DNA from: Antedon mediterranea
Lineage: Eukaryota > Animalia > Echinodermata
Reading direction: 5' to 3'
DNA length: 64,000 nt
NCBI RefSeq assembly: GCF_964355755.1
Contig: NC_092677.1
Coordinates: forward strand, 4,362,101 to 4,426,100
The notes beneath the pieces were generated by a model that saw nothing but the letters and a program-made list of their open reading frames with translations, did not search any database and was not told where the DNA came from. Below, one piece after another: positions 1 through 64,000 of this stretch. Position 1 is the first letter of the stretch; each line of letters starts with the position of its first letter. The position numbers were made by a program, and so were the translations under genes.

Positions 1-882
1 TTTTGTTTTACCAATAGAACGCTGCCGCCAATTTGTGAATTATCTTCATTCTCAATATGTGATGCAATGTGATTGCCCAGTTGCTTGTCAGTAAGTTAAA
101 CTCGCCTCTGGTGATAACACTATGTTGAATTGAATTATAGTTATCACAAATTAAACAATATCATTGTACTGAAACGTATGGCATATTATGTAGGTGAGGT
201 CCTCTAATAATTCCTATTTTTGTTATTTTTAGTGGAATTACATAATGAAAAGACCGTATCACAATCACTTTGGCCTTCTGACAGATATGTGGTAGGTTTG
301 CTGGTGGTTCTTCGTGCGAAGTATTTAATAATACAGTACACTGTAAAAAATATATGCTTAGTTTTCCCCTAAAAGTGGGTGCTACCAGGCTGCCACCAAT
401 TAGTGGAGTAAACTCTGATTTCCCCCTTTGGGAAATGTTACCCAAAATTGGGAAAGTGAATGTTTCCTTGGCCAGGGAAAGCTAAGTTTACCCGGGTATT
501 TCGGGTTACATTACCCAACTTTTAATGAAATGTTTTTTTACACCAGTTTTTGGTGGCAGCAAAGTAGCAACCAACTATTTTGGGTAATCTGGTTACACCA
601 AAATGTCGGTTTAAGTTGGTTTTCCTCAAAAACAGAAACAAAATAGAAAAGTATATTTAAGAAATCACATGATTTTTTATTGATCAAAATTAAACATAAA
701 TTTGCAGAGGTACCAAATTGATTCAAACAAAAATGTTTATTAAATATAGCCACCATGTACTATTCTATTCTAAAATATTATTTCAAAATCTTTTATTTTT
801 AATGAAAATGTATTAGGCCTACTTGCATAAAAAAACACAGAAATTAACGTGGTCTGCATTAAAGTGAGCTGGCCATTTGTTT

Positions 883-3800
883 TTTTTTGTCTTGTGTGAG
901 TTCTTCTCACGTTTATTTAAATTCTCATTGATGAATATATTATATACATATAAGTACATTTGTGACAATTAAAAGTAAGTGTTTAGAGAGTTAAAATACC
1001 GGTATATTTACATAATAAGATGCCAGAATTCATTATATTAACCATATATTTTCTCATTTAAAATTTTAGATACGATGTTAATTAAAATGTAGAAATGAAA
1101 AATGGCGGTAAAATACATGATTAAAATTGTCTTGTTAAACTATCTTATTTGTGATCTTATTTGTGTTCGAGTTTGTGTTCGAGTAGAGAGGCTATAAACT
1201 CAGGGGAGGAAAATGTAGTATCCTCCCTTTTCACCAAGATAAGATGGATGGTATGAAAAAAGAGGAATGCAGTAGGTTGAAAGTTAGTTATTTAGAATGA
1301 TAGCATGAAATGGTATATTTAATGGAAACCGTAAGGTTAGAGTCCATACACGATGCAAGTCCAAGATGCAATTTTGGCTCTGTGTGTATGTGAGACGCTT
1401 CATACCCGATGTCATCTTAGTACAACTACTACTTACAATTTGTATTTACGGTATAACATATTATAGTAGTATAGAAGTATATATATTGAACAAATACACA
1501 TACCTATAGATTAAATTGACATGTATACGATATAAAATAATGCAAATATAGAAAGATATATATGTTAAACAAATACCAATACATACAGATTATATTGACA
1601 TGCTACATGTATTTGAACTATTGTCATCTTAAAAAGGTATACTGTATGTGATGCTTATAAACAGATTTTACGTTGATATGCAGGATTTGTGTCCATTATG
1701 ATAAGGTAAGAAAGAAAAAGGAATCGATAAAATAATTAAATTATTAACATCAAGTCTTTAGATAGTTTTAATAATTTATCTTTTAGGTTATTCGTCCATT
1801 TCTTCTGAGCCTTATGTAAATTATTCATAAATTCATTTGTTAATAAATGCTTTAATTCATAGTAAAATAATCTCAAAATTATTTTTGATTCCTGATTTTG
1901 TTTCTTTTCTTTTCTTATTACTAAACACGATTTATAGATGCAAAAAGTAAATATTGAAATAAGTTCATTTACAGTTTTCGTTTCCGATCCTTTAACAATA
2001 TTACGCCAGGTTATATCAATCTTTTGTACAAAACAGTTTGAGATCAAAAACTTAAATACAATCCATATGGGTTTAATCTTATTACATGAAAATAACAAAT
2101 GTTTTTCATTTTCAATTTCACTATTACATCTTTCACATATGTCATTTATTGAAAGTTTCCAAATTTTTAACTTACTTTTACACGCAAGAATACGATGTAG
2201 TAGTTTGAAATTGAATTGCGCGACTTTTGTGATATGTGTCATAGAAAACACCTTGTTATACCATACGGTATCCCATGCAAAAGTGTAATTTTGAAATTCT
2301 ATCTCCCATTTTTCTTGTGCTATAGGAGTTGATATTATATTTTCCACAAATAAATTATAAAATAGTTTTGCATTAAGTTGTTTTGTATGAAGCCAAAAGC
2401 AATCGGTGTTTGTTTGATTATTTACATGTTCACCATTCAAAATAATTTCCTTCCATGATTGTGGTATAGCATTCATTAGCCCTATATATTCAATTAATCC
2501 ATTTTGTTTCTGTGATAGTAATGGTAACACTTCATTCATTGGTAATAATATATTCTCCTTAATAATGTCATTCATTGTTCTAAAGCCTGCATCAAGCCAA
2601 ACTTTGAAATAGATTGACTTTCCATTTAACTGTATACATTTATTTTCCCACAATTGTTGGTTTTTAACGTCTTCAATGTTTTGTGGGTCAGACCAGTTAA
2701 AGTTGTTAATATTAACTATAGCAATTATCATTTCTCTATAGAAAACAGGCAATAGTTTTAGATCAGAATGCTCTTCATTGTTAATTTGAGTGATATTAAC
2801 AGTATACTTAATAGGGTGCATAAAATAACTCGGTATACATTTCCATTTTCCTGGATCTGGGCTAAGGAGTCGCTTAACCCAGTTTAACTTCAATGCTTTG
2901 ACTTTTGCATTCAAATTAATCATATTTAAAACACCTTTATGTGTTTTCTATTGAGTGTGGTTCTTTTAATCTTTTCTCGTCTACCACTCCACATAAAACT
3001 ATATATTATCTTTTCCACCTTGGGCAAGATATATTTTGGTACGGTTATAATGCTAGCATTGTATATTAGTTTAGATATGGCTAGGGTTTTAATTATAATA
3101 ATTTTTCCAAAGAACGTAAGATTTCTTCTTTTCCATAATCCTAAGATATTTTCTAAAGAAATAATCTTATCGTCCCAGTGTTTCTTTTCACATAATTTGT
3201 TATCGTATCCAACATAAATTCCTAGAAACTTTACAGGTTTCTTTGTCCATGCAATATTACATGGTTCTGACATATTATGTTTACTCGCACCAATCCACAT
3301 ACCATTTGTTTTTCCTTTGTTCAATCTTAAACCTGATATTCTACAGAATAGCTCAATCTCATGTAAAAAGCAGATTAACGTTTCTTTATCTTTTGTAAAG
3401 ATGATAGTATCGTCTGCAAGCTGAGCTATCTTAACAGTACATTCTTCATCATTTATATTTGGCAATTCAATTCCTTTACATAGGGGATTGTTCCGTATGT
3501 TACAGGCCATCAATTCAACTACCAATATAAATAACAAGGCCGATAAAGGACACCCTTGTCTTATTCCACGTTCCATATTAATGCTTTCCGACATCCAACC
3601 ATTATTTACCATTATACTTTCTGTATCAGTATATATTACTTTAATCCATTTAATAAAAGAAGGACCAAATCCAAATTTTGTTAGCGTTTTTAACATTAAA
3701 TTTCTGTTTACCGAATCAAACGCTTTTGCAAAATTTGTTTTTGATATTAGTAAAATAAAGTATATCTTCTACAAGTCTTATGTTTTCACCACCAAATCTT

Positions 3801-5374
3801 CGAGTAATGTAACCTTTTTGATCAGAATGTATAATAGTTGATATTACTTTTTGTAATCTGATTGATAGAACATGAGCTAATATCTTATAATCTACATTAA
3901 TGAGTGTGATAGGTCGCCAGTTTTCTAACTTCTCTCTTTGTCCACTTTTGAAAAGTAATTGAATTATACCTCTCCTTTGTGAATTTGAAAGTATGTTGTT
4001 GTGATAATTATAGTTCAGAGCTGTACACAGCATTTCTTTTATATGGTCCCAAAACTTTCTGTAAAATTCAACACTCAAGCCATCAGATCCTGGGCTTTTA
4101 TTAAGGTGCATTTTTAAAACAGCATTTGTGCATTCATCAACTGATAATAATCCCTCACATTTAGTATAGTCATCAATTGAAAGTTTGCTTACATTTGATC
4201 TGTTTAAGTACTCATTAATTTTATGATCAGGGATATTTTTTTTTGCATATAGCTGTCTGAAGAAACTTACTTCTTCCTTTATAATTTCAGATGTGTCTGA
4301 TGTGTATTTTCCATTACTTTTTAATACTGAAGTAATGTGTTTTCTTTTTGCGTTGGATTTTTCTAATCCTAAAAAGAATTTAGTGTTTTTTTCTCCCTTT
4401 TCAAACCAGTCCAATCGGGATCTAATTTGGGCACCGTGTGCTTCAATTGAATATATATCATTAAGCTCTTTCTGGATGTTGCTTAATTGGATATTTGTTT
4501 CATCATCATATGCAATATCAAGTTTATTTGTTAATTCTTTGACTTTTTTGAACAATTCTTCTTTATTAACTTGTCTTTTTTGTTTCTTTTGTTTACAATA
4601 TGTGCTAGAAAATGTTTTGATCTTAACTTTTAGGTATTCCCAGAGGAGGTCCGGGCTAAGATTATTTTCATTATTTTTTACATTTCTAATTATTCTGATT
4701 ATGTTTACATTGTAATCATTATCATTTAGAATGCTGTTATTAATTTTCCAAAGTCCAGGACCTTTTTCTGCTTGGTGGTTTACAATTTTAAGAGAGATTG
4801 CTTGATGATCAGAACAGATAGATGGTCTAATGTCGCAAGACACAATTTCACCATTTTTATAGAGGGCGTTCGAAACACACCAAAAATCTAACCTTCTGTA
4901 TGTTTCTTTTCGTCTCCACGTATACTGAGTTTTGTTTTTGTGGCATTGTCTCCATATGTCAATTAGTTTATGATTACGCATACAATTTTTTAATATTTGT
5001 GGCGAGTTATCATAAGTATTTACACTGTTCTTTTGATCAAGATTACGTTGTAATATACAGTTCATATCACCGCCAATTATGATATGCTCATCAACACTAC
5101 AAAGAGAATCGATCTTCTTTTCAAGTTTCTTAAAGAATAACGATCTTTCTTTGTAATTATTTGGCGCATACACATTTATTAAAGTAAAAATTTGTCCGTT
5201 ATATTCTAAACTTAAAATAAGTATTCTACCTTCCTCATCTAAGTATTTACAACTGATGTCTTTTATGTCAAAATTCGACTTAAATAGCATTGAAACGCCT
5301 CTGCTATTTGTCGTTCCAAAGCTATGGAAAGTGTATCCCTTCCATAACGTATTGTAACATTTCACAGATTTTAT
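883..5374 (-). mobile_element. 5'-truncated L1/Tx1-clade non-LTR retrotransposon nested in the CACTA element
   Basis: 14-bp TSD CTGGCCATTTGTTT at 869-882 and 5375-5388. Short poly(A) (T-run 883-888) and AATAAA on the minus strand (912-917). ORF2 fragments with APE, RT and zf-RVT motifs. No ORF1; about 850 bp of 3' UTR. Confidence 0.92.
1736..5365 (-). pseudogene. LINE ORF2 (APE endonuclease, reverse transcriptase, C-terminal Cys/His zinc knuckle), broken into three ORFs
   Basis: APE motifs SRGV, NVYAPN, IIGGDMN, RLDFW, SDH. RT motifs KSPGSDG, NWRPITLINVDYKILA, RGIRQGCPLSALLF, QLADDT, FLGI. zf-RVT motif FKLLHRIL..CERC..HLLFSC. Frame breaks near 3735 (a deletion just before the FAKAFDSV motif) and near 2926. 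The ORF starts inside the APE domain. Confidence 0.93.
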
Positions 5375-8300
5375 CTGGCCATTTGTTTAAACATTCTTCA
5401 ATTAAATTACTTGAACCGTCACCTGCAAAATACAATTTAAATCAAAGATAATCAACTAACAACCTAACTGGGCTAGATCATGTCGGCTACATTTAGGCAT
5501 ACAATAATAATAAATAACAATAAAAATAATGTATTCATACGGAAATCTAGGCTAAGCAATGTAAAAGTCATCAGGCCTAGACCAAGCCTACTAGGCGAGG
5601 CTGATTACACTTCACAGTACCCTCGTGTACTGGGCGCATACAGAGCAGTGAGCCCACCAGTTAGGCTAAACTTAACTAGGCTCTAGGCCTAGGGCCTACT
5701 TTTAAGCTTACCTTATTTTTTCATCTTTTACTCTGTGGCTGATAAAATCTACTTCAGCTGTATATTAAACAGTAGGCTTTTCTGATACAAAAATAGGTCT
5801 TATATGCAAAATAAAATTGATTATTAAAAATATGGACTTGTCCACGCGACAGTCGTCATATCGTATGCTTTCCGTGAATCCAGGGTAATACAATTCTTGC
5901 ACATTTGGGAGAAACTTTTCCGGAAAAAGTTTACCCCTTTCGTAGTGTAACCGTCGGACTTTACCCATGCCGAATGTGTAACTTTATTAGATTACCTCAA
6001 AAGAAGGGAATATTATAGTTTCCCACTGTGGGGTACTCACAATCTTAAAAACTTACACCTAAATTGAAGGAAAAGGAGAGTTTACTCCAAGGAGGAAACA
6101 AATTTACACGAAAATATGGTGTAAAATCCGAATTATTTTTTACAGTGTATAGAATAAAACATTATTACGAATGGACTATAACTAATGCTGATTACTGAAT
6201 TACTATAACATGTTTAATCTTCTAGAAAACTTTGCTTGATAGTATTTACGTCCTTGATCCAAGATACAGTGAACATTTATTGTGCTTGATATCAATTTTT
6301 TAGACTGTATACTGGAATTTTTACAGGTCTTTTTTTGCATAGTTAATGTAGATTGTAGAGGTTATTATGCCTTATATCAACCTACCTGTTTGTCTTGAAC
6401 TATTTACAAATTGTAAATTAAAAAATCAATCGATGCATGTTTTTTAATTTTTTTTTAAATACACAATTCTGCAATACTAAATAACGTTTTAGTTTTATTA
6501 TTATTTAGCATTATTTTTCTTTATTTATTTATACTACAAATTTTATGAATATGTATTGTTATATTCCAAGATGTATTTTAAGTGGAGAGAGGCACTATAT
6601 GTCAACATATCATATTCATGGTCTCCTTCCCATGACGGTTGTTACATAATGCTTTGCATTTCTTTTTATTTTTTCAAAATTGTATTTATATGATTCATAT
6701 GGACATTTTGTCTGAAATAAAGTTGAATTGAATAGTAAGCCTATTCTAATTGTTAAGCTTACTATTCATAATAAGATTTACTTGTGTTTTTAAGTCCTGA
6801 TGATAACTTATTATCCTAATAAATAAAATAGCCTAAATTTTAGAGACCTACCAAAAATCAAACGATGTATGCATTATCATATAAACTTTCAAAACTTTCT
6901 AGTGTGCATGCGTAGTTTAATACAATATAGTGCCCTCTATTAATTTTCCAGTCAAGGGCTGTTGGCGCGTTCTCTATTATGTCATAATTAATCATGAATT
7001 ATTCATGATTTCTGCCCACGTTCGTCCTGGAAAAAAAAATTACGCGGGCTGTTGAAGTGCAGTTAGAAACAGTGTTTTTCAGGACACAGTAAATTGCTTA
7101 GTTTTAAAGCATTAGGCTAGCAAAGACACGCTATCGTATTGATCTGCTACCGTACCATCAGTACATTGGCCAATTAATTTTGTCTTAATCTCACATAAGT
7201 GGCGTTGATTAAGTGGGCCTCTCCAATACATAATTATGAATTCCCTAATCAAATTAGCAAACCTCAAAGTCAATAGTATAATAGCATTTTGTATTAATGT
7301 ACACGTACGCTTGATGTGTGTTGATCGTCGCAATTTGTTCATTTTGTTGCTACTGCGCTGCTTGATACAACGATTACTAATAAGTTCTCGTAATTGGACG
7401 CCCACAACCGTATCCATGGAAACGCATCAACTATTTAAAAAAATTGTCGCGTTATGTATTATGGCTTTTAAGAATGCGATATCTTATAAAGACGACACAT
7501 CTCAATAATTCTGTTACAAACAAAATCTAAATCTACCCGACAATAATGGAAGATTGTTGTTGAAAACACAAGATGAGTGATAAAGAAACGTTTGAAGAGA
7601 TAACTTCTAAATTCGGTACAAGTAATTGCCTTCTACATCAAAATGTCAATAATTTAAAGATCGATAAAGATCTGAATAACATAAAAAAACAAAATCCAAT
7701 AATTGTAACTTTGTACATATTAGTTTTTTTCTTCACATTAATACAAAATTGTTTAAAATTCCTTTTGGGTTAATCTAATGGACATTCTATAGACCTTATT
7801 ATTATATTACCTTGTTTTATCGTTGTTTGTGTGATTTATACTGTAGCTAGGATTAGTACGTTCAATTAAAATATGTTTACATGATCAAAAAAAAAACTTT
7901 CATAATATAGAATAATACAGGTTACATTCCAATTTAATCAAGTACAATATATACTATAATTTTAGTAGCATCTTTTTGCATCCTTAAATAGTAGCTATAA
8001 TAAAAAAAAAAGTCGATATGTAATATAGGATCATAGTAAAAATATGCATTGTCACCAAAAATGTTTATTATTGACAAATGTGTAAAATGAGGACAACTAT
8101 AGTACTATTTTATTGTTTGAACTTAGAAATGGAAAAAAAAAATCGATCATTTTAATCAAATTTATTTTCGAAATTCTTTTTCATTATAGATGGCCTTGAG
8201 AGCTAACCGAAAGACATGGCAACAATTGAAGGCAGCTAGTCACCAACAGCAACAGCAACTATGGAACATGGAACCAATCAAAATGTCCTAAGCAAGTCAT

Positions 8301-8556
8301 GTCGTCTGCTGAAGATACAGTTACATCAATTGGTGTTTACTCCCTCTTCCAAAATTATTGATTTTTCTTTTACTAAATTATGAATTATATTTGTCAGACA
8401 AACATTTATTGTGTATTTAGATGAAAATGTAAATAAACAAACATGTTGTAATTGAAATGCTGTATTTTGTGTATTTAATATAATATAGACTTCTTTCTAT
8501 GTATAAAATTACTTTTACACTTCACATTTTGTTCTTTCAATATAAGTTTTAATATA

Positions 8557-8762
8557 AACTAGAAAGGCACTTCGAGAGTGCAAACCTCGCCTAGCCTAGG
8601 CATATGAAAATGTATGTTTCCATACAGCTATGAAACCATCCTTTAACATTTTATGTATTTATAACCTTTTGACTAATCTTCCTAACAAATAGAAAGAAAC
8701 GAACAAACAAATGCACACACGTGATCGACCACATAACCTCTCACCATTTTGGGCGAAGGTAA
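8557..8762. mobile_element. Short Helentron-associated (HINE/DINE-like) non-autonomous element; second copy at about 39368-39574
   Basis: Begins AACTAGAAAGGCACTTCGAGAGTGC (hairpin) followed by ACCTCGCC. Has an internal (ACAA/AGAA)n microsatellite-like tract. Ends ACATAACCTCTC(G/A)CC...GGCGAAGGTAA (subterminal inverted repeat). Family assignment is by architecture only. Confidence 0.55.
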
Positions 8763-9498
8763 CAACAATTACATACGAGAAACATTAATATCAACTGTTA
8801 AAAGGGTAATATCAACAGACCGAACACGTTATTTGATTGGCTTGGTCATGATCAGCGCGCGGAAGCATGATTAACGGTGAATGTGAATCTACCTATGTGA
8901 TTGGTCACTTGTGCGTTGCGCGTACTTTCTTGCATATCATTATACCGTAGTGTCTACAATCATAATCGCAATATACAATACAAGTACTCGTATAGTATTC
9001 GTATTTTAAATTGCGTTGTTGCTGTAAAGTATTTAGTAAAACCAGAGATAGAGTTATAATTACATTTACATATTGTAAGAAAGTGTGATGAACAATGAAT
9101 ATGTCTTCTAATTAACTGGCAAATGTTAGGCTTAGGAAATTCTCAAATGATTAGAAATATCGATCGGATTTCGAATAAATATCTTCTTAAATAATGTTAC
9201 AATAATCTGGAAGACGCTCATTTTAAAGTTTTTTGCAGATAACAAGCATCGTTCTATCGGAGACTAGTAATTTATTATAAAACATAACAGGTTTCCATTT
9301 TTATTTTGCCTTTCCGTTTACGAAAAAAGTATCACGACCTACGCGGGAAAAACGAATATTGTCTGTGATATCTATATATTTTCGTAACTTTACGAATTGT
9401 ACGTCCACGCTTTATATAAGAGACGGGTAGATGCATTGGTTGACACAGCTAGGGCCAATTAAGAAACGAAATCAACATTGAAATTGGCCTAAAAAAAT

Positions 9499-12400
9499 AT
9501 GGCTCAAGAAGAGGACTCTGTACTTGGAATAAGTCGAAAGTTCGGAGAAAACACTTCTTCACATGGTATACCACGGATAGTAGCGTCAAAATCGTATTTT
9601 GGAAAGATCTTCTGGAGTTGTTTGTATGTTGCTTCTCTAGAAGCGTTCACTTGGCAGGCCTATGTTCTCATCGATACATACTTCAAGTTTGAAGTTTCTA
9701 TCAAAGTAAGTCGAATTCAAAAGGTGTATAGTTTAACTTCACTCAAGGGCTATACATACAAAATCGAGGTTTACACTTTTGTACATTTAAAGCTCTGTCT
9801 GCACCATCAATTTTTGTGAAAAAAAAATTTGATGTGCCCATGTATAGACACGATGATGTCATATCCCTACCATAGTGGACACATCACATTATTTTGGTTG
9901 TCTAAGTAGTTTGATAGTGTAGACAGAGCCCAAGGAACTGCATTCATACGGCCCTTTTGTGGTCAATTGAATAATGACCCGATATTCCTTTATAATAGGC
10001 CTATAGTAACTTCTACATTTAGGCCTAACATCAAATTCATACATTTGCAGGGCTTTAACAGTAACGTTTGACTTATTTCCATTTTTGTAGAACTGAAATA
10101 GCAATTCTTTATAAAAGATTAAATCAAATTATTAATTACGCAAATTTATATTAGAAAAGAAATGAATTTCTTGAAGTATTTCTTGTTTTGATTTTATTCG
10201 TTCAGTAATTAATTAATAAAACGAATATTTCTTGCTTTGCTTTTATTTATTTTTGTCAGTACGTCGTTGAAAACTCAGACGCCAGACCCTTGCAATTTCC
10301 CGCCGTTACCTTGTGCAATACAAATCAAGTTCGCCGGTCTGTTTTGGCGTTACGTCATGAGTATGAGATACTATCGTCCATTGAAAACTACACAAATCAT
10401 TTACAATATTACGGTAAAACATTTTTTATTAGTATTTTGCGTCAATGTTTTGTTTTGTCAGCTCTGTCTTTATGGGACAAAAAAAAAGTGATGTGTCCAT
10501 ATATGGACCCGATGATGTCATATCAGTACCATCACACTTTTTTTTACACAAACTAGTTTGATAGTTTCTTTATTTTTTTATACCATATTTAATGAGGGTG
10601 ATCCATCCAGCAATTGCTGATCATTAAGGGCCCTCAGAGGTTCACAAGACAAACATATAGGCCTACACAAGATGCTCTACATAAACAAAGTCTTTATTAC
10701 AAGTCTTTGGGAATGGAGTCCTTAGAAAAATCCTGACATGTGACAGGACTTGAACTCAGGAACCTTGGAGTGGTAGCCAAGTATCATAACCACCAAGCCA
10801 CAACTCCACTCCACTCTCTAGTGTAGACAGAGCTTAACGTTTAATATATCATATATCAACGTGATAATAGTTTCTTCGATGGACTTCTCAAAACTTTGAA
10901 AAGAAGTGCTTTTGTAGGTCAGATCAGTGTCTACATTCAATTCTATCAATACTATTTCACACTTCCAAATGGCCCTGTTCCATTTTACCATTAAGGACCT
11001 AATAATTGTTTAGTCAGAGCGAATACATCTCTATGGTAAGACTTTTTTTCCCAAACCTAACGCTTTATCTTTGCTTCTCTATCTGAAAAAAAAAACATCA
11101 ATGGGTGTATGTAGGCCTAAATATGTATTCACATTTGTTTCTGCAGCTCCGTGTAAGGCTGGAGATTTTCATTGCGACAACAACAAGTGTGTTAAAGATT
11201 ACAGGGTGTGCAACGGTATTGATGATTGTGGTGATAAGTCAGATGAACAAAACTACTGTCTACCTGAAGGTAAGTATTGGAATTTTTATCCACCCGTAAA
11301 ATGATGGAACGCACGAGTATTATTGATAATTTAGTAATAATTTTTAACACCGCCATTGCTGTCTTTCTGTGATTGCGCTAGTTACAATCCGTTATGCATG
11401 AGTAATTATTAGTGAATGACGTAATGCATAAAGTGTAAGATTGTATTCGTGGTCCACTGCGAATTCCGGTAAATGCGTCTTGCTTTTAAAAAGACAGTGT
11501 GTCTAAATAAAGTACGACGAATGTATTTAGCTGAATATCATTGTTTTGTACTTGTCGTCAGAAAAGAGTATTGACCGACATAATATTTCATTACTAATCA
11601 TTATTATATTTATTTAGCATTATTTCCGTGTCGAACTGGGTACAAGCGGTGTCAAATTGGAGGAGAATCCGGTTATTGTATTAGCGAAGACAGATGGTGT
11701 GATAGAAATGTAGATTGTTACGACGGAGAAGACGAAGTTTGTACAGCGAATGACAGTGAGTAACATTAAAAAAATTAAATTACCCAACTTCCTTAACATA
11801 TTACTCCTTAAAATCAGAATAACAATGGAATATATATTAGGAAGAAGTATAAAATCATTGTATTTATCATTTCAAAATGAAATGAATAAAAGTAGTGGTT
11901 AATGCCATTAAAAACCATTTCTTACCGTACGAGGTATTGTGCATGCGCACTAAATCCTGGTGGTGAATTGCCGCATCTCCCATTGTCGGACTTGCGCGAA
12001 GAAATAATGTAATTTGTATACAGTTGTAAATAAAGATGATTTTCATTATTATAATTTATACCAATGTATATTTAATTAAGCTAATATAAATATAGATATT
12101 TCATTCTTCAATATCTGGCCAATATAACAACTCAATGACTGTTACGTTTTTTATAAACATCGTTTAAAAACCATTTAGTCGACCATTTAGTCTGCCCCCT
12201 CCAGGACTAAAAAAATCTATCAAAATCCGTCTCGATTTAGTCGAGGTTGGCCTGATTTAGTCGGTAATTTAGTTGAAGTTCGGTTTATGAATTAAAATGA
12301 CGTCATTTTTTTAGTTTTAGCTCGAACTACGACTAAAGTCCGGTTTAAGAATACGGGCGATAAACTATTCGCGCATGCATACTTATCAACCATCTATTAA

Positions 12401-15400
12401 AATCACGCCTATAGTCATAGCCCAAAGTATGAGTTGGACTAGAATTACTATCAAAATTGAAAAGTTCCCATGCGCTGGATTATGCGAATTCATTATCATG
12501 TTTTGCGATCTACGATAAGAGTTCATAACATTTACGCGAATATATTCGATTAGTTAAAAGCAAACTTTATGCATTTATTTCAGTTAAGTGCAAGGACGAT
12601 GAATTTTCATGTAAAAGCGGGGTAGAGGCGTCTTTTGAAACTGAATTTGTTGAAAAATATGGGACTAAGTATTGCATTAGTGACAATCTAAAATGTGATG
12701 GTATTAAACATTGTGCGAATTATGCTGACGAAGCAAATTGTCCAGGTGATGTAATAAAATGTTGTCTTGGTAATTTGAGTATGTTCAAAATATCGATATT
12801 TATTAATAGCGATAGCGCTTTTGTATACAAGCACCAAAACCATAGCCATACAATCTAAACGCTCTACTTTACATTTTTGGTAGGCCTATTAATGTTATGC
12901 ATCCTCAAAATATCCAAGGACCTGCTTGTATAGGAAGAATGGTTCTTGGGACAGGAGGTGTAAGTGGTAGGCCTAGATAAAATGTCACTGTCAATCTAGT
13001 ACAAATTGATACTCGTTGTTTTTGTAGCAGGACAATGTAATGAGAAGGAAGAATTTACATGTGGAGATATCATTTGCATCCCGAATGATTATAAGTGCGA
13101 CGGGTTTTGTGACTGCGCAGACTGCAGGGACGAGTCTTCAGACATAGTTTGTGTATTTACGTGCACGAATGGTAAACAAATACCAAAAGAGGAAACGTGC
13201 GATTATAAAAACCAATGTGGTGATAACAGTGATGAAGAAGGATGTACAGAATTTCAAAGTAGGCCTACAGTTATTTTAATTTTAATTCATTGATCAATAT
13301 CAATAATTGTCACCGACGCATTTCTAACGAATAGGCCTACACACAATTTCAAATATTTTCCATAAAGAATAATCTTCAATTGCTTTGATGGTTTAAGTTA
13401 GCCTACTTAAGTAATATTTGTTTTCAAATAAATTACAAAGTATAAAATTAAAGTAACGACTTTTAAGAAGAATGTCTTTCTCTTTACAGGTTGCACTGAA
13501 GAGTCTGAATTCCAGTGTGATAATAAGCAGTGTATTGTCAAGGCTAACCTTTGTAACGATATAGAAGACTGTTATGATTATAGCGATGAACGTTCATGTA
13601 GGTTATTTATAATCTGTTAGCATGTGTGTCCTAGGACTGTGTTTAGCATGTAAAGACAAAAATGTTTGTTTTAGTGCTATATAGGCCTACTCTCAACATT
13701 ATGCTTCATTTAATTTTAGGTAATTGCTCAAGATTTCTTTGTAATAACAAGAAATGTGTTAACATTTACGCTGATTGTAACGGATTAGACGAATGCGGCG
13801 ATGGCTCTGATGAAATGTTTTGTAATGAAAAAAGTGAGTGTAGACGTGTTTTTAAACAACCTTGGTCTTTAAACTTGTCCCTAAACGGCCCTAATCTAAC
13901 TCGGCTCTAAACCAACTCGCTCCGAGTAAACTAAACCCCAATAAACTAATCAGTCAACACGTTCCCAATAAAGTGACTAACAAGTCTATTCGGCAGTTGT
14001 GACAACGTGTTTGATAAATGATGCAGATAAGACAGATTTAAGTTAATATGCCTATATTTGTTATTTTATGTAATTAGTATTGTTTTTTTATATAGGAATT
14101 CCTTATCAAACACACGATCCTTCAAATTGGACAGATGACTGGTATTTCCAATACGCAGACAAATTAGACATAGGTTCTGATACATATGTGCTTGAGAAAG
14201 CAGTAACATTATTTAAGGAATACTTCAAAGATTGGGGCTTTGAGAGAGTTTCAGGAGAGTTTCCACCAGACTGGATTAGATTCCTTGTCTTCAGTAGTAC
14301 GGCAGACTATAGCGACCTACAGAATGTTCTAAAACTTACCGAAGAAGAATTATTGGAACTAGGACATCAGGCTCAGCAGATGATTTTACAGTGTACTTAT
14401 GCTGGTACGAAGTGTGATATTGAAAAGTACGTGAAAATGGTTTGACAGTTTTATTAATGATAACACCTACAGTAGTGTTTGTTAATATAAAACAAATATA
14501 AACAAATCCTCAAATTATTTCTGTTTATGTTTTATTTTTCATCTCTCAATTTAGAATATATAACATATCATTTAAATGGAAAGTATGACCAAAATAGCAA
14601 AGCAACTACTGTAGATGCCTACAGGAAAAATCGGAAACAAAAATAGAAGTGGGAATAGACCGTCCTTACCTGCACACGTTTTTTTTTCATTCAGTTAGGT
14701 GTCACAAATGAATTTAAGCTTATTTGATTTCAGGGATTTTCACTTATTTCAACATGACAAATACGGTAACTGCTACACATTTAACAGTCATAAGAAGGAA
14801 AATGCGACAAAACACGATGTATCACAACCAGGTGCCGAAAAAGGTAAGTTGGTAACCGATTGTAAGAATCCTAAAAAAGATTTGAGTAAGAGCCGAAGTA
14901 TTTCAAAATACAAACTAACATAGCATTATTCGATTCGTAGTTTGAATCTCTTTTCACCCATTTACGTTTTGGTAATAAAGGTTTAAAGCTAACGCTGTAC
15001 ACAGAACAACATGAATATGTTAGTGTCTTCGGACAAGAGAGTGGCATCAAAGTGTCGGTGCATAATCAGTTTGAAACACCGTTTCCAGAAGAAAATGCCA
15101 TTACCGTCTCACCAGGCAGAGCTACTTCATTAGGCATAAAAAAGGTAAACATCATCTTTCTCATCATTGACCGATGTTTTCTTCATGTCATGAAGAAGCT
15201 CTTGATTTTTGACGACATTTGACATATGTACTTGCTTTGCTTCGTTGATTGCTGCAAAGTATTGGCACGCGCACAATCAATTAACATGGCTGCTACAGTC
15301 CTATGTTTTTGCATAGAGATATTACACTATAATATCTCTATGGTTTTTGATAGCTCTATCAGTTTAGTTTAGTTTAGATGGGTAAGTTTAGGCGAGGTGT

Positions 15401-17750
15401 ACCTTTTTAATCCCATTTGTACAACGGTCGAATCCAATCGTTTTTTCACGATCGTTATAATCAAAACTTATATTCTGAAATTTAGACAATTTTTTATTTG
15501 CAGCACGAACTGATTCGGAAAGGCCAGCCGTATGGTAACTGCACAAGTGAAAATGCAACCGTGAAGAACTTGATTTACAAGGGAGACACAGTGTACACAG
15601 CTACTGTAAATAACAATGATGTCATTCATGTTTATTTTACTCCATGAATTGATTTAAAAATTGAAAGGTTTCCATGTATTGTCTGTTTGGACATTGGTCT
15701 GTATTCAAATTATTCCTAATCAGCAGATCCAAGTTAAAAATATAAATATTATCATCATTATCATATAATTGCTGTAATGGTAGGTCTACGTCTTACCTAT
15801 TTAGTATCTATTAACCCAATCATTATTTTCATTTCTTATTTTCAATAGGCTTGCCAAAAATCGTGTTTACAACTAAAGTTACTAGAAGTTTGCGACTGTG
15901 TGGACACATTGCGTTATGATGGTTCCCAGCGTTGCCAACTACTGGATCTTGAACAAGGCTAGTTTAACCAAATGAACACACAACATTAGCAAACATTGAA
16001 GCCACTGCTAGCGCGAACAAAATATTCTTTCTTTAATTCTTTTCGTAATTTTTATTCAGCCAAAATAAATATTTAACATCAGTAGGCTATACTACAAAAA
16101 GTGATTTTACTGATTAAGCGAAAACTCAAGGGACTATAATTCGCAGATGTGGACAATGAAAATACGAATACACATGTACATAGGCTAAACCAGCCTAGCT
16201 TTACTTACTAAGATCTATTCACTCATTTTAGAAGTACATTATTTGTACCTTTAAACTGAGTGAATAGATCTTGTGAGTAAAGCTAAAAGCTAAACATTTG
16301 CATATACCTATATCATTGCAACATTATTTCTAAAAGCTCAACATATTCCATTAGTACGCATCACAACATTAATATAAGGCGTACAACATACTGGATTCAA
16401 TTTACCCGTAATTGCAGTGAAATATTATATTTCTAAAGCCTATACTTTTTTTTACCAATTAGAACGTTGCCGCCAATTTGTGAATTTTCTTCATTCTCAA
16501 TATTTAATAAAATGTGATTGTCCAGTTGCTTGTCGGTAAGTTAATGTATCTTTCTAAAACTGAAACTAAATTCGTCTCTTTACTGGACTGGTAACATGTA
16601 TGGTGAATTATTGTGTTAAGTTGTAACAAATTAAACAAAACCATTGTATTGGTGGAAAGTCATTTGACTATTATGTTGTGACGTCTTCTTGTAGCAAAAG
16701 AATAATTTCTATTTTTTTGTTTTTAGTGAAATTACATATGAAAAGACCGTATCACAATCACTTTGGCCTTCTGATAGATATGTGGTAAGTTTGCTGGTAC
16801 GGTGAAGGAACTGAGAACTCGTGCCAAGCATTTAATAATATAAGATTATAACATTACGAATGGACTATACTTAATAAACTGATTTCGAAATAAGTTACAA
16901 TAACATTTTTGATCTTCCAGAAAACTTTGCTTGACAGTATTTACGTCCTTGAGGCAAGATACAGTGAACATTTATACGATCTCGAAACAGCACAGTAAGT
17001 AGCATGTTTCAAAAAGAGGCAATGTTTTCGCGCCAATAGAAAGCGTCAGCTTATACGCATGCGTAGAGAACGATTTTTAAAGATGGAGACATGAAATACG
17101 CATGACGCTTTCGATTTGTGTGAACAAATTCGCCTAATGGAAATCGGCTTTAGGGCCTACACATTATTAACTGTAATGATCAGATTTGCCAGACGCCTTT
17201 TAAAATTAGAGATATTCAGTCTTCAATGTATAAATTGTATTTGTATAATAACTATTTTTCTATAATTACTTTTGAAATGTGTGTAAACAGAAGAAATCTT
17301 GCTCGTCTGAACGTGTATTATGAGGATCTTTCGTACGTCTCCATATCCGAACTCCCTGCTTATACAGTAAGTATACACAGACACGTCTAGTTAGTATTAC
17401 TTTCAAGGACCTTTTGGACGTCCATAATATCACAAAAAAATCGATCAAAAATTCTGAACCTTTAACTTCAATAATCCTATTGGCCTATTTTGTGAAAAAT
17501 CGAGATTGAGTGAGAAAATTGACCGGGTGATAAAATAATCCGATATTTCAACGTAATGTACTTTATAACCAATTATTCTGAATTTCAGTGGCAAAGCCTC
17601 TTCGGTGACGTAGGAGGAACTCTAGGACTGTATATTGGTCTTTCATTGCTAACTGTTGTCGAATTCTGCGAATTCTTCATTGATATTTTTCTTTATTGTT
17701 GTAACAAAATGATGAAGAGGAACAAAGTACAAAGCATACCGGGCATGTAG
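9499..17750 (+). CDS. DEG/ENaC-family channel subunit with seven extracellular LDLa repeats, copy A (18 exons, about 831 aa, intact)
   Basis: Exons: 9499-9705, 10260-10413, 11147-11269, 11618-11755, 12584-12745, 13028-13258, 13490-13597, 13720-13833, 14096-14426, 14734-14843, 14981-15144, 15504-15605, 15849-15957, 16463-16535, 16727-16784, 16921-16994, 17291-17366, 17589-17750. Total 2496 nt with consistent phases. Motifs: TSSHGIPRI (HG), TM1, [31 protein letters not shown], Cys-rich thumb CQKSC..CDC..CDCPVAC, WPS, and TM2 [21 protein letters not shown] (GxS filter). Confidence 0.93.
9791..9930. mobile_element. About 140-bp MITE (PIF/Harbinger-like) in intron 1 of A; copy at about 40602-40741 in A'
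   Basis: Inverted ends AGCTCTGTCTGCACCATCAA / TTGATAGTGTAGACAGAGCC, flanked by TAA and CAA. Absent from intron 1 of B and C. A second family member lies at 10460-10834. Confidence 0.7.
10460..10834. mobile_element. Second MITE of the AGCTCTGTCT...AGACAGAGCT family, interrupted by a SINE
   Basis: Same termini and the same internal GATGATGTCATATC core as 9791-9930. Split at TGATAGT|GTAGAC by the insertion at 10566-10818. Confidence 0.65.
10566..10818 (-). mobile_element. tRNA-derived SINE; copy at 41358-41626 in A'
   Basis: The minus strand has an A box TGGCTTGGTGG and a B box GAGTTCAAGTCC (GGGTTCAAGTCC in A') at tRNA-like spacing. A non-tRNA body and an A-rich tail follow. A short TAGT repeat flanks both ends. 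Confidence 0.75.
11960..12359. mobile_element. About 400-bp insertion in intron 4 of A only; probable truncated MITE fragment
   Basis: Absent from A' (aatcctg-tcagac-ataaac at about 42779-42797), where 6 bp are present instead. Contains repeated TTTAGTC/GACTAAA motifs. The right end GGTTTAAGAATACGGGC looks like a TIR with no left partner. Confidence 0.6.
15312..15342. mobile_element. 31-bp palindromic micro-element with a 7-bp TSD (P-superfamily-like termini)
   Basis: CATAGAGATATTA-cacta-TAATATCTCTATG flanked by GTTTTTG at 15305-15311 and 15343-15349. A' has the empty site (ctatGTTTTTGatagc, about 45735-45750). Confidence 0.8.
16196..16285. repeat. About 90-bp fold-back palindrome (mini-MITE-like) in intron 13 of A, B, A' and B'
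   Basis: TAGCTTTACTTAC(T)AAGATCTATTCACTCA...TGAGTGAATAGATCTTGTGAGTAAAGCTA, pairing almost up to a 5-nt loop. Copies at about 25803-25891, 46621-46709 and 56221-56309. Not present in C. Confidence 0.8.
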
Positions 17751-17925
17751 TTCATAAGATGCAACCAGGGAAGAATTGTAATTTAACTCTTCCCTGATGC
17801 AACACAATTTCCCATTTTTATGTATATATGGCCCAAGACTTAATTATATATTATGACGAGTAAATTATAGTTTATACGCAACAAGCACGTTTTTGTTGTT
17901 GCGTCTAGGTAGATTTCAAGGTAGT

Positions 17926-18421
17926 AGGGAGGTTTCGCAACCTTACGAATACGATAACGAAAACGGATACGTCATACATTTGTGAAACTTTTGAGCTGAT
18001 CCCCATTTCATATTCGTAAAGCGTATTCGTGTTGACGAATATCACCAATCATATTCGTAACTACAAAACGAGTATAGTTTTTGATCTATTTTGCACATTT
18101 TGCATTTGAATCAGGAATGATTCATGATTATAATATAATTATAGATTTATTGAATGTAATTTACTAAAGTAATTTACTAAAATGCCATGTCAATTTGATA
18201 AATAGCACTTTTTAAAGTCCTCACTCGCTTTGGTGTTACGCTAGGCCTAGGCAGCCGGCCAAGCACCTGCGCTTCGCTCAAATTTACCGCAGTCATATTT
18301 TGGACGCGCCTCAATATTTCGTTGCCATGCGAAACAGATTTTTTATGGCTTACGAAAACGAATACGTGTGCGTGACGTATCGTATTTCGTTATCGTATTC
18401 GTAAGATTGCGAAACCTCTCT
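17926..18421. mobile_element. About 496-bp MITE downstream of gene A
   Basis: Imperfect TIRs of about 50 bp: AGGGAGGTTTCGCAACCTTACGAATACGATAACGAAA... versus ...TTTCGTTATCGTATTCGTAAGATTGCGAAACCTCTCT. No ORF; TSD ambiguous (TA or AWT-like). Confidence 0.8.
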
Positions 18422-18666
18422 AATGGCATCATATGTCCTGGTAAATGATTGGTGTTGGACCTGTTGGTAACTATAAATAGAAGGTAGTCCATGTAGTATG
18501 TATAAACTAATTAAATGGAAACAGCCATAATTTTGTAAAACGGCGGCGTGTCGAGCAAAGCAAAGTACTTTGATATTATATGATTGTAATTGATTGAGCT
18601 TGACAGTGATATGATTATTTAGAAAGATGCTATATACATTAATATTTTCCATTTCTTGGACTTGTA

Positions 18667-18842
18667 AAGCTATTTATATGTCTATTCAAAATATAAAACA
18701 CAAATAAATAAATAATAAATAAATAAATAATGTATGTTGTGAAATTATGTAAACTTCTGTATAAGCCTAGATAAAGCTATTTATATGTCTATTCAAAATA
18801 TAAAACACAAATAAATAAACTAATAAATAAAAATGCATGTTT
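18667..18842 (+). repeat. Two-copy direct repeat (period about 106 bp) rich in AATAAA; candidate polyadenylation region
   Basis: AAAGCTATTTATATGTCTATTCAAAATATAAAACACAAATAAATAAA occurs at about 18667 and 18773. These are the first canonical AATAAA hexamers I could find after the A stop codon. Same arrangement after B and A'. Confidence 0.6.
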
Positions 18843-19739
18843 TGAAAGGTTTTAAAATAATGCACAGTTGGATTTACATTTTAACCAGCTTACTGTTAGT
18901 GTGTGGTTATTTATTAGCTATGATTAATAGAATAAATAAAGATTGTAGCACGATATTCATTTACATAATTTACTCATTATGAATAAAAAATGAAAACCTT
19001 CATAAAATTATATTATTTCCCATGCGCGGATTGACAAAAAAATTGAGTAAATAAATAGTAGGCGTGGTTTCCACTATTATGCAAATGACGTAGGCCTACA
19101 ACGCAAGTAATAACAACAACTCATGTGATCTCTCGCTTGCGTGTATATGCGTTGCGTCCTACTTTAGAAATCATTTTGACCTAAATATCAACGACTACGC
19201 ACTGAGAAAAAAATATAACAAGTATTCGAACATCGACATTTAAATTAGCTTGCTGTAAATTGAAAACATCATTACGTTAATTAAAACCAGAATCGTGTTT
19301 TCATTTAGGTATTGTATTGTGAATCACATAAAGAAAGTACATTTTTATAGTAACGTAAAAGTAATAAGAACAATTACATATTGATAGCCAATATGCTTTA
19401 CACTCTCAAATAGAAAAATCGATCGGATTTGGAATGAATATCGTCCTAAATAATGTTACAATAACCGAAAGACGCTCATTCTATCACCAACTAACACTGC
19501 ATTGTCGTCGTGAGTAAACAATGTCGGACTTGTGATCAAGTTGAGATTTTGTATCAGTATTTGCATTTCCGCGCTCATATACGGAAGAAGTACCACAAAC
19601 TGGCAAGCTACGCGGGAACGAATTTACTAACAAATATTTTCGTAATACGTACATCCACGCGCGCATAATTCAGAAACTTATCCGAGATCAAGATTGATGC
19701 AAGAATATTAGGAAACGATTCGATGTTGTCATTGAGAAC

Positions 19740-22700
19740 ATGGCTCAAGAAGAAGAGGAAACTGTACTTGGAATAAGTCGAAATTTCGGAGAAAACACTT
19801 CTTCACATGGTATACCACGGATAGTAGCGTCAAAATCGTATTTTGGAAAGATCTTCTGGAGTTGTTTGTATGTTGCTTCTCTAGTGGCGTTCTCTTGGCA
19901 GGCCTATGTCCTCATCGATACATACTTCAAGTTTGAAGTTTCTATCAAAGTAAGTTAAGAACGTATCTATCATTTAATTTTACAAAGAAAATTTAAGAAA
20001 ACAAGCTTACTGATGGCTACACAAATCATTCCAATCAAAGAATGTTTATATTTTTATAACTAATTTAGAAATCACATCCACACGGCCAATCGTAGACTTT
20101 TCGATGTTTGTCTGAAATAAAAGCTCAAGTAGTATACGTATGAAACGCCATATGTGCCAAAATATTAATCTTTTTACTAATAATTAAGTCAAAAGGCCTC
20201 GTTAAAAGTGATTAGGAATTAAATTGTAACTTTTGACTTACAGTATTTCCATTTTTGTTTAAACTAATATAGCAATTACCGAAAATTAGGCATAATGAAA
20301 ATAATAATTATATTATAAAAAATTAATAAAACGAATATTTCTTGCTTTGCTTTTATTTATTTTTGTCAGTACGTCGTTGAAAACTCAGACGCCAGACCCT
20401 TGCAATTTCCCGCCGTTACCTTATGCAATACGAATCAAGTTCGCCGGTCTGTTTTGGCGTTACGTCATGAGTATGAGATACTATCGTCCATTGAAGACTA
20501 CACAAATGGTTTACTGTATTATGGTAAAATATTTTGCGTCAATATAATATTTATTCCATGTTTTTTTTGCCCAACTAACGTTTACTATCTTAGATGGATC
20601 CCATCCAGATCACTTATTATAGACAATGAAAAAAAAACTGCTTTTGTAGGTTTTTTATCAGTGTCTATATTCAATTCTATCAATACTAGTTCACACTTTC
20701 ATATGACCCCTTTCCCTGCTACCTTTAAGGACCTAATAACTTATTTCAAATTCATCCCATAAAAAGAGCATGAGCGAATGCATCATCCCTAATGGATAAG
20801 ACTTCTTTTCTTCACATTAAAGTATATTTTTGTCTTAAATGTTTCTGCAGCTCCGTGCAAGGCTGGAGATTTTCATTGTGAGAACAATAAGTGTGTTAAA
20901 GGCTACAGAGTGTGCAACGGTATTGATGATTGTGGTGATAAGTCAGATGAACAAGACTGTCAATCTGGTAAGTATTGGAATCTTTATCAACCCGTAAAAT
21001 AATGGAACGCGTGAGTATTATATTTTAAAATTTAGTAATAATTATCTTCTGTGATGGCGCTAGTTACACTCCGTTATGCGTGAGTAATTATGAATGACAT
21101 AATGCGCGCATAAAGCATGTCATAACAGACGTTAGCGGTTTTCTGTTATACAGTCGTACGACAGCCACGTCGTTTTCAGTCGCGTGGACGCGACTCTATA
21201 GTTCACTATGTCGGTCGGTCGGTATGTCTGTCGGTCCGGTATCACTATGCATTGTAGCACGCGACTTAATGGCTGTTGGCCTTGTTGAGTAACAATCTAC
21301 TCGATCGGTTTCCTGTAAAAACTAACTTTCTTACAATAAATCGTCGTAGTCGTAACAAAACTGGTGTTCTTACGTAGAGAAGAAACCAGGCTTAAACGGG
21401 CATATAGGAAGTTAAGATTGTTTTCGATTTAATCCATTGCGAATTCAGGTAAATGCGTCATGCTTGGTAAAAGACAATGTGTACGACGAATGCATTTAGC
21501 TGAGTATCGTTGTTTTCTGCTTTTGTCAGAAGAGTATAGACCAACATAATATTCCATTACTAATCATTATTATATTTATTTTGCATAAATATTATACATT
21601 TTATTATATACAGTTCCGTGTCGATCTGGGTATAAGAGGTGTCAAATGGGAGGAGATTTCGGCTATTGTATTAGCGAAGACAGATGGTGTGACAGAAATA
21701 TAGATTGTTACGATGGAGAAGACGAAGATTGTTCAGCGAATGACAGTGAGTAACATTAAGTTGAAGAAAATTAAATTAGGCCTACCCAACTTAATTAACA
21801 TATTCGTCCTTAAAATCAGAATAACAATAGAATATATATTAGGAAGAAGTATAAAAATCATTGTATTGATCATTTGAAAATGAAATGAATAAAAGTAGCG
21901 GTTAAGGCCACAAAAGAGAGAAAAAAAAACATTCATTACCGTACGAAGTATTTTGAGGAAAACAACTTGTGCATGCGCACTAATCTTGTCAGACATACAA
22001 TACTCGCACATGTGTACTAATCAGCCACATTTTAAAGTCACGCCCATAGTCATAGCCCAAAGTATGAGTTGAAAAGTTTCCATGCAGCGGCAAATTGGAC
22101 TTGGAAGCCCGTTTTTTTTTTTCATATTTTTTCATCTACGATAAGATTTCATGAAATGTGCGCGAATATATTCGATTAGTTAAAAAACAGAAGACTTTAT
22201 GCATTTATTTCAGTTAAGTGCAAGGACGATGAATTTTCATGTAAAAGCGGAGTAGAGACGTCTTTTGAAACTGCCTATGTTGAAAAATATGGGACTAAGT
22301 ATTGCATTAGTGCCAAGCTAAAATGTGATGGTATTAAACACTGTGAGAATAATGCTGATGAAGCAAATTGTCCAGGTGATGTAATAAAGTTTTTTCTTGG
22401 TAATTTGTGTATGTTTAAAGTAGCGGTATTTATTTTCATATTAATAGCGCTTTTGTATAAATGCACCGAAAGCAAACCATAGCCATACAATCCATACTAC
22501 TTTACATTTAATGTATGCCTCCTCAACATAACCCAGGACCTCCTTGTATGGGAAAAAAAGTTCTTGGGACAGAGGTGTAAGTAGTAGGCCTAAATTAACA
22601 TGTCACTGTCAATCTAGTACAAATTGATACTCGTTGTTTTGTAGCTGGGAAATGTAATGAGACTGACTTTTCATGCGGAGATGGCTTTTGCATCCCGAAT

Positions 22701-25700
22701 GAGTATAAGTGCGACGGGTTTTGCGACTGCACAACAGACTGCAGGGACGAGTCTTCAGACATAGTTTGTGCATTTACGTGCACGAATGGTAAACAAATTC
22801 AACAAGAGGAAAGGTGTGATTATAAAAACCAATGCGGTGATAACAGTGATGAAGAAGGATGTACAGAATTTCATAGTACAGTTATTTTAATTTTTGTCAA
22901 AACATTTATTTACAGACTGTGAAAAAAAAAACACACAATAATAAATTGATTTAGACCTACGACTAATTCTTTGATCAATATCAATAATTGTCACCGGCGC
23001 ATTTCTAACGAATAAGCCTACACACAATTTCAAATATTTTCCAGAAAGAATAATCTTTAATTGCTTTAGTAGGTTTAAGTTAGCCTACTTAAGTAATATT
23101 TGTTTTCACATAAATTACAAAGTATAAAATTAAAGTAACGACTTTTAAGAAGTGTTATTTTCTTTCTCTCTACAGGTTGCACTGGATTTCAGTGTGATAA
23201 TAAGCAGTGTATTGACAAGGCTTACATTTGTAACGATATAGAAGACTGTTATGATTATAGTGATGAACGTTCATGTAAGTTATTTTTAATCTGTTAGCCT
23301 GTGTGTCCTATGACTGTGTTAAACATGTAATGACAAATGTGTTTGTTTCATTTATTTTTTCTCAACATTATGCTTCATTTGGTTTTAGGTAATTGCTCAA
23401 GATTTCCTTGTAATAACGATAAATGTGTTAACATCTACGCTGATTGTAACGGATTAGACGAATGCGGGGATGGCTCTGATGAAATGTTTTGTAATGACAC
23501 AGGTGACTGTAGAAGTGTTTCTAAACAAATTTGGTAATCAAACTCCTCCCTCAACAGCCCTAATCTAACTGGGCTCTAAACCAACTCGGCCCAAGTAGTT
23601 TCAGCCCCGTAAGTCCATCTTCAAATCAACTCGTCTCAAGTCAACTCAACTCCAAGTTAGAGTGGCCCCATTACCCAATCAGTCAACTAGTTCCTAATAA
23701 AGTAACAGTAACAATACTGTTTGAAGCAAACTATTAAACACTATTCAACAGTTGTGACAACGTGTTGAATCACAGCGTTGACAAATGATGCAGATAAGAT
23801 AGATTTAAGTTAATATGCCTATGTTTATTATGTTATGTAATTAGTATTGTTTTTTTATAGGAAGTAATTATCAAACACACGATCCTTCAAATTGGACAGA
23901 TGACTGGTATTTCCAATACGCAGACAAATTAGACATAAGTTCTGATACGTTTCTGCTTGAGACAGCAGTAAAATTATTTAAGGAGTACTTTAAAGATTGG
24001 GGATTTGAGAGAGTTTCAGGAGAGTTTCCACCTGACTGGATTAGATTCCTTGTCTTCAGTAGCACGGCAGACTACAGCGATCTACAGAATGTTCTAAAAC
24101 TTACCCAAGAGGAATTATCGGAACTAGGACATCAGGCTCACCAGATGATTTTACAGTGTGTTTATGCTGGTACGAAGTGTGATATTGAAAAGTACGTGAA
24201 AATGGTTTGACAGTTTTATTTAGGATAATATTAAATAGTTAATATAAAACAAATCCTAAATTATCTCTGTTTCTGTTTTATTTTCCATCTTTCAAGTTAG
24301 AATCATTTAAATGAAAAGTATGACCAAAATAGCAAAGCAACTACTGTAGATGCCCACAGGAAAAATCGGAAACAAAAATGGAAGTGGGAATAGACCGTCC
24401 TTACCTGCACACGTTTTTTTTCATTCAGTTAGGTGTCACAAATTAATTTAAGCTTATTTGGTTTCAGGGATTTTCACCTATTTCAACATGACAAATACGG
24501 TAACTGCTACACATTTAACAGTCATAAGAAGGAAAATGCGACAAAATACGATGTATCACAACCAGGTGCCGAAAAAGGTAAGTTGGTAACCGATTGTAAG
24601 AATCCAAACACAGATTTGAGAAAGATCCGAAGTATTTCAAAATATAAACAAACATAGCATTATATTCGATTCGTAATTTGAATATCTTTTTACCTATATT
24701 TACATTTTGTTAATCAAGGTTTAAAGCTAACGCTGTACACAGAACAACATGAGTACGTTAGTATCTTTGGACAAGAGAGTGGCATCAAAGTGTCGGTGCA
24801 TAATCAGTTTGAAACACCGTTTCCAGAAGAAAATGCCATTACCGTCTCACCAGGCAGAGCTACGTCATTAGGCATAAAAAAGGTAAACGTCAATGCAATC
24901 ATTTTTCTTATCATTGAGAGATGTTTTCAATGCAATTGATGAAGAAGCTCTTTGACATGATCTACGCTTGCTTTGCTTCGTTGGTTGCAAAGTAACTAGT
25001 TCCTTATGTCTTAGGTTTTTGAAAATCAATAGTTCCCCATATCACGATCGTTTTAATCGAAACGTATATTCTGAAATGTATACAATGTTTTATTTGCAGC
25101 ACGAACTGATTCGGAAAGGCCAGCCGTATGGTAACTGTACAAGTGAAAATGCAACAGTGAAGAACTTTATTTACAAGGGAGACACAGTGTACACAGCTAC
25201 TGTAAATAACAATGATGTCATTCATGTTTATTTTACTCCATGAATTGATTTAAAAATTGAAAGGTTTCCATGTATTGTCTGTTTGGACATTGCTCTGTAT
25301 TCAAATTATTCCTAATCAGCAGATCCATGTTAAAAATATAAATATTATCATCATTATCATATAATTGCTGTAATGGTAGGTCTACGTCATGATCAATTCT
25401 TTCCTATTTAGTATCTATTAACCCAATCATTATTTCATTTTTTATCTTCTATAGGCTTGCCAAAAATCGTGTTTACAACTAAAGTTACTAGAAGTTTGCG
25501 ACTGTGTGGACACATTGCGTTATAATGGTTCCCAGCGTTGCCAACTACTGGATCTTGAACAAGGCTAGTTTAACCAAATGAACACACAACATTAGCAAAC
25601 ATTGAAGCCACTGCTGGCGCGAAAAAAAAAATTCATTCTTCAATTCTTTTCGTAATTTTTATTCAGCCAAAATAAATATTTAACATGTAGGCTATACTAC

Positions 25701-27347
25701 AAAAAGTGATTTTACTGATTAAGCGAAAACTCAAGGGACTATAATTCGCATATGTGGACAATGAAAATACGAATACACATATGTACATAGGCTAAACCAG
25801 CCTAGCTTTACCTACAAGATCTATTCACTCATTTTAGAAGTACATTATTTGTACCTTTAAACTGAGTGAATAGATCTTGTGAGTAAAGCTAAACATTTGT
25901 ATAGACCTATATCATTGCAACATTATTTCTAAAAGCTCAACATATTCCATTAGTACGCATCACAACATTAATATAAGGCGTACAACATACTAGATTCAAT
26001 TTACCCGTAATTGCAGTGAAATATTATATTTCTAAAGCCTATACTTTTTTTTTTTACCAATTAGAACGTTGCCGCCAATTTGTGAATTTTCTTCATTCTC
26101 AATATTTAATAAAATGTGATTGTCCAGTTGCTTGTCGGTAAGTTAATGTATCTTTCTAAAACTGAAACTAAATTCGCTTCTTGACTGGACTGGTAACATG
26201 TATGGTGAATTATTGTGTTAAGTTGTAACAAATTAAACAAAACCATTGTATTGGTGGAAAGTCATGGACTATTATGTTGTGACGTCTTCTTGTAGCAAAA
26301 GAATAATTTCTATTTTTTTTTGTTTTTAGTGAAATTACATATGAAAAGACCGTATCACAATCACTTTGGCCTTCTGATAGATATGTGGTAAGTTTGCTGG
26401 TACGGTGAAGGAACTGAGAACTCGTGCCAAGGATTTAATAATATAAGATTATAACATTATTACGAATGGACTATACCTAATAAACTGATTTCGAAATAAG
26501 TTACAATAACATTTTTAATCTTCCAGAAAACTTTGCTTGACAGTATTTACGTCCTTGAGCCAAGATACAGTGAACATTTATACGATCTCGAAACGGCCCA
26601 GTAAGTAGCATGTTTCAAAAAGAGGCAATGTTTTCGCGCCAATAGAAAGCGTCAGCTTATACGCATGCGTAGAGACCGATTTTAAAGATGGAAACATGAA
26701 TACGCATGACGCTTTCGATTCGTGTGAACAAATTCGCCTAATGGAAATCGGCTTTACACATTATTAACTGTAATGATCAGATTTGCCAGACGCCTTTTAA
26801 AATTAGAAATATTCAGTCTTCAATGTATAAATTGTATTTGTATAATAACTATTTTTCTATAATTACTTTTGAAATGTGTGTAAACAGAAGAAATCTTGCT
26901 CGTCTGAACGTGTATTATGAGGATCTTTCGTACGTCTCCATATCCGAACTCCCTGCTTATACAGTAAGTATACACAGACACGTCTATTTAGTATTACTTT
27001 CAAGGACCTTTTGGACGTCCATAATATCACAAAAAAATCGATCAAAAATTCTGAACCTTTAACTTCAATCATCCCATTGGCCTATTTTGTGAAAAATCGA
27101 GATTGAGTGAGAAAATTGACCCGTTGATAAAATAATCCGATATTTCAACGTAATGTACTTTATAACCAATTATTCTGAATTTCAGTGGCAAAGCCTCTTC
27201 GGTGACGTAGGAGGAACTCTAGGGCTGTATATTGGTCTTTCATTGCTAACTGTTGTCGAATTCTGCGAATTCTTCATTGATATTTGTCTTTATTGTTGTA
27301 ACAAAATGATGAAGAGGAACAAAGTACAAAGCATACCGGGCATGTAG
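19740..27347 (+). CDS. LDLa-DEG/ENaC channel subunit, copy B (18 exons, about 825 aa, intact)
   Basis: Exons: 19740-19949, 20370-20523, 20851-20967, 21614-21745, 22214-22375, 22645-22875, 23176-23274, 23389-23502, 23861-24191, 24468-24577, 24719-24882, 25100-25201, 25455-25563, 26065-26137, 26330-26387, 26527-26600, 26888-26963, 27186-27347. Total 2478 nt, open frame, same motifs as A. Confidence 0.93.
21173..21286. mobile_element. HINE/DINE-1-like short element in intron 3 of B (copy at about 51589-51702; related fragment at about 36710-36784)
   Basis: T-rich start, palindrome AGTCGCGTGGACGCGACT, (GTCG/GTCT)n tract, inverted subterminal CACGCGACT, and a 3' GGC..GGCCTTGTT end. No TSD evident. 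Confidence 0.55.
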
Positions 27348-27522
27348 TTTATAAGATGCAACCAGGGAAAAATTGTAATTTAACTCTTCCCTGATGCAAC
27401 ACAATTTCCCATTTTTATGTATATATGGCCCAAGACTTAATTATATATTATGACGAGTAAATTATAGTTTATACGCAACAAGCACGTTTTTGTTGTTGCG
27501 TCTAGGTAGATTTCAAGGTAGT

Positions 27523-28018
27523 AGGGAGGTTTCGCAACCTTACGAATACGATAACGAAAACGGATACGTCATACATTTGTGAAACTTTTGAGCTGATCCC
27601 CATTTCATATTCGTAAAGCGTATTCGTGTTGACGAATATCACCAATCATATTCGTAACTACAAAACGAGTATAGTTTTTGATCTATTTTGCACATTTTGC
27701 ATTTGAATCAGGAATGATTCATGATTATAATATAATTATAGATTTATTGAATGTAATTTACTAAAGTAATTTACTAAAATGCCTTGTCAATTTGATAAAT
27801 AGCACTTTTTAAAGTCCTCACTCGCTTTGATGTTACGCTAGGCCTAGGCAGCCGGCCAAGCACCTGCGCTTCGCTCAAATTTACCACAGTCATATTTTGG
27901 ACGCGCCTCAATATTTCGTTGCCATGCGAAACAGATTTTTTATGGCTTACGAAAACGAATACGTGTGCGTGACGTATCGTATTTCGTTATCGTATTCGTA
28001 AGATTGCGAAACCTCTCT
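27523..28018. mobile_element. About 496-bp MITE downstream of gene B (same insertion as 17926-18421)
   Basis: Same TIRs and identical flanks, so it was copied by duplication and not by independent insertion. Confidence 0.8.
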
Positions 28019-30284
28019 AATGGCATCATATGTCCTGGTAAATGATTGGTGTTGGACCTGTTGGTAACTATAAATAGAAGGTAGTCCATGTAGTATGTAT
28101 AAACTAATTAAATGGAAACAGCCATAATTTTGTAAAACGGCGGCGTGTCGAGCAAAGCAAAGTACTTTATACTTTTTTGATATTATATGATTGTAATTGA
28201 TTGAGCTTGACAGTGATATGATTATTTAGAAAGATGCTATATACATTAATATTTTCCATTTCTTGGACTTGTAAATCTAGTTATATGTCTATTCAAAATA
28301 TAAAACACAAATAAATAATAAATAAATAAATAAATAATGGATGTTGTGAAATTATGTACACTTCTGTATAAGCCTAGATAAAGCTATTTATATGTTTATT
28401 CAAAATATAAAACACAAATAAATAAACTAATAAATAAATAATGCATGTTTTTGAAAGGTTTTAAAATAATGCACAGTTGGATTTACATTTTAACCAGCTT
28501 ACTGTTAGTGTGTGGTTATTTATTAGCTATGATTAATAGAATAAATAAAGATTGTAGCACGATATTCATTTACATAATTTACTCATTATGAATAAAAAAG
28601 GAAAACCTTCATAAAATTATATTATTTCCCATGCGCGGATTGACAAAACAATTGAGTAAATAAATAGTAGGCGTGGTTTCCACTATTACGCAAATGACCT
28701 ACATACGCACAACGCAAGTAATAACAACAACTCATGTGATCTCTCGCTTGCGTGTATATGCGTTGCGTCCTACTTTAGAAATCATTTTGACCTAAATATC
28801 AACGACTATGCACTGAGAAAAAAATATAACAAGTATTCGAACATCGACATTTAAATTACCTTGCAGTAAATTGAAAACATTATTACGTTAATTATTGTTA
28901 AAACCAGAATCGTCTTTTCATTTAGGTATTTTATTGTCAATCAAATAAAGAAAGTACATTTTTATAGGAAACATATATGAATAATTACATATTGATAGCC
29001 AAATATAGGCTTTAGACTACTTAAATGGAAAAATCGATCGGATTTCGAATGAATATCGTCCTAATTAATGTTACAATAACCGAAACACGCTCATTCTATC
29101 ACCAACTAACACTGCATTGTCGTCGTGAGTAAACAATGTCGGACTCAGAAACTTATCCAAGATCAAGATTGATGCAAGAATATTAGGAAACGATTTGATG
29201 TTGTCATTGAGAACATGTCTCAAGAAGAAGAGGAAACTGTACTTGGAATAAGTCGAAATTTCGGAGAAAACACTTCTTCACATGGTATACCACGGATAGT
29301 AGCGTCAAAATCGTATTTTGGAAAGATCTTCTGGAGTTGTTTGTATGTTGCTTCTCTAATGGCGTTCTCTTTGCAGGCCTATGTCCTCATCGATACATAC
29401 TTCAAGTTTGAAGTTTCTATCAAAGTAAGTTAAGAATGTATCTATCATTTAATTTTACAAAGAAAATTTAAGAAAACAAGCTTACTGATGGCTACACAAA
29501 TCATTCCAATCAAAGAATGTTTATATTTTTATAACTAATTTAGAAATCACATCCACACGGCCAATCGTAGACTTGTCCCAAGTCTGTAGTTATTTCGAGA
29601 TTTTTTGATGTTTGTCTGAAATAAAAGCTCAAGTAGTATACGTATGAAACACCATATGTGCCAAAATATTAATCTTTTTACTAATAATTAAGTCAAAAGG
29701 CCTCGTTAAAAGTGATTAGGAATTAAATTGTAACTTTTGACTTACAGTATTTCCATTTTTGTTTAAACTAATATAGCAATTACCGAAAATTAGGCATAAT
29801 GAAAATAATAATTATATTATAAAAAATTAATAAAACGAATATTTCTTGCTTTGCTTTTATTTATTTTTGTCAGTACGTCGTTGAAAACTCAGACGCCAGA
29901 CCCTTGCAATTTCCCGCCGTTACCTTATGCAATACGAATCAAGTTCGCCGGTCTGTTTTGGCGTTACGTCATGAGTATGAGATACTATTGTCCATTGAAG
30001 ACTACACACATAGTTTGCTATATTATGGTAATAATGTTTTAGTTAATAATGTTGCGTCGTCAGAAGATTTCCCTGATATGTAGGCATACCGTAGTGCAAG
30101 ATAAGGGGGTCGTAGTGGGAGAGATGAGAGAATTACAATGAATGCAATATACCGGTTTGTGACCATGCAAAGCTTATTTCGGCGTTTTTAAAATGATGGT
30201 CAAAAAGGTTTTTTATCTGCATTTATCTCTCCTTAAATAATATGGTCTGCACTAATTCTGTCCTCTAATTCTGCTTCTCTTTGA

Positions 30285-30564
30285 CTCTGTCCATTCTGTA
30301 GGCTACCTAGCCCTGTCTCTGTCCATTCTGTAGGCTACCTAGCCCTGTCTCTGTCCATTCTGTAGGCTACCTAGCCCTGTCTCTGTCCATTCTGTAGGCT
30401 ACCTAGCCCTGTTTCTGTCCATTCTGTAGGCTACCTAGCCCTGTCTCTGTCCATTCTGTAGGCTACCTAGCCCTGTCTCTGTCCATTCTGTAGGCTACCT
30501 AGCCCTGTCTCTGTCCATTCTGTAGGCTACCTAGCCCTGTCTCTGTCCATTCTGTAGGCTACCT
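30285..30564 (+). repeat. 32-bp minisatellite, 8.75 copies, in intron 2 of C
   Basis: Unit CTCTGTCCATTCTGTAGGCTACCTAGCCCTGT repeated head-to-tail from 30285; the ninth, partial unit starts at 30541. One substitution near 30413. No spacers. Confidence 0.97.
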
Positions 30565-32807
30565 GAATGGTTCTTTTGCTTTCCTATCGTTCTTTTGACA
30601 GTTTATTTGGTATGTACAGATGTATTCAATAGATTTACAGCATTTTATATTATAAATGCTTCCGCAGCTCCATGTAAGGATGATGATTTTCATTGCGACA
30701 ACAATAAGTGTGTTAAAGACTACAGGGTGTGCAATGGTATTGATGATTGTGGTGATAAGTCAGATGAACAAGACTGTCTACCTGCTAGTAAGTATTGGAA
30801 TTTTTATCCACCCGTAAAATGATGGAACACACGAGTATTATTGATAATTTAGTAATAATTATCACCACCGCCATTTTTGTCTTTCTGTAATGGCGCTAGT
30901 TACAATCCGTTATGCATGAGTAATTAATGAATGACGTAATGCATAAACGGGCAAAGGTAAGTAAGTTTGTAAAATGATGGAACGCGTGGGTATTAGGCAT
31001 ATATTTAAAATTTAAAGTAATAATTATTACCAATCATTATTATTTTTATTTTGCATAAATATATTTTGGATTGTTTTATATACAGTTCCGTGTCGATCTG
31101 GGTACAGGAGGTGTCAAATGGGAGGAGAATCCGGTTATTGTATTAGCGAAGACAGATGGTGTGACAGAAATATAGAGATTGTTACGATGGAGAAGACGAA
31201 GAATGTTCAGCAGATGACAGTGAGTAGAATCGGACATACCAAAGCTATTTCAGTTTAAGGGAGAAAACAAAAATTCAAACAGCAATACATATTATAATAA
31301 AAAACTATTTCAATAAGCAGCTGCTTGTCTGTTAAATTGCCATTTATAAGCATGGTTACCTATTGAGGAAAGTATTAGGTCTATACGTATTGATATGTAC
31401 TTACAATTGCCAACTAACCACTGAGAGTTCATTGATGATTCGGCCAGTTAAAAACAGGCTTATAATGTATATATTTCAGTTAAGTGCAAGGAGGACGAAT
31501 TTTCATGTAAAAGCGGGGTAGAGGCGTCTTTTGAAACTGAATTTGTTGAAAAATATGGGACTAAGTATTGCATTAGTGCCAAGCTAAAATGTGATGGTAT
31601 TAGACATTGTGCGAATGATGCTGACGAAGCAAATTGTCCAGGTGATGTAATTTGTGTATGTTCAAAATATCGGTATTTATTAATAGCGCTTGTATAAATG
31701 CACCAAAACCATAACCATACAATATAAACGCTCTACTTTACATTTTTGGTAGGCCTATTGATGTATAATTTATGCATCCTCAACATAACCCAGGACCTCC
31801 TGGTATAGGAAAAATTGTTCTTGGGACAAGAGCTGTAAGTGGTAGGCCTAGATAAAATGTCACTGCCAATCTAGTACAAATTGATACTCGTTGTTTTTGT
31901 AGCAGGACAATGTAATGAGAATGAATTTACATGTGGAAACATCATTTGCATCCCGAATGATTATAAGTGCGACGGGTTTTGTGACTGCGCAGACTGCAGG
32001 GACGAGTCTTCAGACATAGTTTGTGTATTTACGTGCACGAATGGTAAACATATTCCAAAAGAGGAAACGTGCGATTATAAAAACCAATGCGGTGATAACA
32101 GCGATGAAGAGGGTTGTACGAATTTTCAAAGTACAGTAATTTTACTTTTATTAAACATTTATTTACAGACTGATACAAAATACATTAATGAATGAATCTA
32201 TTGATTGATTCAAAGAATGACTGGTAGATCTTCATAGATCTACCACTATCACCGACACAATTCTAAGCAATACACACATTATCAATTATCCTATACATTT
32301 AATTTTTCCCTATATGTTGATCTTCAATTTCTTTTGAAAGTTTAAGTTAGCCTACTTAGGTAATATTTGTTTTCAAATAAATGACATAAGTATAAATTAA
32401 AGTAATGGCTTTTAAGAAGTGTTACTTTTTTTCTCCTTACAGGTTGCAATGAAGAGTTTGAATTTCAGTGTGATAATAAGCAGTGTATTGACAAGGCTTA
32501 CATTTGTAACGATATAGAAGACTGTTATGATTATAGTGATGAACGTTCATGTAAGTTATTTTTAATCTGTTAGCCTGTGTGTCCTATGACTGTGTTAAAC
32601 ATGTAATGACAAATGTGTTTGTTTCATTGGTATTTACTCTCAACATTATGCTTCATTTGATTTTAGGTAATTGCTCAAGATTTCTTTGTAATAACAAGAA
32701 ATGTGTTAACATTTACGCTGATTGTAACGGATTAGACGAATGCGGGGATGGCTCTGATGAAATGTTCTGTAATGATACAGGTTTGTGTAGTCTTTCTACA
32801 CCAATTT

Positions 32808-32930
32808 GGTCAAACTCGGCCCTAAACCAACTCGGCTCTTATCAACTCGGCTCCAAGTCTCGGTCTCAAATTAACACTTCTCAAGCCAACTCGACCCCTT
32901 GTCAACTCGGCCCCCAAGTCAAATTGGCCA
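32808..32930 (+). repeat. Degenerate tandem repeats of about 15-17 bp with a CAACTCGGC core in intron 8 (likely transposon remnant)
   Basis: AAACTCGGCCC, CAACTCGGCTC (twice), CAACTCGACCC, CAACTCGGCCC. More eroded versions occur at about 13865-13945 (A) and 23530-23670 (B). Confidence 0.6.
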
Positions 32931-35900
32931 CAAACTATTCTGTCTTAATGAAGTGATTAATTAAGATTTTGAAGCAAATAAAATTATTTTCGGCAGTTGT
33001 ATCAAGGTATTGACAATTCGGCAAGTGATGTTAGATTTAAATTTATATATTTATATTATTATATATGTATTAGGCCTATAACTTAAGTAATTTTTTTGTA
33101 GGAATTCATTATCAAACACACGATCCTTCAAACTGGACGGATGACTGGTTTTTGCAATACGTAGACAAATTAGACATAGGTTTTGATATAACTACAGCAG
33201 TAAAATTGTTTAAACAAAACTTTAAAAATTGGGGATTTGAGCGAGTTTCAGGAGAGTTTCCACCAGACTGGATTAAGTTCCTTGTCTTCAGTAGCACGGC
33301 AGACTATAGCGATCTACAGAATGTTCTAAAACTTACCCAAGAAGAATTATTGGAACTAGGACATCAGGCTCAGCAGATGATTTTACAGTGTACTTATGGT
33401 GGTACGAAATGTGATATTGAAAAGTACGTGATACTTACAAAAACACCCAGTTTTTGACGAAACTGAAATATTTAAAAATAATTATAAAAAATAAATATAA
33501 ACAAGTTTGTGTTTCGGTTTTATTTTTTTCATTTTTCATTTCTAAAATATTATGTAAATGGAAATGATAACCAACAAAATCAAAGCCTGTACACAGTTTA
33601 TCAAATTTAAATAGAAAACAATTTAAAAGACAATAAAATGTTCAAACATGACATTACAGTGAAAATCTTAAACAAAAAATGTTGGTGAAACTAGACTGTG
33701 GTTTACATATAAATAGATTAATTCCACAAAACACAAAGCAATATATTTGTTGTGACTAGTAGTGACAGGCCTGATCGCAAATGAATTCCTTATTTGATTT
33801 CAGGGATTTTCATCTATTTCAACATGACAAATACGGTAACTGCTATACATTTAATAGTCAGAAGGTTGAAAATGCGATAGTTCACAATGTAACACAACCA
33901 GGTGCCGAAAAGGGTTAGTTGATTATCCGATTATAAGAATTGTTTCAAAGGATTTAAAAAAGATCCAAAGTGTATGTATAATTATAACGAACAAAACATT
34001 TAGATTCTATTCGTAATTTGAATATATTACGTGCGTTTATGTTGGGTATTTTGTGATCGATATCCTTATTCATTCATTTTATTTAATACCTATTTACTGT
34101 TTGATGATAAAGGTTTATGGCTAACGCTGTACACAGAACAACATGAATATGTTAGTATCTTCGGACAAGATAGTGGCATCAAAGTGTTGGTGCATAATCA
34201 ATTTGAAACACCGTTTCCAGAAGAAAATGCCATCACCGTCTCACCAGGCAGAGCTACGTCATTAGGCATCAAAAGGGTAAACATCATCTTTCTCATCCGT
34301 GGCAGAATGTTTTTCTTCATACCATTTGGACAACATAGGACATACTACCTAAAATCGTGACTGAAAAACATGACTGTCAAGAAAAGAGCGAGGAAGCGAG
34401 CCCCAACGTCCCCGCATGCGCACAGTGAATTAAAACGACTTATGTAACCTTAGGTTCTAGATCTTCTGTAGCTCCTTATAATATTAAGATTGATACACCT
34501 TTTTTCAAATTACCTTCCAAGTTCTACAGAAAGTCAAACAATATTTTTGTTTACAGCACGAACTGATTCGGAAAGGCCAGCCATATGGTAACTGTATAGG
34601 TGAAGATGCAAGAGTGAAGAACTTGATTTACAAGGGAGACACAGTGTACACAGCTACTGTAAATATAACTATATCATTCATGTTTATTCTAAAGCACACC
34701 TTTTGAACGCCATTAAATGATTTTTAAAACTGGAAATTAACCATAACATGCGCTGCAGCATTTACATCGTTTAGTTGTCTTTCCTGAACTCTACTGTTAT
34801 AACAGGCCTAAGCAGCATATATCTTTGTTAAAAATAATATACTTATTTTTATAATTGCTGTAAATGGTAGGCATACGTCACAATTTGTATTAATATGTGT
34901 ATAGTCATCGTTATCACCATCTTCTTCATACAAAACCAACATGATTACATCATTACCTTAATTTTAATTGATTTTCTATAGGCTTGCCAAAAATCGTGTT
35001 TACAACTAAAGTTACTAGAAGTTTGCGACTGTGTGGACACATTGCGTTATAATGGTTCCCGGCGTTGCCAACTACTGGATCTTGAACAAGGCTAGTTTAA
35101 ACAATAATTAACACCTTAAAGCCTGTTTTCCACTAAGAGAGTATTCGTTTGAATCGAAAGTACTCATTATTCAGATTCCAAATCACTTTATGCGACGAAT
35201 TCTATAGTTCCTTGAGTTCATCGAACTGTTTGAACTAGAATCCGCAGAAAAAGTATTTGTAAGATGCAAATACACATGTGCATTAATAACAATAATACTT
35301 CATTCATAAACACTCATTCCGTTAGCCGAGGAGTAAGCACATTTTAGGCCTAATTGCTATTTTTCAAAATCTCAACATATTCCATTATTACCTATTAAAA
35401 CATTGATATACAATATGAATACTGGATCCAAACGCGCTATTTTCCTTTTTATTTGCAGTAAAATATTATATTTTTAAGGTCTATACATTTTGTTTTACCA
35501 ATAGAACGCTGCCGCCAATTTGTGAATTATCTTCATTCTCAATATGTGATGCAATGTGATTGCCCAGTTGCTTGTCGGTAAGTTAAACTCGCCTCTGGTG
35601 ATAACACTATGTTGAATTGAATTATAGTTATCACAAATTAAACAATATCATTGTACTGAAACGTATGGCATATTATGTAGGTGAGGTCCTCTAATAATTC
35701 CTATTTTTGTTATTTTTAGTGGAATTACACATGAAAAGACCGTATCACAATCACTTTGGCCTTCTGACAGATATGTGGTAGGTTTGCTGGTGGTTCTTCG
35801 TGCGAAGTATTTAATAATACAGTATAGAATAAAACATTATTACGAATGGACTATAACTAATGCTGATTACTGAGTTACTATAACATTTTAAATCATCTAG

Positions 35901-38900
35901 AAAACTTTGCTTGACAGCATTTACGTCCTTGATCCAAGATACAGTGAACATGTATACGATCTTGAAACGGCACAGTAAGTAGCATGTTTAAAAAAGAGGC
36001 ATTGTTATGCAATTGTTGTAATGATTTGATTATCTCTGAAAAACAATTTTTGTAGCCTTTTTTGTATAATACGGTAACTATTTATTATAATTATTTTTTA
36101 AATGTGTGTAAACAGACGAAATCTTGCTCGTCTGAACGTGTATTATGAGGATCTATCGTACGTCTCCATATCTGAAGTACCAGCTTATACAGTAAGTATA
36201 CACAGTCAAATCTAGTCGGTCTTTCGACGTTTGCATATATCACAAAATGGCAAAATACACAAACATCTATTTCTAGATCCCTGGAAATTGAGATAGTACT
36301 TCCATTGATAGTTGGGGTCGGGTGAAGTGTATGAAACATTTAAAGTTTCTATGTAAAAATACAGCCTACGTTGATAGCTTATTGTATTCTGAATTTCAGT
36401 GGCAAAGCCTCTTCGGTGACGTAGGAGGAACTCTGGGGCTGTATATTGGTCTTTCATTGCTAACTGTTGTCGAATTTTGCGAATTCTTCATTGATATTCT
36501 TCTTTATTGTTGTAACAAAATGGTGAAGAGGAACAAAGTACAGAACTCACCCGAGTTGTAGTTTCTTTGATGCAACCGCATGGAAAATTCATATTTCCTA
36601 TTTTCTTGTATATAACTTCAGTCTTATAGACAAGAAGAGTAGGCTTAACACAGTAGATTTACATTATTAGATTATGTAATTTATACACACCAACTTTTAT
36701 TTTAGGGAATTTTACAGCTCACTATGTCGGTCGGTTGGTCGGTAAACTTGAGCACGCGACTGCAGCCATGCATATGGCCTTGTTCTATGAACTAGCACAA
36801 TATATTTTCCTCTTTTATAGAACTTTAAACACTGTATACCAAATTAAATTTAATAAATTGCCACATAGTTTATAAGTACTTTCTTTTAGGGAAGGATGCG
36901 GTATATTTATGTGTGTATATTTCATAGTAAAGGAACATGGAGATGACTAAAGTACACAATTTGTTCGGCAATTAAAAATAGCACGTCAATAGAATAGTCA
37001 ATCTTGTGACGATCAAGTAATAGAAATCATTATTAAATACAACACAATATAATCAAAGAAAAGAGTACTTTTGTCCACTTTGAAGTGTATTTAGTACAAT
37101 GATTTATTGTGCTTGATATCAATTTTAGACTGTATACTGGAATTTGTACAGGTCTTTTTTTGCATAGTTAATTTAGATTGTAGAGGTTATTATGCCTTAT
37201 ATCAACCTACCTGTTTGTCTTGAACTATTTACAAATTGTAAATTAAAAAATCAATCGATGCATGTTTTTTATTTTTTTTTAAATACGCAATTCTGCAATA
37301 CTAAATAACGTTTTAGTTTTATTATTATTTAGCATTATTTTTCTTTATTTATTTATACTACACATTTTATGAATATGTATTGTTATATCCCAAGATGTAT
37401 TTTAAGTGGAGAGAGGCACTATATGTCAACATATCATATTCATGGTCCTCTTCCCATGACGGTTGTTACATAATGCTTTGCATTTCTTTTTCTTTTTTAA
37501 AAATTGTATTTATATGATTCATATGGACATTTTGTCTGAAATAAAGTTGAATTGAATAGTAAGCCTATTCTAATTGTTAAGCTTACTATTCATAATAAGA
37601 TTTACTTGTGTTTTTAAGTCCTGATGATAACTTATTATCTTAATAAATAAATTAGCCTAAATTTTAGAGACCTACCAAAAATCAAACGATGTATGCATTA
37701 GCATATAAACTTTCAAAACTTTCTAGTGTGCATACGTAGTTTAATACAATATAGTGCCCTCTATTAATTTTCTAGTCAATGGCTGTTGGCGCGTTCTCTA
37801 TTATGTCATAATTAATCATGAATTATTCATGATTTCTGCCCACGTTCGTCCTGGAAAAAAAATTACGCGGGCTGTTGCAGTGCAGTTAGAAACAGTGTTT
37901 TTCAGGACACAGTAAATTGCTTAGTTTTAAAGCATTAGGCTAGCAAAGACACGCTATCGTATTGATCTGCTACCGTACCATCAGTACATTGGCCAATTTG
38001 TCTTAATCTCACATAAGTGGCGTTGATTAAGTGGGCCTATCCAATACATAATTATGAATTCCCTAATCAAATTAGCAAACCTCAAAGTCAATAGTATAAT
38101 AGCATTTTGTATTAATGTACACGTACGCTTGATGTGTGTTGATCGTCGCAATTTGTTCATTTTGTTGCTACTGCGCTGCTTGATACAACGATTACTAATA
38201 AGTTCTCGTAATTGGACGCCCACAACCGTATCCATGGAAACGCATCAACTATTTAAAAAAATTGACGCGTTATGTATTATGGCTTTTAAGAATGCGATAT
38301 CTTAGAAAGACGACACATCTCAATAATTCTGTTACAAACAAAATCTATGGCAATAATGGAAGATTGTTGTTGAAAACACAAGATGAGTGATAAAGAAACG
38401 TTTGAAGAGATAACTTCTAAATTCGGTACAAGTAATTGCCTTCTACATCAAAATGTCAATAATTTAAAGATCGATAAATATCTGAATAAGATAGAAAAAC
38501 AAAATCCAATAATTGTAACTTTGTACATATTAGTTTTTTTCTTCACATTAATACAAAATTGTTTAAAATTCCTTTTGGGTTAATCTAATGGATATTCTAT
38601 AGACCTTATTATTATATTACCTTGTTTTATCGTTGTTTGTGTGATTTATACTGTAGCTAGTTAGGATTAGTACGTTCAATTAAAATATGTTTACATGATC
38701 AAAAAAAAACCTTTCATAATATAGAATAATACAGGTTACATTCCAATTTAATCAAGTACAATATATACTATAATTTTAGTAGCATCTCTTTGCATCCTTA
38801 AATAGTAGCTATAATTTAAAAAAAAGTCGATATGTAATATAGGATCATAGTAAAAATATGCATTGTCACCAAAAATGTTTATTATTGACAAATGTGTAAA

Positions 38901-40309
38901 ATGAGGACGACTAGTACTATTTTATTGTTTGAACTTAGAAATGGAAAAAAAAAATCGATCATTTTAATCAAATTTATTTTCGAAATTCTTTTTCATTATA
39001 GATGGCCTTGAGAGCTAACCGAAAGACATGGCAACAATTGAAGGCAGCTAGTCACCAACAGCAACAGCAACTATGGAACATGGAACCAATCAAAATGTCC
39101 TAAGCAAGTCATGTCGTCTGCTGAAGATACAGTTACATCAATTGGTGTTTACTCCCTCTTCCAAAATTATTGATTTTTCTTTTACTAAATTATGAATTAT
39201 ATTTGTCAGACAAACATTTATTGTGTATTTAGATGAAAATGTAAATAAACAAACATGTTGTAATTGAAATGCTGTATTTTGTGTATTTAATATAATATAG
39301 ACTTCTTTCTATGTATAAAATTACTTTTACTCTTCACATTTTGTTCTTTCAATATAAGTTTTAATATAAACTAGAAAGGCACTTCGAGAGTGCAAACCTC
39401 GCCTAGCCTAGGCATATGGAAATGTATGTTTCCATACAGCTATGAAACCATCCTTTAACATTTTATGTATTTATAACCTTTTGACTAATCTTCCTAACAA
39501 ATAGAAAGAAACGAACAAACAAATGCACACACGTGATCGACCACATAACCTCTCGCCATTTTGGGCGAAGGTAACAACAATTACATACGAGAAACATTAA
39601 TATCAACTGTTAAAAGGGTAATATCAACAGACCGAACACGTTATTTGATTGGCTTGGTCATGATCAGCGCGCGGAAGCATGATTAACGGTGAATGTGAAT
39701 CTACCTATGTGATTGGTCACTTGTGCGTTGCGCGTACTTTCTTGCATATCATTATACCGTAGTGTCTACAATCATAATCGCAATATACAATACAAGTACT
39801 CGTATAGTATTCGTATTTTAAATTGCGTTGTTGCTGTAAAGTATTTAGTAAAACCAGAGATAGAGTTATAATCACATTTACATATTGTAAGAAAGTGTGA
39901 TGAACAATGAATATGTCTTCTAATTAACTGGCAAATGTTAGGCTTAGGAAATTCTCAAATGATTAGAAATATCGATCGGATTTCGAATAAATATCTTCTT
40001 AAATAATGTTACAATAATCTGGAAGACGCTCATTTTAAAGTTTTTTGCAGATAACAAGCATCGTTCTATCGGAGACTAGTAATTTATTATAAAACATAAC
40101 AGGTTTCCATTTTTATTTTGCCTTTCTGTTTACGAAAAAAGTATCACGACCTACGCGGGAAAAACGAATATTGTCTGTGATATCTATATATTTTCGTAAC
40201 TTTACGAATTGTACGTCCACGCATTATTAAGAGACGGGTAGATGCATTGGTTGACACAGCTAGGGCCAATTAAGAAACGAAATCAACATTGAAATTGGCC
40301 TAAGAAAAT

Positions 40310-43300
40310 ATGGCTCAAGAAGAGGACTCTGTACTTGGAATAAGTCGAAAGTTTGGAGAAAACACTTCTTCACATGGTATACCACGGATAGTAGCGTCAA
40401 AATCGTATTTTGGAAAGATCTTCTGGAGTTGTTTGTATGTTGCTTCTCTAGGAGCGTTCACTTGGCAGGCCTATGTCCTCATCGATACATACTTCAAGTT
40501 TGAAGTTTCTATCAAAGTAAGTCGAATTCAAAAGGTGTATAGTTTAACTTCACTCAAGGGCTATACATACAAAATCGAGGTTTACACTTTTGTACATTTA
40601 AAGCTCTGTCTGCACCATCAATTTTTGTGAAAAAAAAAATTGATGTGCCCATGTATAGACACGATGATGTCATATCTCTACCATAGTGGACACATCACAT
40701 TATTTTGGTTGTCTAAGTAGTTTGATAGTGTAGACAGAGCCCAAGGAACTGCATTCATACGGCCCTTTTGTGGTCAATTGAATAATGACCCGATATTCCT
40801 TTATAATAGGCCTATAGTAACTTCTACATTTAGGCCTAACATCAAATTCATACATTTGCAGGGCTTTAACAGTAACGTTTGACTTATTTCCATTTTTGTA
40901 GAACTGAAATAGCAATTCTTTATAAAAGATTAAATCAAATTATTAATTACGCAAATTTATATTAGAAAAGAAATGAATTTCTTGAAGTATTTCTTGTTTT
41001 GATTTTATTCGTTCAGTAATTAATTAATAAAACGAATATTTCTTGCTTTGCTTTTATTTATTTTTGTCAGTACGTCGTTGAAAACTCAGATGCCAGACCC
41101 TTGCAATTTCCCGCCGTTACCTTGTGCAATACAAATCAAGTTCGCCGGTCTGTTTTGGCGTTACGTCATGAGTATGAGATACTATCGTCCATTGAAAACT
41201 ACACAAATCGTTTACAATATTACGGTAAAACATTTTTTATTAGTATTTTGCGTCAATGTTTTGTTTTGTCAGCTCTGTCTTTATGGGACCATATATGGAC
41301 CCGATGATGTCATATCAGTACCATCACACTTTTTTTTACACAAACTAGTTTGATAGTTTCTTTATTTTTTTATACCATATTTAATGAGGGTGATCCATCC
41401 AGCAATTGCTGATCATTAAGGGCCCTCAGAAGTTCACAAGACAAACATATAGGTAGGCCTACACAAGATGCTCTACATAAACAAAGTCTTTATTACAAGT
41501 CTTTGGGAGTAGAGTTGTAATTTTGTCCTTAGAAAAAATCCTGACATGTGACAGGACTTGAACCCAGGAACCTTGGAGTGGTAGCCAAGTATCATAACCA
41601 CCAAGCCACAACTCCACTGCACTCTCTAGTGTAGACAGAGCTTAACGTTTAATATATCATATATCAACGTGATAATAGTTTCTTCAATGGACTTCTCAAA
41701 ACTTTGAAAAGAAGTGCTTTTGTAGGTCAGATCAGTGTCTACATTCAATTCTATCAATACTATTTCACACTTCCAAATGGCCCTGTTCCATTTTACCATT
41801 AAGGACCTAATAATTGTTTAGTCAGAGCGAAAACATCTCTATGGTAAGACTTTTTTCCCCAAACCTAACGCTTTATCTTTGCTTCTCTATCTGAAAAAAA
41901 ACATCAATGGGTGTATGTAGGCCTAAATATGTATTCACATTTGTTTCTGCAGCTCCGTGTAAGGCTGGAGATTTTCATTGCGACAACAACAAGTGTGTTA
42001 AAGATTACAGGGTGTGCAACGGTATTGATGATTGTGGTGATAAGTCAGATGAACAAAACTACTGTCTACCTGAAGGTAAGTATTGGAATTTTTATCCACC
42101 CGTAAAATGATGGAACGCACGAGTATTATTGATAATTTAGTAATAATTTTTAACACCACCATTGCTGTCTTTCTGTGATTGCGCTAGTTACAATCCGTTA
42201 TGCATGAGTAATTATTAGTGAATGACGTAATGCATAAAGTGTAAGATTGTATTCGTGGTCCACTGCGAATTCCGGTAAATGCGTCTTGCTTTTAAAAAGA
42301 CAGTGTGTCTAAATAAAGTACGACGAATGCATTTAGCTGAGTATCATTGTTTTGTACTTGTCGTCAGAAAAGAGTATTGACCGACATAATATTTCATTAC
42401 TAATCATTATTATATTTATTTAGCATTAGTTCCGTGTCGATCTGGGTATAAGAGGTGTCAAATTGGAGGAGAATCCGGTTATTGTATTAGCGAAGACAGA
42501 TGGTGTGATAGAAATGTAGATTGTTACGACGGAGAAGACGAAGTTTGTACAGCGAATGACAGTGAGTAACATTAAGTTAAAGAAAATTAAATTACCCAAC
42601 TTCCTTAACATATTACTCCTTAAAATCAGAATAACAATGGAATATATATTAGGAAGAAGTATAAAATCATTGTATTTATCATTTCAAAATTAAATTAATA
42701 AAAGTAGTGGTTAATGCCACAAAAAAGAGAAAAAAAAAAACCATTTCTTACCGTACGAGGTATTGTGCATGCGCACTGAATCCTGTCAGACATAAACTAT
42801 TCGCGCATGCGTACTTATCAACCATCTATTAGAATCACGCCTATAGTCATAGCCCAAAGTATGAGTTGGACTAGAATTACTATCAAAATTGAAAAGTTCC
42901 CATGCGCTGGATTATGCGAATTCATTATCATGTTTTGCGATCTACGATAAGAGTTCATAACATTTACGCGAATATATTCGATTAGTTAAAAGCAAACTTT
43001 ATGCATTTATTTCAGTTAAGTGCAAGGACGATGAATTTTCATGTAAAAGCGGGGTAGAGGCGTCTTTTGAAACTGAATTTGTTGAAAAATATGGGACTAA
43101 GTATTGCATTAGTGACAATCTAAAATGTGATGGTATTAAACATTGTGCGAATTATGCTGACGAAGCAAATTGTCCAGGTGATGTAATAAAATGTTGTCTT
43201 GGTAATTTGAGTATGTTCAAAATATCGATATTTATTAATAGCGATAGCGCTTTTGTATACAAGCACCAAAACCATAGCCATACAATCTAAACGCTCTACT

Positions 43301-46300
43301 TTACATTTTTGGTAGGCCTATTAATGTTATGCATCCTCAAAATATCCAAGGACCTGCTTGTATAGGAAGAATGGTTCTTGGGACAGGAGGTGTAAGTGGT
43401 AGGCCTAGATAAAATGTCACTGTCAATCTAGTACAAATTGATACTCGTTGTTTTTGTAGCAGGACAATGTAATGAGAAGGAAGAATTTACATGTGGAGAT
43501 ATCATTTGCATCCCGAATGATTATAAGTGCGACGGGTTTTGTGACTGCGCAGACTGCAGGGACGAGTCTTCAGACATAGTTTGTGTATTTACGTGCACGA
43601 ATGGTAAACAAATACTAAAAGAGGAAACGTGCGATTATAAAAACCAATGTGGTGATAACAGTGATGAAGAAGGATGTACAGAATTTCAAAGTAGGCCTAC
43701 AGTTATTTTAATTTTAATTCATTGATCAATATCAATAATTGTCACCGACTCATTTCTAACCAATAGGCCTACACACAATTTCAAATATTTTCTATAAAGA
43801 ATAATCTTCAATTGCTTTGATGGTTTAAGTTAGCCTACTTAAGTAATATTTGTTTTCAAATAAATTACAAAGTATAAAATTAAAGTAACAACTTTTAAGA
43901 AGAATGTCTTTCTCTTTACAGGTTGCACTGAAGAGTCTGAATTCCAGTGTGATAATAAGCAGTGTATTGTCAAGGCTAACCTTTGTAACGATATAGAAGA
44001 CTGTTATGATTATAGCGATGAACGTTCATGTAGGTTATTTATAATCTGTTAGCCTGTGTGTCCTAGGACTGTGTTTAGCATGTAAAGACAAAAAATGTTT
44101 GTTTTAGTGCTATATAGGCCTACTCTCAACATTATGCTTCATTTAATTTTAGGTAATTGCTCAAGATTTCTTTGTAATAACAAGAAATGTGTTAACATTT
44201 ACGCTGATTGTAACGGATTAGACGAATGCGGCGATGGCTCTGATGAAATGTTTTGTAATGAAAAAAGTGAGTGTAGACGTGTTTTTAAACAACTTTGGTC
44301 TTTAAACTTGTCCCTAAACGGCCCTAATCTAACTCGGCTCTAAACCAACTCGCTCCGAGTAAACTAAACCTCAATAAACTAATCAGTCAACACGTTCCCA
44401 ATAAAGTGACTAACAAGTCTATTCGGCAGTTGTGACAACGTGTTTGATAAATGATGCAGATAAGACAGATTTAAGTTAATATGCCTATATTTGTTATTTT
44501 ATGTAATTAGTATTGTTTTTTTATATAGGAATTCTTTATCAAACACACGATCCTTCAAATTGGACAGATGACTGGTATTTCCAATACGCAGACAAATTAG
44601 ACATAGGTTCTGATACATATGTGCTTGAGACAGCAGTAAAATTATTTAAGGAATACTTCAAAGATTGGGGCTTTGAGAGAGTTTCAGGAGAGTTTCCACC
44701 AGACTGGATTAGATTCCTTGTCTTCAGTAGCACGGCAGACTATAGCGACCTACAGAATGTTCTAAAACTTACCGAAGAAGAATTATTGGAACTAGGACAT
44801 CAGGCTCAGCAGATGATTTTACAGTGTACTTATGCTGGTACGAAGTGTGATATTGAAAAGTACGTGAAAATGGATTTACAGTTTTATTAATGATAACACC
44901 TACAGTAGTGTTTGTTAATATAAAACAAATATAAACAAATCCTCAAATTATTTCTGTTTATGTTTTGTTTTTCATCTCTCAATTTAGAATATATAACATA
45001 TCATTTAAATGGAAAGTATGACCAAAATAGCAAAGCAACTACTGTAGATGCCTACAGGAAAAATCGGAAACAAAAATAGAAGTGGGAATAGACAGTCCTT
45101 ACCTGCACACGTTTTTTTTTTCATTCAGTTAGGTGTCACAAATGAATTTAAGCTTATTTGATTTCAGGGATTTTCACTTATTTCAACATGACAAATACGG
45201 TAACTGCTACACATTTAACAGTCATAAGAAGGAAAATGCAACAAAACACGATGTATCACAACCAGGTGCCGAAAAAGGTAAGTTGGTAACCGATTATAAG
45301 AATCCTAAAAAAGATTTGAGAAAGAGCCGAAGTATTTCAAAATACAAACTAACATAGCATTATTCGATTCGTAGTTTGAATCTTTTTTCACCTATTTACG
45401 TTTTGGTAATAAAGGTTTAAAGCTAACGCTGTACACAGAACAACATGAATATGTTAGTGTCTTCGGACAAGAGAGTGGCATCAAAGTGTCGGTGCATAAT
45501 CAGTTTGAAACACCGTTTCCAGAAGAAAATGCCATTACCGTCTCACCAGGCAGAGCTACTTCATTAGGCATAAAAAAGGTAAACATCATCTTTCTCATCA
45601 TTGACCGATGTTTTCTTCATGTCATGAAGAAGCTCTTGATTTTTGACGACATTTGACATATGTACTTGCTTTGCTTCGTTGATTGCTGCAAAGTATTGGC
45701 ACGCGCACAATCAATTAACATGGCTGCTACAGTCCTATGTTTTTGATAGCTCTATCAGTTTAGTTTAGTTTAGATGGGTAAGTTTAGGCGAGGTGTACCT
45801 TTTTAATCCCATTTGTACAACGGTCGAATCCAGTCGTTTTTTTCACGATCGTTATAATCAAAACTTATATTCTGAAATTTAGACAATTTTTTATTTGCAG
45901 CACGAACTGATTCGGAAAGGCCAGCCGTATGGTAACTGCACAAGTGAAAATGCAACCGTGAAGAACTTGATTTACAAGGGAGACACAGTGTACACAGCTA
46001 CTGTAAATAACAATGATGTCATTCATGTTTATTTTACTCCATGAATTGATTTAAAAATTGAAAGGTTTCCATGTATTGTCTGTTTGTACATTGGTCTGTA
46101 TTCAAATTATTCCTAATCAGCAGATCCAAGTTAAAAATATAAATATTATCATCATTATCATATAATTGCTTTAATGGTAGGTCTACGTCATGATCAATTC
46201 TTACCTATTTAGTATCTATTAACCCAATCATTATTTTCATTTTTTATTTTCAATAGGCTTGCCAAAAATCGTGTTTACAACTAAAGTTACTAGAAGTTTG

Positions 46301-48165
46301 CGACTGTGTGGACACATTGCGTTATGATGGTTCCCAGCGTTGCCAACTACTGGATCTTGAACAAGGCTAGTTTAACCAAATGAACACACAACATTAGCAA
46401 ACATTGAAGCCACTGCTAGCGCGAACAAAATATTCTTTCTTTAATTCTTTTCGTAATTTTTATCCATTCATTCATTATTTATAGCCAAAATAAATATTTA
46501 ACATCAGTAGGCTATACTACAAAAAGTGATTTTACTGATTAAGCGAAAACTCAAGGGACTATAATTCGCAGATGTGGACAATGAAAATACGAATACACAT
46601 GTACATAGGCTAAACCAGCCTACCTTTACTTACAAGATCTATTAACTCATTTTAGAAGTACATTATTTGTACCTTTAAACTGAGTGAATAGATCTTGTGA
46701 GTAAAGCTAAACATTTGCATATACCTATATCATTGCAACATTATTTCTAAAAGCTCAACATATTCCATTAGTACGCATCACAACATTAATATAAGGCGTA
46801 CAACATACTGGATTCAATTTACCCGCAATTGCAGTGAAATATTATATTTCTAAAGCCTACACTTTTTTTTACCAATTAGAACGTTGCCGCCAATTTGTGA
46901 ATTTTCTTCATTCTCAATATTTAATAAAATGTGATTGTCCAGTTGCTTGTCGGTAAGTTAATGTATCTTTCTAAAACTGAAACTAAATTCGCTTCTTGAC
47001 TGGACTGGTAACATGTATGGTGAATTATTGTGTTAAGTTGTAACAAATTAAACAAAACCATTGTATTGGTGGAAAGTCATGGACTATTATGTTGTGACGT
47101 CTTCTTGTAGCAAAAGAATAATTTCTATTTTTTTTGTTTTTAGTGAAATTACATATGAAAAGACCGTATCACAATCACTTTGGCCTTCTGATAGATATGT
47201 GGTAAGTTTGCTGGTACGGTGAAGGAACTGAGAACTCGTGCCAAGGATTTAATAATATAAGATTATAACATTATTACGAATGGACTAGTATACCTAATAA
47301 ACTGATTTCGAAATAAGTTAGGCCTACAATAACATTTTTAATCTTCCAGAAAACTTTGCTTGACAGTATTTACGTCCTTGAGGCAAGATACAGTGAACAT
47401 TTATACGATCTCGAAACGGCCCAGTAAGTAGCATGTTTCAAAAAGAGGCAATGTTTTCGCGCCAATAGAAAGCGTCAGCTTATACGCATGCGTAGAGAAC
47501 GATTTTAAAGATGGAAACATGAATACGCATGACGCTTTCGATTCGTGTGAACAAATTCGCCTAATGGAAATCGGCTTTACACATTATTAACTGTAATGAT
47601 CAGATTTGCCAGACGCCTTTTAAAATTAGAGATATTCAGTCTTCAATGTATAAATTGTATTTGTATAATAACTATTTTTCTATAATTACTTTTGAAATAT
47701 GTGTAAACAGAAGAAATCTTGCTCGTCTGAACGTGTATTATGAGGATCTTTCGTACGTCTCCATATCCAAACTCCCTGCTTATACAGTAAGTACAGTAAT
47801 ACTAGTTAGTATTCCTTTCGAGGACCTTTTGGACGTCCATAATATCACAAAAAAATCGATCAAAAATTCTGAACCTTTAACTTCAATCATCCTATAGGCC
47901 TATTTTGTGAAAAATCGTGATTGAGTGAGAAAATTGACCCGGTGATAAAATAATCCGATATTTCAACGTAATTTACTTTATAACCAATTTTTCTGAATTT
48001 CAGTGGCAAAGCCTCTTCGGTGACGTAGGAGGAACTCTAGGGCTGTATATTGGTCTTTCATTGCTAACTGTTGTCGAATTCTGCGAATTCTTCATTGATA
48101 TTCTTCTTTATTGTTGTAACAAAATGGTGAAGAGGAACAAAGTACAAAGCATACCGGGCATGTAG
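40310..48165 (+). CDS. LDLa-DEG/ENaC channel subunit, copy A' (18 exons, intact)
   Basis: Exons: 40310-40516, 41071-41224, 41953-42075, 42430(or 42424)-42561, 43016-43177, 43460-43690, 43922-44029, 44153-44266, 44529-44859, 45168-45277, 45415-45578, 45901-46002, 46257-46365, 46880-46952, 47144-47201, 47350-47423, 47711-47786, 48004-48165. Lengths and phases match A, with a few substitutions. Confidence 0.92.
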
Positions 48166-48340
48166 TTCATAAGATGCAACCAGGGAAGAATTGTAATTTA
48201 ACTCTTCCCTGATGCAACACAATTTCCCATTTTTGTGTATATATGGCCCAAGACTTAATTATATATTATGACGAGTAAATTATAGTTTATACGCAACAAG
48301 CACGTTTTTGTTGTTGCGTCTAGGTAGATTTCAAGGTAGT

Positions 48341-48836
48341 AGGGAGGTTTCGCAACCTTACGAATACGATAACGAAAACGGATACGTCATACATTTGTGA
48401 AACTTTTGAGCTGATCCCCATTTCATATTCGTAAAGCGTATTCGTGTTGACGAATATCACCAATCATATTCGTAACTACAAAACGAGTATAATTTTTGAT
48501 CTATTTTGCACATTTTGCATTTGAATCAGGAATGATTCATGATTATAATATAATTATAGATTTATTGAATGTAATTTACTAAAGTAATTTACTAAAATGC
48601 CATGTCAATTTGATAAATAGCACTTTTTAAAGTCCTCACTCGCTTTGATGTTACGCTAGGCCTAGGCAGCCGGCCAAGCACCTGCGCTTCGCTCAAATTT
48701 ACCGCAGTCATATTTTGGACGCGCCTCAATATTTCGTTGCCATGCGAAACAGATTTTTTATGGCTTACGAAAACGAATACGTGTGCGTGACGTATCGTAT
48801 TTCGTTATCGTATTCGTAAGATTGCGAAACCTCTCT
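48341..48836. mobile_element. About 496-bp MITE downstream of gene A'
   Basis: Same TIRs and flanks as 17926-18421. Confidence 0.8.
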
Positions 48837-50156
48837 AATGGCATCATAATGTCCTGGTAAATGATTGGTGTTGGACCTGTTGGTAACTATAAATAGAAGG
48901 TAGTCCATGTAGTATGTATAAACTAATTAAATGGAAACAGCCATAATTTTGTAAAACGGCGGCGTGTCGAGCAAAGCAAAGTACTTTGATATTATATGAT
49001 TGTAATTGATTGAGCTTGACAGTGATATGATTATTTAGAAAGATGCTATATACATTAATATTTTCCATTTCTTGGACTTGTAAAGCTATTTATATGTCTA
49101 TTCAAAATATAAAACACAAATAAATAAATAATAAATAAATAAATAATGCATGTTGTGAAATTATGTAAACTTCTGTATAAGCCTAGATAAAGCTATTTAT
49201 ATGTCTATTCAAAATATAAAACACAAATAAATAAACTAATAAATAAATAATGCATGTTTTGAAAGGTTTTAAAATAATGCACAGTTGGATTTACATTTTA
49301 ACCAGCTTACTGTTAGTGTGTGGTTATTTATTAGCTATGATTAATATAATAAATAAAGATTGTAGCACGATATTCATTTACATAATTTACTCATTATGAA
49401 TAAAAAATGAAAACCTTCATAAAATTATATTATTTCCCATGCGCGGATTGACAAAAAAATTGAGTAAATAATTAGTAGGCGTGGTTTCCACTATTACGCA
49501 AATGACGTAGGCCTACAACGCAAGTAATAACAACAACTCATGTGATCTCTCGCTTGCGTGTATATGCGTTGCGTCCTACTTTAGAAATCATTTTGACCTA
49601 AATATCAACGACTACGCACTGAGAAAAAAATATAACAAGTATTCGAACATCGACATTTAAATTAGCTTGCTGTAAATTGAAAACATCATTACGTTAATTA
49701 AAACCAGAATCGTGTTTTCATTTCGGTATTGTATTGTGAATCACATAAAGAAAGTACATTTTTATAGTAACGTAAAAGTAATAAGAACAATTACATATTG
49801 ATAGCCAATATGCTTTACACTCTCAAATAGAAAAATCGATCGGATTTGGAATGAATATCGTCCTAAATAATGTTACAATAACCGAAAGACGCTCATTCTA
49901 TCACCAACTAACACTGCATTGTCGTCGTGAGTAAACAATGTCGGACTTGTGATCAAGTTGAGATTTTGTATCAGTATTTGCATTTCCGCGCTCATATACG
50001 GAAGAAGTACCACAAACTGGCAAGCTACGCGGGAACGAATTTACTAACAAATATTTTCGTAATACGTACATCCACGCGCGCATAATTCAGAAACTTATCC
50101 GAGATCAAGATTGATGCAAGAATATTAGGAAACGATTCGATCTTGTCATTGAGAAC

Positions 50157-53100
50157 ATGGCTCAAGAAGAAGAGGAAACTGTACTTGGAATAAGTCGAAA
50201 TTTCGGAGAAAACACTTCTTCACATGGTATACCACGGATAGTAGCGTCAAAATCGTATTTTGGAAAGATCTTCTGGAGTTGTTTGTATGTTGCTTCTCTA
50301 GTGGCGTTCTCTTGGCAGGCCTATGTCCTCATCGATACATACTTCAAGTTTGAAGTTTCTATCAAAGTAAGTTAAGAACGTATCTATCATTTAATTTTAC
50401 AAAGAAAATTTAAGAAAACAAGCTTACTGATGGCTACACAAATCATTCCAATCAAAGAATGTTTATATTTTTATAACTAATTTAGAAATCACATCCACAC
50501 GGCCAATCGTAGACTTTTCGATGTTTGTCTGAAATAAAAGCTCAAGTAGTATACGTATGAAACGCCATATGTGCCAAAATATTAATCTTTTTACTAATAA
50601 TTAAGTCAAAAGGCCTCGTTAAAAGTGATTAGGAATTAAATTGTAACTTTTGACTTACAGTATTTCCATTTTTGTTTAAACTAATATAGCAATTACCGAA
50701 AATTAGGCATAATGAAAATAATAATTATATTATAAAAAATTAATAAAACGAATATTTCTTGCTTTGCTTTTATTTATTTTTGTCAGTACGTCGTTGAAAA
50801 CTCAGACGCCAGACCCTTGCAATTTCCCGCCGTTACCTTATGCAATACGAATCAAGTTCGCCGGTCCATTTTGGCGTTACGTCATGAGTATGAGATACTA
50901 TCGTCCATTGAAGACTACACAAATGGTTTACTGTATTATGGTAAAATATTTTGCGTCAATATAATATTTATTCCATGTTTTTTTTGCCCAACTAACGTTT
51001 ACTATCTTAGATGGATACCATCGAGATCACTTATTATAGACAATGGAAAAAAACTGCTTTTGTAGGTTTTTTATCAGTGTCTTTGTTCAATTCTATCAAT
51101 ACTAGTTCACACTTTCATATGACCCCTTTCCCTGCTACCTTTAAGGACCTAATAACTTATTTCAAATTCATCCCATAAAAAGAGCATGAGCGAATGCATC
51201 ATCCCTAATGGATAAGACTTCTTTTCTTCACATTAAAGTATATTTTTGTCTTAAATGTTTCTGCAGCTCCGTGCAAGGCTGGAGATTTTAATTGTGAGAA
51301 CAATAAGTGTGTTAAAGGCTACAGAGTGTGCAACGGTATTGATGATTGTGGTGATAAGTCAGATGAACAAGACTGTCAATCTGGTAAGTATTGGAATCTT
51401 TATCAACCCGTAAAATAATGGAACGCGTGAGTATTATATTTTAAAATTTAGTAATAATTATCTTCTGTGATGGCGCTAGTTACACTCCGTTATGCGTGAG
51501 TAATTATGAATGACATAATGCGCGCATAAAGCATGTCATAACAGACGTTAGCGGTTTTCTGTTATACAGTCGTACGACAGCCACGTCGTTTTCAGTCGCG
51601 TGGACGCGACTCTATAGTTCACTATGTCGGTCGGTCGGTATGTCTGTCGGTCCGGTATCACTATGCATTGTAGCACGCGACTTAATGGCTGTTGGCCTTG
51701 TTGAGTAACAATCTACTCGATCGGTTTCCTGTAAAAACTAACTTTCTTACAATAAATCGTCGTAGTCGTAACAAAACTGGTGTTCTTACGTAGAGAAGAA
51801 ACCAGGCTTAAACGGGCATATAGGAAGTTAAGATTATTTTCGATTTAATCCATTGCGAATTCAGGTAAATGCGTCATGCTTGGTAAAAGACAATGTGTAC
51901 GACGAATGCATTTAGCTGAGTATCGTTGTTTTCTGCTTTTGTCAGAAGAGTATAGACCAACATAATATTCCATTACTAATCATTATTATATTTATTTTGC
52001 ATAAATATTATACATTTTATTATATACAGTTCCGTGTCGATCTGGGTATAAGAGGTGTCAAATGGGAGGAGATTTCGGCTATTGTATTAGCGAAGACAGA
52101 TGGTGTGACAGAAATATAGATTGTTACGATGGAGAAGACGAAGATTGTTCAGCGAATGACAGTGAGTAACATTAAGTTGAAGAAAATTAAATTAGGCCTA
52201 CCCAACTTAATTAACATATTCGTCCTTAAAATCAGAATAACAATAGAATATATATTAGGAAGAAGTATAAAAATCATTGTATTGATCATTTGAAAATGAA
52301 ATGAATAAAAGTAGCGGTTAAGGCCACAAAAGAGAGAAAAAAAAAACATTCATTACCGTACGAAGTATTTTGAGGAAAACAACTTGTGCATGCGCACTAA
52401 TCTTGTCAGACATACAATACTCGCACATGTGTACTAATCAGCCACATTTTAAAGTCACGCCCATAGTCATAGCCCAAAGTATGAGTTGAAAAGTTTCCAT
52501 GCAGCGGCAAATTGGACTTGGAAGCCCGTTTTTTTTTTTCATATTTTTTCATCTACGATAAGAGTTCATGAAATGTGCGCGAATATATTCGATTAGTTAA
52601 AAAACAGAAGACTTTATGCATTTATTTCAGTTAAGTGCAAGGACGATGAATTTTCATGTAAAAGCGGAGTAGAGACGTCTTTTGAAACTGCCTATGTTGA
52701 AAAATATGGGACTAAGTATTGCATTAGTGCCAAGCTAAAATGTGATGGTATTAAACACTGTGAGAATAATGCTGATGAAGCAAATTGTCCAGGTGATGTA
52801 ATAAAGTTTTTTCTTGGTAATTTGTGTATGTTTAAAGTAGCGGTATTTATTTTCATATTAATAGCGCTTTTGTATAAATGCACCGAAAGCAAACCATAGC
52901 CATACAATCCATACTACTTTACATTTAATGTATGCCTCCTCAACATAACCCAGGACCTCCTTGTATGGGAAAAAAAGTTCTTGGGACAGAGGTGTAAGTA
53001 GTAGGCCTAAATTAACATGTCACTGTCAATCTAGTACAAATTGATACTCGTTGTTTTGTAGCTGGGAAATGTAATGAGACTGACTTTTCATGCGGAGATG

Positions 53101-56100
53101 GCTTTTGCATCCCGAATGAGTATAAGTGCGACGGGTTTTGCGACTGCACAACAGACTGCAGGGACGAGTCTTCAGACATAGTTTGTGCATTTACGTGCAC
53201 GAATGGTAAACAAATTCAACAAGAGGAAAGGTGTGATTATAAAAACCAATGCGGTGATAACAGTGATGAAGAAGGATGTACAGAATTTCATAGTACAGTT
53301 ATTTTAATTTTTGTCAAAACATTTATTTACTGACTGTGAAAAAAAAAACACACAATAATAAATTGATTTAGACCTACGACTAATTCTTTGATCAATATCA
53401 ATAATTGTCACCGGCGCATTTCTAACGAATAAGCCTACACACAATTTCAAATATTTTCCAGAAAGAATAATCTTTAATTGCTTTAGTAGGTTTAAGTTAG
53501 CCTACTTAAGTAATATTTGTTTTCACATAAATTACAAAGTATAAAATTAAAGTAACGACTTTTAAGAAGTGTTATTTTCTTTCTCTCTACAGGTTGCACT
53601 GGATTTCAGTGTGATAATAAGCAGTGTATTGACAAGGCTTACATTTGTAACGATATAGAAGACTGTTATGATTATAGTGATGAACGTTCATGTAAGTTAT
53701 TTTTAATCTGTTAGCCTGTGTGTCCTATGACTGTGTTAAACATGTAATGACAAATGTGTTTGTTTCATTTATTTTTTCTCAACATTATGCTTCATTTGGT
53801 TTTAGGTAATTGCTCAAGATTTCCTTGTAATAACGATAAATGTGTTAACATCTACGCTGATTGTAACGGATTAGACGAATGCGGGGATGGCTCTGATGAA
53901 ATGTTTTGTAATGACACAGGTGACTGTAGAAGTGTTTCTAAACAAATTTGGTAATCAAACTCCTCCCTCAACAGCCCTAATCTAACTGGGCTCTAAACCA
54001 ACTCGGCCCAAGTAGTTTCAGCCCCGTAAGTCCATCTTCAAATCAACTCGTCTCAAGTCAACTCAACTCCAAGTTAGAGTGGCCCCATTACCCAATCAGT
54101 CAACTAGTTCCTAATAAAGTAACAGTAACAATACTGTTTGAAGCAAACTATTAAACACTATTCAACAGTTGTGACAACGTGTTGAATCACAGCGTTGACA
54201 AATGATGCAGATAAGATAGATTTAAGTTAATATGCCTATGTTTATTATGTTATGTAATTAGTATTGTTTTTTTATAGGAAGTAATTATCAAACACACGAT
54301 CCTTCAAATTGGACAGATGACTGGTATTTCCAATACGCAGACAAATTAGACATAAGTTCTGATACGTTTCTGCTTGAGACAGCAGTAAAATTATTTAAGG
54401 AGTACTTTAAAGATTGGGGATTTGAGAGAGTTTCAGGAGAGTTTCCACCTGACTGGATTAGATTCCTTTTCTTCAGTAGCACGGCAGACTACAGCGATCT
54501 ACAGAATGTTCTAAAACTTACCCAAGAGGAATTATCGGAACTAGGACATCAGGCTCACCAGATGATTTTACAGTGTGTTTATGCTGGTACGAAGTGTGAT
54601 ATTGAAAAGTACGTGAAAATGGTTTGACAGTTTTATTTAGGATAATATTAAATAGTTAATATAAAACAAATCCTAAATTATCTCTGTTTCTGTTTTATTT
54701 TCCATCTTTCAAGTTAGAATCATTTAAATGAAAAGTATGACCAAAATAGCAAAGCAACTACTGTAGATGCCCACAGGAAAAATCGGAAACAAAAATGGAA
54801 GTGGGAATAGACCGTCCTTACCTGCACACGTTTTTTTTTTCATTCAGTTAGGTGTCACAAATTAATTTAAGCTTATTTGGTTTCAGGGATTTTCACCTAT
54901 TTCAACATGACAAATACGGTAACTGCTACACATTTAACAGTCATAAGAAGGAAAATGCGACAAAATACGATGTATCACAACCAGGTGCCGAAAAAGGTAA
55001 GTTGGTAACCGATTGTAAGAATCCAAACACAGATTTGAGAAAGATCCGAAGTATTTCAAAATATAAACAAACATAGCATTATATTCGATTCGTAATTTGA
55101 ATATCTTTTTACCTATATTTACATTTTGTTAATCAAGGTTTAAAGCTAACGCTGTACACAGAACAACATGAGTACGTTAGTATCTTTGGACAAGAGAGTG
55201 GCATCAAAGTGTCGGTGCATAATCAGTTTGAAACACCGTTTCCAGAAGAAAATGCCATTACCGTCTCACCAGGCAGAGCTACGTCATTAGGCATAAAAAA
55301 GGTAAACGTCAATGCAATCATTTTTCTTATCATTGAGAGATGTTTTCAATGCAATTGATGAAGAAGCTCTTTGACATGATCTACGCTTGCTTTGCTTCGT
55401 TGGTTGCAAAGTAACTAGTTCCTTATGTCTTAGGTTTTTGAAAATCAATAGTTCCCCATATCACGATCGTTTTAATCGAAACGTATATTCTGAAATGTAT
55501 ACAATGTTTTATTTGCAGCACGAACTGATTCGGAAAGGCCAGCCGTATGGTAACTGTACAAGTGAAAATGCAACAGTGAAGAACTTTATTTACAAGGGAG
55601 ACACAGTGTACACAGCTACTGTAAATAACAATGATGTCATTCATGTTTATTTTACTCCATGAATTGATTTAAAAATTGAAAGGTTTCCATGTATTGTCTG
55701 TTTGGACATTGCTCTGTATTCAAATTATTCCTAATCAGCAGATCCATGTTAAAAATATAAATATTATCATCATTATCATATAATTGCTGTAATGGTAGGT
55801 CTACGTCATGATCAATTCTTTCCTATTTAGTATCTATTAACCCAATCATTATTTCATTTTTTATCTTCTATAGGCTTGCCAAAAATCGTGTTTACAACTA
55901 AAGTTACTAGAAGTTTGCGACTGTGTGGACACATTGCGTTATAATGGTTCCCAGCGTTGCCAACTACTGGATCTTGAACAAGGCTAGTTTAACCAAATGA
56001 ACACACAACATTAGCAAACATTGAAGCCACTGCTGCCGCGAACAAAATATTCTTTCTTTAATTCTTTTCGTAATTTTTATTCAGCCAAAATAAATATTTA

Positions 56101-57393
56101 ACATGTAGGCTATACTACAAAAAGTGATTTTACTGATTAAGCGAAAACTCAAGGGACAATAATTCGCAGATGTGGACAATGAAAATACGAATACACATAT
56201 GTACATAGGCTAAACCAGCCTAGCTTTACTTACAAGATCTATTCACTCATTTTAGAAGTACATTATTTGTACCTTTAAACTGAGTGAATAGATCTTGTGA
56301 GTAAAGCTAAAAGCTAAACATTTGCATAGACCTATATCATTGCAACATTATTTCTAAAAGCTCAACATATTCCATTAGTACGCATCACAACATTAATATA
56401 AGGCGTACAACATACTGGATTCAATTTACCCGTAATTGCAGTGAAATATTATATTTCTAAAGCCTATACTTTTTTTTACCAATTAGAACGTTGCCGCCAA
56501 TTTGTGAATTTTCTTCATTCTCAATATTTAATAAAATGTGATTGTCCAGTTGCTTGTCGGTAAGTTAATGTATCTTTCTAAAACTGAAACTAAATTCGCT
56601 TCTTGACTGGACTGGTAACATGTATGGTAAATTATTGTGTTAAGTTATAACAAATTAAACAAAACCATTGTATTGGTGGAAAGTCATGGACTATTATGTT
56701 GTGACGTCTTCTTGTAACAAAAGAATAATTTCTATTTTTTTGTTTTTAGTGAAATTACATATGAAAAGACCGTATCACAATCACTTTGGCCTTCTGATAG
56801 ATATGTGGTAAGTTTGCTGGTACGGTGAAGGAACTGAGAACTCGTGCCAAGGATTTAATAATAATTATAAGATTATAACATTACAAATAATAATAATAAT
56901 ATTTATTCGGCAAAAGTTCATGTGTGTAAACAGAAGAAATCTTGCTCGTCTGAACGTGTATTATGAGGATCTTTCGTACGTCTCCATATCCGAACTCCCT
57001 GCTTATACAGTAAGTATACACAGACACGTCTAGTTAGTGTTACTTTCAAGGACCTTTTGGAAGTCAATAATATCACAAAAAAATCGATCAAAAATTCCGA
57101 ACCTTTAACTTCAATCATCCTATATGCCTATTTTGTGAAAAATCGAGATTGAGTGAGAAAATTGACCCGGTGATAAAATAATCCGATATTTCAACGTAAT
57201 TTACTTTATAACCAATTTTTCTGAATTTCAGTGGCAAAGCCTCTTCGGTGACGTAGGAGGAACTCTAGGGCTGTATATTGGTCTTTCATTGCTAACTGTT
57301 GTCGAATTCTGCGAATTCTTCATTGATATTCTTCTTTATTGTTGTAACAAAATGATGAAGAGGAACAAAGTACAAAGTATACCGGGCATGTAG
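50157..57393 (+). pseudogene. LDLa-DEG/ENaC copy B', lacking exon 16 (probable pseudogene)
   Basis: Nearly identical to B from the ATG at 50157 to exon 15. The 74-bp exon 16 and about 410 bp around it are replaced by about 35 bp of filler (56885-56919). Joining exon 15 (phase 0) to exon 17 (56934) shifts the frame and reaches TGA before TM2. Exon 18 ends at 57393. Confidence 0.85.
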
Positions 57394-57568
57394 TTTATAA
57401 GATGCAACCCGGGAAGAATTGTAATTTAACTCTTCCCTGATGCAACACAATTTCCCATTTTTGTGTATATATGGCCCAAGACTTAATTATATATTATGAC
57501 GAGTAAATTATAGTTTATACGCAACAAGCACGTTTTTGTTGTTGCGTCTAGGTAGATTTCAAGGTAGT

Positions 57569-57829
57569 AGGGAGGTTTCGCAACCTTACGAATACGATAA
57601 CGAAAACGGATACGTCATACATTTGTGAAACTTTTGAGCTGATCCCCATTTCATATTCGTAAAGCGTATTCGTGTTGACGAATATCACCAATCATATTCG
57701 TAACTACAAAACGAGTATAGTTTTTGATCTATTTTGCACATTTTGCATTTGAATCAGGAATGATTCATGTCAATTTGATAAATAGCACTTTTTAAAGTCC
57801 TCACTCGCTTTGATGTTACGCTAGGCCTA
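57569..57829. mobile_element. Left half of the about 496-bp MITE, interrupted by the Academ element
   Basis: Matches 27523 onward, with an internal deletion of about 60 bp between CATG repeats at about 57766, until ...GCTAGGCCTA. Confidence 0.85.
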
Positions 57830-57999
57830 TAGTGGAGTCTGTTAGGGATATTTTGGTTCACTTTTTTCCAAAAGCACCAAATTTGGTATACAGGTAACCC
57901 ACCCTATACTAATTCAATTTTTTATGGGCGCCAAGCGAAATGACCCCTTGGGTCACCTAATTTGCATAATTTAAAATGGCGGACAGTTTCGCTCAAACA

Positions 58000-58600
58000 C
58001 TCTATATCTCTGAAAATACTGGTCACAGAGAGTTGATTTTAAGTTCAAAATGTTCAGAACATAAACATTCCTATTTGCTCTAATTAAGTTATTTTTATAA
58101 AAATGACCGGAAGTACCATTTTTAACCTTTGACCCATTTTTTATGGCATTGCCATATCTCAATAACGAGTTGTCGTAGAGACTTTATTTTGGTGTCAAAT
58201 TGTTCAGAATATATATGTTACTATTTAGTTTAATGGAACATTTAATCAAAAAATGACCGGAAGTACGTAATTTTGCCTTTGACCTTTATGGTGTATATTA
58301 CAATTGCTAACTAAATCAATGTTAACATATTTCTCGATATCTCTAAAATTACTTGTCATAGAGAGTTGATTTAGGTTTCAAAATGTTCATAGCATAAACA
58401 TTTCTATTGGCTATAATGAAGGTTTTTTTCAAATAATGATCAGAAATATTACATTTGACCTTTGACCTGTTTTTCCAGACATTACCATATCTCATTATTA
58501 AGTTGAGTGGAAATTTCATTTTGGTGTCAAATTGTTCAGAAAGTGTATGTTTCTATTCACTCTAAAAAAAAATTTGATCAAAAAACTTAACCAGAAATAA
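58000..58600. repeat. Four degenerate subterminal repeats of about 150-180 bp in the Academ left arm
   Basis: The motif order ATATCTC..GTC(A/G)NAGAGA..TCAAANTGTTCAGAA..CTATT..AAATGACCGGAAGTA..TTTGACC recurs at about 58005, 58154, 58337 and 58487. Confidence 0.75.
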
Positions 58601-58695
58601 TTCTTTTCACCTTGAAGTTCAAACATGAAATTTATAACCACCTCGGTAAAGATTCTATTCTATAAAAATAGAACACTACCTTGAGTTTCAACATT

Positions 58696-61600
58696 TTAGG
58701 CATTATGAGATTCATAATTACTACATCCACCTTCACACTTGCACAAACTTGTACATCTGACACCAGCACGAGAACATTTACACCTCCCAGCGCAAGTCTT
58801 GAGGCAGCCGCAGTGCATAAGTACAGCACATGCCACAGAAGCGTCAGTAAGTGTGGTCCACAGTGGCTTCCAGTTGTTTGAGTCATCTCTCTGCCAGCCC
58901 CACTCACCGAAGTCAGGGATGTTCTGATGAGCTATGATTGCTTGACTCCAATAAAAACTTGCTTGCAGTAACGCTCTCTTTACATGCTGGAATAATGCAG
59001 CTTGAGTTGGTGGTAGTTTTTCTAACGATTTTCTGCCAGTTATAAACATATGATGCCTAGCTTCATTAACCTTTGAAAAGCCACACCCTTTATTGTACAT
59101 AAGAACAATAAATCGTTCGATATCTCTCATGTGTTCGGATTCAATATCAAATGACAAAGGATGGTTGATGAGTTCTACAAGTGTCTTTGTTATAGTGGAT
59201 GTACTATTCCATGTTGACCAGGCAGTTTTCTTACCAATCCCAAGAAACTGTGAAGTTGTGTCGCATCCAGTTAGACTGTGAAAAAGCGGTAATGCAACAC
59301 ATCTTGTTGGCCCAAGATTTAAAAAGATGGTATGAACAGGAATATCACGATAATGCTTTCCTGTTCCAAAGCCAACCCAAAGTTCCTTGAATTTAAGGGT
59401 CTCAAAAAAGTGAATTGCCAGGATCACAACATCACTATCCACTGTACGAATATACGCTGTAAAATGACCTTCTTTTGCTGCATGTGACAGATGTAAGATA
59501 ATCCTGGTGTCTGCCTCAGAATGGTTACATGACTGAAGAGATGATACATCACACTCTCTATTTGAAAGAACGGCATCAAAGCGATTACTTATAAGAAGTT
59601 TCCCACACATGTCATTTTGAACTATTTGTTCACTGATGAAGGGGAACAATTCCTTCTTGTTTTCTTCATTCTTTAGAAATCCATTCCAGTCTTGTTTTGG
59701 AATTTTTGTGTTTCCATCACCAACTTTTGTTCGAGAACCATTTCCACGTCGCTGTTGCGTCAACAATTTAAGGTTGTTACATTCTGGGTAATTGTCCCAT
59801 ACTGCATCCATTCGTTGAGTATCTCTCTTTAATTGGGCCTTTAAGAATGGTATGATGTTGTACTTCACATACTCATTGAAAGTATTGACATTTGTGGGAC
59901 GTACCATATGGACTACTGCTGCCATATCAAGAACCACAACTGATGTTTTTATAACATCAGGAGGTTGGCAGATGGTAGATTTATCAAGACACTGAAGAAT
60001 GTCTGATTTCGTCCCAGACCTAAGTAATCCTTGGTCCGCCAAGCTTGGTGGCTCTCTAAGATTTTCAAATTTAAAAAATTCAGCCATGTCAACATCTGGA
60101 CGAGATTGGATGGACAGGAAAAGTTGCGTTACTAATGACATATTATGCTTTAGTATCCCCTTGTCATTATTGCCTTTTTTTTTCTTGATGTTTGGTCGAT
60201 TAGCAAAGGTTAAAATGTTATTACGTTTGATCGTATCGGTAACTGGTACTGTTGCCTTTTCTAGTCGTTCAGTAACATACGTGTTATAAAGAGATTGGCC
60301 AGTTTCACGTATTTTGGAGAGAGATCTGACAACTGCACTTTCCATGACACTGTGAGTATCAAGTGCATAGAGTTCGTGACTTGTTTCACAGAACGGATTG
60401 TTGAGCTCTTCCACCACCTTAACAAACGAAATTACATCATTTCGAAACATTACTTGAAAGCTGTGTCCTTCCACATGATGAGCATTGGAAACTGATGAAC
60501 TGATGTCTGTTTCGAACTCCTTAACAATCCGTGAACAGTCTGGTCCAGTCAACATAAACAGGGTAAGATTGTCAGGGTTCTCGTAAAGACCAACTGCTCC
60601 ACCATGTTCCTGAAGTCTTCTGTTTGACTGTTCATGAGATTGGTCCTTGGCAATGAGGCTAAACTTTTTTGCTGATTTTTGCACAACAAAGTTTCCCTTC
60701 ATAAACTCTGCATAAATGGCCGGGTGAGTATCTGGTAAAGTAACCATGTCACGTACATGAACTGGAAGCCAACGAGCATAGTTCACATGGTCAAGGACAT
60801 GGAACCAACCACAGAGTTCATCACAAGATTGAACATATAACTCAAAATTTCCCTCTCGAAGAGAACGTATAAAGCGGGCCATCATTAGTTCTAGATCCAT
60901 TATCATCGACCAAAATTGAAATTGAGGCACAGAATCTGAATTTCGACGATTCCACATTTCGAATGGCTCAGTTGGGCCCACTACAGCGGTGCTGTATTTT
61001 GTGTATGCAGTTTGTTTCAGAAGGTAAAGTGACATTAGTGTTACTTGATGCGCATACCTAGTACGTTTGATTTTATGTTCATTGAGCACAGATTCTGCAC
61101 GCCCAGATGTTAAAACTTCTGCCTGAGAAAGGACCGTTGCCCATCCTGAATCGCGGAGCAGCTTTCCTATCATAAGATGCATCTTGTCTTCAATGTGCAA
61201 TGCACCCATCATAGCAACCAACTTGCTTTCTCCTAAAGTATCAGGATATTGCCACTGAATTCGTTTTATGATCGCATACAGTGGCTGATCAGCACCAAGT
61301 ACAGATGTCTGACCCTGGTTTATAAACTTGGTACTTTTCATTGTCAATTCCATTGCGTGTTTCATTGAAGATGCACACGCAGCCTTATTTGGAAAGAGAG
61401 GGTATATACCGATCTCGGCAGGTGGTTTTACCGATTCTTCACTTGCCATCCTTGAATTATATCCCGACCAAGTGATAATATCAGAATTTGTAAGTGTTTC
61501 CTTCTTTAAAACACCCATGGTATGTGCCATCCAAACTTCATCTTTAACTTTAGCACCGTGTAAATTGTGTTGAGGTCTGCATCTTCTACTATCATCATAT

Positions 61601-63366
61601 AATGATGCAAATACATTTGCATTTGTGAGATGAATTGGAGTATGTATTACATAGTCATCTGGTAGTTGAGGTTTCTTTGTGTCTATTGGATTGATACATA
61701 TAGGTGGACGTTTCTTTCCTTGATTGTCATGAGAAAGATGGTTCGTAACACTGAGGGCATATCCATGAAACTCATCTTGTGAGAAGTTTCCTTGTGCTTT
61801 GCTATCTATATTATCTACATCGTGTGTGCTGAATACATTGAGACGAATGTTGGTAGGCAAAACTACCCCATCCTGAAAAAAAGTTAATGATTAATGTTTA
61901 AAAGCGGCCTAGTAATTACATTATACAGTATTGGATTTATTATACATTAAAAACATACATATAAAACATACATATAAAACACTGATAGAATTTACCTTAG
62001 CATGGCGAGCACAAACTGCACGTGCAATGTCTTTTTTCACTTCCATTATGCGACTATATGATACTGAAAGACCATGTGCATGATCAATATCGATCTGCTT
62101 TCTGTTTCTTCCTTGACCGTGTAGTTTAAGTCCGTGATATAAAGGAAAGGGCGTTTCTCTTTCCTTATTGTGTCGTATTTCAGCAACTTTGCATATGTGA
62201 TGCGTACCTTTGCTAGCATTAAATATTAATAACTGCGAAATATTGCGTGCAATCTTCTGCCTTTTATTTACATTTACTCCATCCTCGTTTCTTTGAAGAG
62301 GATCTGGGCCCTGAAGTACTATATTGAGAAAACTCATCAGCTCTTCACTTACAGCAACTGTTTGGCAATCAGAAGAGAAGGAGCCATTGAAGGGCGGCTG
62401 GTCCCGCAAACAAAGATTGTGCATTATTACAGCAGCCCTCATCAACGTTAAAGCATCTTCTTGACATAACTGTGACTTAAATGCTTTTTTAAGTTCCTCC
62501 ACTACTTTTGAATTATTAGATATGAAGATATCTTTTCTACCATATTTTTGTGTAGAGAATTCTTTCCATTCAGGAAGAAAGCTGAGAAGGTGGTCTTTAA
62601 ATCTGGTTGCATGTGGATCCTTTTTATTTCGACATGGGTGTCCATTATCACACATTAGCTTCTGATAAATTTCACGCAGCTCTGAAAGCTTAAATACTGT
62701 ACTTTTTGCATTTTCGATCATGGTTACAATTTGAGCACATATTATAGAATCAAATGGTAAAATTATTGCAGGTGAAACATCTTTCGATCGCTCAGTAGCC
62801 CGGGCAGAATCTCTTAATTGTGTATAACACTGACGATGGTAATAAAAATCAGCTGCATGGGCGTCAGAAGCTACAGTTAGTCTACCAAGTAACTGGACAT
62901 TTTTATTAATTTTTGCCCAACACTTTAGATTAACATCAACAGCATCTGTTTCCACCTTATGAAGGTTGGTTGGAGATTTCTCCTCGCAGATTACACAGCA
63001 TATTCCTACAGTCAAATAATCTGATGATCGAAGTTTCTTTGGACTACTATGTGTTGTAATACTAGCGTCATTGTTTAGCTTGCTACTTGCCCGCTTGACA
63101 CGTGAGCTGCTAACAAAGCTTCTGCACATTTTATGATACTTTGCTTTATGTATTTTTAAAGTTTCTGCAATACCTGACCCATCATCTAACTGACTAAGTG
63201 TCACATTGATACCAGCAGGAAATGTATTTGGGTTTATCTGACTTAAATTGTTTATATCTTTCTCTAGTGATAACATTCCATTTTCAGTCGGTGTTTGTAA
63301 AGGTTGTTTATTTTTTTGTTGACAAAGGCAACAGAGATCCCAATTCAAATTGTTGGTAGAAGACAT
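58696..63366 (-). CDS. Academ transposase (DDE-type core, XPG/FEN-like nuclease, C-terminal Cys8/CXC-like finger), 2 exons, about 1515 aa
   Basis: Exon 1 63366-61996 and exon 2 61872-58696, joined by a 123-bp phase-0 GT-AG intron (HAK|DGVVLPT), with no stops. Motifs: CCLCQ, YHKMC, CVIC, YHRQC, DVDNID, ADQPLY, MGALHIE, DHVNYARW, DQSHEQ; nuclease-type VLDM, WDNY, HSEADTR, TVDSDV, LTGCDTTSQFLGIGKKTAW; and CGCLKTCAGRCKCSRAGVRCTSLCKC. Confidence 0.88.
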
Positions 63367-64000
63367 TATTAATATTTATTATCCTATAGTTAAGGTGTAA
63401 AAATCCTAGGAAAAAAAATACAAAGTTGTTATCAACATGATTTTAAGAAAGCAAAAATCGTGTATACTGCCTTTCGCCTAGGCTAGGCCCAAGCTAGGTG
63501 TTCTACCATCTATAGAAGTATACGCACCTAGGCCTTTGAGTTTGAAATATATTATTTGCAAAGTATAATTAATGTCTATCTACTAAAGATGAGTATTCTT
63601 TGTCTATACAATGTCTATCATTTGCATGTATTAATATGTACTCACAACTAAATAGGACAATCTATTTAACTTCATTCAGTGCAGTAACCATTGTAACTAT
63701 GCAAGTAGCCATCTTTGACATGTGCTCAAAAGTTTTAGATTATATGTTGATAGAGGGCGTAGTTCAGTCAAAATAATATAATTATGGCTTACCTGAGAGC
63801 TACTTCCGGCCATTTTTTGGCAAAATCTTTCATTATACAGAATAGAAACATACACTTTCTGAACAATTTGACACCAAAATGAAATTTCCACGGCAACGCA
63901 ATAATGAGATACGGTAATGTCAGGAAAAACAGGTCAAAGGTCAAATGTAATATTTCTGATCATTATTTGAAAAAAACCTTCATTATAACCAATAGAAATG

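What the first reader, a model, noticed from the sequence alone, without database searches (positions are those of the whole stretch)
9499..57393. Tandem family of DEG/ENaC channels carrying seven LDL-receptor class A modules in the finger region: candidate ligand-sensing ion channels
Seen: splicing 18 exons gives one continuous frame. It runs from the HG motif, TM1 and [10 protein letters not shown] through seven LDLa modules ([91 protein letters not shown]) back into palm, thumb and TM2 ([14 protein letters not shown]). Established: this position is the hypervariable finger region, which carries gating determinants in ENaC, FaNaC and degenerins. LDLa modules are Ca2+-dependent binders of basic protein ligands, and these channels are trimers. 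Inference: a trimer would display 21 LDLa modules and could be gated by a protein or peptide ligand, by Ca2+, or by a matrix tether. The multi-copy array could be a sensory or recognition repertoire able to form heterotrimers. Similar fusions may already exist among predicted marine-invertebrate proteins; I cannot check that, so novelty is unverified.
Basis: partly seen in the sequence, partly recalled or inferred. Interest (0 to 1): 0.88.

Follow-up and report, generated by a model that had tools for sequence, protein, structure and literature searches.

The report
Sodium channels with plug-in receptor modules
These feather-star genes encode ENaC-type ion-channel subunits with seven LDL-receptor modules spliced into the outer gating region, members of a large and apparently undescribed family in feather stars, sea stars, brittle stars and acorn worms whose swappable outer modules likely let the channel hold on to, and respond to, large molecules outside the cell.

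Summary
Eighteen exons give one 831-aa frame with the HG motif, TM1, seven LDLa modules, palm, thumb and TM2. Of five copies, three are intact, one is frameshifted and one lacks exon 16. A remnant of a sixth lies upstream. Contigs of one probable RNA run show 7 of 9 junctions in the stretch laid, including LDLa7-to-core; exon 2-3 and 5-6 were not seen. A crinoid orthologue (Anneissia) has the same seven modules, and its model folds as DEG/ENaC. The fusion is already in databases, unnamed. It marks a well-supported echinoderm-hemichordate clade whose finger holds a cassette of up to about 1,180 aa: LDLa plus CUB, PAN, kringle, F5/8, TSP1, SRCR, ShK or HYR, at a fixed site matching ENaC's GRIP region. 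Acoel, lobster and snail channels carry LDLa in the same region; amphioxus channels carry other modules. The first module is a conserved anchor. Only 1 of 7 modules keeps the classic basic-ligand motif, and the tandem copies are under purifying selection, so the 'ligand repertoire' reading is weak. Gating is untested. No paper describing the family was found.

The parts
9499..17750 (+). Copy 1: intact 18-exon gene, 831 aa, DEG/ENaC subunit with seven LDLa modules
9499..9705 (+). Copy 1 exon 1: HG motif and TM1
   Evidence: ASC E 2e-8
10260..10413 (+). Copy 1 exon 2: FPAVTLCN strand and first finger helix; ends in phase 1
11147..11269 (+). Exon 3: LDLa module 1, the conserved anchor module of the family
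   Evidence: Pfam E 7e-11; first-to-first best matches 1066 of 1276
11618..11755 (+). Exon 4: LDLa module 2
   Evidence: joints 3-4 and 4-5 seen on copy 2
12584..12745 (+). Exon 5: LDLa module 3, with a ~15-aa insert also present in the Anneissia orthologue
13028..13258 (+). Exon 6: LDLa modules 4 and 5 (8 and 4 Cys); module 4 alone keeps the aromatic plus D..D motif
13490..13597 (+). Exon 7: LDLa module 6
   Evidence: joints 6-7 and 7-8 seen
13720..13833 (+). Exon 8: LDLa module 7
   Evidence: joint 8-9 seen in two contigs
14096..14426 (+). Exon 9: clade-specific ~60-aa cap, PPDW / DYSDL segment and return to the conserved finger-palm
14734..17750 (+). Exons 10-18 (14734-14843, 14981-15144, 15504-15605, 15849-15957, 16463-16535, 16727-16784, 16921-16994, 17291-17366, 17589-17750): palm, beta-ball, thumb, knuckle, TM2 with G-L-S filter; intron 13 is GC-AG
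19740..27347 (+). Copy 2: intact, 825 aa; 86% identical to copy 1 in the LDLa region, 93-95% elsewhere
   Evidence: spliced joints laid on it
29215..36561 (+). Copy 3: all 18 exons present but 2 extra bases in exon 4 (31086-31219) break the frame
40310..48165 (+). Copy 4: intact, 831 aa; near-copy of copy 1 (1.1% substitutions)
50157..57393 (+). Copy 5: near-copy of copy 2 (0.6% substitutions) with a ~350-base deletion near 56884-56920 that removes exon 16 and breaks the frame before TM2
18..6280 (+). Broken copy 0 (copy-3 type): exon 14 at 18-90, exon 15 at 233-291 with one extra base, ~5.9-kb insertion, then a fragment of exon 16 from 6226; exons 17-18 absent

Best explanation
These are spliced feather-star genes for DEG/ENaC channel subunits with a cassette of seven LDLa modules inserted in the finger, and the cassette likely works as a built-in tether or recognition arm that binds large extracellular partners (matrix, mucus or cell-surface proteins or glycans) and would pass that binding or pull to the gate. 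Shown: the gene structure, the modules, their place right after the first finger helix and before the return to the conserved finger-palm, the channel fold of the orthologue, and a family in which the cassette is swapped while both ends stay fixed. Inferred: the site corresponds to ENaC's GRIP region (between helices alpha1 and alpha2); the conserved first module packs on the channel and couples cassette to finger and thumb; the subunits form trimeric cation channels; the cassette changes gating rather than only position.
For: Spliced joints at the predicted splice sites in run X1 for 7 of 9 junctions in the stretch laid, including exon 8-9, and no listed joint that skips the cassette (all 11 joint rows shown). 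Orthologue P0004 (Anneissia japonica) runs through the unseen exon 2-3 junction with the same seven modules, 54% identical in the cassette and 57-62% elsewhere. Model of P0004: pLDDT 82.5, pTM 0.76, ENaC beta Z 31.1, rmsd 3.3 over 351 residues. Of 150 channels with both flanks, 63 have LDLa between them; in 60 of 63 the first module starts 16-31 residues after the N-terminal block. First modules best-match first modules in distant relatives 1066 of 1276 times, 254 expected. Other modules found at the site are adhesion, lectin or protein-binding folds: CUB, PAN, kringle, F5/8, TSP1, SRCR, ShK, HYR, Link. In ENaC the alpha1-alpha2 insert wedges finger and thumb and controls gating (PMC6197857, passages). 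The LDLa of Neto2 contacts the kainate receptor and is needed for modulation (PMC12618232, passages). Purifying selection on the LDLa exons, dN/dS 0.29-0.43.
Against: No current, ligand, tissue or localisation is known for any member. The exon 2-3 and 5-6 joints were not listed, and cover over exon 2 was about 1. Run X1 is only guessed to be RNA, is one study, and also covers introns. All cassette exons are phase 1-1, so in-frame skipping is possible. Relatives are gene models, not proven proteins. The match to the GRIP site rests on flanking alignments and the model; phmmer does not align the segment between them to ENaC. Only 1 of 7 modules keeps the classic basic-ligand motif, so no partner is indicated. 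A sister clade has low-complexity fingers of 150-250 aa with no modules, so this site may simply tolerate insertions.
Confidence: 0.45

Rival explanations
1. The cassette is a built-in auxiliary subunit for clustering, anchoring or trafficking, like Neto or LEV-10 beside other channels, and the channel is gated by something else (protons, sodium, a small peptide) or is constitutively open.
For: CUB, LDLa and TSP1 modules are typical of channel-clustering proteins (search listing; Neto2 passages). Cassette length varies from about 120 to 1,180 aa, hard to reconcile with one precise gating movement.
Against: The site is fixed in the gating region and the first module is conserved as an orthologous unit; a pure anchor would not need either.
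Confidence: 0.22
2. One reading: the LDLa modules bind a soluble basic protein or peptide, or sense Ca2+, and open the channel as a ligand-gated receptor.
For: All seven modules keep the terminal DE pair and the cassette is acidic (77 D+E against 36 K+R). LDLa ligands are typically basic surfaces, and LDLa-rich GRL101 receptors exist in the same animals (PMC8286064, passages).
Against: The aromatic plus D..D motif is complete in 1 of 7 modules, and in 13% of family modules against 39% in LRP-like proteins. The first module usually has Leu at the aromatic position (29 of 48). The tandem copies show no diversifying signal.
Confidence: 0.15
3. The cassette is an autoinhibitory lid released or moved by extracellular proteases, a GRIP-like mechanism in which the modules recruit the protease.
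For: It sits where ENaC's protease-controlled GRIP domain lies. LDLa, CUB, kringle and PAN are modules of extracellular protease cascades (own knowledge; matriptase hits).
Against: Copy 1 has no R-x-K/R-R site in its ectodomain, and 27 of 37 long relatives have none between the flanks by the same pattern. The modules are disulfide-locked.
Confidence: 0.12
4. The fusion is a gene-model artefact, or the cassette is neutral cargo that mature channel transcripts skip.
For: Phase 1-1 exons allow in-frame skipping; two junctions were not seen; three of six copies are broken; the RefSeq Antedon model P0001 starts at module 6.
Against: The exon 8-9 joint is in two contigs. The same order and junction sequence recur in crinoid, sea-star and acorn-worm models from separate genomes. 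dN/dS is below 0.5.
Confidence: 0.06

Closest known systems
Vertebrate ENaC subunits (SCNN1A/B/G/D; PDB 6wth, 9blr)
   Same: Best channel matches by sequence (gamma 177.6 bits, beta 175.5) and by fold (beta Z 31.1, tied within 1 with other ENaC entries; ASIC1 29.3). Large insert between the first finger helix and the return to the palm.
   Different: The insert is an LDLa cassette, not a GRIP beta-sheet with inhibitory tract; no furin-type site, no PY motif; TM2 reads [11 protein letters not shown].
ASIC1, FaNaC and nematode degenerins
   Same: HG, FPAVTxCN, Cys-rich thumb and TM2 filter; ASIC1 154 bits, Aplysia FaNaC 156 bits. Degenerins also have long Cys-rich finger inserts and matrix tethers (recalled; the Atlas lists a 995-aa nematode cluster as nearest model, TM 0.55).
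   Different: None is known to carry LDLa, CUB or kringle modules; their tethers and regulators are separate proteins (recalled).
LDL-receptor family ligand-binding repeats (LRP2, VLDLR, LDLR)
   Same: Tandem LDLa modules on phase 1-1 exons; strong match to LRP2.
   Different: No beta-propeller or EGF; modules lie in a loop of a two-pass channel; the lysine-binding motif is mostly degenerate.
Neto1/2 and LEV-10 (CUB-LDLa auxiliary subunits of ligand-gated channels)
   Same: LDLa and CUB modules acting on a channel ectodomain; Neto2's LDLa is needed for modulation (PMC12618232, passages).
   Different: Separate single-pass proteins acting on glutamate or acetylcholine receptors; here the modules are inside the pore-forming subunit.
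Polycystin-1 / REJ proteins and GRL101-type GPCRs
   Same: Channel subunit or receptor with a modular ectodomain that includes LDLa (polycystin-1 recalled; GRL101 from PMC8286064, passages).
   Different: Unrelated folds; their modules are N-terminal extensions, not inserted in the gating domain.
Unnamed database models with ASC + Ldl_recept_a (e.g. XP_071958809.1 Antedon mediterranea; P0004 Anneissia japonica; XP_022096860.1 Acanthaster planci; XP_077866593.1 Saccoglossus kowalevskii)
   Same: Same architecture and insertion site; one clade with the window's genes.
   Different: Automatic names only (degenerin-like, LRP2-like, uncharacterized); module number and type differ; no function on record in these calls.

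Membership tests
DEG/ENaC superfamily (Pfam ASC PF00858) | Two membrane helices flanking a large ectodomain with palm, beta-ball, thumb, finger, knuckle | tested here: met
   Model of orthologue P0004: helices 40-69 and 787-828; Z 31.1, rmsd 3.3, 351 aligned to ENaC beta; ASC hits on window exons
DEG/ENaC superfamily (Pfam ASC PF00858) | Pre-TM1 HG motif and post-TM1 FPAVTxCN motif | tested here: met
   Present in all five copies
DEG/ENaC superfamily (Pfam ASC PF00858) | Conserved Cys-rich thumb and TM2 G/S-x-S filter | tested here: met
   Invariant cysteines in alignment A2; G-L-S in TM2; intact in copies 1, 2, 4 only
DEG/ENaC superfamily (Pfam ASC PF00858) | Trimeric assembly | not tested
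DEG/ENaC superfamily (Pfam ASC PF00858) | Amiloride-sensitive cation current | not testable with these tools
   Needs electrophysiology
ENaC proper (SCNN1 subunits) | GRIP domain with polybasic cleavage sites between alpha1 and alpha2 | tested here: not met
   LDLa cassette at that site; no R-x-K/R-R in the ectodomain of copy 1; definition from PMC6197857 passages
ENaC proper (SCNN1 subunits) | C-terminal PY motif | tested here: not met
   No PPxY in the last 60 residues of copy 1
ENaC proper (SCNN1 subunits) | Orthology on a tree with named vertebrate ENaCs | not tested
LDL-receptor class A module (PF00057) | Six cysteines and Pfam score above the cut-off | tested here: met
   All six exons pass the cut-off; 42 Cys in the cassette; five modules have 6 Cys, modules 4 and 5 have 8 and 4
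LDL-receptor class A module (PF00057) | Acidic Ca2+ cage ending in DE | tested here: inconclusive
   Terminal DE in 7 of 7; both upstream aspartates in 2 of 7, others Asn, His, Gln or Glu; Ca2+ binding itself untested
LDLR-type basic-ligand-binding repeats | Aromatic residue two before the fourth Cys plus two aspartates (motif recalled from LDLR-RAP work; seen in LRP2 rows) | tested here: not met
   Complete in 1 of 7 modules of copies 1 and 2 and of P0004; 51 of 381 channel modules against 166 of 424 LRP-like modules

The most novel reading that the evidence does not exclude
A previously undescribed class of 'receptor-channels': DEG/ENaC subunits whose finger is a plug-in socket for recognition modules, anchored by one conserved LDLa module, expanded into dozens of module combinations in acorn worms and echinoderms and reached more than once in other bilaterians, so that binding of matrix, mucus, glycans or proteins directly gates a sodium channel.
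Probability: 0.35. Interest if true: 0.9.

Novelty: new variant of a known kind. Interest (0 to 1): 0.74.

Why it matters
How DEG/ENaC channels couple to extracellular tethers and ligands is a long-standing open question; in the known cases the tether or regulator is a separate protein. Here the candidate binding arm is part of the pore subunit, at the site that gates ENaC, so deleting or swapping modules tests finger-to-gate coupling directly. The family is large in the closest invertebrate relatives of chordates, and long members are easily lost from channel phylogenies: one survey states that it removed sequences over 1000 aa and poorly aligning segments (PMC9234716, passage). If gating follows binding, natural module swapping also shows how to build channels with chosen sensors.

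Tried and rejected
No whole genome is held for this window, so copy number outside it is unknown. Run search listed no holder on record as RNA; X1 is a guess. (copy 1, four runs) was dominated by intronic repeats: 15 of 178 joints were shown, none an exact exon-exon joint, so it is no clean DNA control. Single-sequence fold of P0004 failed (pLDDT 34). PDB sequence searches did not align the segment between the flanks to ENaC's alpha2 or GRIP, so I do not claim that the PPDW tryptophan is ENaC's alpha2 tryptophan. One origin for all LDLa-bearing channels as a pure clade was rejected (AU p 6e-6), but the group was named after seeing a tree and gain followed by losses remains possible; the FastTree branch joining ambulacrarian, acoel, lobster and amphioxus channels was not firm in the careful tree. 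A diversifying repertoire in the tandem array was rejected. Real tandem duplication against uncollapsed haplotypes could not be decided: 0.6-1.1% substitutions fit either, though copy 0 and copy 3 differ by a 5.9-kb insertion and a deletion. Literature: ten searches listed no paper on this architecture; the term 'DEG ENaC' scored 0 in every listed paper, so searches are weak. Earlier findings of this scan by words and sequence gave nothing on it. The Atlas did not answer for the neighbouring transposon protein.
Full report
What is in the window. Motif scans show five full-span copies of one gene on the plus strand. Copy 1 (9499-17750) splices through 18 exons into 831 codons plus stop; every intron ends in AG, and all start with GT except intron 13, which starts with GC in all five copies. 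Pfam gives ASC on seven of the 16 exons scanned and Ldl_recept_a on exons 3-8, seven modules in all. Copies 1, 2 and 4 are intact. Copy 3 has two extra bases in exon 4 and copy 5 has lost exon 16, so neither reaches TM2 in frame. A sixth, copy-3-like remnant lies at 18-6280 with a frameshift, a 5.9-kb insertion and no exons 17-18. The array is two units about 30.8 kb apart; copy 1 differs from copy 4 by 1.1% and copy 2 from copy 5 by 0.6%. I cannot tell a recent duplication from uncollapsed haplotypes.

Is it one transcript? Five runs hold the stretch, none on record as RNA. Run X1, guessed to be RNA, was laid on copy 2, exons 2-11. Of 11 joints listed, eight are exon-exon joints covering 7 of the 9 junctions: 3-4, 4-5, 6-7, 7-8, 8-9 (two contigs, depths 3.4 and 6.15), 9-10 and 10-11. 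Six of the eight have GT..AG ends at my boundaries; the other two carry 7-9 letters of a sister copy. The other three joints are intronic. Junctions 2-3 and 5-6 are not listed, cover over exon 2 is about 1, and no joint skips the cassette. One contig is spliced at 6-7 and keeps intron 7, as partly spliced RNA would. On copy 1, an X1 contig starts exactly at the exon 18 acceptor. This is one study at low depth, and the run also covers introns.

Organism and relatives. Exon 9 finds a RefSeq model of the feather star Antedon mediterranea at 94% identity; it begins at module 6. The window is therefore Antedon or a close relative; the species is not fixed. With that model as query, 14 of 45 hits carry both ASC and LDLa, from crinoids, a brittle star and three acorn worms. 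P0004 from Anneissia japonica is a full orthologue with the same seven modules, the same atypical 8+4 cysteine pair and the same insert in module 3, and it reads through the exon 2-3 junction. A profile search of proteins of 990-2825 aa gave 37 hits: 34 acorn-worm proteins with ASC and LDLa, and three amphioxus proteins with kringle and F5/8 (two also Link) but no LDLa. Of the best 150 representative hits I scanned 40, chosen for length or for matches across the cassette; 26 had ASC and LDLa. Twenty hits were named: acorn worms, sea stars, a crinoid, a brittle star, the snails Plakobranchus and Biomphalaria, the acoel Symsagittifera, the lobster Panulirus, and one unnamed. Extra modules are CUB, PAN, kringle, F5/8, TSP1, SRCR, ShK, HYR and Link. 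All are gene models.

A fixed site. Among 228 sequences, 191 had a channel core and 150 had both flanks. Of these, 63 (isoforms and the two window copies included) have 1-15 LDLa modules between the flanks; only one, a two-gene fused model, has any outside. In 60 of 63 the first module starts 16-31 residues after the N-terminal block. In 41 of 59 the last module ends 95-135 residues before the GNCYTFN motif. The insert reaches about 1,180 aa. In 38 ambulacrarian proteins, first modules best-match first modules of distant relatives (core identity under 50%) in 1066 of 1276 comparisons, 254 expected; last modules do so more weakly, 401 of 1276. So module 1 is an inherited anchor and the middle is exchangeable. 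All cassette exons are phase 1-1, the usual pattern of exon shuffling (own knowledge).

Fold and place. P0004 folded with a 58-row alignment gives pLDDT 82.5 and pTM 0.76; modules 1-2 and 7 are confident, modules 4-5 are not. It matches ENaC beta at Z 31.1, rmsd 3.3 over 351 residues, with ASIC1 at 29.3. By sequence ENaC gamma and beta score highest among channels. Exon 2 aligns weakly to the strand and first finger helix of ASIC and ENaC, and the end of exon 9 weakly to ENaC beta 229-257. ENaC's GRIP domain lies between helices alpha1 and alpha2 and wedges finger and thumb (PMC6197857, passages). That the cassette occupies the same interval is inferred from these flanks.

Trees. Cores without the cassette were used. 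In a FastTree of 172 rows (19 isoforms and near-copies dropped), 72 rows form a branch with support 99: 62 carry LDLa, nine are fragments without the N-part, one carries PAN instead. On 40 chosen rows the careful tree gives 99/98 for the 12 ambulacrarian LDLa channels; the three snail-type LDLa channels (two named) sit inside a separate branch (100/100) with module-free channels. All LDLa bearers as one clade is rejected (AU p 6e-6; group named after seeing a tree). LDLa thus entered this site more than once, or was lost repeatedly. No named vertebrate ENaC was in the trees.

What the modules do. All seven keep the terminal DE pair, but the aromatic-plus-two-aspartate motif of LDLR-type ligand repeats (recalled; visible in LRP2 rows) is complete only in module 4. 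Across 74 channels it is complete in 51 of 381 modules, against 166 of 424 in 13 LRP-like proteins. Copy 1 has no furin-type site and no PY motif. Between copies 1, 2 and 3, dN/dS in the LDLa exons is 0.29-0.43; the higher divergence there is matched by synonymous sites and introns, and the 3' parts of copies 1 and 2 look homogenised by gene conversion. This argues against a ligand repertoire in this array and against simple LDLR-like binding. The partner modules in relatives are adhesion, lectin and protein-binding folds, and an LDLa module is known to act on channel gating from outside in Neto2 (PMC12618232, passages). I therefore favour a built-in tether or recognition arm coupled to the gate through module 1 (0.45), over a pure anchor (0.22), a soluble-ligand or Ca2+ sensor (0.15), a protease-released lid (0.12) and an artefact (0.06). 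That the protein exists with this architecture is about 0.93 likely.

Novelty. The architecture is in RefSeq and UniRef under automatic names. Ten full-text searches (listings only) showed no paper on it; three used a phrase that probably cannot match. Term look-ups found no 'LDL' in the main text of PMC9822975, PMC10507113, PMC8791634, PMC9234716 or PMC4729200 (passages only). Supplements: 2 files of PMC4729200 had no ENaC, amiloride or degenerin; 11 of 15 files of PMC10507113 had 'LDL' only as sequence letters, four were not searched. PMC10507113 mentions uncharacterised ambulacrarian and cephalochordate channels near ENaC without describing domains. One relevant PNAS paper was not held, and most subscription journals are outside the library, so 'undescribed' is likely, not certain.

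Verdict. A real, conserved new variant of DEG/ENaC channels. The five-copy array itself is ordinary recent duplication with decay; the interest lies in the family-wide plug-in cassette at the gating site. Interest 0.74.

Noticed in passing
window 1739-5386, minus strand: Non-LTR retrotransposon with endonuclease, reverse transcriptase and zinc-binding pieces in three frames, inside intron 15 of the broken copy 0.
   Followed up: partly
window 58066-64000: Probable DNA transposon: inverted arms (58399-58505 against 63894-64000, 95%) around two long minus-strand frames (58699-61890, 1064 aa; 61924-63375, 484 aa) with no Pfam match. Motifs recall an XPG-like nuclease and a Cys-rich tail as in Academ elements (recalled, untested).
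   Followed up: partly
window 15958 and the same site in copies 2-5: Intron 13 has a GC donor in all five copies; the RefSeq model P0001 uses the same junction.
   Followed up: yes
window 15446-19530 against 25042-29145; 19670-20535 against 29145-30040: Mosaic similarity between copies: copies 1 and 2 are 96% alike over their 3' ends including introns, copies 2 and 3 are 95% alike over their 5' ends, suggesting gene conversion or unequal crossing over.
   Followed up: partly
window 30282-30564: Minisatellite of about 32-base units in intron 2 of copy 3 only.
   Followed up: no
P0019-P0021, P0024-P0028 (acorn worms, sea urchins, Antedon): A neighbouring clade has no modules but long Ser-, Gly- and acid-rich low-complexity fingers at the same site, some with basic tracts.
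   Followed up: partly
P0078, P0080, P0081 (Branchiostoma): Amphioxus channels with F5/8, kringle and Link modules in inserts of 730-1050 aa and no LDLa.
   Followed up: partly
P0052, P0062, P0065, P0066, P0076 (acorn worms): LDLa channels with 340-680 residues before the HG motif, one with an FN3 hit at 30-110; real cytoplasmic extensions or fused gene models.
   Followed up: no
P0097, P0096, P0147: Family members are annotated as 'LRP2-like' or 'LRP1B-like', which hides them from channel surveys.
   Followed up: yes
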